NCBI GenBank assembly: GCA_016699465.1
Contig: CP064977.1
Coordinates: 542,503 to 606,502 of the forward strand
Reading direction: 5' to 3'
DNA from: Candidatus Campbellbacteria bacterium
Lineage (GTDB): Bacteria > Patescibacteriota > Minisyncoccia > Phycocordibacterales > EsbW-18
Length of the DNA: 64,000 nt
Shown: one piece after another, positions 1-64,000 of the stretch
Layout of the letters: the number at the start of each line of letters is the position of its first letter
How positions within the stretch are numbered: position 1 is the stretch's first letter
Made by a program: the position numbers and the translations under genes
The notes under the pieces: generated by a model
What the model saw: the letters and a program-made list of their open reading frames with translations, nothing else
What the model was told of the DNA's origin: nothing
Databases searched by the model: none

Positions 1-254
1 TGAATATCGCGCACTACTTTTTTTCCAAGTGATTCTTCGAGTTGCTGGAGTATAACTCCCTTTTTTAGGAAGAGTGCGTTTTTTAGTCCACTTTCTGCAA
101 TACAGTATGCTACTGGACCAATTATTCGAATATCTTTTTCTTGTAGTTGTACTGACGTTTTTTCTTCAATAATTTGTATAAGTTTTTTTCGCACCACCAT
201 ATCTGGAGGTGTAATATCTTTATACCGAGAAAGAAAATCGAGTATTCCCTTCAT
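1..254 (-). CDS. hypothetical protein, N-terminal part only (gene runs off the left edge of the window); start codon 3 nt downstream of dnaN stop
   Basis: ATG at 252-254 on minus strand, open frame to position 1 (MKGILDFLSRYKDITPPDMVVRKKLIQ...). Operon-like spacing after dnaN. No family recognised. Confidence 0.35.
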   Translation of the reverse strand, partial: MKGILDFLSRYKDITPPDMVVRKKLIQIIEEKTSVQLQEKDIRIIGPVAYCIAESGLKNALFLKKGVILQQLEESLGKKVVRDI

Positions 255-257
255 AAT

Positions 258-1358
258 TTATCTATTCATTGGCATCACAATGTACACAAACGATTGATCT
301 CCGACACTACGTAGTTGTGTCGGTTTACCGACGCCTGCAAATTGTAATGTTACTGAATCTGTTGCTATTGATTGAAGTGCATCAAGAATGTATGCGTAAT
401 TAAAACTCATTTGAATATCTGGACCAGTAACCGCTACATCAAGTGAAATACTACTCTCTCCAGACTCTGCATTTTGCGTTTGCACAACGCATTGCTTCTT
501 TGCGTGGTCAATCATCACCATAAGCTTATTAAATTGCCCTGAGAAGATTTTAACGTGTTTGAGAGCATCTCCAAGATCTTGCTTGAGTAATGTCATCTCT
601 GTTTCAAACGCTTTAGGAATAATTTGTTTGTAATCTGGAAATACTCCATCAACAGCACGTGATGTTATATACACATTTCCAAGCATAAACCCAATTTGAT
701 TTACATCTCCAAACACTGAAACGTCTCCTGAATAATTTTCAAGGTGACGAATAATTTCTGTTACATTTTTAAGAGGAATAAGTAGTGTTTCGAGTTTTTC
801 TATCTTTGAGATGTTTACTTTTTTTTCAGCAAGACGAAACGAATCTGTTGCAACACACACGAGATGCTCTCCTTCAGGATACAAGTACACACTTGAAAGC
901 TCTGGTTTAATACTTGAAACTGACGCACTCCACCACACACTTTTAAGACCCGTCACAAAATCCTTTGCCTGTATCGTAAAAAGGTTATTTTCAGATATTT
1001 TTGGCAGTCTTGGAAAATCCTCATGAGAAAGTGTTGCGATACGAGTTGTACTTTTTGGCGTCGTGAGTACCACAGAATCCTCAATAACAGAAAGTGTGAG
1101 TGGTCCTTCATACGAAAGTGTTGAAAGAAGTGTTACAAACGTATCTGCTGGAACAGCTACCGTTCCCTCCTCAGAAACATCTGCAGGAATGTGCACTTCA
1201 ATTCCAAGGTCCAAATTTGTAGCTCGCACCACCAGTTCTTTTTTCTCCGCAACAAGAAGAACACATCGAAGAACAGGAAGAGAAAGATTTTTTCCAGTGA
1301 TTCTTTCTGTAGCTAATAGAGCTGTATGTAGTTGTTCTTTTTGTAGGAGTATTTTCAT
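258..1358 (-). CDS. dnaN: DNA polymerase III beta subunit (sliding clamp)
   Basis: 366 aa, three-domain clamp-like length. N-terminus MKILLQKEQLHTALLATERITGKN is typical of DnaN. Lies immediately downstream of dnaA on the same strand. Confidence 0.9.
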   Translation of the reverse strand: MKILLQKEQLHTALLATERITGKNLSLPVLRCVLLVAEKKELVVRATNLDLGIEVHIPADVSEEGTVAVPADTFVTLLSTLSYEGPLTLSVIEDSVVLTTPKSTTRIATLSHEDFPRLPKISENNLFTIQAKDFVTGLKSVWWSASVSSIKPELSSVYLYPEGEHLVCVATDSFRLAEKKVNISKIEKLETLLIPLKNVTEIIRHLENYSGDVSVFGDVNQIGFMLGNVYITSRAVDGVFPDYKQIIPKAFETEMTLLKQDLGDALKHVKIFSGQFNKLMVMIDHAKKQCVVQTQNAESGESSISLDVAVTGPDIQMSFNYAYILDALQSIATDSVTLQFAGVGKPTQLRSVGDQSFVYIVMPMNR

Positions 1359-1593
1359 ATATAAAAAATTATTATTACTATTAAGAGCGTGGATAAGTGA
1401 ATAAGTGTGTACTGATAGATGAAATAAGAGTTTTTAAGAACATGATATTTGAATAAGAATGTATAGAACGGAGATATAAAAGGATAAAAAATAGTGTTCT
1501 TATGTTTAGATACTTTTTATTAACATTTGAAACACATTTTGTAATTCACTTGTACATATGTACTCCACACAGTTATACAAGACATATCCACAC
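1359..1593. promoter_or_regulatory. candidate oriC / dnaA-dnaN intergenic region (AT-rich, DnaA-box-like 9-mers)
   Basis: 235 bp AT-rich spacer between dnaA and dnaN. cTTATCCACg (as gtggataag at about 1391-1399) and aTATCCACA (about 1581-1589) match the TTATCCACA consensus 8/9. AT-rich run atataaaaaattattattactatt at 1359-1385. Confidence 0.3.
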
Positions 1594-2982
1594 TTATAAC
1601 ATCGCACGCAACTGAGTTATCTCTTGCTCTAATTGATGGTCTGTTTTTAATTCATCTTTAATTTTTTCATAGGAATGAATAACTGTTGTGTGATCCCGTC
1701 CTCCAAGTTTTTGTCCAATAGTTGGATATGGAAGTGAAAAATCTTCACGAAGAATGTACATAATCACCTGTCGTGGCTTTACCACCTCTTTTTTACGACT
1801 CTTTTTATATATACTCTCTTCGTCAAGGTTATAAAATCCAGCAACAATCTTTACTACATCTTTCACAGCAACTAGTTTTTTTGGTTTAATATTATTTTTA
1901 ACAACATCTTTTATTTCTTGTATGTTCAAGTCTCTCTTTTTAAGGAGAATTTGGCACATTATTGAGTTGAGAGCCCCTTCAATTTCACGAATGTTTCCTT
2001 CCATAGAATTGGAAAGATACGAAACAATTTCATCTGATAATACAATATTGTTTTCTGCTGCCTTTGTTTTAACAATAGCCATTCTTGATTCAGAGTCCGG
2101 TGCAGGAATATCTACCGTCATACCAGCGTTAAAGCGTGATTTGAGGCGGTCTGCAATACTTTGAATGTAATTAGGGTGTCTATCTGAAGAAAAGATGATT
2201 TGACCATTTTTATCATAGATTTCATTAAATAAATGGAAGAGTTCCTCTTGGGTTTTCTCTTTATTTGAAAGAAACTGAACGTCATCCATGATGAGTACAT
2301 CAAATTTTCTGTATTTTTCTTTAAAAGAACTCGTGGTATTTGTTTGAATAGAGTTTACGAGGTCTTGTGCAAATCGTTCAGATGTTACGTAATACACTTT
2401 TTTATCAGGAAATTTTTTATGAATTTCATTTCCAAGAGCTTGAATAAGGTGTGTTTTTCCGTGTCCTGTCTGTCCATACACAAAAAATGGGTTATAGCGG
2501 GTTCCTGGTCGTTCTAAAATGGCCTGTGCGGCAGCATAGGCCAGCTCATTGAACGAACCAACAACAAACGAGTCGAAGGTATATCGAGGGTTTAGGTTGT
2601 CTGTTTTATTGATATAGAGGTCTTTGAGGGGTAGTTCATCGGAAGGGTTTGTGGGAGAAACTTGTATGTATGACTGTATTTTTGTATCACTTGGGGCTTT
2701 TGTTGAAATAATGTATTCAACAGATCGAATGGTATCTGAAATGTCTCGGAGGCACTTAAGTATTGTTTTATGGTGCTTTTCTGACACCCAATCTTTCGCA
2801 AAGAGGTTTGGAACTCCAACAAACACCACTCCATCCTCTATTTTGACAATATGTGTATCTTTAAACCATGTTCGGAACACAGCTTTGGAGACCGTTAGTT
2901 CGATTATTCCAAGAACGTCCCTCCATAGCGTTTTTGTGTCTGTTGGTGAAATGGAAGTCATAGGTTTTTGGTGCCTGGTCAT
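1594..2982 (-). CDS. dnaA: chromosomal replication initiator protein DnaA
   Basis: AAA+ Walker A GQTGHGKTHLIQALGNEI, Walker B LIMDDVQFL, C-terminal DnaA-box binding helix-turn-helix (TIGQKLGGRDHTTVIHSYEKI). Start placed at internal Met (MTRHQKP...), because the upstream part of the ORF is hydrophobic junk. Confidence 0.9.
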   Translation of the reverse strand: MTRHQKPMTSISPTDTKTLWRDVLGIIELTVSKAVFRTWFKDTHIVKIEDGVVFVGVPNLFAKDWVSEKHHKTILKCLRDISDTIRSVEYIISTKAPSDTKIQSYIQVSPTNPSDELPLKDLYINKTDNLNPRYTFDSFVVGSFNELAYAAAQAILERPGTRYNPFFVYGQTGHGKTHLIQALGNEIHKKFPDKKVYYVTSERFAQDLVNSIQTNTTSSFKEKYRKFDVLIMDDVQFLSNKEKTQEELFHLFNEIYDKNGQIIFSSDRHPNYIQSIADRLKSRFNAGMTVDIPAPDSESRMAIVKTKAAENNIVLSDEIVSYLSNSMEGNIREIEGALNSIMCQILLKKRDLNIQEIKDVVKNNIKPKKLVAVKDVVKIVAGFYNLDEESIYKKSRKKEVVKPRQVIMYILREDFSLPYPTIGQKLGGRDHTTVIHSYEKIKDELKTDHQLEQEITQLRAML

Positions 2983-3174
2983 TATATACTCATTCAAAAA
3001 AGTAAGGGCTTGAGAAAAGGAGAAAACTATGTTAATAATATGGGGACAACAAAAATACAAAACAGGTAACATAAAACACAAAATAAAAAAGTCAATGATT
3101 TTCACCACTTTTACCAACACCTAAGCTAAAACAACCACTAACTTTCAACCTCTAACCTCCCCACACCCACTACT

Positions 3175-3309
3175 ATGAAACGAAAATATCAACCAAAAAA
3201 ACGAAAGCGATCAATGACACACGGATTTCGTGTTCGTATGCGAACATCAACAGGCCGACGAATGATCAAGCGTCGTCGCACAAAAGGACGAAAGAAGATC
3301 TCCGCATAA
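3175..3309 (+). CDS. rpmH: 50S ribosomal protein L34
   Basis: Hand-translated 44 aa [44 protein letters not shown], classic L34. Below the ORF-track size cutoff. Directly upstream of rnpA. Confidence 0.85.
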
Positions 3310-3324
3310 GGCCGCTCTGCCTTC

Positions 3325-3654
3325 ATGCTTCCAAAAAACAAACGACTCGCCACACAACAGTTTGATACAGCCTTTTCAGCTGGACAAGTTATTCGTACGC
3401 CACATTTTCTTATCCGACACCATACTTCCCCACTCAAAAACCAGTGGGCGGTTGTTATTCCTAAAAAACACATTCGCACGGCAGCTGCTCGAAACACACT
3501 TCGAAGACAAATATATTCTGCAATTGAAATGCTTCTAAAAGAAAATAAATCTTTTACGGGTCACTACATTGTTATTCTTACAAAAAAAGAAACGCTATGT
3601 ATTGCAGAAATATATAATGAGATACATAGTGCAGTAACTAGACGCATGCTGTAA
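3325..3654 (+). CDS. rnpA: ribonuclease P protein component
   Basis: 109 aa basic protein immediately after rpmH and before yidC (conserved rpmH-rnpA-yidC synteny). RnpA-like length and charge. Confidence 0.8.
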   Translation: MLPKNKRLATQQFDTAFSAGQVIRTPHFLIRHHTSPLKNQWAVVIPKKHIRTAAARNTLRRQIYSAIEMLLKENKSFTGHYIVILTKKETLCIAEIYNEIHSAVTRRML

Positions 3655-3657
3655 AGC

Positions 3658-4404
3658 GTGTACAATACTCTCATGTCACAAGGATTTTTCTTTACTCTTA
3701 TTACGCAACCGCTCTATAACGGGGTTGTTCTTCTCATGCACGCGCTCCCGTGGGCTGATCTCGGCGTCATTGTTATTGTATTTACTATTATTGTTCGTTT
3801 TATTCTCTTTCCTCTTGCACAAAAAGCACTTCGTACACAAATGGCGATGCAGGAAATTCAACCGGCGATGGATGAAGTACGAACAAAATTTAAAAATGAT
3901 TCGGCCCGACAAGCGCAGGAAATGATGCAGTTGTACAAAACATACAATGTAAATCCATTTGCAAGTATTTTCTTTTTGTTCATTCAAATCCCTATTATTT
4001 TTGGACTCTACTACATGTTTGTACGTACAGGATTACCCCAGATTAATCCAGACTTTTTGTATTCGTTTGTATCAAACCCAGGACCAATTTCAACAATGTT
4101 TCTAGGATTTCTTGATGTTGCACAAAAAAGTCTACCCCTCGCCATTCTTGCGGGTATTGCACAATTCTTTCAAGCGTACTTTATGAAGGCCCCTCAGGTT
4201 GGGTCAAAACAAGGATTTGGTGCTGATTTTGCAAAGAGTATGTCTTTACAAATGAAGTATGTACTTCCTATTGTTATTGTATTTATCTCGTATGCACTTC
4301 CTGCGAGTGTTGCTCTCTATTGGACAACGAGTAACCTTTTTTCAATTGCACAAGAAAAAATGATACGAAGAAAAATAGATATGGAAAAAACACACAACGG
4401 GTAA
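3658..4404 (+). CDS. yidC: membrane protein insertase YidC/Oxa1 family (short form)
   Basis: 248 aa, multiple TM helices. Conserved region QKALRTQMAMQEIQPAMDEVRTKFKND...QEMMQLYKTYNVNPFAS is typical of YidC/SpoIIIJ. Confidence 0.85.
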   Translation: MYNTLMSQGFFFTLITQPLYNGVVLLMHALPWADLGVIVIVFTIIVRFILFPLAQKALRTQMAMQEIQPAMDEVRTKFKNDSARQAQEMMQLYKTYNVNPFASIFFLFIQIPIIFGLYYMFVRTGLPQINPDFLYSFVSNPGPISTMFLGFLDVAQKSLPLAILAGIAQFFQAYFMKAPQVGSKQGFGADFAKSMSLQMKYVLPIVIVFISYALPASVALYWTTSNLFSIAQEKMIRRKIDMEKTHNG

Positions 4405-4430
4405 CAAAAACATATAACATGTAACAAAAA

Positions 4431-4463
4431 GGTCTCGCCCTCACGTGGGGGCGAGACCTTTTT
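4431..4463. terminator. bidirectional rho-independent terminator between yidC and the convergent minus-strand gene
   Basis: ggtctcgccc-tcacgtgg-gggcgagacc followed by ttttt, and T-run on the opposite strand as well. Confidence 0.6.
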
Positions 4464-4469
4464 AATTTC

Positions 4470-5705
4470 TTAATACGTTTGGAGAGTTAAATCAACGAGC
4501 CACAACGAACCATCTTTTTTATTTACAAAGGAAAGGTATGTTTCATCAGAACTTACGTGGAGATCAATGGCGTCAACCCCTTCAGGAACGTACTTTTTTG
4601 GATCAAGAACAAACTCAGAATTCTCTGTTGTTGTATTAATTTTCCAAATTTCATCAGAGAAAGAGATCACACCTTGATACCAATCATCAGGAATACTCCC
4701 CCGTACATTCGTAACAGGAATAGCACAATATACCACCGTTGTGTTTGTCCACGTGCATTTTTCAGGGAGGGTACTGATGTTTATGGGGGTTCGTTCACTG
4801 GTTTTTACATTATACAAGGAAAGTCGTGGAAGGGATTGTGCCAATGAGCCGAGAAGAATAAGAGAGCCGTCAGTGTTAGGAAGTGCCGTGAGGGCAACAA
4901 TACTGTTTGCAACGCGAGTAAATGTGCCTGTTTGTATGTTAAGTAAAAATCCATTTCCACTGGATTGTGCAGATGGTGCTGTGGTCATAAGAATAGATGA
5001 AGGGCCACTCCATGCGACTTGCCACTGTGAAAACGGGTGAGAGAATGCATTTTCGGTTACCCCCTTGTTTACCACATACCCGATACCACCAACATCAGTT
5101 TTCATAAGATAAAACGTTTCAGGAAGTGTTTTGTGAATTGAAAGTGTAGAAATATCTTTCGGAAGATACGAACCCGTTAGTCGAGATTCATTTGTTGGGT
5201 TCGTGCTTGATGCAAGTGTTCCAAGAAATGTTTCGATAGTATCTCCATCCCCAAGGTATCGAAGGGCAACCGTTAATCCATTGTTTCCCCACACCGCCTC
5301 GCGAATACGTGGAATGGTGGTATTTGATATACGAGTTTTTTGTCCAGTTGCTGTTGAGTAGTCAAAAATGTGTCCCGTTTCTCGCTCAACGAAGCGTAAA
5401 AATGTTTCTGTGGATGTTCCGAGCGTTGTTGTTGCAAAGGTTGAACCAGCGACTGCTTTTTCAGAAACAATGGTAACAAATTGTTTTTGTTGTTCACCAA
5501 TACCTGCAGGTTGTCCGTTGGTACTTGTTGCAATGGTGCCCGTCGTGGTTGTGTTTGAAGTGGTATCAAAAAGTCCAAACGGGTTGAATGTTTGTGAAGT
5601 GCCCGTTGCTGTGGACGAAGTATTTCTAGAAAAGAACCACCACATACTCACACCCAATAGAGCAAGAACAATGACAACAACAAGAATGATAAAGATTTTT
5701 TTCAT
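4470..5705 (-). CDS. secreted/membrane-anchored hypothetical protein (N-terminal signal/TM, Thr-rich linker)
   Basis: MKKIFIILVVVIVLALLGVSMWWFF signal-anchor then T/S-rich stretch. First gene of the long minus-strand cluster that contains the VirB4-like ATPase. Confidence 0.55.
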   Translation of the reverse strand: MKKIFIILVVVIVLALLGVSMWWFFSRNTSSTATGTSQTFNPFGLFDTTSNTTTTGTIATSTNGQPAGIGEQQKQFVTIVSEKAVAGSTFATTTLGTSTETFLRFVERETGHIFDYSTATGQKTRISNTTIPRIREAVWGNNGLTVALRYLGDGDTIETFLGTLASSTNPTNESRLTGSYLPKDISTLSIHKTLPETFYLMKTDVGGIGYVVNKGVTENAFSHPFSQWQVAWSGPSSILMTTAPSAQSSGNGFLLNIQTGTFTRVANSIVALTALPNTDGSLILLGSLAQSLPRLSLYNVKTSERTPINISTLPEKCTWTNTTVVYCAIPVTNVRGSIPDDWYQGVISFSDEIWKINTTTENSEFVLDPKKYVPEGVDAIDLHVSSDETYLSFVNKKDGSLWLVDLTLQTY

Positions 5706-5712
5706 ACAAGTC

Positions 5713-6612
5713 TTATAAAGACACCCCGTTAATTCGGCACTTTATTCCTAGACACGAATGCCAGTGAGGCCCAGTACCTGTGGGTTCGTCCCAAAAATAA
5801 CTGTCCCCCCATTTATAAACATGTCCTCCAACAGACGCCTCACCCTTATCTTCTTGGCTTTTTAAAAAAGCATCGAGTTGCATACTGTGCGCTAAATCTA
5901 CCACAGGTTGTCCTGGTCCGTGGGTTGTGTGTCCGCCCTCTGTCCCCCCGTTAATAATCAAATCCCCCCCGACTCGTTGTAATTCTTGAAGTCGACTTAT
6001 TGCTGAAGGGGGTAGATCTCCAACATTCGTACAACCTTGTGTTTGTCCGGCGGGGCAAGCGTCGTGATTTACGGTGATTCCAGGAAGTAGTGAGTTGCGG
6101 ACATTCGCCTCTTGTACGGGGTCGGTTGTGCCATTTCCCCCACTAGTTGGTGGTGTTACTCCAGTTCCACCAGTACCTCCCGCTGGTGCGGTAATTGTAT
6201 TTAATCTGTCAAAAAGACCAAAGTTAATAAGTTGTGGGTTGATAGTGTTGAGAATAATAACAGAACCAAATACGAGAATGAGACCACCTATAATGCTATA
6301 GAATGCTTTTTTTGCTTCTTCTTTTTTTCCAACAACATCTGACATCATGTAGATGACACCGTTGTAGACAAACATAAGAATGGCAAGCGTTACGGCAATT
6401 CCAAGACCAATTTTAAAAATGGTGTTGAGATATCCCGCCACCCCACCACCAGCTCCAGGTGTTACTGATGAGCCGAGTCCTGGGAGATCGCTAACAAGAA
6501 GTTTGTATGCAACTGGGGCCGCCGCGTGTGTAAAAAATATTGGTACGATATATAGAATAAAAAGTGCGACACATAATATGTTTTTTTTGGAGAATAGTGT
6601 CATATTATTCAA
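5713..6612 (-). CDS. membrane protein with pilin-like N-terminal region (signal + 2 TM) and Gly/Thr/Pro-rich linker to a Cys/His-containing C-terminal domain
   Basis: Hydrophobic segments LGIAVTLAILMFVYNGVIYMM and FYSIIGGLILVFGSVIILNTI resemble VirB2/TrbC-type topology. C-terminal ...GGHTTHGPGQPVVDLAHS...HWHSCLGIKC could be a metal-binding/hydrolase-like domain (speculative). Confidence 0.5.
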   Translation of the reverse strand: MNNMTLFSKKNILCVALFILYIVPIFFTHAAAPVAYKLLVSDLPGLGSSVTPGAGGGVAGYLNTIFKIGLGIAVTLAILMFVYNGVIYMMSDVVGKKEEAKKAFYSIIGGLILVFGSVIILNTINPQLINFGLFDRLNTITAPAGGTGGTGVTPPTSGGNGTTDPVQEANVRNSLLPGITVNHDACPAGQTQGCTNVGDLPPSAISRLQELQRVGGDLIINGGTEGGHTTHGPGQPVVDLAHSMQLDAFLKSQEDKGEASVGGHVYKWGDSYFWDEPTGTGPHWHSCLGIKCRINGVSL

Positions 6613-7333
6613 GGGTGATGGTTATACTACTTGATGCGCGTTGAAGAATTTCCGTAACGTGGTTGATTAAAAGTTGCAATTGTATTGTTCGTGGTTCGTC
6701 GCTTTGTATTGCAACACTTGCGCCGGTTGCGCCAGAAACTTTTTGTCCATTTGCGGTCCACGTGTAACTCAACGAACCCTCCTCACGAGCATGTGTTGAT
6801 GAAAAGTAAGGGTACGCCTCGATGATCATATCTTTTTCTGTTGTTGTAAAAGATGTTGGAAGTACGCGTTCGAGAGCAATACCTTCGAGCGGACGATTTT
6901 CATAAAATCGTATAATGGGATTTACTTTCTGCATTTTAACCATCCCGATCTCTTTTGTTTTTCCATTAGAAACTTCAACAACAATGAGGGGTACGTCACC
7001 AAATTGTGAACCTTCAAATGTAAATGACTGTTTACCAACTCCCGAAAGAGATCCTTGGGCCGTGCCATCACGCTTCCATTTATAGGTAAGCGTTGCAGGA
7101 TCACCCATAGAAGCAGGAGGAAGAGCGAGAACCGTTGTCTTGCCACCCACAGGATAGAGTGCCTTTCCTTTATAAAAGGGCGGAATATATGAATTAACCT
7201 CCCATATCATTTCAACTGTTGGCTTAATGAGGTTGGTTGAGACGTTTATTTGTGCGTTTGCGACGTTTCCGTACACAAATAGTTCACATACAAAGAGAAG
7301 GGTGAGAAGTATTATTTTTTGGAATACGCTCAT
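6605..7333 (-). CDS. secreted hypothetical protein (signal peptide)
   Basis: MSVFQKIILLTLLFVCELFVYGNVANAQ signal peptide. No family recognised. Confidence 0.55.
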   Translation of the reverse strand: MSVFQKIILLTLLFVCELFVYGNVANAQINVSTNLIKPTVEMIWEVNSYIPPFYKGKALYPVGGKTTVLALPPASMGDPATLTYKWKRDGTAQGSLSGVGKQSFTFEGSQFGDVPLIVVEVSNGKTKEIGMVKMQKVNPIIRFYENRPLEGIALERVLPTSFTTTEKDMIIEAYPYFSSTHAREEGSLSYTWTANGQKVSGATGASVAIQSDEPRTIQLQLLINHVTEILQRASSSITITLE

Positions 7334-7360
7334 ACGTATATACTATCACCCTTTTTTATT

Positions 7361-8110
7361 TTAAGCGGCTATTTTTTCCTCGTTTTCCACACCGCCAGAT
7401 GAAGGAGAGTAATCATTTAATGGGCCACTATTACTTGCGAGAATTTGGTTTGGGGCTGCTATTTCTTGATTAAAACCTTGTCGTTGAACTAGGTGTGGAC
7501 GATCTTGGACCCGTGTCGATCGCTGGGGATTTTGCGTTTGTTGAGGTGATAAGTTGTTTTGACGAACGGATTCGCGCGGGGTGATGTCTTTCATGGTTTG
7601 TCGACCAGCAAGTGTGGCCGACCCTCCGTTTGTTTGTCGCTCCTTCATTCTTGCAAGTCGCTCACGGGCGCGGGCCACTCGTTCTGGGTTTGCTTCTCGA
7701 CGAACTGTCTTATTTGCTGTGCGGGAAATATCTTTTTTAAGTTGGTCTTTGGGTATTTTTCCTGTTGCTAGTCCGGCCACCCCTATTCCTGTTTTGTCCT
7801 CAATATCAGTCAGTACAATCATAATAATTGTTCCTGTGGTAATAAGGGGAAGTGCACTCACAATCGGAATTGCTTCACCAATGTATTCCACAACAGTTGT
7901 TACAATTTTTTTGGGGCTTATGAATGATACGCCGAGCATTTTAAACCAGATGTAAAACGTGATACCAGCTCCACCAATAGCAAGAAATTGCCCAACGACA
8001 GGAATAATACTGATGAGATCAAATATAATGGCGGTTCCAATCAGTTTGTAACGAGTCACCGGATCGATTCGTCGTGGCTTTTTGTTTTCTTGAGAATCAT
8101 TTTCTGCCAT
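7361..8110 (-). CDS. integral membrane hypothetical protein with charged low-complexity C-terminus
   Basis: Several TM helices (IGTAIIFDLISIIPVVGQFLAIGGAGITFYIWF...) followed by an R/E/Q-rich tail. Confidence 0.5.
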   Translation of the reverse strand: MAENDSQENKKPRRIDPVTRYKLIGTAIIFDLISIIPVVGQFLAIGGAGITFYIWFKMLGVSFISPKKIVTTVVEYIGEAIPIVSALPLITTGTIIMIVLTDIEDKTGIGVAGLATGKIPKDQLKKDISRTANKTVRREANPERVARARERLARMKERQTNGGSATLAGRQTMKDITPRESVRQNNLSPQQTQNPQRSTRVQDRPHLVQRQGFNQEIAAPNQILASNSGPLNDYSPSSGGVENEEKIAA

Positions 8111-8117
8111 AGTGTAG

Positions 8118-10043
8118 TTACTCTATATTCTTTACGTCCATTCCTTGAGTGAGAAGTTCGTTTTGATGTTCTTCGGACCTAGATATTTTTTCTATAAGAG
8201 GTCCTTCATCGGGTACTTGTTGAGAAGTTTGGCGTGACTCTTTGAGCTCCTCGCGCGATTTTTTAAGTGCAAGAATTTGCGATGGGTCTGAGGTGATGAT
8301 TTGATCCTCTGTATATGATGCAATACTTTTTATTGCCACGTGCTTAAGACCTGCAAAGAAAATCCCTTCCCCGCGATCTGATTCAAGGAGTAAGAATTTT
8401 TCTTCATCAGTAAGATTGAATGTTTGTTGCACGAGATCAATGGATGACGGAGACTGCTTTAAAAGGATTTGAATAGATGAGTTGGTAATAATGGGAAGTC
8501 CATACGGAGAATGTAAAAAGTCGCCCACGTCTTGCGTGATGGTTGCAATACCAAGGAAATATTTTCGTCCACGCTTTGCAAGACCAAACAAGAGTGATGC
8601 TGTGTTCTCATCTTTCATCATAAGCCACGCCTCATCAACAACGAGAAGGCGTTTTTTAAGTTCTCGACGAACAGCACTCCAGATGTAGTGCGTAATCAAA
8701 TACATAGCAACAGGCTTAAGCTCGTCTTCCATATCGCGGACAGAAAAGACAATAAACTTCTTATTGATGTCTACGTTCGTTGCGTTATTGATGAAACCCG
8801 CCCACGTTCCTTTGGTGTACTTTGAAAGGCGTTGTACAAGTGACTCCCCTCCCTCCATGCCCGCAAGTACGAGTTCAAAATCAGAAAGAAGTGGCGGTTC
8901 GACTCCGGTGAAGTCGTGTTCACCAGTAATATCCTTGAGTGCATACACCTCGGTAATTGCGCGATCGATGATGGCATCTTCTTCTGGGGTAAGTCCTCCA
9001 AACATAATACGGAAAAGTCCGACGAGTGTAATAATGTTTGAACGAAGTACGTTTGCAGGTGTTTCGTCCTCACGGACAGGTGGCAAATCAAATGGATTGA
9101 TGTGGTGTTGAGACGTGAGAGAAATATCAAAATAGCGCCCACCCATTGCGCTTGCCATGATTTCATATTCACGTTCAGGGTCAATCACAATAACTTCTGT
9201 TTCAAACATAAGCGTACGCAAGATCTCGAGCTTTGTTGCGTAGCTTTTTCCAGCGCCGGCCGTGGCAAACATCACCGAGTTATAGTTTGGCATTGAAAAA
9301 CGATCGAAGAGAATAAGGCCTGAGTTGTGGCGGTTAACTCCGTACAAAATTCCTTTGTTTGATGAAAGATCAAATGATACAAATGGGAAAAAGCTCGAAA
9401 GTGGCGCGGTGTTGAGTTTGTTGTGGATACCAAGTTCGTCGGTGCCAATAGGAAGAATGCTTTTAAATCCTTGTTCTTGTTGAAAGAGTGCTGGTTTGAG
9501 ATAAATAAGACGAGATTCGAGAAGGGATCGAATCTCTGATTCAATTTTATCAAGGTCGTTTTCATTTTCTGAATAAATAGAAATGTAGAGCCCGACATCA
9601 AAAAGTTTTTCTGTTGCCTGTTGGAGTTGGTCGCGGAGTGATTCGAGGTTTTCGTAGGCACTATCAAGCATTGGGTCGCGCACAAGACCTTTTTCCTCGC
9701 GCATGTGAATTTGACTTTGTACTTCGGCAACACGTTTACGGAACTCTTTAAGGACTTGTGCGGTATCAACGGGAATAATGGAGAGTGAGAGATCAAATAT
9801 TTTATCCATATTGATAATTGGCGAGAGCCAGTTATCAGGAAGAAATCGTGGGTATGAAATAACAAAAAAGGTGCGCACTACACTGTCTCCCAAATTGAGC
9901 GCGCGCGGTGTTATCTTGAGCGCAGATGGTGCAATGACATCTTGGAGCTCAAGTACACCCGCCTCATAAATATCTTTTGGAAGCACAGGGGTAATCTGAA
10001 CGGTATCTTTCTTTTTTCCTTTGATGATATCAAAAAGTCCCAT
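8118..10043 (-). CDS. VirB4/TrbE/TraC-like type IV secretion (conjugation) ATPase
   Basis: 641 aa. Walker A FATAGAGKSYATK, Walker B LLVVDEAW, length and motif spacing of VirB4-family ATPases (Gram-positive PrgJ/TcpF-like size). Confidence 0.8.
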   Translation of the reverse strand: MGLFDIIKGKKKDTVQITPVLPKDIYEAGVLELQDVIAPSALKITPRALNLGDSVVRTFFVISYPRFLPDNWLSPIINMDKIFDLSLSIIPVDTAQVLKEFRKRVAEVQSQIHMREEKGLVRDPMLDSAYENLESLRDQLQQATEKLFDVGLYISIYSENENDLDKIESEIRSLLESRLIYLKPALFQQEQGFKSILPIGTDELGIHNKLNTAPLSSFFPFVSFDLSSNKGILYGVNRHNSGLILFDRFSMPNYNSVMFATAGAGKSYATKLEILRTLMFETEVIVIDPEREYEIMASAMGGRYFDISLTSQHHINPFDLPPVREDETPANVLRSNIITLVGLFRIMFGGLTPEEDAIIDRAITEVYALKDITGEHDFTGVEPPLLSDFELVLAGMEGGESLVQRLSKYTKGTWAGFINNATNVDINKKFIVFSVRDMEDELKPVAMYLITHYIWSAVRRELKKRLLVVDEAWLMMKDENTASLLFGLAKRGRKYFLGIATITQDVGDFLHSPYGLPIITNSSIQILLKQSPSSIDLVQQTFNLTDEEKFLLLESDRGEGIFFAGLKHVAIKSIASYTEDQIITSDPSQILALKKSREELKESRQTSQQVPDEGPLIEKISRSEEHQNELLTQGMDVKNIE

Positions 10044-10046
10044 ATA

Positions 10047-10712
10047 TTATTTTTGAAGTCCTTGAAGCACGATTGGTTTTTCTGAATCTCCAGGATTAAA
10101 CATTTTGTAATACAATTCAACGAGTTCTTCGGTGCCAAGTTGTCTGGCGCGAATACCTGTGCGCGCAAGGTTTTGTGTGACTACCCCAATTCGTTGCTCG
10201 AGTTGACTGCGGCTTTCTTCAAACGCGGTGAGTTTTTGTTCTGAATCAGCGGCTTTGTTTTTTGTACCAAACAGGCCACTCAGTGCTCCGCGAATACCGC
10301 CCTTTGATGCTGAAATAATTGCGCCAGTGTATGGTACGACAATATAAAAATATTTTGTCATGATACTGACGTTTTCAGTGAACCCTTTTACGAAATCGAT
10401 ATATTCGCGGGTTTGCATTTTAATGAGGTCAATCGTTTGCTCCTTCATTTGCTCTTCAAGAAGTGCAATGTAGGGGCGAATATCAAGTCGGCGAGATTGC
10501 ACTAGTATTTGAATGGGAAACTCAATAGAGTTGAGCATGTTTTGAAACTGCATAATGATGGCGGATTGCTCATCTTCTGATTTGAGAGCGAAGTTAAGTG
10601 ATGATGCGAGAAGTACTGAACGAAGAGAGCCGTCTTTGAGAATAACGACACCACTACGAATTTCTTTGATAGGCACGAATGCTTGTGTTGATGCAGCTTT
10701 AGGTTGAGCCAT
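10047..10712 (-). CDS. hypothetical protein, T4SS-cluster associated
   Basis: 221 aa soluble protein directly upstream of the VirB4-like gene, stop/start 4 nt apart. No family recognised. Confidence 0.5.
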   Translation of the reverse strand: MAQPKAASTQAFVPIKEIRSGVVILKDGSLRSVLLASSLNFALKSEDEQSAIIMQFQNMLNSIEFPIQILVQSRRLDIRPYIALLEEQMKEQTIDLIKMQTREYIDFVKGFTENVSIMTKYFYIVVPYTGAIISASKGGIRGALSGLFGTKNKAADSEQKLTAFEESRSQLEQRIGVVTQNLARTGIRARQLGTEELVELYYKMFNPGDSEKPIVLQGLQK

Positions 10713-10754
10713 GATATTTCTATTGTAGCCGAGAAACTGCGTCTCACCAATGGG

Positions 10755-11174
10755 CTAGCGTTGCTCTTGGTCTCCACTCAGAGCGTCGTGTACATCCAAA
10801 CTCCACGCGAGGTCACGTAATTTACTATCTGAAATGCGAGGAACGGTAATACCGGGATCTTGCTCGACTATTTCTTTTTCAGCACTTGCTTTTTTTGCTT
10901 CTTTTTTCCAAATGTAGAGTTTATGTGCGAGAGAGTACTTGAATGCTGACTCAATAACGGCAATAAAAGGCTTGTTGTTTATTTTGTAAAATGAAAGAGC
11001 AACACCAAGTGCAATGACAAGCACAATAAGAGGAAGTGCAATAAGGAGCGGTGCAAAAATCCACAGAACCGCAGAAAGCCCTACGCTACCAGCAAGATAG
11101 ATGAACTGTTTAAAAGTAAGTGGTCCAAATACTTTGTCTTCTATGTCGATAAATTGTGGAACTTCGAAACGCAT
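10755..11174 (-). CDS. PrgI/VirB3-like small membrane protein
   Basis: Start at internal Met: MRFEVPQFIDIEDKVFGPLTFKQFIYLAGSVGL... then a two-TM hairpin. This N-terminal motif and the position next to a VirB4-like ATPase are characteristic of PrgI-family proteins. Confidence 0.55.
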   Translation of the reverse strand: MRFEVPQFIDIEDKVFGPLTFKQFIYLAGSVGLSAVLWIFAPLLIALPLIVLVIALGVALSFYKINNKPFIAVIESAFKYSLAHKLYIWKKEAKKASAEKEIVEQDPGITVPRISDSKLRDLAWSLDVHDALSGDQEQR

Positions 11175-11214
11175 GGTGTTTAAAATTACAATAACAAATA
11201 TCAAATGACAAATA

Positions 11215-11619
11215 TCAAAGATTTTTTGATCGTGTTCTTTTAATAATTGATGAGAATATTCTAACCAATTCCTGTGCTTCAGTATACACCATTACACACC
11301 CATCTCGTTTTTCAGGATTAGTTACGTGCAACATATGCGCCCAGTACATTGTTTCTTTTGCTTCTTTTCGCGTAACGGAAAGTTTGTGAATAAAATCTTT
11401 TTGAGATTCCCCACAATCGGCCTCCATGTAATTTGCCCCAATACTTGTTCCTGAACGAACGATCTGCATCAACAGGGGTTTATTTATGTATGTTGGTTGA
11501 ATAGTTTTGACAAACTGTATAATGGTTTTTCCAAACCTTGATGTGCGTTGAGTTAGTGTTGGTATTTTGTAATCAGGCATACCACGTACCTTATACGGTC
11601 GAGATAAAATCCTAATCAA
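11215..11619 (-). CDS. four-helix-bundle protein (23S rRNA intervening-sequence protein family)
   Basis: ...LMQIVRSGTSIGANYMEADCGESQKDFIHKLSVTRKEAKETMYWAHML matches the conserved core of this family. Start codon uncertain. Confidence 0.7.
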   Translation of the reverse strand: MIRILSRPYKVRGMPDYKIPTLTQRTSRFGKTIIQFVKTIQPTYINKPLLMQIVRSGTSIGANYMEADCGESQKDFIHKLSVTRKEAKETMYWAHMLHVTNPEKRDGCVMVYTEAQELVRIFSSIIKRTRSKNL

Positions 11620-11664
11620 TTCAAAATTGATATTTGATATTGGATATTTGTTATTGCACCTCCC

Positions 11665-12291
11665 CTACTCCACCGGCTCTCTGTATGGGTCAATTACCTT
11701 TTGCGATACCGCGGGGCCTTCTTTAATCGTGGTTGCAGATGCTGGAATACGAAAACTTTGTTCAAGTTTTGTTTGTGCGCTATCTTTTGGAAGTGTGTGT
11801 GTTATGGATGCTGATGGTACAGAAGATGGTGTTGGTGTGGCGTGTGGTTGCCGTGGTGCGGGTTGTACGCTTGGTTGAACGATAGGGTGTGGTGTTGCCT
11901 GGATGATTGGTTGGGTTGTTGCTGTGGTGGAACTTTCTACAGATGGCGCATGTTCTCCGGTTGGGAACATCTTCATTAACGATTCTCGTACAGGGTGGAA
12001 AATTTCATTTTCCGTATCAATAACGAGCCTCTCGACAACACTGAGTGAAATGTGTAGTCGAGAAGTAAGATTTGAAACGAATGCATCTGGGTGTTCTAAT
12101 CCCAATAACACAAGCATTACTTCGTCCTCAAACATTCCCCCATCGTCAACACGAAGGCCCTCTTTTGTGATGATTTTTCGGACGCGTCCAAGCAAATCGA
12201 GTTCTGCAAAAGCTTTTCGAAGTGACTCGGGTATTTCGGTAAGTCTTTTTTTGATGATGTCGCGGGATTCTTGGTCCATATTTTTATACAC
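11665..12291 (-). CDS. hypothetical protein with Pro/Thr/Gln-rich C-terminal tail
   Basis: 208 aa. Low-complexity tail ...TQPIIQATPHPIVQPSVQPAPRQPHATPTPSSVP. Confidence 0.5.
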   Translation of the reverse strand: MYKNMDQESRDIIKKRLTEIPESLRKAFAELDLLGRVRKIITKEGLRVDDGGMFEDEVMLVLLGLEHPDAFVSNLTSRLHISLSVVERLVIDTENEIFHPVRESLMKMFPTGEHAPSVESSTTATTQPIIQATPHPIVQPSVQPAPRQPHATPTPSSVPSASITHTLPKDSAQTKLEQSFRIPASATTIKEGPAVSQKVIDPYREPVE

Positions 12292-12306
12292 TACACTTAA
12301 CGTTGA

Positions 12307-14643
12307 CTATGGTTTAAAACCAGCCGGTGCTTTTGGTGGTGGAGTTTCTGCGATTATTTCTGGTTCTTTGTTTTGCTCCATTATTTTTTCAATCTCTTTT
12401 GCAATATTCTCTGATGGTTTTTTCTCGCTTCCTGCACGTAATTTGTCCCCCGCAGTTCTCGTTGCAGAAGTGAGTCCACCTGTATATGCCTCACCAATTT
12501 TTGTCTTAGTCAGTTCATTTGCTGATTTGACTGCGTCGGTAATTTTCTTTGCAGATGATTTTAGTTCAATAAAGTTTATTATGTTTTTATCCTTGCCTTC
12601 TTTGTATCCCCTGAGGTTTGTTTCCGCTCTCTCTTTCTGGGCTTCCAGTTGAGCACGTTTTTCAGGGGTGAGGTTGATATTTTCCAACGCCTTTTCAGTC
12701 TTTTTAATGTATGCATTTTGTGCATCAATAACTGCTGAAGTAGTACTTATCAACTTCCTCTGTTCGTCTGTAAGCGCAGCGCTTGTTCGTGCAAGCTCTG
12801 TGCGTGTTTGTGAGCGACCACCCCTCATTTCAGTGAGTATATCTTGTGCCTCTCTGAGTTTTGTTTCATGCTCTGCTTGTTTATCGGTGCCCAATCCTGC
12901 TCTAAGGTTATCTTGTGCCTCTCGCACCTTTGCCTCTTGTGATGCAACCGCTTGATTCTTTCCGTACATCTCTGCTCTCTCTTGAATTCTCTTTGCACCT
13001 GCTTCACGGGAACCAACGAGACCACCCTTATTACCAACCTTTCCTAAATCAGCACCTGCCATGTCAGCGAGCCCTCCAGCAAGTCGTGTTCCGCGGGCAT
13101 CAAACGTTCCTTTTTGTGCCAAGTTTCCGGTGTATGAAAAGGTTTTGCCGATTCCACGTACCCATTTGCTGTTTGACTCAGTCATTTTGCCAACCGTAGC
13201 AGAGTTTGCTAATCTAGCACCCGCTCGTCCAAGAGAGTTGCGCGCCAAGAATGCTGTTCCTCCAAACACCGCACCACCAGCTAGTGTTGAGCCGAGTTTT
13301 GCGACACCCTTTCCAGCATCACCTGAAACAGATTTTGCGATAACAAGCGCAGAGATGAGGAGATAGATGACGATGAAGTATTTGATAAGATCGACGGCGG
13401 TGGTGCTAAGAAAACCTGTGAGGCCTGTACCGGTGGATGCAATAATAATAGACGGATTATTAAAGTTTGGATCTTTAAGGATTTCAAATACAACTAAAAG
13501 TAACGCAAAAAAGATAGGTGCAAAAAATGCCTGCCCCCAGAGTGTGTCCCACCATTTCCCTGCTTGTGATTTGAGTTGCGGTAAAAGTTCACCAATGAAT
13601 GCAATCGGGGACGTAATTATTAAAATAAGAAAAATGACCAGTCGTCCCAAGAGCATAAATGCCATAACAAGAAACATAAACATGGCAATGAGAACAATAA
13701 TAATTGCCATAATTACATCAGTTAATATACTTTTGTCAGCACTTTTTATATTAGCTTCATTTGCGATACCGTTGTCTGAGAGTTCTCCTTTCATGAACTT
13801 CATAACACCCAACTTGTCCATAAATGCACCAGAAAGACCCTGGCTTTCTTCTACTCCCAAAACTGTGCTCTTTGTATCGTATTTTTGTGTGGCGGTATAG
13901 AGTTCAAGGGTGAGGATGTTTGATGTATCAATCACAATTTTTGTGAACAACATACTGAAGTTGATCAGTAGTGCGGCGAGAATAATTTTGGGAATGAGTT
14001 TTGTATTAAAACCAGAGGACGACCACGATCCAAGAATGGTATTGATACCCACAAAGAGGAGTGCAAAGACAAATACAATATTGACGAGGTCTCGGATAAT
14101 CCCCCAACCAGCATTTATTCCAGCGCCGATCCCCCCTTGGGTGTCCATAAATGCACCCATGTGAACTATGGAGAATGAAATACTAGAATCCAAAATATAG
14201 GCAGCTATAGCAAGAAGCCATCCCAATATCTCAAGAACGATATAGAGCATCCACGCAACCAAAACTCGTGGCATGGTTATGATGTCCCAAAAATTTGCTC
14301 CACCGCCTGTTGTTGACATTGCGCCTTTTGCCTCACCGCCAATGCAGGTACTAGATGAGTTTTGCCACGTTCCACCTTTGGCACGACATTCTTCAGGAGT
14401 GCCTGGCGCAGGTGTTGTTTCTCCAGTTGGAGGGTTGGCCGGGGTTGGAGTAGGTGCAGGTGTTGTTTCATTTACTGTTGAGGTTTCGGCTCGTGCAAGG
14501 TGTGTATTGGTTGGTAGTGGAACAGATACAAGAAGAACAACCACAAGAAGAAGTGGCAGTGCCCAATGTATTCTTTTTTTAATCCCCACGAACATTGTTA
14601 CTTTTATGGTACTACATACTCTGCGTTCTGATGTACGCAACAC
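12307..14643 (-). CDS. VirB6/TrbL-like polytopic membrane protein with long coiled-coil/charged C-terminal extension
   Basis: 778 aa. Signal peptide, Pro/Thr linker, at least 6 TM segments, then a Lys/Glu/Ala-rich hydrophilic tail. This architecture is typical of T4SS inner-membrane channel proteins. Assignment by architecture only. Confidence 0.5.
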   Translation of the reverse strand: MLRTSERRVCSTIKVTMFVGIKKRIHWALPLLLVVVLLVSVPLPTNTHLARAETSTVNETTPAPTPTPANPPTGETTPAPGTPEECRAKGGTWQNSSSTCIGGEAKGAMSTTGGGANFWDIITMPRVLVAWMLYIVLEILGWLLAIAAYILDSSISFSIVHMGAFMDTQGGIGAGINAGWGIIRDLVNIVFVFALLFVGINTILGSWSSSGFNTKLIPKIILAALLINFSMLFTKIVIDTSNILTLELYTATQKYDTKSTVLGVEESQGLSGAFMDKLGVMKFMKGELSDNGIANEANIKSADKSILTDVIMAIIIVLIAMFMFLVMAFMLLGRLVIFLILIITSPIAFIGELLPQLKSQAGKWWDTLWGQAFFAPIFFALLLVVFEILKDPNFNNPSIIIASTGTGLTGFLSTTAVDLIKYFIVIYLLISALVIAKSVSGDAGKGVAKLGSTLAGGAVFGGTAFLARNSLGRAGARLANSATVGKMTESNSKWVRGIGKTFSYTGNLAQKGTFDARGTRLAGGLADMAGADLGKVGNKGGLVGSREAGAKRIQERAEMYGKNQAVASQEAKVREAQDNLRAGLGTDKQAEHETKLREAQDILTEMRGGRSQTRTELARTSAALTDEQRKLISTTSAVIDAQNAYIKKTEKALENINLTPEKRAQLEAQKERAETNLRGYKEGKDKNIINFIELKSSAKKITDAVKSANELTKTKIGEAYTGGLTSATRTAGDKLRAGSEKKPSENIAKEIEKIMEQNKEPEIIAETPPPKAPAGFKP

Positions 14644-14649
14644 TGTGTA

Positions 14650-16398
14650 TTATGGTTGAATTCCTTCGCCGACATACGTCATTTCAACATTCAGATTTGA
14701 GAATTCCCATCCAGGTCCAAGTTTTACTTGGTATTCTCCGTTATCATCAGTTACTCCTCCAATGCTAATGTGGAAACTTTGGTTGTTGTTTTCAATAACA
14801 TCAGCGGTTATTCCATCCCATGCGCTCGCAATAATATCGTTCCCTGACTTTATATCTACACCAGCAACTTTTTCAAGTGTGTCGTAGGTATATTCTATAT
14901 GAAGCGTATCACCTACTGCAGGTTCGAATGAAGTTTGCGTTTCTTTGCATGCGCCCGCCAGGTGTGCTTGTGTGACAAGTTTACTTCCATCGGCTCCTTG
15001 AATTTTTAATCCGACTTCTCCGATGAGGTTGTTCCACCACTTATCTCCACGCGCAAGATAAAAGAGTTCGTGGAAGTTGTAACTACCGTCTATGTTGGTA
15101 AACTCTCCAACTTTGACATCAAAACCAACAATTACCTTTGTGTATTTTGTGTCCGTACTCTCATCGCCAAAGTAATAATCACGAACAGTGTCGTCTGCGG
15201 TTGTGGTGAAGAACGTTCCGTTTTCTGAATACGAGATTGGGTCCCCTGCTCCGGATCCGTTGCCATCTTCTGCGGTTGCCTGACATGAGGCACCAATACC
15301 TCCGGTACCATCAGGAATTTCTGTTGCGGAAGGAAGGTTTGCTGGGAATTTGTCGTTAGCGAAGTCGGCTGGGTCGTATCCTGCAAGTCCTTTTTCGCCC
15401 AAGAGAACGTCACGAATGAGGTATGCCATGATGGCGGTAATCATTTCGTTGAGTTCGTCTGCAAACGAGAGACGGTCCATTTGCAAACCTGTTGATTTTG
15501 CAACTTGTTCTTGAATGTATGAGCCAGGAGTCACCGTCCGTTCCGGGTCACAACTTACAGTTCCTTGAGGTGGGCCTTCTTGCGTTTCGTCATATGGTGC
15601 TGGTGGCCCCATACCATCCGCAGGTGTTAGATAACAATCTTGGACTTTTTTAGATAAAAATCCACTTCCAAGAGAAATATCTTTTGTTTGTTCTCCAGCG
15701 GCGTTGATGAGTCGTATCTTTATTTCCATATCAGACTCAAGGTATGCACCATACGGGTTGTTGTATGGGTTGCTTACCATTTCTACCCACCCGTTCCATC
15801 CTCCGGCGTTAAAATCACCGTTCATAAAGTCATCAATGTTGCTCACCGCTCCTGTGAGAGAACACTGAGATGTTATTCGCCCGCTGTTTTGTTGGTATGA
15901 CCGCATCAGTGCAAGTTGAATCTGTGCTTTAAATGGTGAACAGAGGAGGGGGGCTTTTTCGAGAAGGAGTTGTCCCATAACGGCATCTGCGGTTTGAAGC
16001 ATGTGCTGACTAACATTTGTGACGAATACAGGATTTCCTTCAAAACCACTCTGTGCCCAGACGGTAATACTCTTTATCATGTCTTCAATAATAGTATTGA
16101 CCACTTGATAGAGAATGCAGTCGATGGCTTTCTTAACACCGGTTGAGGCCTCTGATCCAGGAAGTGTTGCTGCCGGCATAAGTGCGACTCCTGCAGAAAT
16201 ATATTTCATTGCGGTTGCGACAACAACACATGAGGCAGCTCCGGCGACAAAACCTTTTCCAAGCTCACCAAGTTGAATTCCACCGGCGGCCTCTAGCCGT
16301 TGTATTTTAAGGCCAGTTGAAAGAGAGAGACTGATGGGCATCACCACAAAAAGTGTGATAAGGAAGAGTGTGAGTAGTTTTGTACAAAAAGAGTTCAT
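14650..16398 (-). CDS. membrane-anchored secreted hypothetical protein (N-terminal TM, large extracytoplasmic domain)
   Basis: 582 aa. N-terminal TM LLTLFLITLFVVMPISLSL. No catalytic motif recognised. Confidence 0.5.
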   Translation of the reverse strand: MNSFCTKLLTLFLITLFVVMPISLSLSTGLKIQRLEAAGGIQLGELGKGFVAGAASCVVVATAMKYISAGVALMPAATLPGSEASTGVKKAIDCILYQVVNTIIEDMIKSITVWAQSGFEGNPVFVTNVSQHMLQTADAVMGQLLLEKAPLLCSPFKAQIQLALMRSYQQNSGRITSQCSLTGAVSNIDDFMNGDFNAGGWNGWVEMVSNPYNNPYGAYLESDMEIKIRLINAAGEQTKDISLGSGFLSKKVQDCYLTPADGMGPPAPYDETQEGPPQGTVSCDPERTVTPGSYIQEQVAKSTGLQMDRLSFADELNEMITAIMAYLIRDVLLGEKGLAGYDPADFANDKFPANLPSATEIPDGTGGIGASCQATAEDGNGSGAGDPISYSENGTFFTTTADDTVRDYYFGDESTDTKYTKVIVGFDVKVGEFTNIDGSYNFHELFYLARGDKWWNNLIGEVGLKIQGADGSKLVTQAHLAGACKETQTSFEPAVGDTLHIEYTYDTLEKVAGVDIKSGNDIIASAWDGITADVIENNNQSFHISIGGVTDDNGEYQVKLGPGWEFSNLNVEMTYVGEGIQP

Positions 16399-16407
16399 GA
16401 AAGAGTG

Positions 16408-17421
16408 TTAGTACATGGTAACAAGTAAAAAGCCGTCTTCCAACTTTGTGTAGGTAACCCTTTTTGAAACAAGGAATGATTTAATGTCGCGCAATTTTGA
16501 TGTTGTTGCCTCAATGTTTCCTTGATATTTTTGTAATACAGGAAGAACAGTCACTGAATCTGCCGAAAGATTCTCAAGGCGTTCAAGTATAAGTGTGTTT
16601 GTTTGTATGCCGTTCATGAAAGCAATATATGTTGGAGCAATCTCTTTTGGTACGGGAATAGAGCGAAGTCTGGCGAGTACGATTTTGTAGTGTTCAATAA
16701 CAGGTGCAAGTTTTTTGAGAGATGATACCGCGCCGGTATTTACAAATTCGGCAAGTGCAAAAAATTCATTATTTTGTTCAGACGAGGTGACCTTAAGTGC
16801 TCCAGCAACGGCATTTCCATACGCATGTAGTTGCTCGGGGGTTGCTTGAGAAATAATCGTAAGGTCGCTCAACTGGACCATTTTTTGATCGAGATTTGCT
16901 GGTGTAACGATGGCGTTGCCTAAAAGTGCTGCTACTTGATTTGCGTCATCGGTAGTAAGTGGAACTCCGGCGTTTTTAAAGGCAATAACTTGTTCAAAAA
17001 GTGCTCGAGAAAGGGCGTCGGTTTTGGTCAGGTTTTTATTTTGTTCAAAAAAGGAAAATAAACTACTTGTTGCCGAACTCACGATTTCCTCCTTTGTTTT
17101 TTCTGCGGTTGCCTTTTGATTTTGTACATAGGCAAAATCACTAACACCATCCCCATTTGAATCGCTCTTGGTAGGATCGGTTCCCCAGAGTGACTCCTCC
17201 CAATCTTTAAGGCCATCTGCATCAGAATCTGTTTCACTAAACGTCGTGCGAGTAGCCGTTGAGTTATTTTTGGGTGTGATGGTTGATTCCGAAGTAGGCG
17301 GGTGTGTTTTTAGGACAATTGTGGCAACAATAATCGCAATGGCAATAATACCAATAGCAAAAACGCGTTTGCCTGGTTTGTGTAACGTTAATTCTGATTC
17401 CATACAATGAAAAGTAAACAC
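16408..17421 (-). CDS. membrane-anchored hypothetical protein with Asp-rich calcium-binding-like repeat
   Basis: 337 aa. TM near N-terminus. SETDSDADGLKDWEESLWGTDPTKSDSNGDGVSDF resembles thrombospondin-type-3 / DxDxDG calcium-binding repeats. Confidence 0.5.
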   Translation of the reverse strand: MFTFHCMESELTLHKPGKRVFAIGIIAIAIIVATIVLKTHPPTSESTITPKNNSTATRTTFSETDSDADGLKDWEESLWGTDPTKSDSNGDGVSDFAYVQNQKATAEKTKEEIVSSATSSLFSFFEQNKNLTKTDALSRALFEQVIAFKNAGVPLTTDDANQVAALLGNAIVTPANLDQKMVQLSDLTIISQATPEQLHAYGNAVAGALKVTSSEQNNEFFALAEFVNTGAVSSLKKLAPVIEHYKIVLARLRSIPVPKEIAPTYIAFMNGIQTNTLILERLENLSADSVTVLPVLQKYQGNIEATTSKLRDIKSFLVSKRVTYTKLEDGFLLVTMY

Positions 17422-17426
17422 ACCAC

Positions 17427-18638
17427 GTGTTGTCGTTCTCCATTCTACGCTATACTATGCGTATGTCTATGCAAAAAAATATTTTCCTGTGTATAGGTAT
17501 GTGCGTCGGTATTTTTTTGACACCACTTTTTTCTAATGCATCAACGGAACTATTTTTTCGTAACTTAACCATTGGTGATTCCGGCTCTGACGTGGTGCAG
17601 TTACAGGTTTTTTTAAATCAAAATTCGGCAACTAAGATTTTGGGAACAGGACCAGGGTCTCCAGGAAAAGAAACGACATATTATGGCGCACTGACAGCCG
17701 ATGCGGTACGGCGATACCAAGAACTGCATTCCCAAGAAATCCTTGTTCCATATGGCTTAAAATCGGGAACGGGTGTTTTTGGTGCGGGAACACGCGCACT
17801 TGTGGGGCTTTCTGTTGGTCTTGGGCAAGGTAATGTGTCCATGGGTGTATCTCCACAACAAACAACCCAAACTAAGGATTCTGGTACGGGTGGTACGAGT
17901 ACATTTAGTGGCATGGTCAAGCCGGTTGTTGTGGATACAGCGGTAGATCCTGACAAAAAGACGAAGGAGCTATTTACCAGCATTATGACAAAAGCTAAGC
18001 CGTCTATTATTTCTCAAAAACAAATAGATGAGGCAAAAAAAGACACGCAGGTTATTTCTGAAACAAAAATAACCCCACCAACGACGCAGGCAATACTAGA
18101 TCTTGAACAAAAACAAAATGAAAAAAATGCAGAACTGTTCATCACACTTCTTCAAGAAGGTGGATATCTAAAAGATATGGATGCAAAAGTACAAGATGCG
18201 GTTAAAAAACAGATTCGTGAAAACTCCAAGAAGGATATTATGTCTCTGGTGAAAGCTACTGAAGATGTTGCGTGGAAAATTCCAGAGGTGCAAAAACCAA
18301 CGACGCTTTTGGCTGGTTTTGGGGATTCTCTACTGAGTATGTTTCGACCAAAACAAGCTGATGCTTTTGCTATACCGATTTTTGGAGGGTATGTATACTA
18401 CCGTTTTTTGTGTACCGCAAGCGGAACGTGGGCAATTGTTGTTGGGTTACCTATGCCGGCATGGCTTGGGTATACGTACGTTCAAAAGTTTGCCTACTGG
18501 CAGATGCCTTTTGCCCTTATAACTGCGGGGTGGTATACGCCAGGAGTTCAGACGTGTTACTTCCAAGCGGGCCCGTACACAGTGTTGATTCCAACGATGG
18601 GAGTGATGACCTTCTTTATGGGGTCTTCATTACCGTAG
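17427..18638 (+). CDS. peptidoglycan-binding domain protein (PG_binding_1-like N-terminal domain), possible cell-wall remodelling factor for the secretion cluster
   Basis: 403 aa. Signal peptide. ...GDSGSDVVQLQVFLNQNSATKILGTGPGSPGKETTYYGALTADAVRRYQ is a typical peptidoglycan-binding domain. C-terminal Cys/Trp-rich domain of unknown function. Confidence 0.55.
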   Translation: MLSFSILRYTMRMSMQKNIFLCIGMCVGIFLTPLFSNASTELFFRNLTIGDSGSDVVQLQVFLNQNSATKILGTGPGSPGKETTYYGALTADAVRRYQELHSQEILVPYGLKSGTGVFGAGTRALVGLSVGLGQGNVSMGVSPQQTTQTKDSGTGGTSTFSGMVKPVVVDTAVDPDKKTKELFTSIMTKAKPSIISQKQIDEAKKDTQVISETKITPPTTQAILDLEQKQNEKNAELFITLLQEGGYLKDMDAKVQDAVKKQIRENSKKDIMSLVKATEDVAWKIPEVQKPTTLLAGFGDSLLSMFRPKQADAFAIPIFGGYVYYRFLCTASGTWAIVVGLPMPAWLGYTYVQKFAYWQMPFALITAGWYTPGVQTCYFQAGPYTVLIPTMGVMTFFMGSSLP

Positions 18639-19410
18639 TCAATGCAACCCAATCCTCGGCGGATAGTTCTTCTGCCCGAGCATTTGGAGAAAAACCACGC
18701 TCGATTAAGAAACGCGAAAGCGTTTCTTTTGGTATGAGGCTCGCAAGATTGGGAACGAGTTGTTTTCGTTTGTGGGCAAATCCTGTTTTAACGAGGGTAA
18801 AGAAGGTTGTTTCGTCGACAGGTGAAAGGTGCGATGTGATGTTGGTGATGAGAAGAATTGCGGAATCAACTTTTGGCGCAGGAGAAAAATATTTTTTTGA
18901 AACATTCATGACAAGCTTCGGTGTGCCAAAGACTTTAACTGACATCGAAAGAATACTCTCCTTTCCATCGTGTGCGACAATACGTTGTGCAACTTCTTTT
19001 TGTACAAGCACTACGATGCGTTCAGGTTTGTGTGTTCCTGCTAAAAATAATTCGAGAATTTCTCCCGTGATGTAGTACGGAATGTTTGCAATTAACTTGT
19101 AACGTGAATCATCTAGCGCGTAATGAGAAAAATCAAACGTGCGAATGTCATCTCGAACAATCTGTAATTGTTTTGATGTAATTTCTGGAGCAAATATTTC
19201 CTGCAGGTATGTAACAAGGTCGGCATCTTTTTCAATCGCGAGCACACGACATCCTGTATCAAGGAGTGCTCGCGTCAGGGCTCCCTTCCCTGGTCCAATT
19301 TCAAGCACAGTGTCTGTTGCGGATAGTTCACCTACCTCAATAATTTTATTGAGTGCAACTTTTGATTTTAAAAAGTTTTGCCCTAGTTCTTTTTTTGCAC
19401 GATGTGTCAT
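18616..19410 (-). CDS. rsmA: 16S rRNA (adenine1518/1519-N6)-dimethyltransferase
   Basis: MTHRAKKELGQNFL...VLEIGPGKGALT SAM-binding motif. 264 aa. Confidence 0.85.
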   Translation of the reverse strand: MTHRAKKELGQNFLKSKVALNKIIEVGELSATDTVLEIGPGKGALTRALLDTGCRVLAIEKDADLVTYLQEIFAPEITSKQLQIVRDDIRTFDFSHYALDDSRYKLIANIPYYITGEILELFLAGTHKPERIVVLVQKEVAQRIVAHDGKESILSMSVKVFGTPKLVMNVSKKYFSPAPKVDSAILLITNITSHLSPVDETTFFTLVKTGFAHKRKQLVPNLASLIPKETLSRFLIERGFSPNARAEELSAEDWVALTTVMKTP

Positions 19411-19574
19411 GTTTAAAAAATTAAAGTAGTTTCTATGTGTGTTTGTGTTTTGTACCGATATATCGGTACAAAATATTTGTGTTATTTTGCTACCACTTAC
19501 TACTTCCTACATTCTACCTTCTATTTTCTAAACCAATCACCAATCTCTCACTCCTAACTCCCCACCCCCACTCT

Positions 19575-21536
19575 TTAAAAGTCTATATCAAGGAGTCCTT
19601 TTCCAAAACCACCTTGCGGTTTCCACTCGTTTGTTGGGGTGACGTCCTCAATAAGATCGGTATCCATTTCGGTAACAAATCGCGAGGGCGTATTGATAGT
19701 CGCCGTTCCATAAATAGTACGAATGAATGCGTAGGAAAGGTGTGCTTGGTGGCGTGCGCGGGTGAGTGCAACGTAAAAAAGTCGGCGCTCCTCCTCACGT
19801 TCTTCTGGCGTATCACGTGTCTCGCTTCGCTCGTCCGGAAACAGCCCTTCTTCGAGTCCGGCAATAAAAACATGAGCAAATTCAAGGCCTTTTGCGGCGT
19901 GGATGGTCATAAGCTTTACGGATGACTCGTCGTTTTTGAGTGCATCTTGATCGCTTGCTAGTGATGCGTTTTCAAGGAATGCACTGATTCCCTCTTCGAG
20001 CGGAAGTGCGTCGTATCGCGTTGCAATCGTTGCAAGCTCTTTCATGTTGGCAAGGCGTTCTATGTCGTCGTCACCTCCGTGTATAAGATCGAGTTCAAGT
20101 CCACTTTCTTTAATTACAAACTTCACCACGTCGGAGGGTTTGTGTGTGCGCGCTACTTCTGCAACGCGTCCGAGAAGTGCACGGAAGCGTTCGATTTTTT
20201 CTTTCATCTTTGCAGGCAAATCGTGTTCTTGGTATGAAAGAATTTTGAGCAGTGTTGTTTTCCCAATTCCGCGTGCGGGCACATTAATGATGCGCGCAAT
20301 GGCGGTGGTGCTGTCTGGGTTGAGTGCGGCGATAATGTACGAGAGAATATCTTTCACCTCTTTTCGTTCAAAAAATCGTACGCCAAGCATTTGATACGGC
20401 ACGTGCGTGTTTAAAAACGCCTCTTCAAGTACACGTGACTGAAAGTTTGCGCGAAAGAGCACAGCAATTTCATTTGCTGGAACCCCGCTCGCAATTAATT
20501 CCTGTGCGCGTGTTGCAACCCACGTTGCTTCATCTGTTTCGTTTGCTGCAGTGTAGAGCTCTATCTTTTCTCCGTTGGAGCTATTGGTAAAAAGATTTTT
20601 TTCTTTTCTAAATTCATTTTGTGCAATGGCACTGTTTGCTGCGGAGAGGATTGTTTGCGTTGAACGATAGTTTTCTTCAAGCATCACGATGGTGACATTT
20701 GCAAAATCTTTTTCAAACCGCGCGAGATTACGCATGTCCGCACTTCGCCATGTGTAAATACACTGGTCATGATCGCCAACAACGCAAATATTTCCATGTC
20801 CGCCTGCTAATAGTTTGGTAAATTCGTACTGCACCGTGTTGGTGTCTTGATACTCGTCAACGTGCACGTGTGACCATCGCTGTTGGTAGTGTTCTAGAAT
20901 ATCTGGATTTTTTTTGAGGAGTTCAAGAGTTGAGAGAAGAAGGTCGTCAAAATCAAATGCCTTTTCTTTGGTGAGTACGTCATTGTATTTTTCCCACACA
21001 GGTACAACCAATCGTTCAAAATAGGACGAACCTGCTTTTTCTTTAAACTTTGAAAGTGTCGTCGCTTCACCTTTGTTTTTTGAAATAACTGAAAGGAATG
21101 CGTTTGGTGAGTGTTGTTTTGGATCCAAACCGAGATCTTTTACAATTCGTTTTATTGCCGAGAGCGAATTATCTCGATCAAAAATGGTGAAGTACTTAGT
21201 TACGCCGAGTCGCGCTGCACTTTCTCGAAGGATTTTGACACCGAGGGAGTGGAAGGTTCCGACGAAGGGAGAAGTGGTAGCTGGTATGTGGTAGCTGGCA
21301 TGTAGGGTCCTTCCAAGGAGGTGGCCGACCCGCTCGCGCATTTCAGTTGCTGCTTTGTTGGTGAACGTAATGGCAAGGATTTTCTCTGGAAGTACCCCAC
21401 TATTAATAAGGTGGAGTATGCGGGTCGTGATAACGCGTGTTTTTCCTGTTCCGGCCCCAGCAATAATCATAAGGGCGCCATCAATATGCTCAACAGCCCT
21501 TCGTTGGGCAGGATTTAAGCTTTCAAGGTAATGCAT
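19575..21536 (-). CDS. pcrA: ATP-dependent DNA helicase, UvrD/PcrA family
   Basis: LNPAQRRAVEHIDGALMIIAGAGTGKTRVIT (helicase motif I), full set of SF1 motifs. Start placed at MHYLESLNP. Confidence 0.85.
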   Translation of the reverse strand: MHYLESLNPAQRRAVEHIDGALMIIAGAGTGKTRVITTRILHLINSGVLPEKILAITFTNKAATEMRERVGHLLGRTLHASYHIPATTSPFVGTFHSLGVKILRESAARLGVTKYFTIFDRDNSLSAIKRIVKDLGLDPKQHSPNAFLSVISKNKGEATTLSKFKEKAGSSYFERLVVPVWEKYNDVLTKEKAFDFDDLLLSTLELLKKNPDILEHYQQRWSHVHVDEYQDTNTVQYEFTKLLAGGHGNICVVGDHDQCIYTWRSADMRNLARFEKDFANVTIVMLEENYRSTQTILSAANSAIAQNEFRKEKNLFTNSSNGEKIELYTAANETDEATWVATRAQELIASGVPANEIAVLFRANFQSRVLEEAFLNTHVPYQMLGVRFFERKEVKDILSYIIAALNPDSTTAIARIINVPARGIGKTTLLKILSYQEHDLPAKMKEKIERFRALLGRVAEVARTHKPSDVVKFVIKESGLELDLIHGGDDDIERLANMKELATIATRYDALPLEEGISAFLENASLASDQDALKNDESSVKLMTIHAAKGLEFAHVFIAGLEEGLFPDERSETRDTPEEREEERRLFYVALTRARHQAHLSYAFIRTIYGTATINTPSRFVTEMDTDLIEDVTPTNEWKPQGGFGKGLLDIDF

Positions 21537-21691
21537 GGACGCATCATACCACGGCGCATGGGCGCCAAATAACAAATATCCAATATCAAATACCAATGAA
21601 ATTAGAAGTTTAAAAAGTAGGAAGTAGTAGGCAAAAAAGAAAAACCGCCGAGCGACGCGGGTGCGTGCTCGGCGGAAGGTGGAAAGAACGG

Positions 21692-21871
21692 CTACTTCTT
21701 GCGGAAGATCTCAATACTGATGCCGATGACCATCATGGTGATTGCCCAGATGACTCCCGCACTTGCAGATAAGAATCTCTCGATTCCCGTGCCCCGAGCC
21801 ATCACTGCCGGCAGAAACAAGAACAGGACCAAACCGAGAAAGAAAAAGACCCTGGATCCGGTAAGCATTTG
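21692..21871 (-). CDS. small two-TM membrane protein (59 aa)
   Basis: GGGAGG RBS 6 nt upstream of ATG. Hydrophobic MLTGSRVFFFLGLVLFLFLPAV... Strong rho-independent terminator just downstream (ccgccgagc...gctcggcgg + T-run). Confidence 0.4.
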   Translation of the reverse strand, partial: QMLTGSRVFFFLGLVLFLFLPAVMARGTGIERFLSASAGVIWAITMMVIGISIEIFRKK

Positions 21872-22270
21872 AAACCTCCCAATTTTTGACCAAACCAAGC
21901 GTAATGCTCGGGTTGGGTACTTTCTGAAGATATTCTATAAGAAAATTGTGTCATGTCAAGACCTCAAAAGTTAGGGAGTAAATGTTTTTTACAATAAAAA
22001 CAGGTGTAATGTCAATGGATAGTGGATGGTCAAAAATTCAAAAAACGGCTCTACAAAGCCATTTTTGACATAATTTTTATCCACGGAGTAGTCCACTTCT
22101 TTATTGCCCCTTTATCCCTATTCCCGTAGAATTATTGATGTTGCAGGAGTTAAGAATGTCCACCCGCATAAGGCGGGTACGCCAGACACCGCGGAATTAC
22201 AATCTAACCCAACTATATAATATCTTCCTATCGTGATTTTGGTTCGTGGTTTTCTCTTTTAACGAACCGA

Positions 22271-23287
22271 ATGAAACATGGTGTTCAGTCAAAGCGCTTC
22301 TGGCGCGCTTTTGTCTTTCGTGTCGTTGTTTCACTACTTCCCTTCGTGACCTACGGTGCGTTGCTTGGTATATATGGTGCATTGCCTTCAGTGGGTGCTC
22401 AGGAAGAATTTCCCGGTATTCGACTCACGTCACTCAACATGCCATTATTGGAAAGTACAGGAAATCCAAATCCAAAACTCGCTGTAGCAACGCCTTCTAA
22501 TATTGTATACGGCGTTGCGCTCGCTTCTGATGAAAACCCAATTGCTGATGGTCGTCGGCTTTCGGCAACATCTGATCAAATTTCTACATACGTTGTTCGC
22601 GAAGGAGACTCCCTTTCAATGATTGCGGACATGTTTAACGTTTCCATAAACACTATTCGTTGGGCAAACAACATGACCGGCAAATCGACGATTCAGCCAG
22701 GACAAACACTCGTCATTCTTCCGGTGACAGGTATTCGTCACATAGTGAAGAAAGGTGACACCATACAAAGTATTGCAAAGAAGTACAAGGGTGATGTTGA
22801 AGAAATTATACAGTACAACGGTTTGGAAGAAGGAACAGCTCTTGTTGTTGCGAGTGAAATTATTATTCCTGACGGTGAGGTTGTTGTGACGTCTTCAAAG
22901 AGTGCTTCGGGTGGTGCATCTCGGGCATACTCAGGGCCAACATACGCTGGATACTACCTACGACCAACACATGGGGTGCGATCTCAAGGGTTGCACGGAC
23001 ACAATGGTATTGATATTGCCGCACCAGTGGGAACACCTGTGTACGCTTCAGCTGCGGGTGAGGTCATTGTTTCTCAAAGCGGTGGATGGAATGGTGGATA
23101 CGGAAACTACATTGTGGTGAAGCACGGTAATGGAACACAGACGCTGTATGCACACTTGAGTAGTACGTCGGTTGCCGTTGGTGATAGTGTTGGACAAGGT
23201 GACGTGATTGGAGCTGTTGGTTCAACAGGACGTTCAACAGGGGCGCACTTGCACTTTGAAGTTCGTGGGGCAACAAACCCTTTCTAA
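22271..23287 (+). CDS. LysM-domain M23 family metallopeptidase (cell-wall endopeptidase)
   Basis: Two LysM repeats (YVVREGDSLSMIADMFNVSINTIRWAN; HIVKKGDTIQSIAKKYKGDVEEIIQYNGL) and M23 motifs HNGIDIAAPVGTPVYA ... GSTGRSTGAHLHFEV. Confidence 0.85.
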   Translation: MKHGVQSKRFWRAFVFRVVVSLLPFVTYGALLGIYGALPSVGAQEEFPGIRLTSLNMPLLESTGNPNPKLAVATPSNIVYGVALASDENPIADGRRLSATSDQISTYVVREGDSLSMIADMFNVSINTIRWANNMTGKSTIQPGQTLVILPVTGIRHIVKKGDTIQSIAKKYKGDVEEIIQYNGLEEGTALVVASEIIIPDGEVVVTSSKSASGGASRAYSGPTYAGYYLRPTHGVRSQGLHGHNGIDIAAPVGTPVYASAAGEVIVSQSGGWNGGYGNYIVVKHGNGTQTLYAHLSSTSVAVGDSVGQGDVIGAVGSTGRSTGAHLHFEVRGATNPF

Positions 23288-23465
23288 GTAGTGGTGGGGT
23301 TAGAGGTGAGGAGTTGGTGATTGGTTTGGTAGTTGGAAAAGGTTGAAGATAGTAAAAATGGTAAGCAGAAAGCACATGAAAAACACAAAAGAGAAGTTCT
23401 AGGGTGAAGCTGGTAGTGTGTGGGGACACGCGCTACGGGTTTTGATCTAGAAATACCCAAAGCAT

Positions 23466-23493
23466 AAAAACCGCCAGTGATGGCGGTTTTTAT
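23466..23493. terminator. rho-independent terminator after the LysM-M23 gene
   Basis: aaaaaccgccagtgatggcggttttta. Confidence 0.6.
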
Positions 23494-23593
23494 GCGAATG
23501 ACCAATCTCAAATATCAAAATTCAAAACTGGTCGGTCTTTAAGGTCGCAATGTGCGACCTTAAAGATTTGCGTGGCGTGTGCTGTAAGAGTTT

Positions 23594-25144
23594 TTATGTC
23601 GTGAACATTTTTGGTCGATACTGGAGTGCTTCGAGGATGTGGTGTTTTTCGATGTGCTCAGCATTTTCTAAATCAGCAATGGTGCGAGCAATTTTTATGA
23701 CGCGATGGTACGCACGGGCCGAGAGGTCTAACTTTTTTGCAGATACATTGAGAATATCTCGCACCTCTTTTGACAGTGGTGTAAACGTATCCAGGTCGCG
23801 CACGTTCATATCACTGTTTTTTCTTCGTGGTGTATTTTCAAATCTTTTTGTTTGGTACGTGCGTGCAGAAAGAACGCGCTCCCGCACGACACTACTTGCC
23901 TCACCATCACTACCGCGTGAGAGGTCTGCATGTTCAACAGGCGCAACTTCAACCCACAAATCAATTCTATCCATAACTGGTCCAGACAGCTTTCGTTGGT
24001 AGTGAAGTAAAATGTGCGGCGAGCACGTGCAGGCTCGTCCACTCCCCCACTTTCCACACGGACATGGATTGAGTGCTGCAACTAAAAGTGTATCGGCGGG
24101 AAACTGTGCGCTTCCGCGGACGCGTGCAACCGACACGACACGATCTTCGAGTGGTTGTCGCAAACTTTCAATGACGCGTCTATCAAATTCAGGAAACTCA
24201 TCTAAAAAAAGCACACCGCGATGTGCGAGAGTGATTTCTCCTGGCTTTGGAAATGCTCCGCCACCAACGAGAGAGACATACGAACTTGTATGGTGTGGGG
24301 AGCGAAATGGTGGGTGTGTGACGGTGTGCTCCTTGAGTAATCCTGCAACAGAATGAATTGCTGTTACTTCCAACATCTCATCAAATGAGAGTGGCGGGAG
24401 AATACCGACGAGCGCTTTTGCAAGAAGTGTTTTTCCTGTTCCGGGCGGACCCCACAACGCAATGTTGTGTCCGCCCGCTGCCGCAATCTCAAGTGCGCGT
24501 TTTGCAGTTGTTTGTCCACGCACGTCCGAGAAATCAATACTGTATGGCGCAACAGTTGGGATGTATTCTGTCTCTGGTGTGACGGCTATTTTTTGTGGCG
24601 CCCTCTTTGGTTCCTCTGGCTTTTTCTTTTCGTTGAGATGCGCGATGAGTTCTGTAAGTGAACGTGCTCCAAACACAGAAATACCACGAACGAGTGCTGC
24701 TTCTGTCGTGTTTTCGGTGGGGACATACACTTCCGTGAATCCCATGTGTTGTGCTTTGATAACAAGTGGAAGGACACCTGCAATACGACGCACGTCTCCA
24801 TCAAGAGAAAGTTCCCCGAGAAATAATTTTTTGTCAGGATTAAAACGAATATCATCTTGCGACAATAGATATGCAAGTGCGATGGCGATATCAAATGATG
24901 GGCCTTCTTTTTTGATGTCAGCGGGTGCGAGAGAAATAACTATTTTTTGGTTTCTACTTTTGGGTGATTCGAAGTTGCTGTTTTTTATTGCTGCAGATAC
25001 TCGGTCGCGCGATTCTTCGACGGCCTTGTCGGGAAGTCCCACGATTGAAAATGCATGCAAGCCATTGGACACATCTACTTCAACAGAAATAATGTGCGCT
25101 GTGAGAAGCGACGTTTGTGCACTGTACACTTTTGCGAAAGACAT
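23594..25144 (-). CDS. YifB/ComM family Mg-chelatase-like AAA+ ATPase
   Basis: 516 aa. LWGPPGTGKTLLAKAL Walker A. N-terminal Lon-like and C-terminal ChlI-like regions typical of ComM/YifB. Confidence 0.85.
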   Translation of the reverse strand: MSFAKVYSAQTSLLTAHIISVEVDVSNGLHAFSIVGLPDKAVEESRDRVSAAIKNSNFESPKSRNQKIVISLAPADIKKEGPSFDIAIALAYLLSQDDIRFNPDKKLFLGELSLDGDVRRIAGVLPLVIKAQHMGFTEVYVPTENTTEAALVRGISVFGARSLTELIAHLNEKKKPEEPKRAPQKIAVTPETEYIPTVAPYSIDFSDVRGQTTAKRALEIAAAGGHNIALWGPPGTGKTLLAKALVGILPPLSFDEMLEVTAIHSVAGLLKEHTVTHPPFRSPHHTSSYVSLVGGGAFPKPGEITLAHRGVLFLDEFPEFDRRVIESLRQPLEDRVVSVARVRGSAQFPADTLLVAALNPCPCGKWGSGRACTCSPHILLHYQRKLSGPVMDRIDLWVEVAPVEHADLSRGSDGEASSVVRERVLSARTYQTKRFENTPRRKNSDMNVRDLDTFTPLSKEVRDILNVSAKKLDLSARAYHRVIKIARTIADLENAEHIEKHHILEALQYRPKMFTT

Positions 25145-25404
25145 ACAGGCACTTTATCAGTTCATCATAAAGAACTGATAAAGTGCCAAGTTCAAATATC
25201 AAATATCAAAATAAAATCCGAAATAACCAATAACCAAGCAGCAATAACCAATGAAAATTCAAAATCCAAATATCAAAAAGTGACGAGTAGAAAGTAGCGT
25301 GCTCCGCTGGAGGCGGGGTAAGTAGAAAGCAATGGTGTGGTGATTGACCGGGGCGACTCTGGCGGGTATAGTCCACGTGGATATATACTGAAAGGAGCTA
25401 CGCC

Positions 25405-25644
25405 GTGCGCATTCTCGTTGAAGGTGATAACACAGAAAACCGCGAAGAGGTTGTAAAAATTCTTCGCGGGGTTTGTCCTGATGCGGAAATCGTCGAGAGA
25501 GATATTCGACCCATTTTGGGATTCGGGTTGGAATTAGGAACCGTCGGGGAGAAATTTGACCTCGTGATTTCTGTTGGTGTAACCAGAATTGGACAGGATC
25601 TGGATGTGCCATACCTCGGATCATTTTTTACAGAGAGGAGATAG
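25405..25644 (+). CDS. hypothetical small protein (79 aa), GC-rich cassette
   Basis: ORF in a locally GC-enriched segment. No motif recognised. Stop is 3 nt before the next ORF's start. Confidence 0.35.
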   Translation: MRILVEGDNTENREEVVKILRGVCPDAEIVERDIRPILGFGLELGTVGEKFDLVISVGVTRIGQDLDVPYLGSFFTERR

Positions 25645-25647
25645 GTC

Positions 25648-26043
25648 ATGAAAGTTGGCAGACAGTTGGTAAAAGAAGACCCATTTGCGAAGGTCAACGC
25701 AAAGTTGGCGAGGTTCAGACAGGCGGTTGAAACCATCCTCCAACAAAAACGTAACATCGCACGAGATATTTCCTTTACATGTGAACACTGCGGACGCAAG
25801 GCCCCTCTATCTCAGTGGGTTTTTATTCAGTCGATGTACTACGTTGCACCGCATGGATGTACAGAGGGTGATTATTGGGTTAACTCTCAAACGAAGGTGT
25901 GTCACCTCTGTTGTCCGATGTGTGAATGGGAAAATTATCTCTACAATCACCCCGAGAGGGAGAAGATTCTCGGTGTGTTTGTTGAGGTCGGAGAAAGTCA
26001 GAAGGAAATGATTTTTGCTCGAATCGAGATTCGTAGGAAGTGA
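25648..26043 (+). CDS. Cys-rich putative zinc-ribbon protein (131 aa)
   Basis: CEHCGRK ... CHLCCPMCEWEN cysteine clusters. Followed by a clean terminator hairpin at about 26066-26095. Confidence 0.45.
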   Translation: MKVGRQLVKEDPFAKVNAKLARFRQAVETILQQKRNIARDISFTCEHCGRKAPLSQWVFIQSMYYVAPHGCTEGDYWVNSQTKVCHLCCPMCEWENYLYNHPEREKILGVFVEVGESQKEMIFARIEIRRK

Positions 26044-26181
26044 TAGGTAGTGGGGTGTTCTTTGTGCAAAACCGTGAGTGCTTTCAGTACTCACGGTTTT
26101 TGTGTATGTGACTAAAAAGTATTGACTTGTTGTGTTTTGACATGTATGTTTCTGTTGGACTTAGTAAGAAAGGAGAACGGT

Positions 26182-26544
26182 ATGGGACTCAGAATTCTCG
26201 TGGTTGAGAGCGACGCAAAAATGCGGGCGACGTTGTGTCGCCAGCTCAAGAAAATCTGGGGAGTGGTGGATGTTGTAGAAGCCCCGTCCTTCGATGAGGC
26301 GGTTGGCGTGTTCAACTCACACAAGGGTATCTTTGACGGGATTGTTCTCGATAGCCCCAAGGTTCTTGGATTTGTTCGTTGTCTCAAGTACACGGGAATC
26401 ATTGTAGCGTCTTCCTCGAGCGACGTTGCAAATGACGTGATGATCGAGTGCGGAGCCAACGGAAAGGCCTGCGCCGTCGATTCCAGAGTCGGAAAGGAGA
26501 CGGCCCTCGGGGTTCTCATGAGCCTTCTCCACAGAAAAAAGTAG
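26182..26544 (+). CDS. stand-alone CheY-like receiver-domain protein (tentative)
   Basis: AAGGAGA RBS. MGLRILVVESDAKMR...FDGIVLDSP...GIIVASSS pattern resembles the receiver-domain acidic pocket / phospho-Asp / conserved Ser-Thr positions. Terminator at about 26556-26586. Confidence 0.4.
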   Translation: MGLRILVVESDAKMRATLCRQLKKIWGVVDVVEAPSFDEAVGVFNSHKGIFDGIVLDSPKVLGFVRCLKYTGIIVASSSSDVANDVMIECGANGKACAVDSRVGKETALGVLMSLLHRKK

Positions 26545-26620
26545 AACACAAAACCCGCCCGGCGTATGCCGAGCGGGTGTTTTGCTACATTCTACATTCT
26601 ATCTTCAACATTCCATTCAC

Positions 26621-26983
26621 TTACACATTTTCTCGCGCTGAAGGATTTGCTTCAAGGCGTTCAACAGAGATTGGTTCACCTGTCTTTTCATCAATGCCAT
26701 ACGTGCCATTTTCTATTCGTGCGAGGGCGTCAGTAACTTCTTTGAGCTGTGTCTCGAGTGTTCCTGAAATTGCAGTGTTTTCTTCTAGGTCTTCAAATTT
26801 ATCTGCGAGTTCGTTTTTGTCTGCGGTTGAAACGTCGATTGCTTCATCAACAATAGGACTCCAGTCGCCTGTCATGTTTGGATTTTTAATACCAATATTT
26901 GAAAGTTCGCTTTCAAGGCGTGCCTTTTCATCGGTTAATACTTGTTTGAAATGAGCGAGTTGCTCGGTAGTTATAGTATTCAT
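26621..26983 (-). CDS. DksA/TraR-family-like protein (YteA-like, no Cys4 finger evident)
   Basis: MNTITTEQLAHFKQVLTDEKARLESEL ... TYGIDEKTGEPISVERLEANPSAR resembles DksA/TraR C-terminal region. Start placed at internal Met. Confidence 0.45.
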   Translation of the reverse strand: MNTITTEQLAHFKQVLTDEKARLESELSNIGIKNPNMTGDWSPIVDEAIDVSTADKNELADKFEDLEENTAISGTLETQLKEVTDALARIENGTYGIDEKTGEPISVERLEANPSARENV

Positions 26984-27047
26984 ACGGGGACATCTTACCA
27001 GATATACACTTAAAGTCCAAAGCACAAAGCTCAAAATCCAAATGAGA

Positions 27048-27081
27048 CATACCGGCTTATTCGTGCGAATAAGCCGGTATG
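27048..27081. repeat. 34-bp palindrome cataccggcttattcgtgcgaataagccggtatg between two minus-strand genes
   Basis: Perfect 15-bp arms. No U-tract, so not a canonical intrinsic terminator. Confidence 0.55.
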
Positions 27082-27118
27082 TGTGAACACCAAAGTAGTC
27101 GTGTGGCAACCTAAAATG

Positions 27119-28633
27119 TTACATCGTAAAGCGGGCGGTGGAAATATAGTCAATAACCGCCGCGAGTGTATCTTCGTCGGGGGCGATGATAAGCAGTTTT
27201 TGTGAAAGGAATGAGTAAAGAACGCGCACACTGCCGTCAGTTCCAAGGAGTGCGCGAGTGTCTTTGTTTTTGATGGTGAGATCTTTAAAGACAGGCGTGA
27301 TTGAAGTCATAACGGGCACAGCAACTGGTACTTGTATTAGTGTGGTTGTTGCGACTGTTGTTGTGGATACGCCTGTGGTTGTTGCAACAGTTGATGTGGA
27401 AACGGGCGGAAGTGTGGGCGCAGGTGGAGGAGGAAGAGGTGCTGGGGTGCGAACCATAAATGCAATATCTTCAGGAAGTGTGTTCTCCCATTCAAGAAGT
27501 CCAGCAAATGCTGATTCGTATGATGTTACTTCAAATGCGAGAAATGGTGAAGTTTTTCCTGCTTTTGACACAACACCAACGTATGAGAGTGTTCCAAGAG
27601 AGCGCGCAAGACGATCCGTGTTGCGTGCGGAGAGTGTTGTAAAAAAATCATCGGGCACCACATTTTTAACTACACGGGTTACATTTCCATCTGCGTCTGT
27701 TGTGTCCGCATATGTTACGAGACGCACAAGCGATATGCCGGTTTTTTGTGTGTATACAGAGGGCAACGCGCCGAGCGTTTGTGAAAGTTTTGTTCGTGAC
27801 ATGTCGGTCACGTCGAGCGTTGTTTCTTCCACACCTGGAATAAGCGCATCGGGTGCGGTCATGGTTATTTGGGTGGTTGGTGTTTGGGTTTGCATGAGAA
27901 ATGCAACGGTTACCACAACTGCACCAAGTACTGCGAGGCCAACTCCCCCGAGAATCCACGGCATACTGTGTGTGCGCTCTTCGTCAGGAAGTGTGTCGTA
28001 CAATTCTTTTTTTGTTGCCTGTTGTTGGGCGAGTGCAATTCCAGAAACAGAAAGATTTTGATTGTGAATAGTTTCTGCGGCGTCTGATTCAAGTGTGCGA
28101 ATAGATGCTCGCCGAGCTGCTTCTGAAACGCGTTCCATTGCAGATGTTGATTGAGAAAATGATGCTTCGGCAGGTGTGCTTTGCGCAGGTGGTGTTGATT
28201 CGGGTGTCAGGCGAGCACTCGTCGGAAGCTTAGCTTCTGAAGGTGACTGTTCTGCAGGGATGCCGAATGCAATTACTTTTTTTGGAGCGTCTTGAATTGC
28301 ATGTTCAAAAGGAGCTTCGACAATGTCTGGCAGTGTTGTTTCAGGAGCAGGTGCTGGAGCAGGTGCTGATTTTGGAACGCCCGATACTGCAAATTGTGTT
28401 GCAGACAGGGGTTCTGGTGTTTGTGTATAGGGTGTAGAAACGGCTTCTGGTCCAAGCACGTCAATGAGTGTTTGTTTTGGCATTGCCGATCGCATTGCTG
28501 GGGTGTCTGACGACGCTTGAGAAGAAGGAGTTGATTGTGCAAACACAACATCATCAGGAACGGGTGTCGATGTTCCTGTTGGAATTTCTGGCGGAAGACC
28601 AAATGATGGATTCGTTGGAAGTGGATCAACCAT
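27119..28633 (-). CDS. Pro/Thr/Ala-rich single-pass membrane hypothetical protein
   Basis: 504 aa, low-complexity N-terminal half, central TM (ILGGVGLAVLGAVVVTVAFL), PPPPAP-rich region. Confidence 0.5.
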   Translation of the reverse strand: MVDPLPTNPSFGLPPEIPTGTSTPVPDDVVFAQSTPSSQASSDTPAMRSAMPKQTLIDVLGPEAVSTPYTQTPEPLSATQFAVSGVPKSAPAPAPAPETTLPDIVEAPFEHAIQDAPKKVIAFGIPAEQSPSEAKLPTSARLTPESTPPAQSTPAEASFSQSTSAMERVSEAARRASIRTLESDAAETIHNQNLSVSGIALAQQQATKKELYDTLPDEERTHSMPWILGGVGLAVLGAVVVTVAFLMQTQTPTTQITMTAPDALIPGVEETTLDVTDMSRTKLSQTLGALPSVYTQKTGISLVRLVTYADTTDADGNVTRVVKNVVPDDFFTTLSARNTDRLARSLGTLSYVGVVSKAGKTSPFLAFEVTSYESAFAGLLEWENTLPEDIAFMVRTPAPLPPPPAPTLPPVSTSTVATTTGVSTTTVATTTLIQVPVAVPVMTSITPVFKDLTIKNKDTRALLGTDGSVRVLYSFLSQKLLIIAPDEDTLAAVIDYISTARFTM

Positions 28634-29004
28634 ATATGCATAGTATACCCCGTGAGATAAATATGTGTATGCCGTGTTGTGTGGATGATTTTCTCACCAA
28701 ATATCTCACGGGGTAAAAATGCAAAGTTCAAAATCCAAAGTCCAAAAAAGGATAAGGCGATACGTGTATGTGGTAGATGGTATGTAGTATGTGGAAAAAT
28801 TCAATATCAAATAACAAATGACGAAGGTGGAAGCGTGCAACATGTAACATGAAGTATGTAACAAAAAGGGTGCTTTTTTATTCGCCTATTCGCGCGAATT
28901 AGAGAGTATAAAACACAGAGAGGTTTAACCTCGCTTATCAGTAAATATAAAAAAAGAACCGCCCGATGAGCGCGGCGGCTCTTCGGGCGGTGGTGGTGGA
29001 AGGG

Positions 29005-29280
29005 TTAATCCTCAAACCACGGGCGTTTCACATATCTTTGTCCAATGACCTCTGACTCCTGACAATCGGCACAGAACTTGATTGTCTGTTTTCGGTACCG
29101 AAAGCAGTGCGTATCTGTTGAGTAGTACCTCGTCGTACTCGTCCAGACAGATATCCTCTTACTTCCGCACGTGCAACGTCTGTAACGGAGGTTCAAATAC
29201 AATCTCTTGAGATAGAAAAAGACAACGATTGCCCCGACGGTGACGAGCAGTACGAGTAGAATCTGTGACAGTGACGGCAT
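29005..29280 (-). CDS. small Cys-containing membrane protein (91 aa)
   Basis: N-terminal TM. Downstream minus-strand terminator accgcccgaagagccgccgcgctcatcgggcggt + T-run. Confidence 0.4.
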   Translation of the reverse strand: MPSLSQILLVLLVTVGAIVVFFYLKRLYLNLRYRRCTCGSKRISVWTSTTRYYSTDTHCFRYRKQTIKFCADCQESEVIGQRYVKRPWFED

Positions 29281-29505
29281 GCTTCACCTCGTTGTGTGAG
29301 TGCACGATATGCGCACGTTGGGTTCAATATTCTGAGAATACCTTATGTCTTATGTGTATACTTGTCAATTTGTCCGTAATGGTTCAACGGTTCAGAATAC
29401 AAAGCACAAAAATCGGCCGCGAAGCAGATTTTTGTGCGAGCAGTTTTCGTAAGGTCGAACTTACGGTGGTTAGTTTTTTTGAACTTTGAGCTTTGGATTT
29501 TGTGC

Positions 29506-31740
29506 TTACCTTCTAGATCCCCCTCGATATCCTCCAGAACCACCAGGACGGCGGAAATCTCCACCAGAACGGAAGTCTCCTGATGGTGCTGCACCTTCCT
29601 TCAAACCTTTGCGAACTGCAAAGTCAGGGTCTGCATCCTTAATGGAGAGTTTAATCTTCCCTTCCTCACCCAGTTCTTTGATTATGACGGGAACCATGTC
29701 TCCAACGTTTGCTACCCCATCCATTGATGCAAGACGAAATGGTGCGATCTCAGAAATGTGTACTAATCCCTCGGTGTCCTTCATTCCAGAAAGAGGAATT
29801 TCATCACCCATGCGGACAAAGAGACCAAAGTCGGCAATGCGTGTGACAACACCTTCAAATTTTTCACCAACATTGTATTCACGCGCAATTCCTTCAATGA
29901 TTTTCTTTGTTTTTTCTGCACCTTCAACATTTCCCGTGATGAATACGGTCCCGTCTTCTTCAATCGTAATTTCTGTTCCGGTGAGTTCACGAATTTGGTT
30001 GATGGTCTTTCCCCCACCACCAATCACGGCACCAATGAATTCTTTTTTAATTTTTGTGACGAGAATACGCGGTGCATTTGGATTCATTTCTGCTCGTGGT
30101 GCAGGAAGCGCCTCTGCGATTTTATCTAAAATGTGGAGGCGCGCCTTCTTCGCTTTTTCAAATGCTTCTGGAAAAACAGAAAGTGGAACTCCAGCAACCT
30201 TTACATCCATTTGCATTGCAGTCACACCATCACGTGTTCCGGCAACTTTGAAATCCATGTCGCCGTAGTGATCTTCTGGTCCTTGAATGTCGGTCAGCAC
30301 GCGGAAGCTGGTTAGCTGACTAGCTTCATTAGCTTCTAGAACAACTCCCATTGCAATACCAGCAACTGGCGCGAGGATTGGTACACCTGCATCAAGAAGT
30401 GCCAGCGTTCCTCCGCACACAGAACCCATTGATGATGAACCGTTTGATGACATCACTTCTGACACAATACGAATCGTATAAGGGAAGGTTTCTTTGGGAG
30501 GAATAACAGCAGAAAGGGCTTTTTCTGCAAGTGCCCCGTGTCCAATCATGCGGCGATTTGTTCCACCCATACGTCCTGTTTCTCCTGTTGAATATGGAGG
30601 AAAGTTGTAGTGCAGCATAAAACTTTTTGCTCCTTTGACCTCCATCCCTTCCATTTCTTGAACTGCTTCTGGACCACCGAGCGTGAGTGCTGCGAGTACG
30701 TGTGTTTCACCTCGGTAGAACACACCCGCTCCGTGAAGCATTGGTGCAACGCCTCCTGCTTGCGTGTAGATTTCTCGCACTTGATCAAAGTCTCGGTTGT
30801 CGGGACGTTTGCCGGCGAGGATTCCAACATCAAACACTGCTTCAACTTTTTCTTCAAAAAATAAATCAGCAAGTTCACGACTTTCATCTGGTGCACTTGT
30901 TTTGAGGAGTTCGTGCCATACGTGGTGGAGTTCGCCCACTTTCTCTCCTCCGGAAATGCCACAGAACACAGCGCTCTCAAGTTGCGGGGCAATCTCTTTT
31001 TCAAACAATGCGAGTGCTGCGTCGGAGAGCGTTGGAAATGTGAATACTTTTTTCTCTTTTCCTAATTCTTTGATGATGTTGTTTTGGAATGTTTCCAATT
31101 TTGTAATTTCCTCAACTGCTTTAGTGAGTCCTTCGATGATGATGTCCTCGGGAACTTGGTGTGCTCCTGTTTCAATCATGTTGACCTTCTGATCTCGTCC
31201 GCAGACAAGTAAATCAAGTACGTTTGTTTTGCGTTGCTCGTAGTTCGGGTTGAGTATCCACGCACCTTCAGGAGTTCTCCCCAGTCGTACTGCACCAACT
31301 GGACCTGCCCATGGAATATCTGACACACCGAGTGCAAGTGATGCGGCAATAGTTGCAATAACATCTGGGTCGTCCTCTCCAATAGAAAGAATAGTAGTGA
31401 CTACTTGTACTTCAATACGAAGGCGTTGATCAAAAAGTGGGCGTACGGTGCGGTCAACAATGCGACCAGAGAGGATTGCTTCGTCCGACGGCTTCCCTTC
31501 TCGGCGCATGTACTTACCTCCAAGAATTTGTCCTGCCGCATAAAACTTTTCTTCATAATCAACAGTGAGAGGAAAATAATCTATTCCTTCACGCTCTTTT
31601 GAACCCATGACCGCAGTGGCAAGAACGGCAGTGTTGCCATAGCGAACAATCACGGAACCATTCGCCTGCATGGCGAGGTCGTTAAACTCTGCGGAGAGGG
31701 TTTTTTCACCAAAAACCGTCTCGAATGTTTTACTTTTCAT
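29506..31740 (-). CDS. pnp: polyribonucleotide nucleotidyltransferase (PNPase)
   Basis: 744 aa. Two RNase PH-like domains, KH and S1 domains (…GKIKLSIKDADPDF…), C-terminal RGG-rich tail. Confidence 0.9.
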   Translation of the reverse strand: MKSKTFETVFGEKTLSAEFNDLAMQANGSVIVRYGNTAVLATAVMGSKEREGIDYFPLTVDYEEKFYAAGQILGGKYMRREGKPSDEAILSGRIVDRTVRPLFDQRLRIEVQVVTTILSIGEDDPDVIATIAASLALGVSDIPWAGPVGAVRLGRTPEGAWILNPNYEQRKTNVLDLLVCGRDQKVNMIETGAHQVPEDIIIEGLTKAVEEITKLETFQNNIIKELGKEKKVFTFPTLSDAALALFEKEIAPQLESAVFCGISGGEKVGELHHVWHELLKTSAPDESRELADLFFEEKVEAVFDVGILAGKRPDNRDFDQVREIYTQAGGVAPMLHGAGVFYRGETHVLAALTLGGPEAVQEMEGMEVKGAKSFMLHYNFPPYSTGETGRMGGTNRRMIGHGALAEKALSAVIPPKETFPYTIRIVSEVMSSNGSSSMGSVCGGTLALLDAGVPILAPVAGIAMGVVLEANEASQLTSFRVLTDIQGPEDHYGDMDFKVAGTRDGVTAMQMDVKVAGVPLSVFPEAFEKAKKARLHILDKIAEALPAPRAEMNPNAPRILVTKIKKEFIGAVIGGGGKTINQIRELTGTEITIEEDGTVFITGNVEGAEKTKKIIEGIAREYNVGEKFEGVVTRIADFGLFVRMGDEIPLSGMKDTEGLVHISEIAPFRLASMDGVANVGDMVPVIIKELGEEGKIKLSIKDADPDFAVRKGLKEGAAPSGDFRSGGDFRRPGGSGGYRGGSRR

Positions 31741-31935
31741 ACCTTGTTACGCGAATGTGCGCGAATGAGAATGCACGCAGATTAACGCAGATTATAGGAG
31801 CTCGTCTTCACATTGCAGATCTGACTTTTGACGTGTCCTCGGCCGAAGGCCTCGGGTGCCTGTTCAAATCCGTATATGCAAAGGCGAGCAATTACCCCTT
31901 TGTAATACTGAAAATATAGCACAAAACACGCTAGT

Positions 31936-31957
31936 GGCTAATTCGTACGAATTAGCC
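31936..31957. repeat. perfect 22-bp palindrome ggctaattcgtacgaattagcc (member of a recurrent hairpin family)
   Basis: Self-complementary. Near-identical copy ggctaattcatgcgaattagcc at 45155-45176. Confidence 0.6.
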
Positions 31958-32235
31958 TGTATACAAGAAGCCCCACAGAAGCGCGGGGCTTCTTGTGGGG
32001 GGGGGTGAAAGAGCTGCGGTTATTCAAGCCATCGGTCTGTGGTTCGATTGGAGCCGTCGGCGTCGCCTCGGGGTTGTTCGAAAGAGGATTCTCCATATCG
32101 ATATGAGTATAGCAAAGTGGGAGGCGTACGGGGGCGTTGCCTTGGTGGTTAGTGTCACTGATTGTCTTTTTGTGTTTTGTGTGGAGAATGGTTCTTGGAA
32201 TGAGGTTCTTCGGGTTCGTGAAAGGAGCTGAGAGT

Positions 32236-32418
32236 ATGGGAGAAGGAAAAACGCCAAGTGCGCGGGTTCAGGAGTATTTGAATAGCGATCAGCCCTCCCG
32301 GTACGTGGTGTTGTACGGAGTGAGGGGTCTCTTCGACCACCTCCCACCCTTTGCCAGCCTCAAGCGGGCATATGCGATGTCCAAGGCGCGTCGTCCGAGG
32401 GCATTGCACAAGAAGTGA
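32236..32418 (+). CDS. hypothetical small basic protein (60 aa) in GC island
   Basis: AGGAG RBS 8 nt upstream of ATG. Terminator hairpin ccccggaccaggttgtccgggg+T-run at about 32441-32468. Confidence 0.3.
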   Translation: MGEGKTPSARVQEYLNSDQPSRYVVLYGVRGLFDHLPPFASLKRAYAMSKARRPRALHKK

Positions 32419-32577
32419 GAGTGGGGGGGGCAGAGTTCCCCCATGCCCCGGACCAGGTTGTCCGGGGTTTTTAGTTCAAAACCAAGGCGTTGTCTTGGTT
32501 GTTGACTTGTCATTTGGCGCGAGCGTGTGTAGAGTGGTGCTTGGACTTGGTCTTCTTACTCGCTAGGGAGGTGTCGA

Positions 32578-32826
32578 GTGCTTGACGAGCGCGACGAGTA
32601 CACTTGGGCGGCAGGGGCGCGGAAGAGACACCGCGAGCGGGGGTGTTTTGGTCACAACCCCCCGCCGGGAACCCCGTCAATTCCGTCTGTGTTTGACGGT
32701 TACCCGACGCCGAGCAAGTGGCGCCGCATCGGGGGAAGTGGCAATGCCGTCAGCTCCGCGGTGGGTGGCGAAGAGCCTGCCCAGACCCCCGAGGAACCGG
32801 AAGATGTTGTTGGTGCCCCCGTGTGA
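32578..32826 (+). CDS. hypothetical small protein (GTG start) in GC island
   Basis: GGGAGG RBS 7 nt upstream of GTG. GC-rich hairpin downstream at about 32886-32925. Weak. Confidence 0.25.
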   Translation: MLDERDEYTWAAGARKRHRERGCFGHNPPPGTPSIPSVFDGYPTPSKWRRIGGSGNAVSSAVGGEEPAQTPEEPEDVVGAPV

Positions 32827-32932
32827 ACGGGGGTTTCGTTTTGTTTGTATGAGGTGTTGCTCTGGGTTTGAATAAAAAAGGAAGCCCCGCGCGATGCGCG
32901 AGGCTCGTGCGGGGGGGGCGAGGATGAAACGG

Positions 32933-33355
32933 TTACTGCCACCGGTCGTAGTAGTACCAATAGAACATCTCTGCGACCTTCTCCGGCTCATCTCGTCCGG
33001 CGATTTGGTCGAGACTTTCTGCTAGATCCTTCTGTGAGAGGTAATCACGGCTAGCGCCCGCGTACTTCACGAGGAACATGGGCGTACCATCATCTAGCGG
33101 TTCTACTGGGTTGATGATGGCAATCAGGGGAGGGCTCGAGATTATTCCCACCGCGGGAAACATGACGTGGTTGAGCTTTTGCTCCATCTCGGCCGTATGG
33201 ACCTTCGCAGCTCTTGTTGTGGCGGGGTCAGGTCCCGTGGCGAGTGTTTTCCAGTTGGGCACTACCCAGTAATACATCATAAACATGATGCAAACCAGGA
33301 AGAACCCCGCAGACACCTTCACGGCGAAGCGAAACCGTCTTGTGTTTGAGTCCAT
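32933..33355 (-). CDS. single-pass membrane hypothetical protein (141 aa) in GC island
   Basis: Start at MDSNTRRF with GGGAGA RBS. TM FFLVCIMFMMYYWVV. Preceded by conserved 80-bp promoter/operator element. Confidence 0.45.
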   Translation of the reverse strand: MDSNTRRFRFAVKVSAGFFLVCIMFMMYYWVVPNWKTLATGPDPATTRAAKVHTAEMEQKLNHVMFPAVGIISSPPLIAIINPVEPLDDGTPMFLVKYAGASRDYLSQKDLAESLDQIAGRDEPEKVAEMFYWYYYDRWQ

Positions 33356-33384
33356 TTTTCTCCCTTGGCCGAAGGCCTTGCGCA

Positions 33385-33464
33385 CTGCATTTTTGTACGA
33401 CAACGAACAACCCAAATCCGCGCAGATTCTGCGCTTAAAATACAAAGAAGTCAATCCGAGGCAA
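33385..33464. repeat. 80-bp conserved upstream element, copy 1 (putative promoter TTGACT...CAGAAT with palindromic operator GCGCAGA-T-TCTGCGC)
   Basis: Identical apart from a GC dinucleotide to copy at 34465-34546. Lies immediately 5' of the 32933-33355 gene on the minus strand. Confidence 0.7.
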
Positions 33465-33529
33465 CGCCTCCGATCAACAAAACAAAGCGCCGACCTCGGG
33501 GAGGTCGGCGTTGGAAGAGGTACATCTGA

Positions 33530-34471
33530 TCAGTCGGCCTTGTTGGTCCCGAGCTTGGCGAGCGCCCACTCGATCCGCCCGCGCCGCTCGAGCGCCCGGT
33601 ACACCTTGTGCTCGATGTGCCCCACGACGGGGCCGAGCACGAGGCCCACCAGCGCGTAGGCAACGAGGTTCTCGTTGAGCCAAGCTCCCACCGCCATGGC
33701 GATGGACAGCGAGAACAGGGTTGCCAACGCCGCCGCTCGCCGTCCTTCCTCGTTCGTGTACTTCACGAAGAGAAGGATGGTGCGGGTGAAGGCGGAGAAC
33801 AACTGTAGGAGGTCACGCAGGATCAGTGTGGGGTGTGCGAGGAGCTCCCGAAGATCTTCGGCGCAGGCCGAGAGGGTGTGGGTGAGACTCTTCGCCAAGG
33901 CCTTGATGAGCCAAAGTAGCGCCCTGCCACCCCAGTACGCAACGGCAATCGGATTGAGGTATTTCAGGAGGGCCTTTCTGTAGAGAGCAACTATGAACCT
34001 CCTAGTAGGAAGGTCGTCAAACGGCCACAACTCCATAGCCGAAAGAAGAAAACCAAATACTGGGGCCAGAAAGGCACCAAGCGCGATTGCTCCGGGCAAT
34101 GTGTTGGCCAAGTTGTCGAACAACCAGAGGGCGCTTGTCATGTACAGGTTGAAGAAGAAAGAGAGGAGGGTCATCCACACGGACAGAGTCAGATAGACTT
34201 TTATCCGTTGCATCTCCTCCGGCATACCGACCATCGTCTCCTTGACCGCGCGCACGAAAGCGACGCACGCGCTCTGCCAGTCGTAGGCGATCCATCCCAC
34301 GACGGCTCCGACGATGGCGGCCAGGGCGAGCGACGCCCACGGCCAGCCGAACTGGGCCACGAAGGCCAGTCCGAGCAGTACACCTGTGAGGCATCCCGTG
34401 AGAATCCCCCAAAACGGACTCTTTTGCACGACTTCCCTTCCTTTCTCGGCCCGTAGGCCATCGAACTGCAT
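33530..34471 (-). CDS. polytopic integral membrane hypothetical protein (313 aa) in GC island
   Basis: At least 7 predicted TM segments, high-GC codon usage. Preceded by conserved 82-bp promoter/operator element. Confidence 0.5.
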   Translation of the reverse strand: MQFDGLRAEKGREVVQKSPFWGILTGCLTGVLLGLAFVAQFGWPWASLALAAIVGAVVGWIAYDWQSACVAFVRAVKETMVGMPEEMQRIKVYLTLSVWMTLLSFFFNLYMTSALWLFDNLANTLPGAIALGAFLAPVFGFLLSAMELWPFDDLPTRRFIVALYRKALLKYLNPIAVAYWGGRALLWLIKALAKSLTHTLSACAEDLRELLAHPTLILRDLLQLFSAFTRTILLFVKYTNEEGRRAAALATLFSLSIAMAVGAWLNENLVAYALVGLVLGPVVGHIEHKVYRALERRGRIEWALAKLGTNKAD

Positions 34472-34546
34472 TTTTGTACGACAACGAACAACCCAAATCC
34501 GCGCAGATTCTGCGCTTAAAATACAAAGAAGTCAATCCGAGGCAAC
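34465..34546. repeat. 82-bp conserved upstream element, copy 2
   Basis: tgcatttttgtacgacaacgaacaacccaaatccgcgcgcagattctgcgcttaaaatacaaagaagtcaatccgaggcaac. A third, degenerate copy lies at about 34945-35030 upstream of the 34604-34927 gene. Confidence 0.7.
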
Positions 34547-34603
34547 ACCTTTGTTCAACAAAACAAAAGCCCCGCGCGAGTGCGGGGCTCGTGCGGGGGC
34601 GCT

Positions 34604-34927
34604 TCAGTCGTTGATTGTTGTGATGGTGAACGGGCTCACCAGAATCGCTTCTGATGCCCCATCGAGTTCGACCGCCACAATTCGTTCGCTTCCCCCATTC
34701 CCGAGATTCCCGTTGCTCCAGATACCAAGGACCTTTCCTTTGAGTCCTTTGGGCAGTTGAGCTTCAGCGGTGGTGATGAACCGATCACCCTCGCGAATGA
34801 CTCGCGTGCTACCTCGTGGAATGATTCCGGCGTAGAACTCGGCGCTATCGAGGATGAGATCTCCCCACATGCAGCGCTTCAGAGTCTCGCCTTCTCGTAG
34901 TTGAATTTGATTCCCGGATTCTGACAT
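34604..34927 (-). CDS. small hypothetical protein (107 aa), paralog of 35078-35395
   Basis: MSESGNQIQLREGETLKRCMWG...IREGDRFITTAEAQLPKGLKGKVLGIW aligns with MSDVQEIRK...GETTSRCLWG...IRIGDRVVSRGIWYIPKGSTGTVVEI. Own promoter-like element and terminator (gccccgccgacgttctgtcggcggggc at about 35042-35071). Confidence 0.45.
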   Translation of the reverse strand: MSESGNQIQLREGETLKRCMWGDLILDSAEFYAGIIPRGSTRVIREGDRFITTAEAQLPKGLKGKVLGIWSNGNLGNGGSERIVAVELDGASEAILVSPFTITTIND

Positions 34928-35077
34928 CGCCCCGCTCCTTGACCCGTAGGCCTCAGTGCTGCGTTTCTTGTACGACAACGAACACGTAAATCTGCGGTGA
35001 TTTTGCACTTCATGTGAGAAGAAGTCAATCCATCGACAAAAAAGAAGCCCCGCCGACGTTCTGTCGGCGGGGCGGGG

Positions 35078-35395
35078 TTAGACACTTTTCGGAAGGATGT
35101 CGTCCGGAATAACATACGCGCGTATGGTTGCCCCATCGAAGAGAACGTTGATGAGGTCTCCTGGAGAGAGTGTGTTCATCTCGATCTCTACCACTGTTCC
35201 GGTACTTCCCTTTGGGATGTACCAGATGCCTCTAGAGACAACGCGGTCTCCAATTCGAATGGTGTATCCTTTTGTGTTGAAGCCGACGCACTTTCCGTTC
35301 GAAACGATGAAAATCCCCCACAGACATCGTGAGGTGGTTTCTCCCGCCAGGAGAACCGGCTCAACTTCTTTGCGGATTTCTTGTACGTCGCTCAT
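35078..35395 (-). CDS. small hypothetical protein (105 aa), paralog of 34604-34927
   Basis: See paralog. Upstream TTGACA-17-TATTGT promoter-like sequence. Downstream terminator. Confidence 0.45.
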   Translation of the reverse strand: MSDVQEIRKEVEPVLLAGETTSRCLWGIFIVSNGKCVGFNTKGYTIRIGDRVVSRGIWYIPKGSTGTVVEIEMNTLSPGDLINVLFDGATIRAYVIPDDILPKSV

Positions 35396-35520
35396 GGGAC
35401 TCCTTTCGAGTCTCTGTGTTGAACAACAATTCTGGCGAAACAATAGTCCGATATGCGTGCTTTGTCAACGAAGATGAAGAAGCCCTGCCGACGTTCTGTC
35501 GGCGGGGCGTTCTTCTTTTG

Positions 35521-36075
35521 TTATTTCTGTTCTTGCGGAGGTCGTTTGCGATCGTTGCGTCCACCTCGGTACCCCATGAGGTACTTACGAGGGTCTTCGT
35601 CGAGGTTTGTGAAATGATCTGCAGCCTCGATGAGTTTTGCGGATGTTGAACGTCCGAATGCGATTGCTTCTACTTGGCACCCTTCACTAATTTGAAGATA
35701 CTGCACAAGTGGAACATAGTCTCCGTCCCCAGATACAATGACAACGGCATCCAATTTTGGTGCGAGTTTCACTGCGTCCATGGCGAGTCCAACGTCCCAG
35801 TCGGCCTTTTTTGCACCTCCTGCGAAAATTTGTAAATCTTTTGTCTTCACCTCAATACCCATCTTGGTAAGAGCTTCAAAAAATGTTTTTTCTTCACCTG
35901 ATTCAGTTGAAATAACGTATGCGATTGCACGAACGAGCGGTCGCTCCCCTATTGCATCTTTAACGATTGCTGCGAAATTAACGCGAGCGTTGTAGAGATG
36001 TCGTGCACTGTGATAGAGATTTTGCGCGTCGATAAAAACGGCAACGCGCTGTGCCTTCTGTTTGATTATGGTCAT
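35521..36075 (-). CDS. NYN-domain (LabA-like, PIN-related) putative RNase
   Basis: RVAVFIDAQNLYHSARHL...VVIVSGDGDYVPLV matches the NYN domain acidic core. 184 aa. Confidence 0.7.
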   Translation of the reverse strand: MTIIKQKAQRVAVFIDAQNLYHSARHLYNARVNFAAIVKDAIGERPLVRAIAYVISTESGEEKTFFEALTKMGIEVKTKDLQIFAGGAKKADWDVGLAMDAVKLAPKLDAVVIVSGDGDYVPLVQYLQISEGCQVEAIAFGRSTSAKLIEAADHFTNLDEDPRKYLMGYRGGRNDRKRPPQEQK

Positions 36076-36192
36076 AAAATGATTTTAATAAGCTCAAAAT
36101 TCAAATTTCAAAATCCAAAAAAGTAATGCTCAATGTGTTATATATGTAAATTTTTTGAGCTTTGGATTTTATACTTTGAGCTTACGGTACGA

Positions 36193-36453
36193 TTACTCTT
36201 TGATCTTCTTCATCAACTCAGTGTACTTTGCTGGGTTTTTCTTTTTGAGGTATGCCAAATGTGTTCGGCGTTGTGCCACCATTCCGAGAAGACCACGTCG
36301 TGAGTGTTTGTCCTTGCGGTTGTCTTTCAGGTGCTTCGAAAGTTCATCAATACGTTTTGAGAGCAAATTGATTTGTACTTCTGGAGAACCAGTGTCAGCA
36401 TCGTGCCGAGCGCTTTCTTTGATAACTTTGATTTTCTTTTTCTTGGATAACAT
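36193..36453 (-). CDS. rpsO: 30S ribosomal protein S15
   Basis: MLSKKKKIKVIKESARHDADTGSPEVQINLLSKRIDELSKHLKDNRKDKHSRRGLLGMVAQRRTHLAYLKKKNPAKYTELMKKIKE, unmistakable S15. Confidence 0.85.
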   Translation of the reverse strand: MLSKKKKIKVIKESARHDADTGSPEVQINLLSKRIDELSKHLKDNRKDKHSRRGLLGMVAQRRTHLAYLKKKNPAKYTELMKKIKE

Positions 36454-36856
36454 ATGAATAGAATATGGGTGGATAGTATGTGGTATGTAGAATGTGGAAT
36501 GAGGTATATGGAATGTGGGGCGGTGATACAAAAATGTTGGGGTTAGGGCCTCCAACGGAAAATACTATATCAAAACTTTGGACATATCGCAAGTTAGGGT
36601 GTGTGTCGCTGGTGTGTAGGGAAAATGTGTCTGGATACGTGTGGAAGGTATTGTTTATCTTGTTTTGGTGTTGTGTAGTTTTTGAAGGTACGTTCTTCGG
36701 ATCCACCGTATTTCTGGGCCGTGTCTAGTATACAGTGGACCCTTTCGCGGGGTCAGAAAAAACTCATCATTCACTGACCCCGCGTTTTTATATACCAAAA
36801 GAAAAAGCCGGCATGCTCTGTTGAAAAACAGTGTGCACACCGGCCGGAGGAGTGAT

Positions 36857-37099
36857 TTATTTGAACCCGTTGGCAATCCAGATAACTGCGAAAACGAGTC
36901 CTCTAGCGAGAGCAATTATAGACGCGAACCCGAAGGAGAGTGGCCAGATAAGAGCGGTAGACGGCTGAGGCCGGTACATCCAAGGGGTTCCGGATCCCGT
37001 TGTGCCCCCAGACTTTCGAAGTGCCCACACCCAACACCCACCGAGAAAGATGTACCCAAATGCTCCGACTATCCAACACAGCGCAATTATCCAGTTCAT
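36857..37099 (-). CDS. small Trp-rich membrane protein (80 aa)
   Basis: Two TM helices. AAGGGG RBS-like. Minus-strand terminator at about 36796-36848. Confidence 0.4.
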   Translation of the reverse strand: MNWIIALCWIVGAFGYIFLGGCWVWALRKSGGTTGSGTPWMYRPQPSTALIWPLSFGFASIIALARGLVFAVIWIANGFK

Positions 37100-37485
37100 C
37101 TCGCACCCCTTTTGTTAGTGAGGCGTAATTGTCTGTTGAACTATCTAGCGTTGTTTATATGCTTGTACAAAGGCATTGTCAATGTATTTCTTTTTTAACA
37201 GATGTGTCGCACAATATCACATAGAGATATATTGTGACGGCAAAAGTTTTTGAATAGAAAAAGACCCGCCACAGGAGGACGGGTCTGAAGAACTGGGGTT
37301 CGGGACGCTCACACTCGAGAGATTCTAGGCACCTTGCGTTTTGTGTCGACCGAGAACTCGGGCCGAACGCGACAGGTGGTGTACCCAGGTCTCGAGTTTA
37401 GGCAACTTCTCCCCAAACCCTTTTCCATATACACACTATCACAGTACAAAAATATGTCCACATCCATTAGTATTTTTCATATTAT

Positions 37486-38412
37486 ATGATCAAAGATGTT
37501 GAAACATTAAAAAGAGAATTTCTTGAATACCTCGAGATTGAGCGAGGTCGTTCTATTAAGACAATAGAAAACTACGACCGGTACCTCTCTCGATTTATTG
37601 CATTTTCGAAGGTGTCCAAGACGAGTGATATTACCGAGACATCTGTTCGTGAATTTCGTTTGTGGTTGAACCGCCAAACATCGCGTGTCCAGAAAAAAGA
37701 TGCAGGTAACACCTTGAAAAAGAATACACAGAACTACTACCTCATCGCCCTCCGTGCATTTTTAAAGTTTCTACGTAAACGAAACGTGGAAACACTTCAA
37801 CCAGAAGCAATTGAACTCGCAAAAGTCGGCGAACGTGATCTTGATTTAATTACACCAGTGGAGCTTGGTCGTATTATGGATGCCCCAAAAGGAAGCTCTG
37901 TGCAAGCACTGCGAGATAAGGCGTTGTTGGAGCTACTCTTTTCAACAGGTATGCGTGTATCGGAGCTCGTATCACTTCCGCGCGATGTTGATTTGTCGCG
38001 AGGCGAATTCTCTATTCGTGGAAAGGGTGAAAAGGTTCGTGTGGTCTTCGTTTCCCCTTCTGCACGAGATGCGGTTAATGCGTATTTAGAAAAAAGAACT
38101 GACATGGACGATGCACTCTTTATCCAGTTTGGAAAGGCGTCAAAAAATGCAAAAGACTTGAGGTTAACGGCTCGTTCTGTTGAGCGTTTGGTAAAACGAT
38201 ATGCAGTGAAATCAGGTATCAGTAAGAAAGTAACACCACACGTCATTCGCCACTCGTTTGCGACCGATTTACTTGAGAATGGTGCTGATTTACGAAGTGT
38301 GCAGGCACTCCTCGGTCATGCAAATATCACCACGACGCAAGTGTACACGCACGTGACCGACAAACATTTGAAAGAGGTGCACAACAAATTCCACGGCCAA
38401 CAAAAACAATAG
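37486..38412 (+). CDS. tyrosine recombinase XerC/XerD family
   Basis: 308 aa. N-terminal core-binding domain. C-terminal catalytic ...HVIRHSFATDLLENGADLRSVQALLGHANITTTQVYTHV (R..HxxR..Y). Confidence 0.85.
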   Translation: MIKDVETLKREFLEYLEIERGRSIKTIENYDRYLSRFIAFSKVSKTSDITETSVREFRLWLNRQTSRVQKKDAGNTLKKNTQNYYLIALRAFLKFLRKRNVETLQPEAIELAKVGERDLDLITPVELGRIMDAPKGSSVQALRDKALLELLFSTGMRVSELVSLPRDVDLSRGEFSIRGKGEKVRVVFVSPSARDAVNAYLEKRTDMDDALFIQFGKASKNAKDLRLTARSVERLVKRYAVKSGISKKVTPHVIRHSFATDLLENGADLRSVQALLGHANITTTQVYTHVTDKHLKEVHNKFHGQQKQ

Positions 38413-38436
38413 TACAATACACGTATCGTTATCGGC

Positions 38437-39617
38437 GCTTTTATTTTTTATGAAAAAATATTACATACTCGTACTTTTTGTCTGTGTTATAAGTCCACTC
38501 TTTGCTCGTGCGGAAGACGTTATTTTTCAAAAAGTACTTCGAACCTATGATCAAAATGGATATAACTCTTCCTGGGGCTCCCGTGCTTTTGAAGGTACAG
38601 CGTGGCTTTCAGGAGGAGATTTGATAGTCACAGGAAGTTGCAAACAGGACCACACAGGAGGCGCATTTCTCTTCGGAAGTGATGGTGTATATAAAGGAAT
38701 TGGAAACACATGTAGTGATACAAGCTCTATTAGGTTGGGCTGTTCGGAGGCGGGAGGATGTCAATTGGGGACCGCTATTGCTGAGCGCCCAGATGGTTCA
38801 ATTGTACGTTTAGGACAAAGCCGCAATTTTGTTCGACGCTCTCCTGCTGTCTACACTATTGCATCAGACGGGCTCTCGTTTGTATCTCGACTCTTTTTTT
38901 CAAAATCAAGCGATGAGTATATGTATCCCCAAGGTCCAGAAAATGACTGGAATACATGGGCAAGCTACTACGATCCTGTTGTTACCTCGGATGACATACT
39001 GGTGATGAGGAAAGGTGGAGATGGGTACTTTCCACAACTAGACCGTCTTGTTGCGTTTAGTCTGCCAGAGTTCGGTGCGCTGTGGACAAAAAATTTAACG
39101 GGAGAGATCGTTGGTGGTATTAAAGATATGTTCATTCAAACCAACGCACGAAATTATCCCAAAGAACTCGTTGTATATCGCGTGAGTCGTGGTGGGGTAA
39201 CTGAAATTGACCGAGAACCAATCAATGGATTATGGAAATCATCGTGGGGCACATCCGCTTTGAAAAAAGATCCTAGTGATGCATCGGTGTTTGCTATTAA
39301 AACAGGAACAGGTCCACGAGATACAAAAATAGTTCGCTACCGAGCGAGTGCTTCAGGTATACAAAAAATTGATGAGAGAACTATACCTAGTGATGTGTAT
39401 GGCGCTGACTTTTCAATCTTTGGTGACTACCTAGCATTTGCTACAGGTGGCCCTCGCGTGTGGAAGGGTACGAAGGAGCTAACGATTGGAAGCGCCCCTG
39501 CAGGCACACTGTGGAATGTTTCAAGTGTTTCGTTTGGTCGTGATGGAAAACTCGCCGTCGCAAATGCTAAAAATGTGTTGTTGTACGCGCTTAGTGGAAC
39601 GGTTACACCTCCGGTTT
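38437..39617. repeat. 1.18 kb direct repeat, copy A (covers 5' UTR and first about 390 codons of the secreted-protein gene)
   Basis: About 100% nucleotide identity to 39925-41107 except two single-base homopolymer length differences. Confidence 0.8.
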
Positions 39618-39793
39618 CCATTCCTCCACCAGGTGGCTCGGGGAAAGGTGCTCCATTATATGATTTGAAGTATGGGAATTGTACATTAAAGATGACTACG
39701 GGCGATGTTCAATTTAACTCACCCATCACAAGTGCATTTTTTAATTGTATGCTCAATAGTGCTCTTCAAGGATTTACAACAAGTAAACGCTAG
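38450..39793 (+). CDS. secreted hypothetical protein (447 aa), intact short paralog
   Basis: Signal peptide MKKYYILVLFVCVISPLFARA. Gly/Ser-rich beta-rich protein. 37 nt downstream of the recombinase gene. Confidence 0.7.
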   Translation: MKKYYILVLFVCVISPLFARAEDVIFQKVLRTYDQNGYNSSWGSRAFEGTAWLSGGDLIVTGSCKQDHTGGAFLFGSDGVYKGIGNTCSDTSSIRLGCSEAGGCQLGTAIAERPDGSIVRLGQSRNFVRRSPAVYTIASDGLSFVSRLFFSKSSDEYMYPQGPENDWNTWASYYDPVVTSDDILVMRKGGDGYFPQLDRLVAFSLPEFGALWTKNLTGEIVGGIKDMFIQTNARNYPKELVVYRVSRGGVTEIDREPINGLWKSSWGTSALKKDPSDASVFAIKTGTGPRDTKIVRYRASASGIQKIDERTIPSDVYGADFSIFGDYLAFATGGPRVWKGTKELTIGSAPAGTLWNVSSVSFGRDGKLAVANAKNVLLYALSGTVTPPVSIPPPGGSGKGAPLYDLKYGNCTLKMTTGDVQFNSPITSAFFNCMLNSALQGFTTSKR

Positions 39794-39924
39794 ATAAAAT
39801 TCAAGTACATCTCTAATAAGGCCCCGCTCAAGTACGAGTGGGGCTTTGTGTTCTTGTGTGAAGTAGGTCGAGAAGAATAGCGAACCAATATTTCACGGGG
39901 TACAATGTGTGTGTCATTATTCAT

Positions 39925-41107
39925 TTTTATTTTTTATGAAAAAATATTACATACTCGTACTTTTTGTCTGTGTTATAAGTCCACTCTTTGCTCGTGCGGA
40001 AGACGTTATTTTTCAAAAAGTACTTCGAACCTATGATCAAAATGGATATAACTCTTCCTGGGGCTCCCGTGCTTTTGAAGGTACAGCGTGGCTTTCAGGA
40101 GGAGATTTGATAGTCACAGGAAGTTGCAAACAGGACCACACAGGAGGCGCATTTCTCTTCGGAAGTGATGGTGTATATAAAGGAATTGGAAACACATGTA
40201 GTGATACAAGCTCTATTAGGTTGGGCTGTTCGGAGGCGGGAGGATGTCAATTGGGGACCGCTATTGCTGAGCGCCCAGATGGTTCAATTGTACGTTTAGG
40301 ACAAAGCCGCAATTTTGTTCGACGCTCTCCTGCTGTCTACACTATTGCATCAGACGGGCTCTCGTTTGTATCTCGACTCTTTTTTCAAAATCAAGCGATG
40401 AGTATATGTATCCCCAAGGTCCAGAAAATGACTGGAATACATGGGCAAGCTACTACGATCCTGTTGTTACCTCGGATGACATACTGGTGATGAGGAAAGG
40501 TGGAGATGGGTACTTTCCACAACTAGACCGTCTTGTTGCGTTTAGTCTGCCAGAGTTCGGTGCGCTGTGGACAAAAAATTTAACGGGAGAGATCGTTGGT
40601 GGTATTAAAGATATGTTCATTCAAACCAACGCACGAAATTATCCCAAAGAACTCGTTGTATATCGCGTGAGTCGTGGTGGGGTAACTGAAATTGACCGAG
40701 AACCAATCAATGGATTATGGAAATCATCGTGGGGCACATCCGCTTTGAAAAAGATCCTAGTGATGCATCGGTGTTTGCTATTAAAACAGGAACAGGTCCA
40801 CGAGATACAAAAATAGTTCGCTACCGAGCGAGTGCTTCAGGTATACAAAAAATTGATGAGAGAACTATACCTAGTGATGTGTATGGCGCTGACTTTTCAA
40901 TCTTTGGTGACTACCTAGCATTTGCTACAGGTGGCCCTCGCGTGTGGAAGGGTACGAAGGAGCTAACGATTGGAAGCGCCCCTGCAGGCACACTGTGGAA
41001 TGTTTCAAGTGTTTCGTTTGGTCGTGATGGAAAACTCGCCGTCGCAAATGCTAAAAATGTGTTGTTGTACGCGCTTAGTGGAACGGTTACACCTCCGGTT
41101 TCAATTT
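39925..41107. repeat. 1.18 kb direct repeat, copy B
   Basis: See copy A. Confidence 0.8.
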
Positions 41108-42522
41108 TACCACCGACGGGTGTGGGAAGTGGTTTTAATGGATTGCCTCCAGGAACAACCGAAAAAGAACTCACTACGGTAACAAAAAGTATTTTGCAAC
41201 AAATGGGAATTGGTAACTGTCCCCTTCCACCATCATCAGGTGCAACAATCAACACGACAGGACCAGCACAATTGAGTGCGTTTCTTAATTGTTTACTCCA
41301 AACATCACTAAGTGGTCCATATACAAGTCCTCCAATCTCATCAAATACACCAACATCACTGCAACGACATCCAATACCGCTGATGCCTCCTCAGGTATCA
41401 AACGCTGTTTCGTTAAGCAAGACGCTTATTACTCAGCCAGGATTTTCTGCTACTACAGGTTCATCTGATGTAGCACTAGTTGGTGCTCGGTGGGTTGATG
41501 GAAAATTTGTTCTCTCGAGTTTTTGTAGCGCTACTGGAAATAATAAAGGTCTCTGGATTTTCAGCGAGAGTGGCACGCAGATTGCCGAACGCAATGCGTG
41601 TCGTGATGCTGGTGAGGATCAAAATGGTTCCACAGATCACACGTGGGGCGTTACGCCAAACGTACAATTGGTTGGTAATGGTCAATTTCTAAAAGAAATG
41701 GGACCATACAATAATCGTCCACCACTTCTCTACCACGTTTCTAATGGCGATTTAATTTCCAAAGCGTGGAATGCGCGAGGAATGAGTGGTAATGGCACTG
41801 ATGTTACGAGTGACATAGCGGGAATACCTGGGTATGCAGTTGTTATTGAAAATGGAACGGACAATGTGCTCTATGCGTTGCCGGATTGGAATGTGCTCCA
41901 ACGTGTTTCAAGAAAGTTCCAACCAATTACGGGTGTCGGAAATTATATCGTCGGAACACCAACTCCTGGAAATAAAGATCTGGTTTTGTATAAGGTAGCA
42001 AATAACACATTGGAATTAGTAAACAAAGTAACGACGAATATTCGCCCTGTTGCTGCTGCAGTTGACCCGTCTTCAAACGGTACACGTGTTGGATTCTTGT
42101 TTATAAATGATGGTGGTACAGGAAAAAATCACGCAGATATCTACACTGTTGGTAGTACGGGGCTTAAGTTTGTAAAAAAGGTAACACTCCCTTCGACAAC
42201 AACATTTACCTCTACAGGATGGCAGAATGCATTTGCACTAACCGGTGAGTACGTTGCTTTCAATGATTGTGGATTACCTGCACTTCCTGCGCCTAGCGGA
42301 ACAGGAGACAATCTATCTTCTGCAAAATGCGGTCTCGCTGTTTTGAAAGGTACAACACGTATGACTGTACAACGAATACCTAATGCAACGACGAACGACG
42401 GTTCACAAATTCTTCCACCGGCTATTCGTGGTATTGCGATTTCTCCAAGTGGCGCTGTTATTGTTACAAATAGTTACGGTGCATACCTCTACAAAATTGG
42501 TGGAGGTGGTGTTGGCAACTAA
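39939..42522 (+). pseudogene. long paralog (about 860 aa if repaired) of the secreted protein, interrupted by two +/-1 frameshifts in homopolymer runs (T-run near 40380, A-run near 40748); alternatively phase-variable or sequencing error
   Basis: ORF track splits it into 39909-40490, 40406-40816 and 40717-42522. Each piece is 100% identical in amino acids to the corresponding part of 38450-39793, then continues into a unique about 470-aa C-terminal region. Confidence 0.6.
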
Positions 42523-42540
42523 AAACAAAAGCAAAAATAA

Positions 42541-42572
42541 AAAGCCCCGCTCGTTCTCGAGCGGGGCTTTTT
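42541..42572. terminator. bidirectional rho-independent terminator
   Basis: aaaagccccgctcgttctcgagcggggcttttt between convergent genes. Confidence 0.65.
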
Positions 42573-42592
42573 GTATCTGATTTTTTCTATTA

Positions 42593-42853
42593 CTACATCT
42601 GCTGTGTTGGTGCTTGCTTCACTTCGCATGAGTTGCACTTGCTACACTTGCAGCTGAAGATTGACATCACACCTGCAACACCGACGAGAATGTAGACAAC
42701 ACCCTCGAGCCATGACCAATTACCAAAGATAAGGTTTACGAGGTTCCAATTGCTTCCAAAGAAACCACCAAGACCAACGAGACCCCAGTTAACTGCACCA
42801 ACAATGACCAAAATCCACGTTACCATTGCAATACCACATTTTCCTTTCATCAT
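42593..42853 (-). CDS. DUF378-like small membrane protein
   Basis: ...VIVGAVNWGLVGLGGFFGSNWNLVNLIFG... matches the NWGL(I/V)G core of the DUF378 family. C-terminal CxxC pairs. Confidence 0.55.
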   Translation of the reverse strand: MMKGKCGIAMVTWILVIVGAVNWGLVGLGGFFGSNWNLVNLIFGNWSWLEGVVYILVGVAGVMSIFSCKCSKCNSCEVKQAPTQQM

Positions 42854-43082
42854 ATTTTTTTGGAGATCGGATTCCCAATCTCTAGGTTATATAAATAATG
42901 TTATAAGCAGTTCTATTGTATCAGAAAAAATCTCGTGCAATATTACTGATAAGTGAACAAATGATATACTCAGAGGATACGTCTCGTTAGACATTCTTTT
43001 AATCGGAGTGTCGTGGCGGGTCGTCTTATAAAAGTTGTAACTTAAGATGTGAAAATGTCTCTCATTTTCTATCTCTAATGGG

Positions 43083-43853
43083 ATGCAAATCATTTCATGG
43101 AACGTAAATGGACTCCGTGCCCTCTTCAATCAGGGTTACTGGGATTGGTTTGAACAAGAAAAACCGGATATTTTTTGTCTTCAAGAAACAAAGGCGGAAG
43201 AAAGCCAACTTGCTCCTGAGGTTCAAAAACCACTCGGATACTTCGCCTACTTCAACTCATCAAAAGAACGAAAGGGATATAGTGGTGTTGCTCTGTACAC
43301 AAAAATAGAGCCCAAAAACGTGTCCTTCGACGTGCTTCCAGAAAGATTCAACACCCAAGGGCGTCTCATTGAGGCCGTTTTTGATGATTTCGTACTTTTG
43401 AACGTCTATTTTCCGAATGGTGGCGGTTCTCCCGAGAAGCTCCAGTACAAGCTTGATTTTTATGATGCTTTTCTAGAACACATTCAAAAACTCAGAAAAG
43501 ATGGCAAAAAGGTGATTTTTTGTGGGGACGTCAATGTTGCCCATGAAGAAATTGATATCGCTCGACCAAAAGAGAACGAGGGACATGTTGGATTTTTGCC
43601 TGAGGAGCGTGCGTGGATGGATGAAGTACTTTCTGCGGGGTTTGTTGATACATTTAGACACTTCTATCCTGACAGGAAAAACGCATATTCATACTGGGAT
43701 ACGGTTACTCGCGCTCGCGATAGAAATGTTGGATGGCGACTTGATTATTTCATTGTTTCACAAGATATACTCCCTAAAATCAAGCGATCGGAGATACTGA
43801 CTGATGTATTTGGTTCGGATCATTGCCCTGTGGGGATAGAGTTGGGAATGTAG
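43083..43853 (+). CDS. xth: exodeoxyribonuclease III (AP endonuclease, Xth family)
   Basis: MQIISWNVNGLRA... and ...RLDYFIVSQ...GSDHCPV match ExoIII/APE1 family motifs. Confidence 0.85.
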   Translation: MQIISWNVNGLRALFNQGYWDWFEQEKPDIFCLQETKAEESQLAPEVQKPLGYFAYFNSSKERKGYSGVALYTKIEPKNVSFDVLPERFNTQGRLIEAVFDDFVLLNVYFPNGGGSPEKLQYKLDFYDAFLEHIQKLRKDGKKVIFCGDVNVAHEEIDIARPKENEGHVGFLPEERAWMDEVLSAGFVDTFRHFYPDRKNAYSYWDTVTRARDRNVGWRLDYFIVSQDILPKIKRSEILTDVFGSDHCPVGIELGM

Positions 43854-44186
43854 AATATAGAATGCAGTCATTGTTGTTGTAGTAAAATACGAGACATTTG
43901 ACTTTTATTTTTGTTTATGTTACAAAGGAGCTAGGCCTGAGCCATTCGCAAGGAGACGTTCATTCTCTGGCGAATAAGTGCCGGTACACAGACGATGCTC
44001 AGGTGGGGAGATCGGTCCGGTCGGACGCTCCCAAACGGCGGAAGCCTCCAGTCCTAGGAAACTGGTCGACTCCGCGCCTCGGAACATGGTTCTGGGGTTT
44101 TTCTTTTAGAAATTTTTTGGTGTATTCAAAAAAGCGTTGTTTTTAGGCCATATTTTTGCTGTATTCTCAACTTAACGCAAAAACAC

Positions 44187-44215
44187 TTGACTTTTTATTT
44201 ATATTGTATATAATA
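44187..44215 (+). promoter_or_regulatory. consensus sigma70-like promoter TTGACT-N16-TATAAT
   Basis: cacTTGACTttttatttatattgtaTATAATac. Confidence 0.45.
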
Positions 44216-44221
44216 CTTTTC

Positions 44222-44500
44222 GGACAGTGAGTGAGGGTGCTGGGATGTCGGGGGCTTAACCCCCTAGTTCCCTTGCGAGGCCGATTTCCGTTGCGGAATC
44301 AATTGAGGAACAAAACCTCGAAGGTTCTTGCCGAGAACGGATACACAGGTCCAGCTTTCATTCACTGTTCGCTGTTCTTTTACCTCTGCGAGATGACCTC
44401 GCGGAGAAAACGTGAAGGAGGACGGTCATGGCGCAGGCCATCGCGACCCCGCCCGCAAGAGGCCCGCCGGACAAGCAGTACCCTATCGAATATGATAGGG
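44222..44500 (+). ncRNA. candidate structured RNA / leader transcript (about 280 nt) ending in an intrinsic terminator; contains a 28-codon ORF with perfect RBS
   Basis: Bounded by the promoter above and terminator ccctatcgaatatgataggg+TTTTTATTTT. GC-rich stems (gggggcttaaccccc; ctctgcgagatgacctcgcggag). gaAGGAGGacggtcATG ... 28 codons. Not assignable to a known RNA family by eye. Confidence 0.3.
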
Positions 44501-45154
44501 TTTTTATTTTATAAAGGACATTATGTCCTTTATATATTTAAACATACGGAACGAGGCTATATTTTCAAGAAGGGACCCACGGAAAGCGAAGAGCTTGAGT
44601 GTGATCGCCATTTCAGCAGAAATGGACGCGTGCCCTTGAAAATATAGGCGAGTGGAGAGTTATCCACTTCATGTCCTTTACAACCATAAGCATGTCCTTT
44701 ACACTTACTACCAGAAGTCAGTGAACGGGCCTAATTAAATATATACCCCACACAACAATCTCCTTGCCCGTTTGTGACACTTTGTTCTTTCCCAGCTGGA
44801 TAGGGATCGAGGAAAACAATCGTCAACGGTTTCGCGTGAATCTCTCGCGGGACACAGCACGAGAATAGTGCGCACCACTTTCGCACCTCAAGCTATACGT
44901 TTAGATCTTTCTTACCCCACATCCACACACTAAGGATTTCTCACTGAGAGGTCCTGAAGCCAAGGCCGTCTTGCACTGTTACAGAAGGTTATTCTTCACC
45001 GAATTACGTTCCGTGACTCCAAGGCGGCTTTTTGCATGTGGTTGATTTTATTAGCAAGCGATAGCGAGATGCATAAAATCACCACCCCGCCATGGCGGGG
45101 TTCTCAAAAATTATATTCGCTATGCTCATTAATTTTTGGAAGAAGTTGGAAGAG

Positions 45155-45176
45155 GGCTAATTCATGCGAATTAGCC
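45155..45176. repeat. 22-bp near-perfect palindrome ggctaattcatgcgaattagcc (hairpin family member)
   Basis: Compare 31936-31957. Confidence 0.55.
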
Positions 45177-45180
45177 GATA

Positions 45181-45209
45181 TTGACACGGACAAAAAATGT
45201 AATATAATA
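45181..45209 (+). promoter_or_regulatory. consensus sigma70-like promoter TTGACA-N16-TATAAT
   Basis: TTGACAcggacaaaaaatgtaaTATAAT immediately 5' of the small membrane-peptide ORF. Confidence 0.45.
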
Positions 45210-45262
45210 CTAACGAATGTTCTCGAGCAACCATGCTCGAAAAAACAACAGGAGACAAGACG

Positions 45263-45430
45263 ATGTACTCTCTTGGTTTTCAGACGATGGCTATTCTCAT
45301 AGCCGTACCGTTCCTGGCCCAATTTTTCAGTGGGAAGTGCAACTGGAAGGCCGCTGTGGGTTATGCCTACAGGTATGTGGCTGGCGTTGCGTTCTTCATG
45401 TGGGTGTTGCACCAGGGGGGATACAAGTAG
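45263..45430 (+). CDS. small hydrophobic peptide (about 55 aa), own promoter and terminator
   Basis: Frame of ORF-track entry 45233-45430 (…MYSLGFQTMAILIAVPFLAQFF…), AGGAGA RBS. Terminator gcccgaaacttcggtttcgggc+T-rich at about 45459-45495. Coordinates +/-1 nt (see noticed_but_rejected). Confidence 0.4.
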   Translation: MYSLGFQTMAILIAVPFLAQFFSGKCNWKAAVGYAYRYVAGVAFFMWVLHQGGYK

Positions 45431-45535
45431 AATCCCTCGACCAAGCAACGTACATTTGCCCGAAACTTCGGTTTCGGGCAGATTTTCTTTTCTCTCAACC
45501 TAAAAAGCTACGAAGCTATAAGTTAGCACTCCCCG

Positions 45536-46999
45536 CTATTCAACGTGGTGTTTTGAGCGAATTTTTTTGACTTCTTTTTCCTCGGCTTCTTCTTGCGCAT
45601 CTCTCCCCTTTTCACCAAGCACGCGGAGTTCTGTATCAGGTAGTTTTGCAAGCGCGTGTGCACGAGTTTCCAAATACTCTTTTGTATTTTGTGTTGGGTC
45701 ATCAAGTACATCTTCAAGAAGTGCGTGGAGAATCCATCCTATACGTGGTCCAGGGCGCTCTCCAAGGAGCTCCATGAGTTGTTTTCCATCAATCTGTAGC
45801 ATTCCTACCGAAACAGGATCACGCATCACCTCATCAATCATCGCTTTATACTTACGCAAACGATACGGTTGTTCTTTTGGTCGTCCTGTCCCGATTCGGT
45901 CGCACACACGCATGTTTAAAATATCTTCAACGTTCTCTGGTCCAACATTTCGAATGAGACGACGCACTGCGGAGTGCGTAATTTGTTCTGTGTCTGAGAA
46001 AAACATGTGCCACCGAACAAGTTTCACTACTTTATCAACAACCTCTGTTGGAAATCGCAATTCTTGCATGCGTTTGCGTGCAAGTCGTGAGCCAACAACT
46101 TCGTGTCCATGGAATGACCAATCGTTTTTCTTTGTATCCATTGCCTTTGTGTGTGGTTTTGCAATGTCGTGGAAGAGTGCCGCGAGACGAAGCTCAAGTG
46201 AGAACTTTTTATCAGCAGCCGCTTGCAGAGTACGTCCAATGTGCTCAAAAACCGTGTACGAATGGGCCTGATTCTGGCCTACCCCAATTCCCTTTTCTAA
46301 TTCTGGAACAACATATGAAAGCAATTTGTGTTCATGGAGAAGCTGTATTCCTCGAAATGGACTGTCTGACAAAAGCATTTTAGTAAATTCATCACGAATT
46401 CGTTCAGCTGAGATGTGTGCAAGATCATCTGCATGTTTGAGAATTGCATCTGATGTCTTTTTTTCAATTTCAAAACTAAGTTCTGTTGCAAAACGAACAG
46501 CACGCAACATGCGAAGTGCATCTTCGTTAAATCGTTTTTCTGCGTCACCAATCGCACGGATCAGTGTATCTTCTAAATCTTTTTTTCCATCGTACAAATC
46601 AACGAGTGTGTTGGTTGTTGTATCAAATGCAAACGCATTAATAGTAAAATCACGTCGTGCCAAGTCTTCTTCAAGTGATGTACCAAAAGAAACCTCGTCA
46701 GGGTGTCGTTTGTCGCTATACCCACTCTCCTTTCGATACGGTGTGACCTCAATTGCTTTGAGTGTTGCATCTTCTGTTTCATCGTTGACTACACCAACGG
46801 TTCCATATTCGTTTTCGTAGAAGGTGTGCGGAAAAAGCGCCTGGATTTGTTCAGGTGTTGCGTTTGTGGTCACATCCCAATCTTTTGGTGTTCGATCAAG
46901 ATACATATCTCGAACACAACCACCAACAAGATATGCTTCATACCCACTATGTTGGAGAAGAGCCACAATTCCACGCGCTTCTTTTGGTAGATCTTTCAT
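45536..46999 (-). CDS. cca: CCA-adding tRNA nucleotidyltransferase with C-terminal HD domain
   Basis: GGCVRDMYLDRTPKDWDVTT (pol-beta-like NT motif), HD domain HDIAKP. 487 aa. Confidence 0.85.
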   Translation of the reverse strand: MKDLPKEARGIVALLQHSGYEAYLVGGCVRDMYLDRTPKDWDVTTNATPEQIQALFPHTFYENEYGTVGVVNDETEDATLKAIEVTPYRKESGYSDKRHPDEVSFGTSLEEDLARRDFTINAFAFDTTTNTLVDLYDGKKDLEDTLIRAIGDAEKRFNEDALRMLRAVRFATELSFEIEKKTSDAILKHADDLAHISAERIRDEFTKMLLSDSPFRGIQLLHEHKLLSYVVPELEKGIGVGQNQAHSYTVFEHIGRTLQAAADKKFSLELRLAALFHDIAKPHTKAMDTKKNDWSFHGHEVVGSRLARKRMQELRFPTEVVDKVVKLVRWHMFFSDTEQITHSAVRRLIRNVGPENVEDILNMRVCDRIGTGRPKEQPYRLRKYKAMIDEVMRDPVSVGMLQIDGKQLMELLGERPGPRIGWILHALLEDVLDDPTQNTKEYLETRAHALAKLPDTELRVLGEKGRDAQEEAEEKEVKKIRSKHHVE

Positions 47000-47155
47000 G
47001 ACTTTATTGTAAGAGATTCGACCGAACTTTCGAAGGATTCGCCCGCGCCTCTCAGCTCGTCGTCGCTCGCTTCGGACTGGGCACCAACTCGTTGTTCGAA
47101 TCCCTCACGGTCGTGCATTAAAGCACGACCTCAGGAACACCTCGCTTCGCTTCAG

Positions 47156-47227
47156 TGCCCCCGGAGGGATTCGAACCCCCAACAACAGGTTCGAAGCCTG
47201 TCGTGATATCCATTTCACCACGGGAGC
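47156..47227 (-). tRNA. tRNA-Arg (anticodon TCG), CCA not encoded
   Basis: Hand-folded cloverleaf: acceptor GCTCCCG/CGGGGGC, D stem GTGA/TCAC, anticodon stem ACAGG/CCTGT with loop CTTCGAA, T arm GGGGG-TTCGAAT-CCCTC. Confidence 0.85.
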
Positions 47228-47449
47228 AATACTATTGCCCAAGAATAATACAGGTGAATCGGTCACGAGTTTCTAGCTTCCTCACTGTGCTTCGCACAAT
47301 TCCGTCGCAAGAACTCTCGACTCCAGCTCGTCCCCACCTTCAGCGGATGACTGCGCTTTTCGATTCTCCACGCAAACAAAGTAGTTTGTTTGCTCTGCTT
47401 CGCAAAACATAAGAAAAAACCGGAAGATATCAGATTTTTTCTTAGTTTG

Positions 47450-47520
47450 TGCGGGCAGGGAGAATCGAACTCCCGTCTCGTCCTTGGCAAGGACGTGTTC
47501 TACCACTAAACCATGCCCGC
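47450..47520 (-). tRNA. tRNA-Gly (anticodon GCC), CCA not encoded
   Basis: Acceptor GCGGGCA/TGCCCGC, anticodon loop TTGCCAA, T arm GGGAG-TTCGATT-CTCCC. Confidence 0.9.
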
Positions 47521-47868
47521 TTTTATTGATGCTTTGATGGACACGTCCACCACAAAGAACAGTATATCTATTTTTCGTCAATTTACCATATGTTTATAAC
47601 AATTTTAGGATACTAGTATATTCTTCGACCATGCATTTTTGAGAGTCGGTCACTGTTAAAGGTCTTTATATTAAAAGACAGTTAGTTTTTCATATGGTCT
47701 TTAATGAATGCGTATTTTAAAGGGTAAAATGTGGAAAACTGTGGACAATTAGGGGGATATGTGTAAAAGACAGGCAATTGGACACATGTAAAATGGTGGC
47801 AAAAATGACAATAATATAGCCTAGTTAAGCCGTTTTATGTATTTTGTCTCTGATAATGTCCGATATAT

Positions 47869-48318
47869 ATGTTTCACGTGAAACAACCACTAAACTGTTA
47901 CACGTGTAACGGTATTTTTATGAAAAATGACCCAAAACACATACAAATAGGGAAAATTGGAGAAGAATTGGCTTGTCTGTTTCTTGTGAAACGAGGATTT
48001 AAGATCGTGGAAAGACACTATTTAAAGAAATGTGGAGAGATAGATATTATTGCAAACAAAGACAAAGTTTTAAGATTTGTTGAAGTTAAGTGCGTTTCAC
48101 GCGAAACAGGGAATAGTGTAGTTTCACGTGAAACACAGAAAAGGCCAGAGGAAAACGTTACACGTGAAAAGCTTGAGCGACTTTCTCGAACAATTCAAAC
48201 ATATTTAGCAGAGAAACGTATTTCACGTGAAACACGGTATCAGGTAGATGTGGTTGCTATTCGCCTCAATCTAAAGGACAAAACAGCGCGCACACTATTT
48301 ATTGAGAATGTCCTTTAA
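47869..48318 (+). CDS. YraN-family (UPF0102) putative endonuclease carrying in-frame palindrome-derived VSRET-type repeats
   Basis: IGKIGEELACLFLVKRGFKIVERHYLKKCGEIDIIANKDKVLRFVEVK is the YraN core. Start may be the internal MKNDPKH. Six GTTWCACGTGWAAC palindromes lie in and just upstream of the gene. Confidence 0.55.
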   Translation: MFHVKQPLNCYTCNGIFMKNDPKHIQIGKIGEELACLFLVKRGFKIVERHYLKKCGEIDIIANKDKVLRFVEVKCVSRETGNSVVSRETQKRPEENVTREKLERLSRTIQTYLAEKRISRETRYQVDVVAIRLNLKDKTARTLFIENVL

Positions 48319-48488
48319 AAATAATAGAGGTTGGAAGTTAGAGGTGAGAGGTTAGAGATTAGTTTGGGAGTTGGTTTAGAAAAGAAAACAGCCCCCGGTT
48401 TCCCGTTGGCTGTGCGTGAGCTTCGGCTCACGACTTCGGAGATTCTGTTGCCAGGCTCTCCGCGGGCTCCGTAAGTGCTGGGTCAGGA

Positions 48489-48812
48489 TCATGCGCTGAC
48501 CTCAATTTCGAGGGTGGCATCCGGAAAGTGACGTCGAACAATTTCTTCGGTCACTTCACGCGGTTCCATCCCGAAATCCGCACTTTCCTCGAAAATCCAA
48601 ATGTGCTTGAAGTCGGCAAATGCTTGAATCTTACCTCCTCCAAGACACTGGATTTTCTGGTTACCCACCTCCTCGCGGAGCTTCTTGAAGAGTTCTCTGT
48701 GGTAGCCCTCTCCGATACGAAGCACCACAAGGGGTGACGACCCAACCTCGGCGAGAATGAACTTGCGGTCAATCTGGCCGAAATCGTTCCAAACCACGAG
48801 TTCGTTGGTCAT
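48489..48812 (-). CDS. hypothetical protein (107 aa)
   Basis: Clean ORF with plausible hairpin downstream. No family recognised. Confidence 0.45.
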   Translation of the reverse strand: MTNELVVWNDFGQIDRKFILAEVGSSPLVVLRIGEGYHRELFKKLREEVGNQKIQCLGGGKIQAFADFKHIWIFEESADFGMEPREVTEEIVRRHFPDATLEIEVSA

Positions 48813-49020
48813 TTTCTTCTCCTCAAAGATCTCGATGTGCGTTATTGCTCATCGTTCTGGACACAGTGTACATGAGTTTGAATATATTGTCAAACAAGAT
48901 GACTAAAATGTTTAGTGGTGATATCTATAAAATAGCCCTAAATAATGGTTTATATAGATTTCCACTTTAAGTTGTCAATAATATTGACTATTATACTTTC
49001 TTCGTATATGCTGTTTCTAT

Positions 49021-49764
49021 ATGGAATTTCAAGAACTCGTTGAATCACTCGGCTTTTCCGAGAAAGAGGCATCCGTCTATCTTGCCCTACTAAAGCGAGG
49101 GGCTGTGTCTGCCTATGGAGTTGCCGTCGCTAGTGGGCTCAAGCGACCAACGGCATATGTCATTCTTGATGAGTTGGTCCGAAAGGGTGCAGCAATTTTA
49201 GTCCCTCGCACTACAAAGAAGTTGTATCGTGCAGTACCACCCGAGAATCTTCTTGAACGTGCACGAGCAAGGCTTGAACGTGTCGAAGAGGCGCTCCCAA
49301 AAATAAAAGCACTTGAAAAAGTTGGCACAGAGAAACCACAGGTGTTGTATTTTGAAGGTGTTGAGGGTGTCAAAGAAGCACTGCGCTATGGTTTGAGTAC
49401 ACTTGAGAACAAAACTATTAAAGGATTCTACGCAAAAACATCCCCCGAGGTCATGAAAACATTTGGCGGATATACCGATTACAATGACGCGTTGAAAGAA
49501 CATAATGTGCACATGCAAGGGATTGCACCAAAAGATTCTTCCTTGAAATCATTTAGAGAAAAGGATACAGAATACGGACGAGAGTTCGTTGAGGTGTCTG
49601 AAAAAGAATACTCATCAGACATTGCTGTTGAAATTGGTCCAACATTTGTGCGCTTTTTTGATCCACTTAATTTGCAAGGACTTATTATTGAAAATCCCGC
49701 AATCACTAAAACAATGCGTGAGATTTTTGAAATCGTGTGGAAGTCATTGGAAAACGGTAAATAA
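49021..49764 (+). CDS. TrmB-family transcriptional regulator
   Basis: N-terminal wHTH LGFSEKEASVYLALLKRGAVSAYGVAVASGLKRPTAYVILDELVRKGA typical of TrmB. 247 aa. Confidence 0.6.
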   Translation: MEFQELVESLGFSEKEASVYLALLKRGAVSAYGVAVASGLKRPTAYVILDELVRKGAAILVPRTTKKLYRAVPPENLLERARARLERVEEALPKIKALEKVGTEKPQVLYFEGVEGVKEALRYGLSTLENKTIKGFYAKTSPEVMKTFGGYTDYNDALKEHNVHMQGIAPKDSSLKSFREKDTEYGREFVEVSEKEYSSDIAVEIGPTFVRFFDPLNLQGLIIENPAITKTMREIFEIVWKSLENGK

Positions 49765-49787
49765 AATGTTAGAGTGTTTGGGCATTT

Positions 49788-49861
49788 CGGGGCGTAGTAT
49801 ACCGGTAGTACGTCTGCTTTGGGAGCAGATAGACCGAGTTCGATTCTCGGCGCCCCGACCA
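49788..49861 (+). tRNA. tRNA-Pro (anticodon TGG), CCA encoded
   Basis: Acceptor CGGGGCG/CGCCCCG, anticodon stem TCTGC/GCAGA with loop TTTGGGA (G37), T arm CCGAG-TTCGATT-CTCGG, 3' ACCA. Confidence 0.85.
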
Positions 49862-49984
49862 TGAATCCTGTTAGAGATTACTCAGTTTGTTTCTCTCTGT
49901 AATAAGAGGAGATGTTTTTTGTCTCTCTATTTTATGAACGTACAATAACTACGGAAATAAGAAGTATTTCCTATCTCTAACGGG

Positions 49985-50299
49985 ATGAAAGACGAATCAT
50001 TTAAAGACTTTGTATTGGATCAACTTGTTGATATCCCTGATGTAACAGAACGGAAGATGTTTGGGGCATTTGGGTTATATTCTGAAGGAAACTTTTTTGC
50101 GATTATTGATGACGGTGTTTTGTATTTAAAAACGGACGCTGAAAGCAAGCAGAAATTTATTGACGCAGGTATGGATTGTTTTCGCCCGAGTAAAGACCAG
50201 GTGTTAAAAAATTATTACGAAGTTCCAGCAGACGTACTTGAAGACAAAGAAATACTCGCGCGGTGGGCATCTGAATCTATCACTCCTTTTCAAAAGTAA
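49985..50299 (+). CDS. TfoX/Sxy N-terminal-domain-like protein
   Basis: ...VTERKMFGAFGLYSEGNFFAIIDDGVLYLKTDAESKQKF resembles the TfoX N-domain core (competence-regulator family). 104 aa. Confidence 0.5.
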   Translation: MKDESFKDFVLDQLVDIPDVTERKMFGAFGLYSEGNFFAIIDDGVLYLKTDAESKQKFIDAGMDCFRPSKDQVLKNYYEVPADVLEDKEILARWASESITPFQK

Positions 50300-50440
50300 A
50301 TAGTATGTGTGGTGTGTGTGTTTTATCGTTGTTAAAGAAAGATAAAATGGTTGTGCGGGTGTTGTTGACTCTGTAGGGGTGCGTTGCTATACTCGTGCGC
50401 ATTCGCATACGGCGAATCATATTAATTAATATACGTACAT

Positions 50441-50596
50441 ATGTCAGATTTAGATGATGTTGTGCTTCCAACGGATGGAGATGAGGAGGAGGTCTCGAAG
50501 GACCTTAAAAGGGGTCTAGATCTCGAAGGTGAAGGGATTGAAGATGAAGAAGAGGTGGATGAATTTTTTGACGATGAGACAACGGACGAAGAGTAA
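50441..50596 (+). CDS. highly acidic micro-protein (51 aa), below ORF-track cutoff
   Basis: Hand-translated MSDLDDVVLPTDGDEEEVSKDLKRGLDLEGEGIEDEEEVDEFFDDETTDEE. No obvious RBS, so weak. Confidence 0.25.
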   Translation: MSDLDDVVLPTDGDEEEVSKDLKRGLDLEGEGIEDEEEVDEFFDDETTDEE

Positions 50597-50719
50597 TTTG
50601 TATAAAATACAGAGCCGATACGCCTACCTTGTAATGGTGGGCGTTGTCGTTTTTGCATTTTTTGGTACTATGCTTCTATAGCATTGTTTAATGGGGTACC
50701 CGTTTGAGCTTTAACAGAT

Positions 50720-50790
50720 GCGGGCATGGTTTAGTGGTAGAATGACTGCCTTCCAAGCAGTAGACGGGAGTTCGATTCTCCCTGCCCGCA
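50720..50790 (+). tRNA. tRNA-Gly (anticodon TCC), CCA not encoded
   Basis: Same acceptor/D/T arms as the GCC isoacceptor. Anticodon stem ACTGC/GCAGT loop CTTCCAA. Followed by terminator gccggatatgtgtccggc+TTTTT. Confidence 0.9.
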
Positions 50791-50950
50791 CAAACAAAGA
50801 AAAAGCCGGATATGTGTCCGGCTTTTTCTTATGTTTTGCGAGGTAGAGCAAACAAATTTCTTTGTTTGTGTGGAGAATCGAACGACGGAGCATGTTGCGA
50901 AGCAACTGTGAGTCGCGTCCAGCGAATCTTATGATCGAAGCGAATTAGAT

Positions 50951-50967
50951 ATCGCGGGACGATTCTC
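50951..50967. repeat. duplicated tRNA-Gly 3' end (17 nt, gattctccctgcccgca), att-site-like scar
   Basis: Exact copy of the last 17 nt of tRNA-Gly(TCC) 161 bp downstream of the intact gene. A further 12-nt partial copy lies at 51222-51233, adjacent to a repeated 22-mer gcgaattagatatcgcRggacg (50930-50951 and 51232-51253). Confidence 0.5.
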
Positions 50968-51360
50968 CCTGCCCGCACAGAAATAAAAATACTCCAGCAT
51001 CACGCTGGGGTATTTTTATTTCTGCCGTTGGAGAGAATCGAAAGTCGCAGGTGCGCGTCCTGTGGACGAGGAAGCACCGACCCAGTAGGTCAATGTACTC
51101 ATTGAGACGGGCAATCAGTAGATTGTGCCGAAGAAGGCTGAGAGAACACTTTGTATTTTTGAGCGTATGCGAAAAAATACTTAGTGATTTGTGGGCGATT
51201 CTCTTTGAAAAACTCGTGACTGATTCTCCCTGCGAATTAGATATCGCAGGACGGCTCTCCTTGTCCATAAAATTTTGTGATCAATTCTCCTAACACTTTA
51301 TTTTCTTAAAAACAAAAATACCACCATGCGGTGGTATTTTTGTATGTGAGACAATGAAGT

Positions 51361-51639
51361 TTATTTTCCCTTCACTGCTTCTTTGAGCGCCTTTGCTGCT
51401 GTGAACTTTGGTACTTTTGTTGCTGGAACTTGTACCATCGCTCCTGTGCGTGGGTTGCGTGCTGTTCGTGCTGCGCGTGCGCGAACTTTGAATGCACCCA
51501 ATCCTGCGATTGCAACTTCACCTCCGCTTTTGAGCGTTGATGTAATTGAATCAATGACTGTGTCCATGATGCGCTCTGCGTCTGCCTTGGTAACTCCGTG
51601 GCGTTCTGCAATGCGCTCAACAAGTGCTGCTTTATTCAT
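51361..51639 (-). CDS. hup: HU-family nucleoid DNA-binding protein
   Basis: MNKAALVERIAERHGVTKADAERIMDTVIDSITSTLKSGGEVAIAGLGAFKVRARAARTARNPRTG is a canonical HU/IHF fold sequence. Confidence 0.8.
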   Translation of the reverse strand: MNKAALVERIAERHGVTKADAERIMDTVIDSITSTLKSGGEVAIAGLGAFKVRARAARTARNPRTGAMVQVPATKVPKFTAAKALKEAVKGK

Positions 51640-51839
51640 ATGATTTTTTATAACCACTAGTGGTTGGTAATGGTTTGTGTTCGACCGTATATAAAAGTAT
51701 AGCAACGAAGCCGTTTTTTTAGCAATAGCTGTAGCATTTTGTGTGGATAGAGAATGTGGTTTGACAAAATATATTGATTAAGTTATAACTGTCGCCAGAC
51801 GAGTCGCTTGAACGACTCACGTGCTGATAGAGGGAAATA

Positions 51840-52067
51840 ATGATCTGGGTTCAGAAACCGCTGGAGAGGGGGACGCCTGTGTGGTGTCAAAGTACCACGC
51901 ACGATCGAGTACGCGGTATTGTGCTCGGTTCGAGAGAGGTCAAATTCAACGGCGCCGTGTGTGCCGTTGACTATGTCGTCGCTGACACAAGGACTTTCAA
52001 TGTCCTTGAGATCAGTGGGGACTGGGTTTTCCCCGAGGTGCTTACATTTCAGGAGGGATACTCATGA
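51840..52067 (+). CDS. hypothetical small protein (75 aa), GC-rich mini-cassette, translationally coupled (ATGA overlap) to next ORF
   Basis: Locally elevated GC. 4-nt overlap with 52064 start. Confidence 0.35.
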   Translation: MIWVQKPLERGTPVWCQSTTHDRVRGIVLGSREVKFNGAVCAVDYVVADTRTFNVLEISGDWVFPEVLTFQEGYS

Positions 52068-52402
52068 TGGTCATTACTGGACAGTCGTTCTTGGTGGGTG
52101 AGCACGAGTTCGTTTGGAGCCCGCCGAGATACTGCCAGGAGTTCAAGAGGAATGTTCTTGGATTCTGGTACGGCACCCCGGAAACCACGTGGGTTGGTCT
52201 CTTGAGAATTTACCCTTACGGGGAAAGTTTCAGGGCCTTCAATCTCCGCACGAGTGAGGAGATGAGGGATCTCAACGAGAGGGCACTTCTTGAGGTCCTC
52301 TCTCGATGGCTCCACGAGGTGGAACATCAGGAGAAGATGGCCAAAGCTCGCCAGCGAGCTACTCTTCCCGAAGTCCGCCAAGCTAGTGGAATCATTGCCT
52401 GA
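52064..52402 (+). CDS. hypothetical protein (112 aa), GC-rich mini-cassette
   Basis: Followed by terminator aggtcggctctcacgagtcgacct+TTTTT at about 52427-52455. Confidence 0.4.
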   Translation: MMVITGQSFLVGEHEFVWSPPRYCQEFKRNVLGFWYGTPETTWVGLLRIYPYGESFRAFNLRTSEEMRDLNERALLEVLSRWLHEVEHQEKMAKARQRATLPEVRQASGIIA

Positions 52403-52505
52403 TCTACCACGTTCTTTCACAACGACAGAGGTCGGCTCTCACGAGTCGACCTTTTTGCTATCCAATACGTTTTCTGTTACATGTTATACGTTGCGTGTAA
52501 CATGA

Positions 52506-54035
52506 CTACCGGGCGTATTCAATAACACGATTTTCTCTAATCACATTGACCTTTATTTCACCAGGGAACTTCAATTCTTTTTCAATACGATCAGCAATGG
52601 CACGTGCCATCGTTTTTGCTTCGATATCAGTAATCTTTTCAGGATTGATGAAGATACGAATCTCGCGTCCTGCTTGAATTGCGTATGCTTTCTCAACACC
52701 GTCGAATGATGTGGCAATATTTTCCAAATCACTCAAACGCTTGAGGTAATTTTCAACCGTATCACGTCGTGCGCCAGGACGACTTCCAGAAACTGAGTCG
52801 GCGACCTGCACAATGATTGATTCAATTGTTTCGTACGGATATTCCTCGTGGTGTGCTTGCATCGCTTTGATGATTGCTTCATCGGCACCAAACTTTTGCA
52901 AAATACGTCGTCCAATTTCAACGTGTGTTCCTTGAATTTCGTGGTCAACCGCTTTCCCGATGTCGTGCACGAGTGCTCCTGCTTTTGCCACGGCAACATC
53001 TGCACCCAATTCTTCTGCAAGCATACCTGCAAGATGTGCCATTTCAACCGAATGTTGCAACACGTTTTGCCCGTAACTTGTTCGGAAGTGAAGACGTCCG
53101 AGAATGGAAATAACGCGCGGGTCAAGTGTGAAGACACCGGCATCGTATGCGGCTTGTTCTCCTTTTTCTTTAATGATGTTGTTCACTTCAAGTCGCGCTT
53201 TCTCAACTTCTTCTTCGATGCGCGATGGTTGGATGCGCCCGTCTTTGATGAGGCGCTCCAATGCTAATTTGGCAACTGCACGTCGAACGGGATCAAATGA
53301 TGAGAGAATAATCATTCCCGGTGTGTCATCAACAACAACCTCAACACCAGACGCACGTTCAAATGCCTTGATGTTGCGCCCTTCTTTTCCGATAATCTTT
53401 CCCTTCATGTCGTCGCTTGGCAATTCAACGGATGATGACATCACGTCGGATGACACATTGCTTCCAAGTCGGTGAATAGAGGTAACCAAAATATCCTGCG
53501 CTTTTTTCTCAAGTTGTTCTTTACCAACAATCTCAAGTTTGTGCATGCGCACCATGAGATCTTCTTCGTATTTTTTCTCAACTTCTTTAATGAAGAGATC
53601 TTTTGCTTCTTCTTCAGTGAGGTGTGAGAGTGATTGCAATTCGTGTTGACGTTTTTCGGTCAACTGTTCTGCATCCGCGCGCAATCCTTTCACTTCCTCA
53701 ATTTTTTGTTTGAGTTCTTCACCTGTCTGATCAATGTCTGTTTGGCGCTTATCAAGAAATTCTTCCTTTTTGATAAGACGGTCTTCAGTCTTTTTTAATT
53801 TTTCCTCAAGTTCGCGTGCTTCAGCGCGGGTATTAGTGAGTGTTTCGTGTGATTTTTTTTCGGCGCTCTCGAGGACTTTGTTTGCTTCTTCTTGTGCTTC
53901 GAGTAACTTACGTTTTATTTCAAGCTCAACGGATCCGCGCTGACCAAGAGAAACAAGGTAGCGTAGGAAATATCCGAGAGCGATGCCGACCAAACCCGCA
54001 GCGGCGAGAAGGAAGGCGACAAGTTTTAAATCCAT
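52506..54035 (-). CDS. rny: ribonuclease Y
   Basis: N-terminal TM, long coiled coil, KH domain, HD domain (HSVEMAHLAGMLAEELGADVAVAKAGALVHDIGKA). 509 aa. Confidence 0.85.
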   Translation of the reverse strand: MDLKLVAFLLAAAGLVGIALGYFLRYLVSLGQRGSVELEIKRKLLEAQEEANKVLESAEKKSHETLTNTRAEARELEEKLKKTEDRLIKKEEFLDKRQTDIDQTGEELKQKIEEVKGLRADAEQLTEKRQHELQSLSHLTEEEAKDLFIKEVEKKYEEDLMVRMHKLEIVGKEQLEKKAQDILVTSIHRLGSNVSSDVMSSSVELPSDDMKGKIIGKEGRNIKAFERASGVEVVVDDTPGMIILSSFDPVRRAVAKLALERLIKDGRIQPSRIEEEVEKARLEVNNIIKEKGEQAAYDAGVFTLDPRVISILGRLHFRTSYGQNVLQHSVEMAHLAGMLAEELGADVAVAKAGALVHDIGKAVDHEIQGTHVEIGRRILQKFGADEAIIKAMQAHHEEYPYETIESIIVQVADSVSGSRPGARRDTVENYLKRLSDLENIATSFDGVEKAYAIQAGREIRIFINPEKITDIEAKTMARAIADRIEKELKFPGEIKVNVIRENRVIEYAR

Positions 54036-54310
54036 ACGGTTTTAGGAAACCGCGTGAAATTTTTGGAAAAATTAGAAAACCACAGCGAGAATTGGTAGAA
54101 AAGAAAAACGTTTCGAGAATTGAGCTGAATGGGTTGTCATATAGTTGCAAAAAGTTTCAAGCGGACTTCACGGTTTATTGTTGTAATGCGTACATCATAC
54201 GCCCTTTTTTGACATGTGACAAGGTGTTGGGTCCGTGTTGTGATGGATCAAAAAAGAAGCCCGCCTTTGAGAGTAATGGACTCTTTTGGCGGGCTGTGGG
54301 CTAGATCGCT

Positions 54311-54574
54311 CTAGCGGATAGTGACTCGGTCAAGTCGACGAAGGAGAGACTTTGTGCGTGCGAAGAGTTCCTCTCTCAAGGCGATGTCGGCTGTCAGAAG
54401 ATGAAGAACCGTTTGACCCCCCGTGGCAGGCCTGGTGTATAGTGCTTGCCGGACTTCGTTGATTTCCACATCAACACGTGCCCACTCAGCTTGCGTGCTT
54501 TTGAGTTGGGCTTGTAGTCGCCGACGCAGCCGCCATCGTTGCAGAAACTTCTGGAAGGGCATAAGAAGACGCAT
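54311..54574 (-). CDS. hypothetical basic coiled-coil-like small protein (87 aa), GC-rich
   Basis: AAGGAGG RBS 6 nt before MRLLMPF start. Minus-strand terminator gcccgccaaaagagtccattactctcaaaggcgggc+T-run downstream. Confidence 0.4.
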   Translation of the reverse strand: MRLLMPFQKFLQRWRLRRRLQAQLKSTQAEWARVDVEINEVRQALYTRPATGGQTVLHLLTADIALREELFARTKSLLRRLDRVTIR

Positions 54575-54647
54575 TGGTGCCTCCTTTGGTGTGGGCATCT
54601 GATAGTGTTATAGCCCAGGTGTAGTGTGAAAGTCAATCTGTATACGA

Positions 54648-54687
54648 AACCTACCGGCTTATTTGCACGAATAAGCCGGTAGGTTTA
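54648..54687. repeat. 40-bp palindrome aaacctaccggcttatttgcacgaataagccggtaggttt downstream of clpP
   Basis: Core arms ccggcttatt / aataagccgg shared with the palindrome at 27048-27081. Confidence 0.55.
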
Positions 54688-54703
54688 TGTGATTTTCGTA
54701 CGG

Positions 54704-55294
54704 TTATTTTTTCGTCGTCTTCTTTGTCAAAATAGAATCAATCACACCATACTTCTTTGCTTCTTCAGCTGACATAAAGAAGTCGCGCTCAATATCTTTC
54801 GTTACTTTTTCTTTTGATTGGCCCGTGTTTGCTGCCATGAGCGATGCGAGTTTGTCTTTCATCTTCAAGATGTGCTCTGCAGTAATCGCAATGTCGGTTG
54901 CCTGACCTTCAACACCACCAAGTGGTTGGTGAATCATCACTTCGGCGTTTGGAAGTGCGTGTCGTTTTCCTTTTGTACCTGATGAAAGAATCCATGCAGC
55001 ACCAGATGCCGCCATGCCGACACACACCGTTGCCACGTCGGGCTTCACATGGTTCATCGTATCAATAATTGCCATGGTTGCGGTGACAGAACCCCCAGGA
55101 GAGTTGATGTAAAACCACACATCCTTGTCTGTTTCTTGTGATTCAAGATGAAGGAGTTGGGCAATGATAATATTTGCCGCGTGGTCGTCAATTGGTCCAC
55201 CTAAAAAGATGATGCGGTCTTTGAGTAGGCGAGAATAGATGTCATACGCACGCTCACCAAATTGGGACTTTTCAATAACTGTTGGGATTAACAT
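54704..55294 (-). CDS. clpP: ATP-dependent Clp protease proteolytic subunit
   Basis: ...[38 protein letters not shown] (catalytic Ser and His region). Start placed at [11 protein letters not shown]. Confidence 0.85.
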
Positions 55295-55677
55295 ATAAGT
55301 AGAGACTAGATATTGGATATTAGAGACTTGGCTAATAAGTTTAAGACAAGTATAACAGAAACACAAAATATTGACAATAGTGTTTTATACGTTATAATTC
55401 TTTCTAGAAAATCGTGGCATTGGAGTCACGTGTAAAACCCCAAGGAGAAGAGGTGTCCGAGTATAACTTGCGCATCGTCAAGGGAGGCGTAGGGAGGCGT
55501 CTTGTTCAAGATGCCCGAGAAATCGCAGAAGTCGCCGATCCACGGCGTCACCATCATCGAGATTCCGATGAACGGTCTGGCGGACGCCCTCTTTGGCCGG
55601 CACTAGTCGGCTACACGTTCTTCAGCGGTGAGAAAAAGGCCCGGTGCGTTCGCGTGCCGGGCCTCTCTTGTTTCTAT

Positions 55678-56082
55678 TTATTTTTTCTGTAATAAGTCCG
55701 GAAGTTTTTTAATACTTGGATCAAGTGGTAACTTGGAAATTTCTTCAGGAGAGAAAAAGCGATATTCAACCGCTTCATCGGAAGGAATGAAATTCATTTG
55801 TTTGAGGGTGGTTTGATAGAGAAGTATCATAACCCATGTTCCTTTTGGTGTTGGTCCCGCTGTCCAAACATAGCTTGGTACTGATGAAACCGATTCAACA
55901 TCAAATCCGCATTCTTCTTTTACTTCACGCCTGACTGTTTCCTGAGCATTTTCACCGTGCTCAATACCTCCACCGGGTAATTCCCACACACCCTTTTTTT
56001 CAAGCACTAACAAAACACGTCCATCGTTGTCGCGCACAAGTGCCTTTGCTGAAACACGATACATTTTGTTGTCGATGTTCAT
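55678..56082 (-). CDS. NUDIX hydrolase
   Basis: Nudix box GGGIEHGENAQETVRREVKEECGF (GX5EX7REUXEEXGU). Confidence 0.7.
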   Translation of the reverse strand: MNIDNKMYRVSAKALVRDNDGRVLLVLEKKGVWELPGGGIEHGENAQETVRREVKEECGFDVESVSSVPSYVWTAGPTPKGTWVMILLYQTTLKQMNFIPSDEAVEYRFFSPEEISKLPLDPSIKKLPDLLQKK

Positions 56083-56197
56083 GGTGGTTGTTTTTAAGTA
56101 CTACTAGAGTTTGATAATACTATATTTTCAGGTATAGTGCCCTCGGATGCTTTGTGTTCGTGTTGTACGCACAATTCACGCAGAAAAGGAATGCATA

Positions 56198-56512
56198 ATG
56201 ACAAGTAAAAGCCCCGCATGGTTTCGTGGTGGCATTGACCACGAATTTCTTCGTGATGTTGCTGAAATCTCAAACACACAACAGGTGCGCTTCATCATTC
56301 CGAGGTCGCTCCACGAGGAGATTCTGAATTTCTCGGGTGTGATGGGGTACAAAGGAAGCATTATGCGTACGCTCATCGCGAGCTTCGCTATTGCGCGAAG
56401 GATATACCACCTTGTTCGTGATGGTGGGAAGATCCTCTGTCTTTTCGAGAAGAATGGAAAGAAGGAAGTTGTCGAGTTGTTCTTCGACTTCAAGCCGTCA
56501 ACGGAGGTATAG
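56198..56512 (+). CDS. hypothetical protein (about 104 aa), GC-rich mini-cassette
   Basis: Start taken at MTSKSPAWF. Strong terminator acccgtccgctatcatgcgcgacgggt+TTTTT at about 56536-56566. Confidence 0.4.
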   Translation: MTSKSPAWFRGGIDHEFLRDVAEISNTQQVRFIIPRSLHEEILNFSGVMGYKGSIMRTLIASFAIARRIYHLVRDGGKILCLFEKNGKKEVVELFFDFKPSTEV

Positions 56513-56613
56513 AGCTGGTACACCGAACACACAAAAACCCGTCCGCTATCATGCGCGACGGGTTTTTCTATACAATCATTCGCTTCTTCGTATGAATGAG
56601 AAAACGGAAGGGA

Positions 56614-57660
56614 TTATGCGTTTTTTTGTTTTTCCAAAAATTCCAAGACTTTTTGGTTGCCGAGTGTTGTGGCAACGTACGCCTCAACATTTGGTCGCTT
56701 TGCGTCTGGGTAGTGTTCAAGAATATGATCGGTTTCTTTTTTAATTTCCTCGGGAGATGGCTGAATGTTTTCTTTTAGACCAATTTCGTGAAGAATGAGT
56801 TGTTGTTTCGCGCTTTTTTCTGCGTCACTTCGCCACTCTTTTCGCAAATCAGCCTCTGTTTTCTTAAGGTGCTCCATGTATTCGTCTGGTTTGATTCCAA
56901 AACGCTCAATATCTCCTCTAAACTGCGCGTACATTTTGTCGAGCTCAGCTTCAATGAGAATATCAGGAAGCGTGACGTTTGTGTGCGCAAGAATATCATT
57001 CATGATATCGATGCGAAGTGCGTCTTGCGCCTTGTGTCGTTTGTCATACATGATGCCTTCGCGGATTTTTTGTTTGAAATCGTCCACATCTTTGAATGTG
57101 CCGAAATTTTTAACGAGATCATCGGTGAGTTCTGGGAGCGCGTCATCTGTTTTTGTTTCGACGCCATTCTTTTTATTTTCTGCATCACGGTATTGTCGGA
57201 GCGCATTGTCGATGAATATTTGAACATCTTCATCAGTTACCACAACTTCTTTGTTTCCGTGTTCTTTGACGTGTTTTTGTGCGAGGTCTTTATAAGAGGG
57301 AAGGTCAAATTTTGGAAAAACTGCCGTAGTGATTTTAAACCCGAGAGGATTTCCGGCAGCTAATTTTGTAATCGTAATATCAGGGCGTCCAATTGCGTCG
57401 ATGTCGTGGTGCATGAGCATTTTTGGATAGTGTTCAGAAAGTGCATGCTCGGCCATTTCTGTAAAAAGTGCTTGCTCACCAACACGTTCTATAACAATTT
57501 TTTCAGGAACGTGCCCTTTGCGAAAGCCATCAATGCTGATGTCTTGTCCGAGTTCTTTAATCACATGTTCGCGGTGCTTATGGAGTTCTTCGTGTGGAAG
57601 TTCACCTTCAATAGTGACGGTGCTGTTGTCGTTTTTTGTTACGGTGTAGTTTGTGTACAT
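56614..57660 (-). CDS. tig: trigger factor
   Basis: MYTNYTVTKNDNSTVTIEGELPHEEL... ribosome-binding N-domain, PPIase-like middle and C-terminal arm regions. Classic tig-upstream-of-clpP arrangement, here interrupted by three small genes. Confidence 0.85.
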   Translation of the reverse strand: MYTNYTVTKNDNSTVTIEGELPHEELHKHREHVIKELGQDISIDGFRKGHVPEKIVIERVGEQALFTEMAEHALSEHYPKMLMHHDIDAIGRPDITITKLAAGNPLGFKITTAVFPKFDLPSYKDLAQKHVKEHGNKEVVVTDEDVQIFIDNALRQYRDAENKKNGVETKTDDALPELTDDLVKNFGTFKDVDDFKQKIREGIMYDKRHKAQDALRIDIMNDILAHTNVTLPDILIEAELDKMYAQFRGDIERFGIKPDEYMEHLKKTEADLRKEWRSDAEKSAKQQLILHEIGLKENIQPSPEEIKKETDHILEHYPDAKRPNVEAYVATTLGNQKVLEFLEKQKNA

Positions 57661-57867
57661 GATTGATTTTATTAGTGAGCAATAGCGAGACTTTGAAAAT
57701 TTATCCAGCACTCAGGCGGTTTCTTTTCTGGGTGCTGGATGCTCAAAAATCATAGTCGCTGTGCTCCTTGATTTTTGGCAGTGTACCAGTATCAGTAGAA
57801 AATGAAAAGACCCGTCTTCCAACGCGCGATGCTTTGGAGGGCGGGTCTTTTCGAAAGAGTACTGTGG

Positions 57868-58182
57868 TTAGAGAGTGTTCAACTCAGTATCAAGTGCCTT
57901 AAGATCTGCGTCTGTTTGTGTATTGAGTGTGTCGAGATCTTTTTGTTGTGTCTGAATATCTGTTTGGATATCAGAAACTTCTGTTGATGTTGAGCCCGTG
58001 GTGGTGTCACCTTGCAGTTGTTGGATCTGGTCGGCGTCGCGTTGTAGCTTTTGTGCTTGTAGTTGTGCGAAGAGGTAGTATCCTCCAATCGCAAGAACAA
58101 TGATGACAATAATAATTCCGACGACAGGACCGTTTTGATTGTCCGACTTCGGCATACCTTCTATGTTTTGCATTTGATCCAT
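57868..58182 (-). CDS. small membrane-anchored coiled-coil protein (104 aa)
   Basis: TM VVGIIIVIIVLAIGGYYLF then Q/D/T-rich coiled coil. Terminator gacccgtcttccaacgcgcgatgctttggagggcgggtc downstream. Confidence 0.45.
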   Translation of the reverse strand: MDQMQNIEGMPKSDNQNGPVVGIIIVIIVLAIGGYYLFAQLQAQKLQRDADQIQQLQGDTTTGSTSTEVSDIQTDIQTQQKDLDTLNTQTDADLKALDTELNTL

Positions 58183-58292
58183 ATGCTGTAAGGGTTACCT
58201 ATAATGAGTACAGTGTACTCTAAATACGAGAAGTTGAAAGTGGTGGTTGGTATCAGGATGATATGTATACGCACCCTGATTGCCTAGCGGTA

Positions 58293-58940
58293 TTATCGGT
58301 TGTCAGTGTCGTTGTCAGATTGACCATTATTTTCTTTGTCACCATCTGACACACCCTTCTTGATTGAGCTGATTGCATCAGCAAGTTTTGTGTGGGCACT
58401 CTTAAGCAATTCTTTGAGTGCTTTGAATTCTGATCGAATTGTTTGTACGGATGCTTTTGTTGTTGTAGCTGTTGTACTTGCACCAACTCCGTCAAAATTG
58501 ATAGCGTCGAGTGCTTTTTGTGCATCACCGAGAATGTGTGTTGCTGAATCGAGATTTGTTTGAGCTTCAGTAAGTGTTGCTCCACCTTGCTCGAGCGTGT
58601 CGATGCGTCCTTGAATACGAGCAGCTACGGTATTCATTTTAGTAATTGTTTCTTGAAATCGTTTCTCCAATCTTCCGAGAATGTCGCTGATAACTGTTGC
58701 ACGTTTTTCATCAAAACGTGAGCGCATTTCTTCTCGACGTACTTCTACTTTTTGTTTTAGATTTTCAAGACGATCTTTCCCCGTTTGTATCTTTTCTTGC
58801 AAATTAACACGCCACTCTTTATGGTCTTCTTTGCGAAGTGTTTTTGTTGATGTTGATGTTGTCGCGTCTTCTGCATGGAGAAGTGCGAGTGGGCTTACAA
58901 GGATAAATGTCATGAGAGTTCCTACAAATATTTTTTTCAT
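58293..58940 (-). CDS. secreted coiled-coil hypothetical protein (215 aa)
   Basis: Signal peptide MKKIFVGTLMTFILVSPLALLHA. Heptad-like K/E-rich sequence. Confidence 0.5.
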   Translation of the reverse strand: MKKIFVGTLMTFILVSPLALLHAEDATTSTSTKTLRKEDHKEWRVNLQEKIQTGKDRLENLKQKVEVRREEMRSRFDEKRATVISDILGRLEKRFQETITKMNTVAARIQGRIDTLEQGGATLTEAQTNLDSATHILGDAQKALDAINFDGVGASTTATTTKASVQTIRSEFKALKELLKSAHTKLADAISSIKKGVSDGDKENNGQSDNDTDNR

Positions 58941-59082
58941 ATGATTTCACAAAATCACGTCGCGCAACTGTCCGCTAAGGCGCGACGTAGATATTATGCA
59001 TTAGTAATTAAAATAATAATTTAAGGATAGTATACCCCTACCAACGGTATGAAGACAATGACGTGTAACGTTACATGATGCA

Positions 59083-59628
59083 CTAGAGTTCCATCTTTTC
59101 TTGGTAGAGTCGAGCGGCGCGTTCTACTGCTTTAATAGCATCTGCTTTTCCTGTGAATCCTGCAACGATGACTTTATTATGCTCAGGAGTGTCGTCTTTG
59201 AGTGCCTTGTATGTTTCGAAGAAGTGTTGAATTTCACGAAGGGTGTGTTTGTTGAGGTCTTCTAAGTTCTGTACATCTTCCCAACGTTTGTCGTGGACGG
59301 GTACGGCAATAACTTTATGGTCTGGCTGTCCACCATCAACCATGTCCATAAATCCAACAGGACGAACTGTTGCGAGAATTCCTGTTGCGAGAGGATAGGT
59401 GGTGAGGACAACCACATCGAGTGCATCGCCATCATCCCACAATGTTTGTGGAACAAATCCGTAATCGAACGGATATCCAGACGCATTAAAGTTTGCGCGA
59501 TCAAGTGCAATGAGTCCTGTTTCTTTATCTATCTCATATTTATTATTTGATCCCTTTGGAATTTCAATAATAGTATTGAATTCTTCGGGGGCATTTTCTC
59601 CAATTGGAACGTCGTGCCAGTAGTTCAT
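59083..59628 (-). CDS. ppa: inorganic pyrophosphatase (family I)
   Basis: MNYWHDVPIGENAPEEFNTIIEIPKGSNNKYEIDKETG...DGDALDVVVL, canonical family-I PPase motifs. Confidence 0.85.
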   Translation of the reverse strand: MNYWHDVPIGENAPEEFNTIIEIPKGSNNKYEIDKETGLIALDRANFNASGYPFDYGFVPQTLWDDGDALDVVVLTTYPLATGILATVRPVGFMDMVDGGQPDHKVIAVPVHDKRWEDVQNLEDLNKHTLREIQHFFETYKALKDDTPEHNKVIVAGFTGKADAIKAVERAARLYQEKMEL

Positions 59629-59798
59629 ATAAAGTGGAAGTTAGATGTGAGAAGTTGGTAATTGATTTTAGTTTTGCAGAAGGTGTGGTCTCGAAAGCCC
59701 CAGACGTTTCACGGCATGGTGTGAAACGAGAAATCTTGACTGTAGTATATTGTGTGATGGACTTTATCTAGATTTTATCTCTGTCGATATATCCTTAT

Positions 59799-61160
59799 TT
59801 ATTCCCCCTTTTCAGAAGGGCTGTTTTCTGTTTCCTGTGTAGGTGTTTCATCCGAGTCTTTTGTTGTTTCAGGTTGTGTTTCGGGTGCAGCGTCGCTATC
59901 GGGTGTGACAGGCGTTTCATTCTCCGGCGTCACTACTTCTGAGGAACGAGTTTCTTCAGGTGCAACACCAGCTTCATCTGTCCCTGCGGATTGAATGTCG
60001 ATACGCCAGCCAGTAAGTTTTGCTGCAAGGCGAACGTTTTGTCCTCCGCGTCCGATGGCGAGAGATTGTTGATCTTCGGTGACACGAACAATGGCGCTGT
60101 GTGCTTCTTCGTCGGTGATTTCAACGGACAATACTTTTGCTGGTGAGAGTGCGTCTTCGATAAAGTGTTCAGGGGTTTCAGACCATTCAATGACATCAAT
60201 TTTTTCTCCAGCGAGTTCACTCATAACAGTTGAGACACGAACACCGCGTTGACCAACAAGTGAACCAACGGGGTCGATGTGTTCGTCGTTTGAGAAGACG
60301 GCAACTTTTGAACGACTTCCCGGTTCGCGTGCAATTGCTTTTATTTCAACAATACCTTGCGCAACTTCTGGTGACTCTGCTTCAAAAAGACGAACAAGAA
60401 ATTGTGGGTGTGATCGTGACATGCGCAAGAAGACACCGCGAGGTGTTTCTTCTACTTTGAAAAGATATGCGCGAATGCGTTCACCTGCACGAAATCGTTC
60501 GCCGGGAATTTGTTCATCGTACGGCAAAATTCCAACAGCGCGACCGAGATCAACAAATACGTTTCCGCGCTCAACTCGTTGTACTGTTCCTGCAAGAATT
60601 TCTCCTTCGCGTTCTCCGTATTCGTGTGAAAGATGTTCTTTCTCTGCCTCGCGAATTTTTTGAATGATAACTTGTTTTGCTGTTTGTGCAGCGATGCGCC
60701 CGAAGTCGTCGTGCATTTCAAGAGGGAATACAATTTCATCACCAACTTGCGCGCCTTTTTTAATTTTTTTTGCATCGTCGAGCAACATGTGTTTTTCGGT
60801 GTTGAACAAAGGAAGTTTTATTTCATCTTCAACTACGTCCGAACTCGTTGGTGCGTCGCCAGTTGCGGCGAGTATTTTTTTTGTTTGCGATTCGTCTGTT
60901 TCGGCAACAGCTTCGTCACCCACATCTTCTTTGAAGCGGACAGTGGTGTCGTCAACAATTGTTTTAATTTGTTCGAACTCTGTTGTTCCTGTGTTGATAT
61001 CAAATCGTGCGCGAACAACTTGGTCACGTTTTCCGTACTCTTTTTTGTATGCAGTTGCGAGAGCAAATTCAATTGCTTCTAATACTTTTTCTTTTGTAAC
61101 TCCGCGTTCCTCCTCGAGCTCTCCAAGAACGGTTGTTAATGCTTTGAGATCAAATTGCAT
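59799..61160 (-). CDS. nusA: transcription termination/antitermination factor NusA
   Basis: N-terminal RNAP-binding domain (MQFDLKALTTVLGELEEERGVTKEKVLEAIEFAL), S1 and two KH domains, acidic C-terminal tail. Confidence 0.85.
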   Translation of the reverse strand: MQFDLKALTTVLGELEEERGVTKEKVLEAIEFALATAYKKEYGKRDQVVRARFDINTGTTEFEQIKTIVDDTTVRFKEDVGDEAVAETDESQTKKILAATGDAPTSSDVVEDEIKLPLFNTEKHMLLDDAKKIKKGAQVGDEIVFPLEMHDDFGRIAAQTAKQVIIQKIREAEKEHLSHEYGEREGEILAGTVQRVERGNVFVDLGRAVGILPYDEQIPGERFRAGERIRAYLFKVEETPRGVFLRMSRSHPQFLVRLFEAESPEVAQGIVEIKAIAREPGSRSKVAVFSNDEHIDPVGSLVGQRGVRVSTVMSELAGEKIDVIEWSETPEHFIEDALSPAKVLSVEITDEEAHSAIVRVTEDQQSLAIGRGGQNVRLAAKLTGWRIDIQSAGTDEAGVAPEETRSSEVVTPENETPVTPDSDAAPETQPETTKDSDETPTQETENSPSEKGE

Positions 61161-61578
61161 ATATGTGTGTGATTAGTGAATAGTATGTGGTAGCTAGTAT
61201 GTGGAATATAGGCAGTGGTATGTGGGAAGAAGCAAGCTTCCAACTTCACACTCCCAACCTCCAACACCCAGTACTTTAAACAAAAATCGCGACCGTTACG
61301 GCGCGACATTCAGTACTGCACTGACGGCTCTAGAATACTATTGGGTAAAATAAAAGTCAATCCCGACAGTGTTTTGTACAGCTGATTTCTTTTTTAAAAA
61401 CTTTCTCGCGCGTGTTTTCTAAAAAGAAGTCGTGTGTCTCAAAAGAAGACTGATTTCTTCGAAGACATTTATCAACACTGCAGGTATGGTAGTTGCTCGT
61501 GGGAGTGTACTATGTATGTATATCAGTGCACACCAACGTGCACAGGCACATCATTACCTAGTAACTTACATACTTTAT

Positions 61579-62127
61579 ATGGAAGACATGTACACACCAT
61601 CACAACCATCACAACCACTTGCGTCCACTGTTCAAAATGGAATGATGCAACCGCCACTTCACCACTCGTCAAAACCACTCCGAATCTTTCTTGTCATTCT
61701 AGTTGTGATTCTTGTTGGGTGGGGATTGTTCGTACTATTGAACCAAAAGGCCGTCACATACGACGATCAGGGTAATCCTATTACAACGGCAGACGCAGGA
61801 ACGCTGGTGAGCGGATTTCCTGAGGCACTCCTTGCATTTGAGCCAAACGCAGCTATTTCAGAAAGTTTTCGTATTGATTATCTAAACAAGAACCAATCAC
61901 TACCATTTGCCCGCTACACATCAGCAAAGACCTACCAAGAAAATATCGATGGATTCAAGACACTGTTGCAGGAGCAGGCGTGGGCTGTTACCAAACAAGG
62001 TTCTATTCTCGAGACACCCGTAACGAACTTTTATGCAGTAAAGGAAAAAGAACAATTAAATATAACACTTACTCAAAATGAAGACAGTACCGTTACTGTG
62101 CAAATCGCCTACTCACTTACCAATTAA
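61579..62127 (+). CDS. membrane-anchored hypothetical protein
   Basis: Start chosen at MEDMYTPSQ. TM IFLVILVVILVGWGLFVLL. No family recognised. Confidence 0.45.
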   Translation: MEDMYTPSQPSQPLASTVQNGMMQPPLHHSSKPLRIFLVILVVILVGWGLFVLLNQKAVTYDDQGNPITTADAGTLVSGFPEALLAFEPNAAISESFRIDYLNKNQSLPFARYTSAKTYQENIDGFKTLLQEQAWAVTKQGSILETPVTNFYAVKEKEQLNITLTQNEDSTVTVQIAYSLTN

Positions 62128-62141
62128 TTTCTACTAGTACT

Positions 62142-64000
62142 ATGCATTTCAAACAAGTATTCAAAATAAGCCTCTGTGTAGTTCTTTTGGCAACCTTTTT
62201 TGGCTTAGGTTCTACACAGCACGTATTTGCGGCACCAGCGTGTGGTTCTTCAAACGGTTACCTCGTTGGTTCGGCAAGTCCAAACCCTGTGGATACCAGC
62301 GTTACGCTTTCGGTGGTTGGAAATCTGTCTGTTGGCAGATGTTGGTGTGAGCGGACTGGTGGCCCCGCGTATCAATATGTGTCTGGTTTTGGAACACAAA
62401 CACAACCAGTGGACACAGCAACAATCACAGCTGGCCCATCTGGTTTCGTTGGTCAAACAATTCCACTCTCCATTCTTCCAGGAACTGTTGGTGTGTGTGA
62501 TGAAGGCGCATCGGCGCTTGGTGACCCGACAAACTTTAATGGATCACACACCTTTAACACAACAGGTCTTACAAATGGATCGTACACCGTTACAGTGACG
62601 GTTGTTGAGGCGGGGGGCACTGCAAGTAAGACAGCAAATATTACTTTTACCGTTGAACATCCGGTAGCCCCAACCCTCCCAACGGTCTCACTCTCAGCAA
62701 CTCCGTCATCGGTTTCCCAAGGGCAAACAACAACTCTCTCGTGGACTTCAACGAATGCAACGTCGTGTGCGGCAACGGGAGGCACAGGATTTTCAACAGG
62801 AAACACAACGTCGGGGAGCGACACATCGAGCGTCTTGATGTCCAACACAACCTTTTCAATTTCATGTACAGGTGCGGGTGGAACAGCAACTGACAGCGCA
62901 ACAGTAACAGTGGGTGCATCTTCGGCTCCAACAGCAACGCTTTCGGTTTCTCCAGCAACAACAACAACAGGTGGCACTGTTACACTAACGTGGACCTCGA
63001 CAAACGCAACATCGTGTACAGGAGTTGGCCCTGGATTTTCAACGGGAGGAGCAATATCAGGAAGTGACATATCCAGTCCTTTGACAACAAATACCACGTT
63101 TACTGTCTCGTGCACAGGACCGGGGGGAGGGGCAGGGGCACCCCCCGTTGATGTTTCGGTGACAGGAGATTCTGTCACAGGTTCGTGTTCGGTAACCCCA
63201 ACCTCTATTACAACAGGACAAAACGCAACATGGAGTGCGTCGCCATCAGGAGGGAATGGCTCATACACCTATTCGTGGAGCGGAACTGATTCTCTTTCAG
63301 GAGCGTCACAAACAATTGTAAAGACGTATGGAACATCAGGGACAAAAAATGGAAGTGTTACTATTTCATCAAATGGAGAATCAACAGGGGCACTTAGTTG
63401 TGGAACGGTAATGGTAAGTACTCCAGAAGGTTTTGATATAGGTCAATGTTTAACACCACCAGATGGAGGAACGTATGCAACCGCACCAACTCCTGCATGT
63501 TATATAGGAACACCGTCGAGTATTTCAGGAAGTGGTCCATGGACGTGGACGTGTGTAGGAAGTGCAGGGACAGATAGTTGTATTGCATATAAAGCAACAA
63601 CTCCAACAAATGGTGTGTGTGCGGCTCCTCCGGATGGGGGCACCTACACAACCGCACCAACGCCTGCGTGTCAGGTAGGAACAGCGTCGAGTATTTCAGG
63701 AAGTGGTCCATGGACGTGGACGTGTGCAGGAATCGCTGGAGGGACCACGGCAAATTGTACGGCATATAAAACAACCGCAAATCCAATAATTTGGGTCACC
63801 TCAAACATAGGAACAACCTATACAATTACTCAGGGTGTGAACACGGTAGTAGATCAAACAACTCCAGTAACGTTTAAAGGACACTATAATTTAGGTTCAG
63901 GAACATACACTATTCATCCTGCGACAAAAGATGGATACGGAACTCCGACAGTGGCACCATCTGCTACGCAGGACATGACAGAAGCTGATATTACCTTTGC
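62142..64000 (+). CDS. large secreted Thr/Gly/Ser-rich surface protein with internal tandem Ig-like and Cys-containing repeats; 3' end beyond window
   Basis: Hand-translated open frame from ATG 62142 to the window end with no stop (missed by the ORF track because open-ended). Signal peptide MHFKQVFKISLCVVLLATFFGLGSTQHVFA. Two about 84-aa repeats (…TLSWTSTNATSC…SCTG…) and two about 60-aa repeats (CLTPPDGGTY.TAPTPAC..GT.SSISGSGPWTWTC.G), the latter with a 40-nt identical core. Confidence 0.7.
   Translation, partial: MHFKQVFKISLCVVLLATFFGLGSTQHVFAAPACGSSNGYLVGSASPNPVDTSVTLSVVGNLSVGRCWCERTGGPAYQYVSGFGTQTQPVDTATITAGPSGFVGQTIPLSILPGTVGVCDEGASALGDPTNFNGSHTFNTTGLTNGSYTVTVTVVEAGGTASKTANITFTVEHPVAPTLPTVSLSATPSSVSQGQTTTLSWTSTNATSCAATGGTGFSTGNTTSGSDTSSVLMSNTTFSISCTGAGGTATDSATVTVGASSAPTATLSVSPATTTTGGTVTLTWTSTNATSCTGVGPGFSTGGAISGSDISSPLTTNTTFTVSCTGPGGGAGAPPVDVSVTGDSVTGSCSVTPTSITTGQNATWSASPSGGNGSYTYSWSGTDSLSGASQTIVKTYGTSGTKNGSVTISSNGESTGALSCGTVMVSTPEGFDIGQCLTPPDGGTYATAPTPACYIGTPSSISGSGPWTWTCVGSAGTDSCIAYKATTPTNGVCAAPPDGGTYTTAPTPACQVGTASSISGSGPWTWTCAGIAGGTTANCTAYKTTANPIIWVTSNIGTTYTITQGVNTVVDQTTPVTFKGHYNLGSGTYTIHPATKDGYGTPTVAPSATQDMTEADITF

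Follow-up and report, generated by a model that had tools for sequence, protein, structure and literature searches.

Between positions 4470 and 18638 of the window (the whole 64,000-nucleotide stretch analysed, from a source record labelled Ca. Campbellbacteria), twelve tightly packed ORFs were found on the minus strand, with intergenic gaps of -8 to 45 nt, together with one divergent ORF on the plus strand, the same layout as the thirteen genes of the original prediction. The edges of the cluster are sharp. A palindrome forming a terminator-like hairpin (17-bp stem, 4426-4463) sits between the cluster and yidC, at the 3' end of both the operon and yidC, and at the opposite edge the divergent gene, encoding a 403-aa protein, is convergent with ksgA. 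Ahead of the first operon gene, the best-matching sigma-70-like promoter (minus strand, 17442-17469; TAGACA-16-TAGAAT, 10/12) is a consensus match only and suggestive at best, the number of promoter-like sites in the region being not above shuffled expectation. The genes dnaN, dnaA, rpmH, rnpA and yidC adjoin the cluster at 258-4404 and the cumulative GC-skew minimum falls at about 2-4 kb in the window, which together place the cluster near the replication origin. The predicted position beside dnaA and oriC was thus borne out by these genes and by the skew, but not by a DnaA-box cluster, which was looked for in the window and not demonstrated.

The core of the operon encodes the engine of a type IV secretion system (T4SS). 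A VirB4-like ATPase with Walker motifs had been predicted; the family and the motifs stand, but VirB4 is split over two ORFs. The larger one (641 aa, 8118-10043, minus strand) comprises the C-terminal two-thirds of the protein including the P-loop domain, and scored 362 bits against the NCBIfam model NF045971 conju_CD1110 (cutoff 325) and 2.9e-23 against PF19044 P-loop_TraG, with the Walker motifs A (GAGKS) and B (LLVVDEAW) legible in the translation. The smaller one (221 aa, 10047-10712, minus strand) is a TrsD-like VirB4 N-terminal domain, which aligned to VirB4 models in their N-terminal portions (VirB4_plasma 7.1e-14, TrsD 0.0014), covered positions 2-101 of the CD1110 model and is parted from the ATPase by an in-frame TAA ahead of the virB4 ATG. 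The same split was present in 79 of 79 related loci, and TrsD has been described as the most abundant T4SS component in Patescibacteria (PMC12102498). The ATPase is 72-83% identical to its counterparts in 80 related Patescibacteria loci, drawn from a one-genome-per-species collection and meant wherever 80 loci are counted below, while the nearest VirB4s outside the phylum are of the CD1110 type, at 28-37% identity, and lie on conjugative or mobilizable monoderm plasmids.

Upstream of these lies the predicted PrgI/VirB3-like small membrane protein (10755-11204, minus strand), confirmed by PF12666, where its 39.3 bits exceed the cutoff of 27. It has one strong TM segment, translation likely begins with MRFEVPQ, whose ATG lies near 11174, and orthologues occur in 77 of the 80 loci with a median identity of 51%. 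The 778-aa polytopic membrane protein (12307-14643, minus strand) gave no direct match in profile (HMM) searches, and a comparison by hhalign with one clostridial CD1112 VirB6 was likewise negative, so the predicted VirB6/TrbL assignment holds only by way of relatives: PF04610 TrbL was matched by 6 of 44 syntenic orthologues (best 1.9e-7), P0060 and P0117 scored about 28.6 bits (cutoff 25.9), and P0060 could be aligned to residues 132-674 of the 778-aa protein at 1e-54. A hydropathy scan gave about 6-7 TM segments, followed by a C-terminal tail, coiled and about 310 aa long, 31% of it charged. Transitive homology through the minority of orthologues that pass TrbL, together with topology, indirectly suggests an extended VirB6-like protein.

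One gene of the run has no part in the T4SS, which corrects the original prediction. The 134-aa protein encoded at 11215-11619 (minus strand) is a four-helix-bundle '23S rRNA IVS protein' (TIGR02436, 76.9 bits; PF05635, 48 bits) within a cassette (11189-11656) bounded by 30-nt inverted repeats at 11189-11218 and 11627-11656 that are 90% complementary. Apart from the window, the cassette was found in a single one of the 80 loci, where inverted repeats flank it as well (L009), and it is an unrelated insertion in the operon.

The operon also encodes a VirB2-type T4SS pilin of 299 aa (5713-6612, minus strand), whose pilin-like nature, as predicted, was upheld marginally (PF18895 T4SS_pilin, 27.2 bits with the cutoff at 26.6), relatives scoring higher. 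The pilin part consists of a signal peptide and a helical hairpin within residues ~1-125, the hairpin modelled by AF2 at H58-90/H94-124, and is joined to an orphan C-domain of 140 aa (residues ~160-299) modelled with confidence (pLDDT about 85-98). In the family of this C-domain the residues C29, C37, G66, E68, D82, E119 and H126 do not vary, and H71, H74 and H128 hardly do. The family comprises 2261 cluster representatives at 50% identity, and the domain is C-terminal in nearly all of them, in proteins of ~270-320 aa. Ten atypical members, chosen as unusually long or short, were checked; the pilin domain was present in six (five above the Pfam threshold), and the C-domain gave no Pfam match in any of the ten. 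The hydrolase-like character predicted for the C-domain is hypothetical: neither a match nor a link to any enzyme family was found in Pfam, PDB sequences or Foldseek. In related pilins its position is occupied by VanY, M15_3/Hedgehog or SLT domains. Gram-positive T4SSs normally lack a VirB2-type pilin, and the operon differs from them in having one.

The remaining proteins are directed mainly at the envelope, and the predicted secreted or anchored proteins are seen in the TM or signal segments carried by seven non-core proteins. The membrane-anchored 582-aa protein (14650-16398, minus strand; orthologues in 55/80 loci) combines a Cys-containing conserved N-terminal module with a C-terminal ConA/legume-lectin-like beta-sandwich. 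No match was found in Pfam or PDB sequences; AF2 modelled the C-domain (380-578) confidently and the N half poorly, and Foldseek related the C-domain to legume lectins and pentraxins (E about 2e-7, probability 1.0). Modules of the Ig-like, F5/8-type-C or SdrD_B kind occur in orthologues and homologues of the protein. The 411-aa protein (4470-5705, minus strand), always encoded by the final gene ahead of yidC and present in 60/80 loci, is anchored by one N-terminal TM segment, from which a Thr/Ser-rich linker leads to an ectodomain that is probably a beta-propeller, judging from weak TolB propeller profile matches (E 0.0065-0.06). A 242-aa secreted or anchored beta-rich protein (6605-7333, minus strand; 74/80 loci) with an N-terminal hydrophobic segment possibly consists of Ig-like repeats, its PDB matches being weak and Ig-like only (Hoc, E 0.014). 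The first operon gene (16408-17421, minus strand; 35/80 loci) encodes a 337-aa protein with one TM anchor, a helical ectodomain and a DxDxDG Ca-binding-like motif (Bap Ca-binding region 3e-7; EF-hands about 1e-2), which likely starts at Met7 (about 17403), a nearly invariant residue. HMM searches gave no family match for either the 249-aa protein (7361-8110, minus strand), a two-TM hairpin with a long disordered polar tail whose gene was detected immediately following virB4 in 31/80 loci, or the 208-aa protein (11665-12291, minus strand), which has a Pro/Thr/Ser-rich C-terminal half and no TM segment, is predicted to be cytoplasmic and is encoded between virB6 and prgI in 30/80 loci. The divergent 403-aa protein (17427-18638, plus strand) is a peptidoglycan-binding protein, as had been proposed (PG_binding_1 PF01471, 27.7 bits; cutoff 23); its gene was detected in 15/80 loci with constant position and orientation, and its membership in the T4SS is plausible but weaker. 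The roles of the accessory proteins are putative, being deduced from co-localisation.

Pfam scans of selected window ORFs of at least 150 aa, with overlapping shadow ORFs skipped, found no relaxase, VirD4 or VirB11, in agreement with the original prediction, and nothing resembling VirB8 or VirB1 was recognised in the cluster. A VirD4-like gene is likely to lie elsewhere in the 811-kb genome, since homologues have been reported in most Patescibacteria genomes (PMC12102498), and a relaxase gene may lie there too. The gene order uvrD-ksgA-[cluster]-yidC-rnpA-rpmH|dnaA-dnaN recurs in essentially all 80 loci, which marks the cluster as a core locus passed on vertically and not a mobile element; the original prediction had suggested from gene content that it may not be conjugative.

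The engine (VirB4, its TrsD-like N-domain, PrgI/VirB3 and the extended VirB6-like protein) has its homologues in the conjugation machinery of monoderms (MPF-FATA, CD1110/CTn2-like), and the core gene order, virB6-prgI-virB4-(wall hydrolase), is colinear with that of a clostridial CD1110-type plasmid system; the VirB2-type pilin is encoded in the same operon, as are five to six envelope proteins specific to the lineage. HMMs, monoderm VirB4 relatives, synteny and published description (PMC12102498; PMC10633639) agree on a Gram-positive-type T4SS-like apparatus. Nearly all ultra-small Patescibacteria (CPR) carry such a chromosomal T4SS adjoining the replication origin, as papers published between 2023 and 2025 have shown, and the call is accordingly correct and not new. 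Patescibacteria VirB4s form a phylum-wide monophyletic clade nested in MPF-FATA, with TrsD, PrgI, VirB6 and VirB2 close to virB4 and few relaxases, and in Paceibacteria the system lies close to dnaA, dnaN, ksgA, rnpA and rpmH (PMC12102498); Quinonero-Coronel 2025 described it as phylum-wide, MPF-FATA-derived, relaxase-less and near dnaA in Paceibacteria, Wang 2023 as essential in Southlakia, and a 2025 T4SS review also covers it. In these papers we found no mention of the large orphan pilin C-domain with invariant Cys/Glu/Asp/His, of the inverted-repeat-flanked four-helix-bundle insertion in the operon or of the lectin-like domain of the 582-aa protein, exchanged in orthologues for other glycan-binding or Ig-like modules. 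We consider it highly probable that the 14-kb cluster, with the host-directed mechanism inferred below, is the core chromosomal T4SS of Patescibacteria (CPR), in the form of the Paceibacteria/Parcubacteria group.

Misreading of a type IV pilus, Tad or Com competence apparatus as a T4SS can practically be dismissed. Pilin-like and membrane proteins are present, and type IV pilus and competence genes abound in Patescibacteria (PMC10633639; PMC12857230), but the ATPase belongs to the VirB4 family and not to GspE/PilB/TadA, the pilin matches T4SS_pilin/VirB2, PrgI is present, and no GspE/PilB-type ATPase, type IV prepilin features, secretin, PilC/TadB or prepilin peptidase came up when the window was scanned; the HMM results refute this identity. 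An integrative conjugative element, remnant or active, is very improbable as well. The plasmid location of the nearest outside VirB4s and a tyrosine recombinase gene at 37486-38412 would fit one; against it, gene order and housekeeping flanks recur across the 80 loci, the recombinase is 19 kb off, past ksgA, uvrD and other housekeeping genes, the scanned window ORFs include no relaxase or coupling protein (T4CP), no direct repeats were found flanking the cluster, and its GC content (0.41-0.455) resembles that of the host genome, inside the window's span of 0.35-0.58 (2-kb bins).

The other alternatives concern what the T4SS does. Uptake of host nucleic acids or other macromolecules through a T4CP-less T4SS, supplying nucleotides that the cell cannot make, is a tentative reading that likens the system to the inward-working H. 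pylori ComB and archaeal Ced systems. It agrees with the missing T4CP and relaxase among the scanned ORFs, with published proposals of the T4SS as a nucleotide-acquisition route (PMC11665869) and with reported host-RNA feeding in a lineage with conserved VirB4 (bioRxiv 10.64898/2026.06.21.733656). A weak match of VirB4 to the CedB DNA-import model (1.3e-7, partial and far under cutoff) and the abundance in the window of RNA-degrading enzymes (PNPase, RNase Y, an NYN-domain protein) also fit it. Against it, the CedB match covers about 70 residues of shared P-loop only, the nucleases are ordinary housekeeping genes, the cluster has no ComEC-like or DNA-binding component, and sequence sets no transport direction. 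An export system that supplies the host cell, on its surface or inside, with effector proteins or wall-degrading enzymes, by analogy with effector-translocating T4SSs, is an equally tentative reading: the wall hydrolase domains (VanY, M15 or SLT) on related pilin fusions, the invariant Glu/His/Asp/His set of the window's own C-domain, an M23+LysM peptidase gene 3 kb from the cluster and speculation in the literature (PMC10633639; PMC11665869) speak for it, but no T4CP that would recruit cytoplasmic substrates was seen among the scanned ORFs, no candidate effectors were identified, and the hydrolase activity is hypothetical. That the VirB2-type pilus and lectin-like adhesins attach to the host without translocation is unlikely; the pilin, the lectin, Ig-like or propeller features of several surface proteins and the missing translocation-specific ATPases VirD4 and VirB11 in the scans would suit it, yet Patescibacteria already attach by type IV pili (PMC12102498; PMC12857230) and the conserved extended VirB6 channel protein favours a conduit.

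We infer that the core T4SS functions as a contact-dependent apparatus for host-cell interaction. VirB4/TrsD would dock on PrgI and VirB6 and power the extraction and polymerisation of pilin, which would be Sec-exported and then polymerised into a short pilus or conduit across the cell's own wall. The lectin-domain, propeller, Ig-like, Ca-binding and peptidoglycan-binding proteins would attach the structure to the host envelope and position it there, and the metal-site-like pilin C-domain may cut peptidoglycan. Epibiotic growth of Southlakia requires T4SS genes and pilins (PMC10633639; PMC12857230), essentiality having been demonstrated for Saccharibacteria only, and tubular structures, possibly T4SS pili, have been reported at a parasite-host interface (bioRxiv 10.64898/2026.06.21.733656). 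The apparatus would move macromolecules between epibiont and host, exporting effectors or importing host material, and not serve conjugation, and would thereby serve the obligate host-dependent lifestyle.

The cluster of type IV secretion system (T4SS) genes occupies positions 4470-18638 of the window and comprises 12 co-directional ORFs on the minus strand and one divergent plus-strand ORF of 403 aa, the arrangement of thirteen consecutive genes given in the original prediction. By coordinate, the minus-strand ORFs encode proteins of 411, 299, 242, 249, 641, 221, 149, 134, 208, 778, 582 and 337 aa, by which lengths they are referred to here, and are spaced by -8 to 45 nt. On the yidC side the cluster is bounded by a palindromic hairpin (4426-4463) whose stem is 17 bp long. 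The minus-strand sequence that best resembles a promoter (17469-17442) is found just upstream of the operon's first gene; since such matches in this region are not above the shuffled expectation, the site is only suggestive.

On the left, the cluster is flanked by plus-strand yidC, rnpA and rpmH and by minus-strand dnaA and dnaN, and on the right by ksgA followed by a UvrD/PcrA helicase gene. The cumulative GC skew reaches its minimum at approximately 2-4 kb and climbs across the cluster, which places the locus near the origin and implies, on this reading, that its transcription runs in the origin's direction. The flanking genes and the skew minimum thus bear out the claim that the locus is located beside dnaA. 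The search for a DnaA-box cluster marking oriC yielded none that was convincing, only two one-mismatch boxes in the dnaA-dnaN spacer and a window-wide count barely above chance. The whole T4SS operon (4470-17421) is encoded on the strand opposite the positive GC skew and reads toward dnaA, and, if dnaA marks the origin, its transcription would be head-on to replication. All 80 related Patescibacteria loci fetched for comparison have the operon in this orientation relative to dnaA. The longest dnaA ORF (1594-3120, minus strand) encodes 508 aa from a GTG start, with a hydrophobic N-terminal extension of approximately 46 aa that is absent from its relatives (median 457 aa). Translation probably starts at the ATG of 'MTRHQKP...' near 2985, and dnaA and rpmH would then be about 190 bp apart.

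The engine of the system was identified by profile searches. For the 641-aa protein, the NCBIfam model NF045971 ('VirB4-like conjugal transfer ATPase, CD1110 family') gave 362 bits, with a cutoff of 325, and Pfam P-loop_TraG gave 2.9e-23; both a Walker A (GAGKS) and a Walker B (LLVVDEAW) motif can be read in its translation. By sequence, it is classed as a VirB4-family ATPase of the monoderm MPF-FATA lineage, and outside the phylum it is closest (28-37% identity) to CD1110-family VirB4 ATPases encoded on plasmids of Firmicutes and Actinobacteria. The 149-aa protein, encoded near virB4, matched Pfam PF12666 (PrgI/VirB3) with 39.3 bits (cutoff 27); this assignment rests on the Pfam HMM, as BLASTP between the window PrgI and clostridial PrgI was not significant. 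The VirB4-like ATPase with clear Walker motifs and the small PrgI/VirB3-like membrane protein were therefore both recovered above cutoff, and the CD1110-family match together with the monoderm plasmid relatives upholds the proposed resemblance to a Gram-positive-type T4SS.

Directly upstream of virB4, the 221-aa protein matches just the N-terminal 100-130 or so positions of VirB4 models and, weakly, the TrsD family. It is separated from the 641-aa ORF by an in-frame TAA, one codon and an ATG. A sequencing error, recoded stop or frameshift was ruled out by this TAA and separate ATG and by the retention of two VirB4 ORFs in 79 of 79 related loci, and the 221-aa protein is a genuine detached, TrsD-like VirB4 N-domain.

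The 778-aa protein had been described as a VirB6/TrbL-like polytopic protein with a long charged tail. Its topology and tail agree with that description: a hydropathy scan gave an N-terminal hydrophobic segment and some 6-7 transmembrane (TM) segments within residues 120-445, followed by a C-terminal tail of approximately 310 aa with 31% charged residues. A direct HMM match was not obtained, as no relevant family was matched in Pfam or NCBIfam, the profile against PDB returned coiled-coil noise from the tail only, and hhalign of the profile against a single clostridial CD1112 VirB6 sequence was negative. The VirB6 assignment comes through the orthologues. Pfam TrbL/VirB6 was matched by 6 of 44 syntenic orthologues (best 1.9e-7) and passed by two of 105 database homologues (28.6 bits, cutoff 25.9); one of the latter (P0060) aligns with residues 132-674 of the window protein at 1e-54, which places its TrbL region on residues 212-433 or thereabouts. 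Transitive homology, topology and position make it likely that the 778-aa protein is an extended VirB6-like protein.

The 299-aa protein is a VirB2-type pilin. It passed Pfam PF18895 (T4SS_pilin) narrowly, at 27.2 bits against a cutoff of 26.6; 14 of the 24 other listed homologues carry a precomputed PF18895 match, and rescanned relatives reached 42 bits. An AlphaFold2 model shows a signal helix, a helical hairpin and then a confidently folded C-terminal domain, which covers residues ~160-299 (140 aa) and is fused to the C-terminus of the pilin. A profile search of 1.84 billion cluster representatives collected 2261 members of this domain family at E ≤ 0.001 and 1328 at E ≤ 1e-10, almost all with the domain at the C-terminus of proteins of about 270-320 aa. 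Ten atypical members, unusually long or short, were also scanned: six contain a T4SS_pilin domain, five of them above the Pfam threshold, and none gave a Pfam match on the C-domain. In domain numbering, C29, C37, G66, E68, D82, E119 and H126 are invariant in the family, and H71, H74 and H128 nearly so.

LAS zinc peptidases (VanY/VanX/M15 and the Hedgehog N-domain) bind zinc through an H-x6-D...E-x2-H site. The pattern of the C-domain, H-x7-D...E-x(2-6)-H-x-H, recalls this site at the motif level only, and homologous pilins carry VanY, Peptidase_M15_3/Hedgehog-N (HH_signal) or SLT domains at the corresponding position. Membership of the LAS, VanY, M15 or M23 families was nevertheless unsupported: profiles of 15 and then 35 sequences found no significant similarity among PDB sequences, hhalign against a VanY domain was negative, Foldseek against PDB returned no match, and no Pfam family was matched. 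The pilin half of the predicted 'pilin-like protein with a possible hydrolase-like C-domain' was supported by PF18895, if narrowly, and by the modelled hairpin, while the hydrolase similarity failed these formal tests.

Most of the remaining products of the cluster are envelope proteins. The 582-aa protein is membrane-anchored, with a conserved, Cys-containing N-module that has no PDB or Pfam relative and is modelled by AlphaFold2 (AF2) with low confidence. Its C-terminal 200 residues form a confident AF2 beta-sandwich for which Foldseek returned legume lectins, concanavalin A and pentraxins (E ~2e-7, probability 1.0), and in relatives this lectin-like module is replaced by Ig-like, F5/8-type-C (discoidin) or SdrD_B domains. 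Such module swapping is typical of surface recognition proteins, and the variable C-terminal module may determine host specificity. The 411-aa protein has a TM anchor, a Thr/Ser-rich linker and a weak profile likeness to the TolB beta-propeller (E 0.0065); the 337-aa protein is TM-anchored and contains a Ca-binding-like DxDxDG motif (Bap-like, 3e-7); and the 242-aa protein is secreted or anchored, with faint Ig-like similarity. The 249-aa protein consists of a two-TM hairpin and a disordered tail and the 208-aa protein is predicted to be cytoplasmic; neither matched a family in Pfam or NCBIfam. A PG_binding_1 domain was found in the divergent 403-aa protein, which had been predicted to bind peptidoglycan. 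The 242-aa and 337-aa proteins were considered as VirB8 candidates and rejected, their family profiles giving Ig-like noise and Ca-binding motifs only, and nothing in the cluster was recognisable as VirB8-like or VirB1-like. A protein with LysM and Peptidase_M23 domains is encoded 3 kb outside the cluster, past ksgA and uvrD (22271-23287, plus strand). Since M23/LysM domains are present in VirB1-like proteins of Patescibacteria (PMC12102498), it might be a wall-remodelling partner.

The 134-aa protein is unrelated to secretion. TIGR02436 (76.9 bits) identifies it as a '23S rRNA intervening-sequence protein' of the four-helix-bundle kind, and its gene (11215-11619) is located inside the operon, with the 208-aa gene and prgI as its neighbours. 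Inverted repeats of 30 nt, 90% complementary, flank the gene at 11189-11218 and 11627-11656. Among the related loci, only a Wolfebacteria MAG (L009) has this gene, at the matching site and with inverted repeats sharing a CAAATGTCAAATGACAAA core; the other 79 lack it. The segment 11189-11656 has the look of a small cassette of the IVS type, and its inverted repeats, as a long stem, might serve as an RNase III site. A diversity-generating retroelement, for which a gene of this Avd-like family could be a marker, was rejected, as the scans found no reverse transcriptase and no template/variable repeat pair was found nearby.

Several other features of the window were recorded. AT-rich repeats of approximately 30 nt and of the type (C)AAAT(A/G)TCAAAT (families D4 and D8) lie mostly at gene boundaries or in intergenic sequence, at 11190-11221, 21568-21599, 23497-23528, 25181-25212, 27013-27042, 28717-28746, 28803-28834 and 36090-36119, with one more listed copy inside an ORF (34029-34058); they could be promoter, terminator or regulator sites. 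Immediately downstream of the tyrosine recombinase gene at 37486-38412 is a tandem duplication (38439-41047) with a spacing of 1484-1486 nt. At least three 300-nt stretches are 100% identical between its copies and its ORFs (447, 193 and 601 aa) have no Pfam match; either a genuine recent duplication within an integrated element or an artefact of assembly could explain it. A high-GC islet at 32000-35600 (GC 0.51-0.62, against approximately 0.43-0.47 elsewhere) contains internal repeats (33381-33486 and 34462-34567, 95%) and GC-rich hairpins (35031-35074 and 35466-35509), and adjoins an NYN-domain gene (35521-36075). No further Pfam match came from the two longest ORFs scanned in it or from the adjoining NYN gene; between 32.0 and 32.9 kb the ORFs are at most 107 aa long and overlap one another on the two strands. 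An rRNA or ncRNA origin was rejected as Rfam gave no match even at E ≤ 1, and the islet is possibly foreign DNA. Inverted repeats at 47359-47533 and 50707-50882, comprising 120 nt (79% complementary) and 66 nt (91%) at a distance of about 3.2-3.4 kb, cover two tRNA-Gly genes (GCC, 47449-47520, minus strand; UCC, 50720-50791, plus strand) and their flanks.

The system itself is already known. Quinonero-Coronel et al. (2025) surveyed 3,035 Patescibacteria genomes, found VirB4 in 2,417 and placed it as a monophyletic clade nested in MPF-FATA (PMC12102498), and a 2025 review of T4SSs counts the Patescibacteria systems as a new branch that is recognised (PMC12857230). The survey, in the sections covered here, reports TrsD, PrgI/VirB3, VirB6 and VirB2-like pilins near virB4, with only 109 relaxases, and a T4SS close to dnaA, dnaN, ksgA, rnpA and rpmH in Paceibacteria (PMC12102498). 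The window locus matches this description feature by feature, with an MPF-FATA VirB4, a separate TrsD-like protein (also detached in pGO1-type MPF-FATA systems; PMC12102498), PrgI/VirB3, a likely VirB6-like protein and a VirB2-like pilin, a cluster lacking a relaxase or coupling protein (T4CP), and the same chromosomal site. Differences were also noted. Saccharimonadia carry 2-11 pilins in arrays, whereas the window locus has a single pilin gene, and its fusion to a 140-aa orphan domain is unlike the published description of the Patescibacteria clade. In the saccharibacterium Southlakia epibionticum, virB4 has a gene for a peptidase or lysozyme directly downstream; the window locus has none there, its M23 and LysM gene being the one outside the cluster. 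Within the parts of PMC12102498 and PMC10633639 covered here, lectin, propeller, Ig-like or Ca-binding accessory proteins are not named. Nor do the portions of the cited papers covered here state an orphan pilin-fused domain family, a modular lectin-type protein, a rigid origin-proximal synteny with transcription toward dnaA, or an inverted-repeat-flanked four-helix-bundle insertion.

Comparison with the loci of other small-genome bacteria, suggested in the original prediction, showed a shared gene order with shared flanks. At least 552 loci in a one-genome-per-species collection have relatives of the window VirB4, and the best 80 of these are all from Patescibacteria MAGs (labelled Parcubacteria, Paceibacteria, Campbellbacteria, Wolfebacteria and others). 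VirB4 is 72-83% identical to these best 80 and at most 37% identical to any plasmid VirB4, which is consistent with membership of the Patescibacteria clade, as judged by pairwise identity rather than phylogeny. The order uvrD-ksgA-[PG-binding]-337-582-778-208-PrgI-TrsD-VirB4-249-242-pilin-411, followed by yidC and then dnaA-dnaN, is kept with its orientations in practically every locus long enough to show it. Conservation falls steeply from engine to surface proteins, with median identities of 75% for VirB4, 59% for TrsD, 51% for PrgI and 27-35% for the surface proteins.

These loci also bear on whether the cluster is a conjugative element. Its core is colinear with the virB6-prgI-virB4-wall hydrolase order of CTn2/CD1110-type conjugative MPF-FATA systems, represented by Clostridium botulinum pCDC3875 (VirD4-...-VirB6(CD1112)-PrgI-x-VirB4-x-SLT hydrolase). 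That plasmid, however, has an adjacent VirD4 (CD1115) next to virB6, a MOBP relaxase, a full-length 797-aa VirB4, a 260-aa VirB6, a large SLT hydrolase and no pilin, whereas the window locus has no T4CP or relaxase nearby, a split VirB4, a VirB6-like protein three times longer and a VirB2-type pilin, and is chromosomally fixed. As had been predicted, Pfam scans detected no relaxase, VirD4/TcpA-type coupling protein or VirB11 in the cluster or among the selected window ORFs of at least 150 aa (overlapping shadow ORFs skipped). Going by the literature, a VirD4 gene elsewhere in the genome would be expected. Nor does the locus resemble a mobile element: its site is fixed in 80 loci, its GC (0.41-0.455) falls inside the window range of 0.35-0.58 (2-kb bins), no flanking repeats were found and the nearest recombinase gene is 19 kb away. 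A conjugative element is accordingly highly improbable, in line with the earlier claim, and the locus is a vertically inherited core locus and not the remnant of an ICE or plasmid. Barely conceivable is a type IV pilus, Tad or Com apparatus, the alternative named at the outset: the cluster has a VirB4-family ATPase and a T4SS_pilin, and no GspE/PilB/TadA ATPase, PilC/TadB platform, type IV prepilin or prepilin peptidase was detected in it. Both readings are effectively excluded.

What such a machine moves is a separate matter. T4SSs that lack a T4CP include Helicobacter pylori ComB (DNA uptake), crenarchaeal Ced (DNA import), and Bordetella Ptl and Brucella VirB (protein export) (PMC12102498, PMC12857230, PMC11665869), which are likewise VirB4-powered and non-conjugative but belong to diderm or archaeal envelopes and have other accessory sets. 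The window VirB4 matched CedB at 1.3e-7 over ~70 residues, far below cutoff and through the generic VirB4 P-loop only, and we regard the likeness as functional analogy and not membership. A 2024 perspective, in which the function of the Patescibacteria systems is called 'completely unknown', raises effector delivery as well as uptake of nucleotides (PMC11665869); a 2026 preprint describes tubular structures, possibly T4SS pili, at the parasite-host interface of a host-RNA-feeding relative (bioRxiv 10.64898/2026.06.21.733656). Import of nucleic acids or nutrients and export of effectors or hydrolases are equally tentative readings, both possible though doubtful, and a pilus serving as an adhesin only appears unlikely.

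In the mechanism that we propose, VirB4 and its detached N-domain probably dock on PrgI and the VirB6-like protein in the membrane, and VirB4 would power the building of a pilus or conduit from pilin exported by Sec. Anchoring of this structure, and its targeting at the host envelope, would fall to the lectin-type, propeller, Ig-like, Ca-binding and PG-binding proteins; there it may mediate contact-dependent exchange for a host-dependent life. More speculatively, and with some doubt on our part, the pilin C-domain could be an undescribed metallo-hydrolase, on or released from the T4SS pilus, that cuts the peptidoglycan of the host or of its own cell; combined with the exchangeable lectin-type module at the end of the 582-aa protein, this would turn the Paceibacteria T4SS into a feeding device that breaches the host wall and carries its enzyme on the pilin. 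An enzyme built into the pilin is not described for any T4SS in the portions of the literature covered here.

The window locus is a clean and complete Paceibacteria example and nothing categorically new; its value lies in the orphan, catalytic-looking pilin domain, the variable lectin-like surface protein, the strict origin-side gene order and the four-helix-bundle insertion with its inverted repeats. Wang et al. (2023) reported from Tn-seq that an unusual Gram-positive-like T4SS with pilins (SEML1_0006-0019), without recognisable coupling or relaxase proteins, is essential in Southlakia epibionticum, the only species for which a requirement in epibiotic growth is reported (PMC10633639). Patescibacteria account for a large part of bacterial diversity and live at the expense of other microbes, and the question at stake is by what means they draw resources from these. 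Essential in the one species tested and near-universal in the phylum, their T4SS is the leading candidate machine for this extraction.

What the first reader, a model, noticed from the sequence alone, without database searches (positions are those of the whole stretch)
31740..36195. GC-rich foreign-looking island splits the normally adjacent rpsO and pnp genes
The conserved rpsO-pnp pair, both on the minus strand and both confidently identified, is separated by about 4.4 kb. The GC content of that stretch jumps far above the flanking DNA, with G/C runs and dense six-frame ORFs. The island carries no integrase, and all of its genes are monocistronic units with their own sigma70-like promoters and hairpin terminators: a NYN-domain RNase-like gene, two small paralogs, two membrane proteins, and two tiny plus-strand ORFs. 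This combination suggests horizontal acquisition of an unusual cassette array of unknown function. An accessory system (defence, toxin or membrane-stress module) is possible, but I cannot name one.
Basis: partly seen in the sequence, partly recalled or inferred. Interest (0 to 1): 0.75.

Follow-up and report, generated by a model that had tools for sequence, protein, structure and literature searches.

The report
Strain-variable gene-cassette islet before pnp
In this tiny-celled Campbellbacteria (CPR) genome, the gap in front of the pnp gene holds a GC-rich, fast-changing set of small self-expressed orphan genes that differs between sister strains; it is a real but fairly ordinary flexible hot spot, notable mainly because the genes share a repeated promoter/leader module.

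Summary
rpsO (36193-36453) and pnp (29506-31740) lie 4.45 kb apart. The stretch 31927-35520 has 56% GC against 43.7% elsewhere (z about +6), and two independent short-read contigs match the window exactly across both junctions. Two points need correcting. The NYN gene is native: rpsO-NYN-pnp is the conserved order in 42 Patescibacteria loci. The foreign-looking part is therefore about 3.6 kb, between the NYN terminator and the pnp promoter.

It is not a single acquired block. Two sister strains carry different cassette sets at the same site. More distant relatives hold unrelated cargo there, including toxin-antitoxin pairs, an IS200-like transposase and a secretion ATPase.

Each cassette is terminator, sigma70-like promoter, leader and one small ORF. 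Three cassettes here, and four in the sister strains, share a roughly 115-nt promoter/leader module. Gains, losses and breaks in homology fall at these repeated modules or terminators.

The products are near-orphans: two SH3-like beta-barrel proteins, a multi-pass and a single-anchor membrane protein, and a 60-aa basic protein. A further 82-aa ORF is unsupported. All matched cassette genes are under purifying selection but evolve quickly and are mosaic. No phage, plasmid, integron or defence signature was found.

Best reading: a moron-like, recombination-shuffled accessory islet, probably acting at the cell envelope. The function is inferred only.

The parts
29506..31740 (-). pnp (PNPase, 744 aa), the core flank
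   Evidence: Pfam RNase_PH x2, KH and S1. It is 98% identical at the protein level to strain L084.
31741..31926 (-). pnp promoter and 5' leader (extended -10, TGTGCTATATT). Homology with the sister strains resumes here, so this marks the right edge of the island.
   Evidence: blastn: L084 11747-14283 matches window 31926-29389 at 94.5%, and L087 resumes at 31928. Promoter match.
31965..32005 (-). Last terminator hairpin of the island, preceded by a C9 run (G9 on the + strand)
   Evidence: The same terminator follows TM130 in L087 (88%).
32006..32910 (+). About 0.9-kb strain-specific segment bounded by G8/G9 runs. It carries p60 and p82 in the orientation opposite to the other cassettes and lies between the TM140 stop and the terminator that follows the homologous gene in L087.
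   Evidence: Sequence comparison. blastn finds no DNA match to L084 or L087. G/C runs.
32236..32418 (+). p60, a 60-aa basic protein with its own terminator at 32445-32468
   Evidence: Homolog p67 in L087 (38% identity, 8.6e-8 in a small database; dN/dS 0.38) with a similar upstream region. GC3 periodicity.
32578..32826 (+). p82, an unverified ORF. A promoter-like site lies at 32507-32535 and a terminator at 32815-32834.
   Evidence: Only consensus promoter and terminator matches. It has no homolog and no codon periodicity.
32933..33355 (-). TM140: N-terminal membrane anchor plus a roughly 100-aa domain. Terminator at 32882-32906.
   Evidence: The only homolog among 5.8 billion proteins is P0006 (62%), which lies directly upstream of pnp in L087. 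dN/dS 0.15. TM segment.
33357..33469 (-). Promoter/leader module, copy 1: TTGACT-N17-CAGAAT, then a leader with GTTCGTTGTCGTACAAAAA and a GC hairpin before the SD
   Evidence: nhmmer E = 3.5e-29.
33530..34429 (-). TM299: membrane protein with about five predicted membrane-spanning segments (start taken at the GTG that aligns with the ATG of the L083 allele). Terminator at 33488-33510.
   Evidence: GC3 is 0.78. The allele is mosaic against L083: the ends have dS 0.08-0.15 and the middle is saturated.
34438..34550 (-). Promoter/leader module, copy 2. It lies within a 106-nt repeat (34462-34567) that is 95% identical to 33381-33486, and the two repeats bracket the TM299 cassette.
34604..34927 (-). 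SH3b: 107-aa SH3-like protein, paralog of SH3a. Terminator at 34567-34590.
   Evidence: Homolog in L087 (59% aa, dN/dS 0.19).
34930..35040 (-). Promoter/leader module, copy 3 (more diverged). Homology with strain L084 ends inside it, at 34956.
35078..35395 (-). SH3a: 105-aa SH3-like beta-barrel protein. It has its own, different promoter at 35440-35468 and a terminator at 35047-35073.
35482..35508 (-). NYN terminator hairpin. A near-copy occurs at 35047-35073, so the two direct repeats bracket the SH3a cassette, which is absent in L087.
   Evidence: Repeat D3.
35521..36075 (-). NYN-domain gene: native, not part of the island
   Evidence: Pfam NYN 6.1e-36. It lies between rpsO and pnp in 42 loci. 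GC3 is 0.41.
36193..36453 (-). rpsO (S15), a core flank
   Evidence: Pfam S15 7.6e-30. Logan gene call of 86 aa.
37486..38412 (+). XerC/D-type tyrosine recombinase, a conserved neighbour of rpsO and not an island integrase
   Evidence: NCBIfam best hits are XerD and XerC; integron-integrase models score far below their cut-offs. It is present next to rpsO in relatives regardless of cargo.

Best explanation
The 3.6 kb between the NYN terminator and the pnp promoter is a flexible genomic islet. It sits in a site that tolerates insertions throughout this branch of Patescibacteria. In this Campbellbacteria species group the site is filled with an array of self-contained, moron-like expression cassettes.

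Each cassette is a GC-rich hairpin terminator, a sigma70-type promoter, a leader of about 60 nt and one small ORF. Most cassettes share a conserved promoter/leader module of about 115 nt and a few recurring terminator types.

Shown:
- Cassette content differs between sister strains.
- Gains, losses and homology breakpoints fall at the repeated modules and terminators.
- Alleles are mosaic and far more diverged than the flanks, yet remain under purifying selection.

Inferred:
- The repeated modules serve as portable homology for cassette gain, loss and swapping by ordinary homologous recombination. No dedicated recombinase is needed.
- The modules also place the cassettes under one common transcriptional or post-transcriptional control. 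The invariant leader core GTTCGTTGTYGTAYAAAAA acts as a sequence-specific binding site rather than as a folded RNA.
- The products work at or near the cell envelope in a strain-specific interaction such as phage exclusion or contact with the host cell. These products are small membrane proteins, SH3-like beta-barrel adaptors and a small basic protein.
- The raised GC3 reflects either origin from a higher-GC gene pool or GC-biased conversion in a recombination hot spot.
For: Composition.

Cassette anatomy.

Module: seven copies in three strains with nhmmer E of 1e-25 to 1e-30, and none in about 1.4 Mb of other loci or elsewhere in the 64-kb window.

Hot spot:
- The rpsO-NYN-pnp order holds in 42 loci.
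- The 28 NYN-to-pnp gaps measured range from 67 nt to 2.4 kb.
- The cargo is unrelated between loci: T2SSE, ParE, HEPN plus NTase, IS200.

Strain variability:
- This window carries SH3a, SH3b, TM299, TM140, p60 and p82.
- L084 carries SH3a', TM102, b77 and TM149.
- L087 carries SH3b', p69, p67 and TM130.

Breakpoints:
- Homology between the window and L084 ends at 34956, inside module 3, and resumes at 31926.
- The SH3a cassette is bracketed by 44-nt terminator repeats and is absent in L087.
- The TM299 cassette is bracketed by 106-nt repeats.
- The L083 contig is a TM299 allele bounded by the module on both sides.

Selection and divergence:
- dN/dS is 0.15-0.5 for the cassette genes.
- dN is about 18-20 times that of pnp for SH3b and TM140 against L087.
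- TM299 is mosaic.

Orphan status. The SH3 family has 6 representatives among 1.84 billion proteins.

A distant SH3 relative (P0010) is again a lone, promoter-bearing insert of higher GC, inside a dcw cluster.

Junctions: confirmed independently.

The published definition of a moron requires its own promoter and terminator and deviant GC. The founding example, HK97 gene 15, is described in PMC3594210.
Against: - No function is demonstrated. The membrane or phage-exclusion role rests only on protein type, rapid turnover and analogy.
- Promoters and terminators are consensus matches, not mapped transcripts.
- Only three strains and two fragments were available, so the recombination mechanism is inferred from breakpoints, not observed.
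- SH3a uses a different promoter, and p60 and p82 lack the module, so the module is not universal.
- Leaders fold no better than shuffled sequence, so any RNA-level role is weakly supported.
- No donor for the GC-rich ORFs could be identified.
- Only 64 kb of the 811-kb contig could be checked for other module copies.
Confidence: 0.6

Rival explanations
1. One recent horizontal import of a foreign GC-rich island, inserted as a block between rpsO/NYN and pnp.
For: - The GC z-score is +6.
- GC3 reaches 0.78-0.90 in TM299.
- No homologs are found among Patescibacteria relatives.
- The region is strain-specific relative to L084.
Against: - The SH3a cassette is shared with L084 at flank-like divergence (dS 0.30 against 0.25 for pnp).
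- SH3b, TM140 and p60 have diverged homologs at the same site in L087.
- The promoter/leader module is shared with lower-GC cassettes of the sister strains.
- The block is internally mosaic, including a 0.9-kb sub-insertion.
- GC3 differs between cassettes (0.56-0.78).
- No donor, integrase or att-type repeats were found.
Confidence: 0.12
2. A decayed prophage, satellite or other mobile element whose morons remain after the structural genes were lost.
For: - The cassettes fit the moron definition apart from the phage context.
- Small SH3-like proteins of unknown function are common in phages, although the BFVD fold matches are only E of about 0.02.
- SH3a has a weak phrog_7955 hit at 1.1e-4.
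Against: - The module is absent from IMG/VR, IMG/VR holds no close relative of TM299 or TM140 (the SH3 alignment could not be run), and INPHARED gives no match by DNA or by protein (TM299 and SH3a tested).
- No plasmid hits.
- No integrase, capsid, terminase or att repeats.
- All three strains have only small cassettes here.
Confidence: 0.12
3. An uncharacterised anti-phage defence or toxin-antitoxin-like module. For example, the membrane proteins would be effectors and the SH3-like proteins sensors or antidotes.
For: - Turnover between strains is rapid.
- In relatives the same hot spot holds ParE and HEPN/NTase toxin-antitoxin pairs.
- The proteins are small and membrane-associated.
Against: - No PADLOC hit for any cassette protein.
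- The genes are separate transcription units rather than operons.
- Partners do not co-occur consistently across the three strains: SH3a occurs without TM299 in L084, and SH3b' without TM299 in L087.
Confidence: 0.12
4. The GC anomaly arose in place, through GC-biased gene conversion at a recombination hot spot, rather than by foreign origin. This concerns the composition only and is compatible with the main explanation.
For: - The excess is confined to GC3, while GC1 and GC2 are host-like.
- GC-corrected tetranucleotide usage is host-like (z = -1.8).
- Cassettes in all three strains have raised GC3.
- Within TM299, the recently exchanged ends have GC3 of 0.79-0.90 against 0.68 in the old, divergent middle.
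Against: - Substitutions were not polarised, because no outgroup was available.
- The GC1/GC2/GC3 values of TM299 also fit an ordinary gene from a genome of about 60% GC. This rests on general knowledge of how codon-position GC tracks genome GC.
- The TM299 middle still has GC3 far above the host.
Confidence: 0.3
5. Chimeric assembly that joined GC-rich DNA from another organism into the Campbellbacteria contig.
For: - The window comes from a metagenome-assembled genome.
- The Logan contigs break inside the island, at 32058 and 34517.
Against: - Both junctions lie inside 100%-identical short-read contigs, which run 131 nt (right junction) and about 1 kb (left junction) into the island.
- The break at 34517 lies inside the 106-nt repeat.
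- Sister strains from other samples carry homologous cassettes and the same module between NYN and pnp.
Confidence: 0.03
6. The ORF-poor stretch 32440-32930 encodes a structured non-coding RNA rather than the p82 protein.
For: - The stretch is 59-68% GC and shows no codon periodicity.
- p82 has no homolog.
Against: - No Rfam match, even at E <= 1.
- No related sequence is available for a covariation test.
- The stretch is flanked by ordinary promoter- and terminator-like sites.
Confidence: 0.1

Closest known systems
Phage morons (for example HK97 gene 15), as defined in PMC3594210
   Same: - A single small ORF with its own promoter and factor-independent terminator.
- GC content differs from the neighbouring genes.
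- Inserted between conserved genes.
- Variably present between close relatives.
- Often encodes a small membrane protein.
   Different: - These cassettes sit in a chromosomal housekeeping cluster (rpsO-NYN-pnp), not in a prophage.
- No phage gene or phage homolog was found.
- Several cassettes are arrayed in tandem and share one promoter/leader module.
Chromosomal HGT hot spots, or flexible genomic islets between core genes (a general concept, cited from my own knowledge of comparative genomics)
   Same: - The same pair of core flanks (NYN and pnp).
- Different accessory content in different strains and species.
- Cargo includes toxin-antitoxin pairs and an IS element in relatives.
- No integrase is needed.
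   Different: In this species group the content is not a random set of accessory genes. It is an array of cassettes with a uniform, repeated promoter/leader/terminator architecture.
Borrelia 'upstream homology box' (UHB) gene family, the ospE/ospF-related erp genes (Marconi et al. 1996, cited in PMC10016077)
   Same: - A conserved upstream promoter and leader block sits in front of otherwise divergent ORFs.
- By my recollection of that literature (only reference titles were read here), the conserved block is linked to recombination and to the generation of variants.
   Different: - The Borrelia genes are lipoproteins on cp32 prophage plasmids, dispersed across replicons.
- Here the genes are tandem and chromosomal, have no lipobox, and belong to unrelated protein families.
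Integron cassette arrays
   Same: - A tandem array of single-gene cassettes in one orientation.
- Cassette content varies between strains.
- A divergently oriented tyrosine recombinase lies nearby.
   Different: - The cassettes carry their own promoters.
- Their 3' hairpins are terminators with T-runs, not attC sites.
- The recombinase is a housekeeping XerC/D-type enzyme, separated from the array by rpsO and NYN and present in relatives without cassettes.

Membership tests
Phage moron | An independent transcription unit: its own promoter and terminator around a single ORF | tested here: met
   Consensus sigma70-like promoters and hairpin/T-run terminators flank SH3a, SH3b, TM299 and TM140. 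Found against expected: 10 against 3.1 promoters and 15 against 6.5 terminators. These are sequence matches only; no transcripts were mapped.
Phage moron | Base composition differs from the surrounding genes | tested here: met
   GC is 0.56 against 0.437 (z about +6). GC3 is 0.56-0.78 against 0.33-0.47 in the flanking genes measured.
Phage moron | Lies within a phage or prophage genome, between phage genes | tested here: not met
   The flanks are rpsO/NYN and pnp. The searches of PHROGs, IMG/VR and INPHARED that were run gave no significant hit: all cassette proteins against PHROGs, the module plus TM299 and TM140 against IMG/VR, and the island DNA plus TM299 and SH3a against INPHARED.
Integron | An IntI-type integrase next to the array | tested here: not met
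   The neighbouring recombinase scores best as XerD/XerC (246 and 242 bits). The integron-integrase models score 130 and 81 bits against cut-offs of 265 and 435. It is conserved next to rpsO in relatives whatever cargo they carry.
Integron | attC recombination sites (RYYYAAC...GTTRRRY cores) at cassette 3' ends | tested here: not met
   A core-pair scan finds only one palindromic chance match, which spans the SH3a start codon. None lies at a cassette end.
Integron | Promoterless cassettes expressed from a common Pc promoter | tested here: not met
   Each cassette has its own TTGACx-N17 promoter match, and a terminator lies between cassettes.
Flexible genomic islet / HGT hot spot | The same core flanking genes with different accessory content in related genomes | tested here: met
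   The NYN-to-pnp gap is 67 nt to 2.4 kb in the 28 relatives measured and holds unrelated cargo. Three sister strains have three different cassette sets.
Classical integrase-borne genomic island | An integrase, a tRNA or other att target, and flanking direct repeats | tested here: not met
   No integrase ORF lies in 31927-35520. The only tRNAs are at 47-51 kb. There are no terminal att-like repeats, only internal module and terminator repeats.
Upstream-homology-box type gene family | A conserved promoter/leader block preceding divergent ORFs | tested here: met
   Seven module copies precede SH3-like, single-anchor and multi-pass membrane ORFs.
Upstream-homology-box type gene family | Lipoprotein products carried on cp32-like prophage plasmids | tested here: not met
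   The locus is chromosomal. No lipobox is evident in the N-termini (sequences). No phage context was found.
Known anti-phage defence systems / toxin-antitoxin | A match to a described defence or toxin-antitoxin protein family | tested here: not met
   PADLOC gives a hit only for the native NYN gene and none for the cassette proteins. Pfam and NCBIfam give none.
SH3-like beta-barrel fold (SH3a/SH3b) | A small five- or six-stranded barrel that superposes on SH3, KOW, Tudor and PWWP domains | tested here: met
Riboswitch / structured cis-regulatory leader | A stable conserved fold with covariation, or an Rfam match | tested here: not met
   No Rfam match. Leaders fold no better than shuffles (z from -0.6 to +0.4). 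RNAalifold finds only two short helices of 4 bp each; across the seven single-sequence folds only the 4-5-bp GC hairpin before the SD recurs.

The most novel reading that the evidence does not exclude
The conserved terminator-promoter-leader linkers may be the working parts of a previously undescribed cassette-exchange system in CPR bacteria. It would be an 'expression-ready' counterpart of an integron. Small envelope and adaptor genes would be captured, shuffled and co-regulated through portable homology modules. This could happen via excised circular intermediates, and a dedicated regulator could bind the invariant GTTCGTTGTYGTAYAAAAA core. Such a system would let a reduced episymbiont diversify its surface or its phage-exclusion repertoire quickly.
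Probability: 0.12. Interest if true: 0.8.

Novelty: new variant of a known kind. Interest (0 to 1): 0.45.

Why it matters
CPR/Patescibacteria have tiny genomes and depend on host cells. Little is known about how they vary between strains or defend themselves against phages.

This locus shows three things:
- A conserved landing pad, the gap between the NYN gene and pnp, exists across the group.
- One species group fills it with rapidly exchanged, individually expressed orphan genes for membrane proteins and small beta-barrel proteins.
- A shared promoter/leader module links these genes, giving a concrete handle for finding a co-regulated accessory gene set in an uncultivated lineage by a module search.

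If the cassettes prove to be envelope or phage-exclusion factors, the module would mark strain-specific interaction genes. If not, this is an ordinary flexible islet with an unusually tidy architecture.

The work also corrects a default assumption: in Patescibacteria the rule is rpsO-NYN-pnp, not rpsO-pnp.

Tried and rejected
- Rfam at gathering threshold (whole window) and at E <= 1 (island): only four distant tRNAs and two sub-threshold chance hits.
- Leader pattern scan of IMG/VR: 0 hits. The same scan of JGI metagenomes gave 2 hits, both chance matches inside unrelated coding DNA.
- blastn of the island against phages and plasmids: no match.
- tblastn of TM299 and SH3a against phages: no match.
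- IMG/VR protein scans for TM299 and TM140: none.
- PADLOC, PHROGs, Pfam and NCBIfam on all cassette proteins, including those of the sister strains: nothing above the cut-offs.
- First AF2 run with 3 sequences: pLDDT 47.7, unusable.
- PDB profile search: nothing significant.
- Exact look-ups of TM299 (313-aa form), TM140 and p60 in the contig index: not on record, so the internal 32059-34516 stretch has no independent contig.
- Integron idea: rejected.
- Riboswitch idea: rejected.
- Homology of p82 to L087 p69, and of TM299 to TM149: not significant.
- Literature search for rpsO/pnp/NYN in Patescibacteria: no paper.

Full report
**1. The observation**

The window belongs to a Patescibacteria genome. 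The island proteins are identical to NCBI entries IPJ70_03200, IPJ70_03205 and IPJ70_03215 of a 'Candidatus Campbellbacteria bacterium' MAG on an 811,376-bp contig.

rpsO (36193-36453) and pnp (29506-31740) are both on the minus strand and are firmly identified by Pfam. They lie 4452 nt apart.

Composition:
- GC rises from about 0.44 to 0.55-0.62 between roughly 32.0 and 35.4 kb.
- Background 3-kb windows average 0.437 (sd 0.021, maximum 0.469). Against these, 31927-34955 is 0.571 (z = +6.4) and 31927-35520 is 0.561 (z = +5.9).
- The excess sits in third codon positions. Cassette ORFs have GC3 of 0.56-0.78, and up to 0.90 in the last third of TM299. pnp, NYN, rpsO, xer and a neighbouring ORF have 0.33-0.47, while GC1 and GC2 are host-like.
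- GC-corrected tetranucleotide usage is not an outlier (z = -1.8).
- The only G/C homopolymers of 8 or more in the 64 kb are three runs inside the island.

Consensus scans find sigma70-like promoters (10 against 3.1 expected) and hairpin/T-run terminators (15 against 6.5 expected) around every island gene.

The observation therefore holds, apart from the points in section 2.

**2. What is native and what is not**

I scanned one genome per species for PNPase relatives and ran tblastn on the 80 returned loci.
- The order rpsO-NYN-pnp occurs in 42 Patescibacteria loci, often with a divergent XerC/D-type recombinase gene upstream of rpsO.
- The Acidobacteriota, Chloroflexota and similar loci have rpsO directly before pnp.
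- The NYN gene here (35521-36075) also has host-like GC3 (0.41).

NYN is therefore a conserved native neighbour, not island cargo, and 'normally adjacent rpsO-pnp' is not the rule in this phylum.

The recombinase is XerC/D-like by NCBIfam and fails the integron-integrase models.

**3. A lineage-wide landing pad**

In the 28 relatives measured, the gap from NYN to pnp ranges from 67 nt to 2.4 kb. The longer gaps hold unrelated genes:
- a T2SSE ATPase (L007);
- a ParE toxin with a small partner (L015);
- a HEPN plus nucleotidyltransferase pair and an IS200-like transposase (L039);
- a NAGPA-like protein (L016);
- several unknowns.

None of them encodes a relative of the cassette proteins of this window.

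**4. Sister strains**

Homolog searches found almost nothing, but the few hits led to the same site in close relatives.
- L084 (Logan, SRR11673994): flanks about 94% identical, PNPase 98% identical at the protein level. Between NYN and pnp it carries SH3a' (88%), TM102, a 77-aa beta-rich protein and TM149.
- L087 (JGI 3300046786): flanks 88-90% identical. It carries SH3b' (59%), p69, p67 (homolog of p60) and TM130 (62% over the domain of TM140).
- L083 (Logan, SRR12762275): a 1039-bp contig holding a mosaic allele of TM299, bounded on both sides by the same module.

This window carries SH3a, SH3b, TM299 and TM140, plus p60 and p82 on the other strand.

DNA homology between the window and L084 runs from the left flank through rpsO, NYN and the SH3a cassette. 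It stops at 34956, inside a promoter/leader module, and resumes at 31926, where the pnp promoter begins. The part specific to this strain is therefore 31927-34955, which is also the most GC-rich part.

The islets of L084 and L087 are also GC-enriched (0.51 and 0.515, against 0.455 for their pnp genes), and their ORFs have GC3 of 0.51-0.68.

**5. Cassette anatomy and the shared module**

Each unit is a GC-rich hairpin terminator, sometimes a short inverted repeat, then TTGACT-N17-CAnAAT, a leader of about 60 nt and one ORF.

The leader contains GATTT, the near-invariant core GTTCGTTGTYGTAYAAAAACGCAG, a 4-5-bp GC hairpin with variable loops, and an AAGGAG-type SD.

An nhmmer profile finds seven full copies, with E of 1e-25 to 1e-30:
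- three in this window (33357-33469, 34438-34550, 34930-35040);
- two in L084;
- two in L087.

It also finds the two half-copies at the ends of L083. It finds nothing else in the 64-kb window or in about 1.4 Mb of other Patescibacteria loci.

The module is absent from IMG/VR, and a scan of JGI metagenome contigs gave only two chance hits.

SH3a has a different promoter (TTGACA-N17-TATTGT).

The terminators also recur:
- The hairpin GCCCCGCCGACAGAACGTCGGCGGGGC follows NYN and SH3a here. It follows several genes in L084 and L087.
- A C-run plus GCACGAGCC hairpin follows SH3b and TM140 (D13).

**6. Where rearrangements fall**

- The SH3a cassette is bracketed by 44-nt terminator repeats (35031-35074 and 35466-35509) and is missing in L087.
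- The TM299 cassette is bracketed by 106-nt repeats that are 95% identical (33381-33486 and 34462-34567). Deleting it would give the SH3b...TM140 order seen in L087.
- The breakpoint between the window and L084 lies in the leader core.
- Window 32006-32910 looks like a 0.9-kb insertion, bounded by G8/G9 runs, between the TM140 stop and the terminator that directly follows TM130 in L087. It carries p60 in the opposite orientation to its homolog p67.

This pattern suggests that the repeated modules act as portable homology for cassette gain, loss and exchange by homologous recombination. That is an inference from breakpoints in three strains, not an observed event.

**7. Are the ORFs real, and how do they evolve?**

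Nei-Gojobori estimates:
- dN/dS is 0.18 for SH3a, 0.19 for SH3b, 0.15 for TM140, 0.51 for TM299 and 0.38 for p60. These are protein-coding genes under purifying selection.
- Against L087, pnp has dN 0.018 and dS 0.60. SH3b and TM140 have dN of 0.32-0.36 and saturated dS. The cassette alleles are therefore much older or faster-evolving than the flanks.
- SH3a against L084 has flank-like dS (0.30 against 0.25), consistent with vertical descent.
- TM299 against L083 is mosaic. The ends have dS of 0.08-0.15, and the middle 107 codons have 36% aa identity and saturated dS.
- p82 has no homolog and no codon periodicity and remains unverified.

**8. What the proteins are**

All are near-orphans. Among 5.8 billion clustered proteins, each of the three queried (TM299, SH3a and TM140) has exactly one non-self hit.

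A profile of SH3a, SH3b and P0004 finds only 6 representatives among 1.84 billion.

One distant member (P0010) again sits alone, with its own TTGACA promoter and raised GC, between murL and murD in a CPR genome of about 31% GC.

TM299 has about five predicted TM-like segments, and TM140, TM130 and TM102 have one N-terminal anchor.

PADLOC, PHROGs, Pfam and NCBIfam give nothing above the cut-offs for any cassette protein of the three strains.

**9. Assembly**

Two Logan short-read contigs of SRR11674038 are 100% identical to window 34517-38468 and 19506-32058. Both junctions (35520 and 31926) are therefore independently assembled.

One contig ends inside the 106-nt repeat, as expected for a de Bruijn assembler. 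The interior (32059-34516) has no independent contig. It is supported indirectly by L083 and by the sister strains.

**10. Mechanism and rivals**

Best supported: a moron-like, recombination-shuffled accessory islet in a permissive hot spot.
- The shared module provides common expression signals and homology for exchange.
- The leader is not a folded riboswitch-like RNA. It folds no better than shuffled sequence (z from -0.6 to +0.4), and the 4-5-bp GC hairpin before the SD is the only element that recurs across the seven single-sequence folds. Its invariant core is more likely a sequence-specific binding site.

The biological role is inferred from protein types, strain-level turnover, mosaic alleles and analogy with membrane-protein morons (PMC3594210). 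It is an envelope-associated, strain-specific function such as phage exclusion or host-contact variation. I give the structural and evolutionary account about 0.75 and the functional guess about 0.25.

Rivals considered:
- a single foreign import;
- a prophage remnant;
- a new defence or toxin-antitoxin module;
- in-place GC-biased conversion as the cause of the GC3 excess;
- a non-coding RNA in 32440-32930;
- an assembly chimera.

They are weighed in their own sections. The chimera is refuted for the junctions.

**11. Comparison and novelty**

The islet behaves like phage morons and like flexible islets at HGT hot spots. Its shared upstream block recalls the Borrelia upstream-homology-box family (Marconi et al. 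1996, listed in PMC10016077).

It is not an integron: there is no IntI, no attC cores at cassette ends, and the cassettes carry their own promoters. It is not a moron in the strict sense either, because there is no phage context.

I rate it a new variant of a known kind.

**Note on provenance**

From memory, unverified here, the IPJ70 locus tags and the SRR1167xxxx runs belong to the Danish activated-sludge long-read MAG project (PMC8012365, listed).

Noticed in passing
window 35521-36075, and loci L003-L080: A NYN-domain (LabA-like) gene lies between rpsO and pnp in 42 Patescibacteria loci. It is absent from the Acidobacteriota and Chloroflexota loci, where rpsO abuts pnp. This suggests a phylum-typical RNA-metabolism trio, rpsO-NYN-pnp. 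A full-text search found no paper on it.
   Followed up: partly
L007 8311-9519; L015 2406-2923; L039 8453-9760; L016 5055-6449: In relatives the NYN-to-pnp gap holds a T2SSE ATPase, a ParE toxin pair, a HEPN/nucleotidyltransferase pair with an IS200-like transposase, and a NAGPA-like protein. The gap is a general landing pad for accessory and selfish genes.
   Followed up: yes
window 31997-32005, 32423-32430, 32911-32918: These are the only G/C homopolymers of 8 or more in the 64 kb. Each sits just upstream of a terminator hairpin, on the coding strand of the gene it follows. The corresponding tracts are only 4-5 nt in L084 and L087. They could be slippage-prone, or they could be homopolymer-length errors of a long-read assembly.
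   Followed up: partly
window 36857-37099 (-): An 80-aa predicted membrane ORF lies between the xer gene and rpsO. Its GC3 is 0.56, like the cassettes, and it is also present in L084. The xer-to-rpsO gap is 1036 nt here against about 110-290 nt in more distant relatives. It may be a second small insertion.
   Followed up: partly
window 31741-31926 (-): The pnp leader of about 185 nt is conserved with L084; the 2.5-kb blastn segment that covers the leader and pnp is 94.5% identical. It has an extended -10 (TGTGCTATATT) and contains AGGCCTTCGGCCGAGG, which is nearly identical to the hairpin in the TM140 cassette leader (repeat D17). The cassettes and pnp may share post-transcriptional control, or the match may be chance.
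   Followed up: no
window 36454-36540 (-): The region upstream of rpsO is C/A-rich with repeated CCACAT(T)C-like motifs and has no purine-rich Shine-Dalgarno before the ATG (sequence).
   Followed up: no
window 29506-29580 (-), the PNPase C-terminus: PNPase ends in an RGG-rich tail (GDFRSGGDFRRPGGSGGYRGGSRR). The tail is also present in L084 and is extended in L087.
   Followed up: no
L091 6001-6267: A distant member of the SH3-like family (P0010) is a lone gene with its own TTGACA-N17-TATTAT promoter. It is inserted between murL and murD in the dcw cluster of a CPR genome of about 31% GC, and its local GC is 0.41.
   Followed up: partly
window 35521-35564, against L084 and L087: The last roughly 10 codons of NYN differ between strains (GGRNDRKRPPQEQK here, GRVERKNIK in L084 and L087), and homology with L087 ends at 35564. 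Recombination at the islet edge therefore reaches into the 3' end of the native gene.
   Followed up: no

What the first reader, a model, noticed from the sequence alone, without database searches (positions are those of the whole stretch)
33385..35040. Near-identical 80-82 bp promoter/operator module reused upstream of successive island genes
Two copies (33385-33464 and 34465-34546) differ only by one GC dinucleotide. A third, degenerate copy at about 34945-35030 keeps the GATTGACTTCTT and GTTCGTTGTCGTACAA blocks. Each copy sits directly 5' of a minus-strand gene. Each contains a TTGACT -35-like hexamer, a perfect inverted repeat GCGCAGA-T-TCTGCGC positioned where an operator would overlap the -10 region, and a conserved 5' UTR stem (ggccttcggcc). 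This looks like co-regulation of independent cassettes by one palindrome-binding repressor or activator, or alternatively a cassette-recombination site.
Basis: seen in the sequence. Interest (0 to 1): 0.6.

Follow-up and report, generated by a model that had tools for sequence, protein, structure and literature searches.

The report
Repeated promoter-leader module in variable island
A roughly 110-base promoter-plus-leader sequence is reused in front of unrelated orphan genes in a small GC-rich variable island of an ultra-small (CPR) bacterium, much like the shuffling "regulatory cassettes" of T4-type phages; this is interesting but inferred only from sequence.

Summary
Windows 33384-33465 and 34465-34546 are 100% identical over 82 nt (106 nt at 95%), and a diverged third copy lies at 34926-35040. 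All three are read on the minus strand.

Each copy follows a terminator and has this order:
- a short inverted repeat
- TTGACT, 17 nt, CAnAAT
- a leader of about 65 nt with the block GTTCGTTGTCGTACAA
- a GGCC-loop-GGCC hairpin, the Shine-Dalgarno site and the start codon

The genes served (A, B, C) are unrelated orphans. They sit in a 3.6-kb island of 56% GC (genome 44%) between the conserved NYN and pnp genes.

The same module occurs in three other assemblies (L001, L082, L083), always beside island cassettes, with genes and module variants paired differently. It is absent from 80 syntenic relatives, from viral contigs and from the rest of the window.

The -35, the -10, the 15 nt after the -10, the leader block and the hairpin are invariant, while the spacer varies. 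Neighbouring genes are saturated at synonymous sites.

The perfect palindrome exists in only one module variant, so a palindrome operator is possible but unproven.

Best reading: a PeSL-like composite promoter/leader cassette that gives each orphan gene its own transcription unit and serves as a substrate for recombination. No integron features were found.

The parts
33356..33486 (-). Module copy A (type I), upstream of gene A. T-tract and short inverted repeat 33456-33486; -35 TTGACT 33449-33454; -10 CAGAAT 33426-33431; palindrome 33420-33434; predicted transcription start about 33417-33419; leader block 33393-33408; hairpin 33367-33377; SD 33360-33364.
   Evidence: nhmmer E 9e-33
34430..34567 (-). 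Module copy B (type I), upstream of gene B. -35 34530-34535; -10 34507-34512; palindrome 34501-34515; predicted start about 34498-34500; leader block 34474-34489; hairpin 34448-34459. 34465-34546 is 100% identical to 33384-33465.
   Evidence: E 8e-34
34928..35040 (-). Module copy C (type II, no palindrome: GTGCAAAATCACCGC), upstream of gene C. -35 35023-35028; -10 CAAAAT 35000-35005; leader block 34968-34983; hairpin 34941-34952. It lacks the inverted repeat upstream of the -35.
   Evidence: E 9e-30
32933..33355 (-). Gene A: 140-aa orphan with an N-terminal membrane anchor. The homologue A' in L083 is driven by a type II module.
   Evidence: (dN/dS 0.14)
33530..34429 (-). Gene B: 299-aa multi-pass membrane orphan. 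The start is GTG at 34429 (ATG in the L082 homologue). The public annotation (QQR82265.1, 313 aa) starts at an ATG inside the module.
34604..34927 (-). Gene C: 107-aa soluble all-beta orphan, paralogue of gene D (36% identity).
   Evidence: dN/dS 0.19
35078..35395 (-). Gene D: 105-aa paralogue of C, with its own unrelated promoter TTGACA-17-TATTGT (35440-35468) and no module.
33488..33510 (-). Intrinsic terminator of gene B, immediately 5' of module A.
34567..34590 (-). Intrinsic terminator of gene C, immediately 5' of module B.
35047..35073 (-). Intrinsic terminator of gene D, immediately 5' of module C. A near-identical hairpin at 35482-35508 follows the NYN gene, and the same hairpin follows NYN in L083.
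   Evidence: (D5)
32882..32906 (-). Terminator of gene A, at the convergent junction with the plus-strand cassettes.
32129..32468 (+). Inverted cassette 'Plus1'. Degenerate module promoter (GGCGTTGCCTTGG 32133-32145, TTGTCT 32162-32167, GAGAAT 32184-32189); 60-aa basic protein gene 32236-32418; terminator 32445-32468. The homologous cassette in L083 lies in the opposite orientation relative to NYN and pnp.
32480..32834 (+). Inverted cassette 'Plus2'. Motif GGCGTTGTCTTGG 32486-32498; promoter TTGTCA-17-TAGAGT 32507-32535; 82-aa ORF 32578-32826; terminator 32815-32834.
32835..32880 (+). Truncated module remnant (T-tract, then GAGGTGTTGCTCTGGGTTTGAAT) with no gene behind it, abutting the terminator of gene A.
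   Evidence: (I3); read from the sequence
31950..35510 (.). GC-rich (56%) hyperplastic island between pnp (29506-31740, minus) and the NYN gene (35521-36075, minus).

Best explanation
The repeat is a composite regulatory cassette: a sigma-70-type promoter fused to a conserved 5' leader of about 65 nt. It gives each orphan gene of a small, GC-rich, fast-turning-over island its own insulated transcription unit.

Read on the minus strand, each unit has this order:
- the rho-independent terminator of the preceding gene
- a T-tract and a short inverted repeat (GGAGGCGTTGCCTCGG)
- the -35 ATTGACTT, then a variable 17-nt spacer
- AAGyGCAnAATC (the -10 is CAnAAT)
- a GC-rich discriminator (nnCGCn)
- a predicted start at G/A of GATTT
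- the leader block GTTCGTTGTCGTACAA...AAyGCAG
- a GGCC-loop-GGCC hairpin abutting the SD, then the start codon

The same about 110 nt sit in front of unrelated genes, and similar terminators sit behind them. The copies therefore also act as portable homology. Recombination or gene conversion between them keeps copies within a genome identical, re-pairs module variants with different genes, and deletes, inserts or inverts cassettes. This is the behaviour described for PeSL cassettes in T4-type phage hyperplastic regions.

Shown here: the anatomy, the conservation pattern, the restriction to the island, and the reassortment.

Inferred: promoter activity, the start site, the role of the leader and hairpin in translation or stability, and recombination as the mechanism.

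The palindrome over the -10 in the type I variant may add repression, or attenuate read-through. It is not a constant part of the module.
For: Anatomy and position: (three minus-strand hits TTGACT-17-CAGAAT/CAAAAT, each preceded by a predicted terminator).

Canonical TTGACA/TTGACT-16/17-TATAAT promoters are enriched elsewhere in the window (29 against 14.9 expected). Sigma-70-type recognition is therefore plausible in this organism.

Six full copies from three genomes align with invariant -35, -10 plus 15 nt downstream, leader block and hairpin. The spacer is variable, and indels are not multiples of three.

The adjacent genes A and C differ from their L083 homologues with dS 1.7-2.4 and dN/dS 0.14-0.19. 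The flanking NYN and pnp genes have dS 0.5-0.6. The invariant module blocks are therefore constrained, and the genes are real.

Independent occurrences:
- L001, a Saccharibacteria MAG, where the module sits directly after NYN with different cargo.
- L082, a 1039-nt contig that begins and ends inside the module and carries a gene B homologue.
- L083, with the order NYN - C' - X - Plus1' - A' - pnp and two module copies.

Reassortment:
- Gene A has a type I module in the window and a type II module in L083.
- Gene C has type II in the window and another variant in L083.
- The Plus1 cassette is inverted between the two genomes.
- A truncated module lies at 32835-32880.
- L001's module is type I in its 5' half and C-like in its 3' half.

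Concerted evolution: A and B are 100% identical over 82 nt next to unrelated genes.

Restriction: a profile search of 842 kb (the window plus 83 loci) finds only these eight instances.

The cargo genes are orphans.

The PeSL definition matches: a sigma-70 promoter, a stem-loop often overlapping the -10, an SD and start at the 3' end, location upstream of ORFans in hyperplastic regions, and recombination points (PMC2839356, PMC4122927).
Against: - There are no expression data. The promoter, start site and terminators are consensus predictions.
- The -10 (CAGAAT) is sub-optimal.
- Only four sequences from one narrow lineage carry the module, so the conservation statistics are thin.
- Some identity may reflect recent exchange rather than selection.
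- Recombination at the modules is inferred from different arrangements, not from mapped breakpoints in closely related genomes.
- The largest replacement seen (the centre of gene B) is inside a gene, not at a module.
- The function of the conserved leader block is unexplained. No conserved RNA fold was found.
- The rest of the 811-kb source genome could not be searched.
Confidence: 0.65

Rival explanations
1. Operator model. The 7-1-7 palindrome GCGCAGA-A-TCTGCGC over the -10 is the binding site of a dimeric repressor or activator that co-regulates the cassettes. The promoter part is as above. This model adds to the best explanation rather than excluding it.
For: - The palindrome is perfect and exactly conserved in window A and B, in L001 and in L082, although the promoter spacer next to it differs in L001.
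- It covers -15 to +1, the classic repressor position.
- A small, very basic 60-aa island protein (32236-32418, net charge +8, conserved in L083) is an untested candidate binder.
Against: - The dyad is lost in window C and L083 copy 4, where 23 nt are nevertheless identical between genomes. It is reduced to GCGC...GCGC in L083 copy 1. There are no compensatory changes.
- There is no other copy in the 64-kb window or in 80 related loci.
- No recognisable DNA-binding domain is encoded in the island.
- The invariant bases (GCAnAATC..CGC.GATTT) can equally be read as an 11-nt-spaced direct repeat, or as an extended -10 plus a GC-rich discriminator.
Confidence: 0.3
2. Cis-regulatory RNA leader. The conserved block GUUCGUUGUCGUACAA...AAyGCAG and the SD-proximal hairpin form a regulatory 5' UTR. 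It could be a protein- or sRNA-binding site, an RNase entry or protection site, or a translational enhancer. On this view the leader is the real reason for conservation.
For: - The leader block is invariant or nearly so in all seven leaders, although the flanking segments carry indels.
- The GGCC/GGCC stem is kept with four different loops (UUC, UACG, AUC, AUUCAUU) directly before the SD.
- The island sits between genes for an NYN-domain protein (a family of predicted RNases; the role is my inference) and PNPase.
Against: - There is no thermodynamically unusual fold (z-scores -0.6 to +0.9).
- The alifold consensus is -2 kcal/mol with no covarying pair.
- No Rfam family comes near its threshold.
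- Promoters of the same family in L001 (copies 2 and 3) and the plus-strand cassettes lack the block.
Confidence: 0.2
3. Site-specific cassette system (integron-like). The short inverted repeat 5' of the -35 (GGAGGC-GTT-GCCTCGG), or the terminator hairpins, are recombination sites used by the nearby Xer-type tyrosine recombinase (37486-38412) to capture and invert cassettes.
For: - The motif GGYGTTGYCTYGG is confined to the island: 5 hits against 0.48 expected.
- In L083 one cassette carries the motif with an inverted core (GAGGCAACGCC), and that cassette is inverted relative to the window.
- A tyrosine recombinase gene lies divergently two genes away.
Against: - The recombinase scores as XerD/XerC/XerA. 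It falls below the integron-integrase cut-off (130 against 265 bits).
- It is conserved next to rpsO in all 80 relatives, with or without inserts, so it looks like a housekeeping gene.
- There are no RYYYAAC/GTTRRRY cores.
- Cassettes carry their own promoters and terminators.
- The inverted repeat is missing from copy C and variable in sequence.
Confidence: 0.06
4. Non-functional repeat: a miniature mobile element (MITE-like), a duplicated gene 5' end, or an assembly artefact.
For: Two copies are 100% identical. The source is a metagenome-assembled genome.
Against: - There are no terminal inverted repeats or target duplications at the unit's ends (33381/33486) (read from the sequence).
- Copies always have the same orientation and distance relative to a start codon.
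- Indels break every reading frame, and the downstream N-termini are unrelated.
- The module was recovered in three other independent assemblies.
Confidence: 0.03

Closest known systems
PeSL (promoter-early stem-loop) regulatory cassettes of T4-type phages (Arbiol et al. 2010, PMC2839356; Comeau et al. 2014, PMC4122927)
   Same: - A small repeated composite motif made of a sigma-70-like promoter, a stem-loop that often overlaps the -10, and the SD and start codon of the next gene.
- It also carries a terminator function.
- Copies are concentrated in hyperplastic regions directly upstream of ORFans.
- Copies serve as points of exchange that insert, delete and swap genes between related genomes.
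   Different: - This module is in a bacterial (CPR) chromosome, not a phage. No phage or viral match was found.
- The upstream region is GC-rich with a short inverted repeat, instead of AT-rich.
- A separate canonical terminator precedes each module.
- It has a conserved leader of about 65 nt with a 16-nt block and an SD-proximal hairpin, which PeSLs lack.
- The -10 stem-loop is present in only one variant.
- There are few copies (3 plus degenerate ones) rather than about 50.
- Activity and mini-circles are untested.
Start-associated sequences (SAS/ESAS) of Cluster K mycobacteriophages (Pope et al. 2011, PMC3203893)
   Same: Conserved non-coding sequences repeated immediately upstream of the start codons of many unrelated genes. 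Some have an imperfect inverted repeat just upstream. Their function is unknown, possibly translational.
   Different: SAS is a short sequence at the ribosome-binding site of phage genes and carries no promoter. Here the repeat carries a full promoter and a long leader, and it lies in a cellular genome.
Integron cassette arrays
   Same: A tandem array of small, mostly orphan, single-gene cassettes at one chromosomal spot, with cassette content differing between relatives and a tyrosine recombinase gene nearby.
   Different: There is no IntI-type integrase and there are no attC sites. Each cassette has its own promoter and terminator instead of relying on Pc. Some cassettes are inverted.
Operator overlapping the -10 of a repressed promoter (generic LacI/LexA/Arc-type logic; from general knowledge)
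   Same: A 15-bp perfect dyad covers -15 to +1 in the type I copies.
   Different: The dyad is not conserved in other functional-looking variants of the same module. No cognate regulator and no additional genomic sites were identified.

Membership tests
PeSL-type regulatory cassette | Sigma-70-like -35 and -10 hexamers with canonical spacing | tested here: met
   TTGACT-17-CAGAAT/CAAAAT, 9 of 12 matches, in all three copies. The hexamers and spacing are invariant in six copies while the spacer varies.
PeSL-type regulatory cassette | Stem-loop within or next to the promoter, able to terminate or attenuate upstream transcription | tested here: inconclusive
   - A 6-bp GC stem with loop AAU overlaps the -10 in type I (about -10 kcal/mol with flanks, z -1.6).
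- It is absent in type II.
- It was not called a terminator by the scan.
- Separate strong terminators precede every module.
PeSL-type regulatory cassette | SD and start codon of the downstream gene at the 3' end of the motif | tested here: met
PeSL-type regulatory cassette | Copies concentrated in a hyperplastic region upstream of ORFans | tested here: met
   All copies lie in 31950-35510. The NYN-pnp gap is variable across 80 loci. The cargo genes have no families and 1-2 homologues among billions of proteins.
PeSL-type regulatory cassette | Indel and replacement breakpoints between related genomes fall at the motifs | tested here: inconclusive
   Genes and module variants are re-paired, one cassette is inverted, and a truncated module is present. 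The compared genomes are too diverged in the island (dS about 2) to map exact breakpoints.
PeSL-type regulatory cassette | [quoted passage not shown] | tested here: not met
   The context is chromosomal, between rpsO/NYN and pnp. There are no viral or phage matches. The upstream element is GC-rich.
PeSL-type regulatory cassette | Demonstrated promoter and terminator activity; mini-circle formation | not testable with these tools
   This needs reporter assays and outward-facing PCR.
Integron | IntI-type integrase adjacent to the array | tested here: not met
   The recombinase at 37486-38412 scores: XerD 246 bits, XerC 242, XerA-type 233 (above its 220 cut-off), and integron integrase TIGR02249 130 bits against a 265 cut-off. 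It is conserved in relatives that lack the inserts.
Integron | attC sites (RYYYAAC ... GTTRRRY imperfect inverted repeats) 3' of promoterless cassettes | tested here: not met
   Inspection shows that cassettes end in GC-rich terminator hairpins with T-tracts and carry their own promoters. GTTGCCT/AGGCAAC do not fit the core consensus.
Dyad-symmetric operator of a dimeric regulator | Dyad symmetry maintained across functional copies | tested here: not met
   Perfect in 4 copies of one variant; 4+4 bp in L083 copy 1; absent in window C and L083 copy 4; no compensatory changes.
Dyad-symmetric operator of a dimeric regulator | Cognate DNA-binding protein and binding shown | not testable with these tools
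   No HTH or other DNA-binding family was found in the island proteins. A 60-aa basic protein is only a guess.
Known cis-regulatory RNA (Rfam) | Match to a curated covariance model at gathering score | tested here: not met
   Only tRNAs reach gathering score. The best sub-threshold hits in the island are 16-24 bits against cut-offs of 37-120.
MITE-like mobile element | Terminal inverted repeats and target-site duplication; orientation independent of genes | tested here: not met
   The ends of the 106-nt unit show no TIR or TSD. All copies have a fixed orientation and distance to a start codon.

The most novel reading that the evidence does not exclude
The island is a promoter-carrying cassette array with a dedicated exchange mechanism, an integron-like gene-capture system of CPR bacteria without IntI or attC. 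The short inverted repeat abutting the -35 (GGAGGC-GTT-GCCTCGG, found with an inverted core next to an inverted cassette in L083) and/or the terminator hairpins would be crossover sites. The conserved neighbouring Xer-type recombinase might use them. Divergent orphan surface and small-protein genes would then be swapped between lineages while arriving with a ready-made promoter and leader.
Probability: 0.06. Interest if true: 0.8.

Novelty: new variant of a known kind. Interest (0 to 1): 0.42.

Why it matters
If the reading is right, PeSL-style regulatory cassettes are not confined to T4-type phages. They would also organise a hypervariable chromosomal spot in an ultra-small, host-dependent (CPR/Patescibacteria) bacterium. 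Such genomes are otherwise streamlined, and little is known about how they acquire and express new genes.

The cargo includes a membrane-anchored protein and a multi-pass membrane protein. Their alleles are far more diverged than the core genome. These are the kind of genes expected to matter for host or phage interaction.

Practically, the module is a compact native promoter, leader and RBS part that could be tried in the emerging genetic systems for these bacteria. It also corrects a public annotation: the annotated start of gene B lies inside the module.

The limits are clear. The evidence is sequence-only, from four assemblies of one narrow lineage.

Tried and rejected
1. Riboswitch or structured leader: single-sequence folds are no better than shuffles. 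Alifold gives -2 kcal/mol and no covariation. Rfam finds nothing.
2. Leader peptide: the ATG in AAAATGCAG exists only in copies A and B. The others have ACG or ACGTAG.
3. Duplicated coding 5' end: rejected by frame-breaking indels and unrelated N-termini.
4. Phage origin: three DNA-pattern scans and one protein scan of viral contigs, plus blastn and tblastn against 50,697 phage records, were all negative.
5. Defence or known families for the cargo: Pfam, PHROGs, PADLOC and NCBIfam gave nothing above their cut-offs.
6. Finding more copies through mis-called ORFs: a chimeric query of the six reading frames of the module found nothing.
7. Exact-protein look-ups of window proteins: these failed because the source genome is not in that contig collection. 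One search used a wrong start (one extra codon) and is uninformative.
8. Lineage-specific repeats in the NYN-downstream regions of nine other relatives: none.
9. Structure of the C/D family: the AlphaFold model was too poor to search (mean pLDDT 56), so no fold search was run.
10. Integron reading: rejected.
11. An earlier coordinate for the gene B start (34432) was one codon too long. It is corrected to 34429 by comparison with L082.
Full report
**Observation.** The region was read on both strands and scanned for repeats.
- The two good copies share an exact 82-nt run, 33384-33465 = 34465-34546. Homology continues at 95% over 106 nt (33381-33486 vs 34462-34567).
Its first interval is just 2 nt shorter.
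- A third copy (34926-35040) keeps GATTGACTTCTT and GTTCGTTGTCGTACAA exactly. It is 75% identical in between.
- The 15-nt palindrome is present only in copies A and B. Copy C reads GTGCAAAATCACCGC.

**Anatomy (minus strand).** Each copy begins right after the stem of a predicted intrinsic terminator: 33488-33510, 34567-34590 and 35047-35073. The order is then:
- a T-tract (TTTTGTTTTGTTGA)
- a short inverted repeat, GGAGGCGTTGCCTCGG, absent in copy C
- ATTGACTT, then 17 nt, then CAGAAT or CAAAAT
- a GC-rich stretch, then GATTT
- GTTCGTTGTCGTACAA, then AAyGCAG
- a GGCC-loop-GGCC hairpin
- the SD and the start codon

Canonical sigma-70-type promoters are also enriched elsewhere in the window.

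**Genes served**.
- A: 32933-33355, 140 aa, N-terminal membrane anchor.
- B: 33530-34429, 299 aa, multi-pass membrane protein.
- C: 34604-34927, 107 aa, soluble.
- D: 35078-35395, a paralogue of C (36% identity), with a different promoter (TTGACA-17-TATTGT).
- The public annotation starts gene B at an ATG inside the module (P0001, 313 aa). The L082 homologue has ATG where the window has GTG at 34429, and it lacks the upstream ATG.

**The island.**
- 31950-35510 has 56% GC against 44% for the rest of the window.
- It lies between pnp (29506-31740) and an NYN-domain gene (35521-36075). rpsO and a Xer-type recombinase gene lie beyond.
- Its left part holds two plus-strand cassettes, 32129-32468 and 32480-32834. 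Each has a degenerate promoter of the same family, an SD, a small ORF and a terminator.
- A truncated module with no gene lies at 32835-32880.
- The 13-mer GGYGTTGYCTYGG upstream of the -35 occurs five times, all in the island, against 0.48 expected.

**Relatives.** One genome-collection scan found one more copy. It is in a Candidatus Saccharibacteria MAG (L001), directly after the NYN gene of a syntenic xerC-rpsO-NYN locus. The palindrome is intact and the cargo genes are different.

Eighty metagenomic loci with an NYN homologue keep the xerC-rpsO-NYN-pnp order.
- The NYN-pnp gap ranges from 35 nt to more than 3 kb, with varied small genes.
- None has the module, homologues of the cargo or repeats of its own.

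Protein searches found almost nothing.
- Gene B has one homologue, 57% identical.
- The C/D family has two.
- Gene A has one real homologue.

Two of those led to DNA.
- L082 is a 1039-nt contig that starts inside a module leader, carries the gene B homologue and its terminator, and ends inside the next module.
- L083 has flanks 88-90% identical to the window. Its island reads NYN - terminator - module - C' - X - Plus1' - module - A' - pnp.

NCBI labels the source genome Candidatus Campbellbacteria. The nearest representative locus is labelled Saccharibacteria. I only claim CPR/Patescibacteria.

**Conservation pattern.** Six full copies from three genomes were aligned.
- Invariant: ATTGACTT; AAG.GCA.AATC..CGC.GATTT; GT.CGT.GTCGT.C; AA.GCAG; and the GGCC stems.
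- Variable: the 13-nt promoter spacer and the segments between blocks. The latter carry 1-4-nt indels, which excludes coding.

In the window-L083 comparison, NYN and pnp have dS 0.5-0.6 and dN/dS 0.03. Genes A and C have dS 1.7-2.4 and dN/dS 0.14-0.19. Three things follow:
- The cargo genes are real and under purifying selection.
- Their alleles are much older than the core divergence, so the island is exchanged rather than inherited vertically.
- The invariant module blocks stand out against saturated neighbouring sites.

**Reassortment.**
- Gene A is behind a type I (palindromic) module in the window and behind a type II module in L083.
- Gene C is behind type II in the window and behind a third variant (GCGCACAATCCGCGC) in L083.
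- L001's copy is type I in its 5' half and like copy C in its 3' half.
- The Plus1 cassette has opposite orientations in the window and in L083.
- The terminator next to pnp in L083 matches the window's 31963-32008. The window therefore carries about 900 nt of extra inverted cassettes between two similar terminators.
- Within the window, A and B are identical over 82 nt beside unrelated genes. This points to recent duplication or gene conversion.

**The palindrome.** It is exact in four copies of one variant, across three assemblies, even where the adjacent spacer has changed. That hints at function. But it is not kept in the other variants, there are no compensatory changes, and the non-palindromic type II sequence is itself identical over 23 nt between two genomes. 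The invariant bases fit three alternatives:
- an extended -10 plus a GC-rich discriminator and start region
- two 11-nt-spaced direct half-sites (GCAnAATC / GCnGATTT)
- a dyad operator in one variant only

As RNA, the type I element would form a 6-bp GC hairpin. The scan did not call it a terminator.

**RNA-level tests.** The leaders fold no better than shuffles. The consensus fold is negligible and shows no covariation. Rfam gives nothing. The small SD-proximal hairpin is kept with four different loops.

**Comparison with known systems.** The closest description is the PeSL of T4-type phages (PMC2839356, PMC4122927). A PeSL is a repeated sigma-70 promoter plus a stem-loop, most often overlapping the -10 or lying between the boxes. 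It ends in the SD and start codon, is concentrated upstream of ORFans in hyperplastic regions, and acts as a recombination point.

The differences are:
- a chromosomal CPR context with no phage signal
- a GC-rich upstream inverted repeat
- separate terminators
- a long conserved leader
- few copies

SAS/ESAS motifs of Cluster K mycobacteriophages are a second, looser analogue.

The integron reading fails on both the integrase and attC. A MITE reading fails on the ends of the unit and on its fixed orientation.

**Verdict.** The repeat is real and non-coding. It is most likely a promoter-plus-leader cassette reused, and recombined, in front of orphan genes of a hyperplastic island. The palindrome-operator idea is possible for one variant but unproven. 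I rate it a new variant of a known kind and of moderate interest. The limits are sequence-only evidence and a very narrow distribution.

Noticed in passing
window 38439-41400: A tandem duplication of about 1485 nt. It is 100% identical in 300-nt stretches, with spacing drifting 1486/1485/1484. The first copy is an intact 447-aa ORF (38450-39793), a conserved neighbour of xerC that is also present in L001. The second copy is split into a 193-aa ORF and a fused 601-aa ORF. This is either a recent duplication with 1-nt indels or long-read assembly errors.
   Followed up: partly
window 50720-51270: The 3' end of tRNA-Gly(tcc) (CGATTCTCCCTGCCCGCACA) is repeated 187 nt downstream (50957-50980) and again, degenerate, near 51232-51266. 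These look like att-site remnants of integration and excision at the tRNA.
   Followed up: partly
window 33530-34429 vs P0002/L082: Gene B is mosaic. The N-terminal 60 aa and C-terminal 80 aa are almost identical to the Logan homologue. The central 160 aa or so are nearly unrelated, with a 16-aa length difference. The middle of the membrane protein has been replaced or is diversifying.
   Followed up: partly
window 31741-35520 and loci L002-L081: The gap between the NYN-domain gene and pnp is a general insertion hotspot in this group, ranging from 35 nt to more than 3 kb. In several lineages it holds 89-aa plus 92-aa gene pairs and genes of about 224 aa. Those inserts are usually AT-richer than their flanks. 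In the module-bearing lineage the insert is GC-richer instead.
   Followed up: partly
window 32236-32418 and 32578-32826; L083 1498-1673: The small plus-strand island proteins share a S/GVFDG/HLPPF-like motif. One of them is 60 aa with net charge +8. They may form a family of small basic proteins. Function is unknown. I noted the basic one as a speculative candidate nucleic-acid binder.
   Followed up: no
window 31840-31860 (minus strand, pnp leader): The pnp 5' region contains CGAGGCCTTCGGCCGAGG. This hairpin has the same GGCCTTCGGCC core as the SD-proximal hairpin of module A. The whole pnp upstream region is about 88% identical in L083.
   Followed up: no
L003 2397-3168: The second-closest metagenomic relative has a 772-nt, 58% GC insert between NYN and pnp. 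It carries one opposite-strand ORF behind a TTGACA-17-TATTGT promoter, the same hexamers as the promoter of window gene D. It has no module.
   Followed up: no
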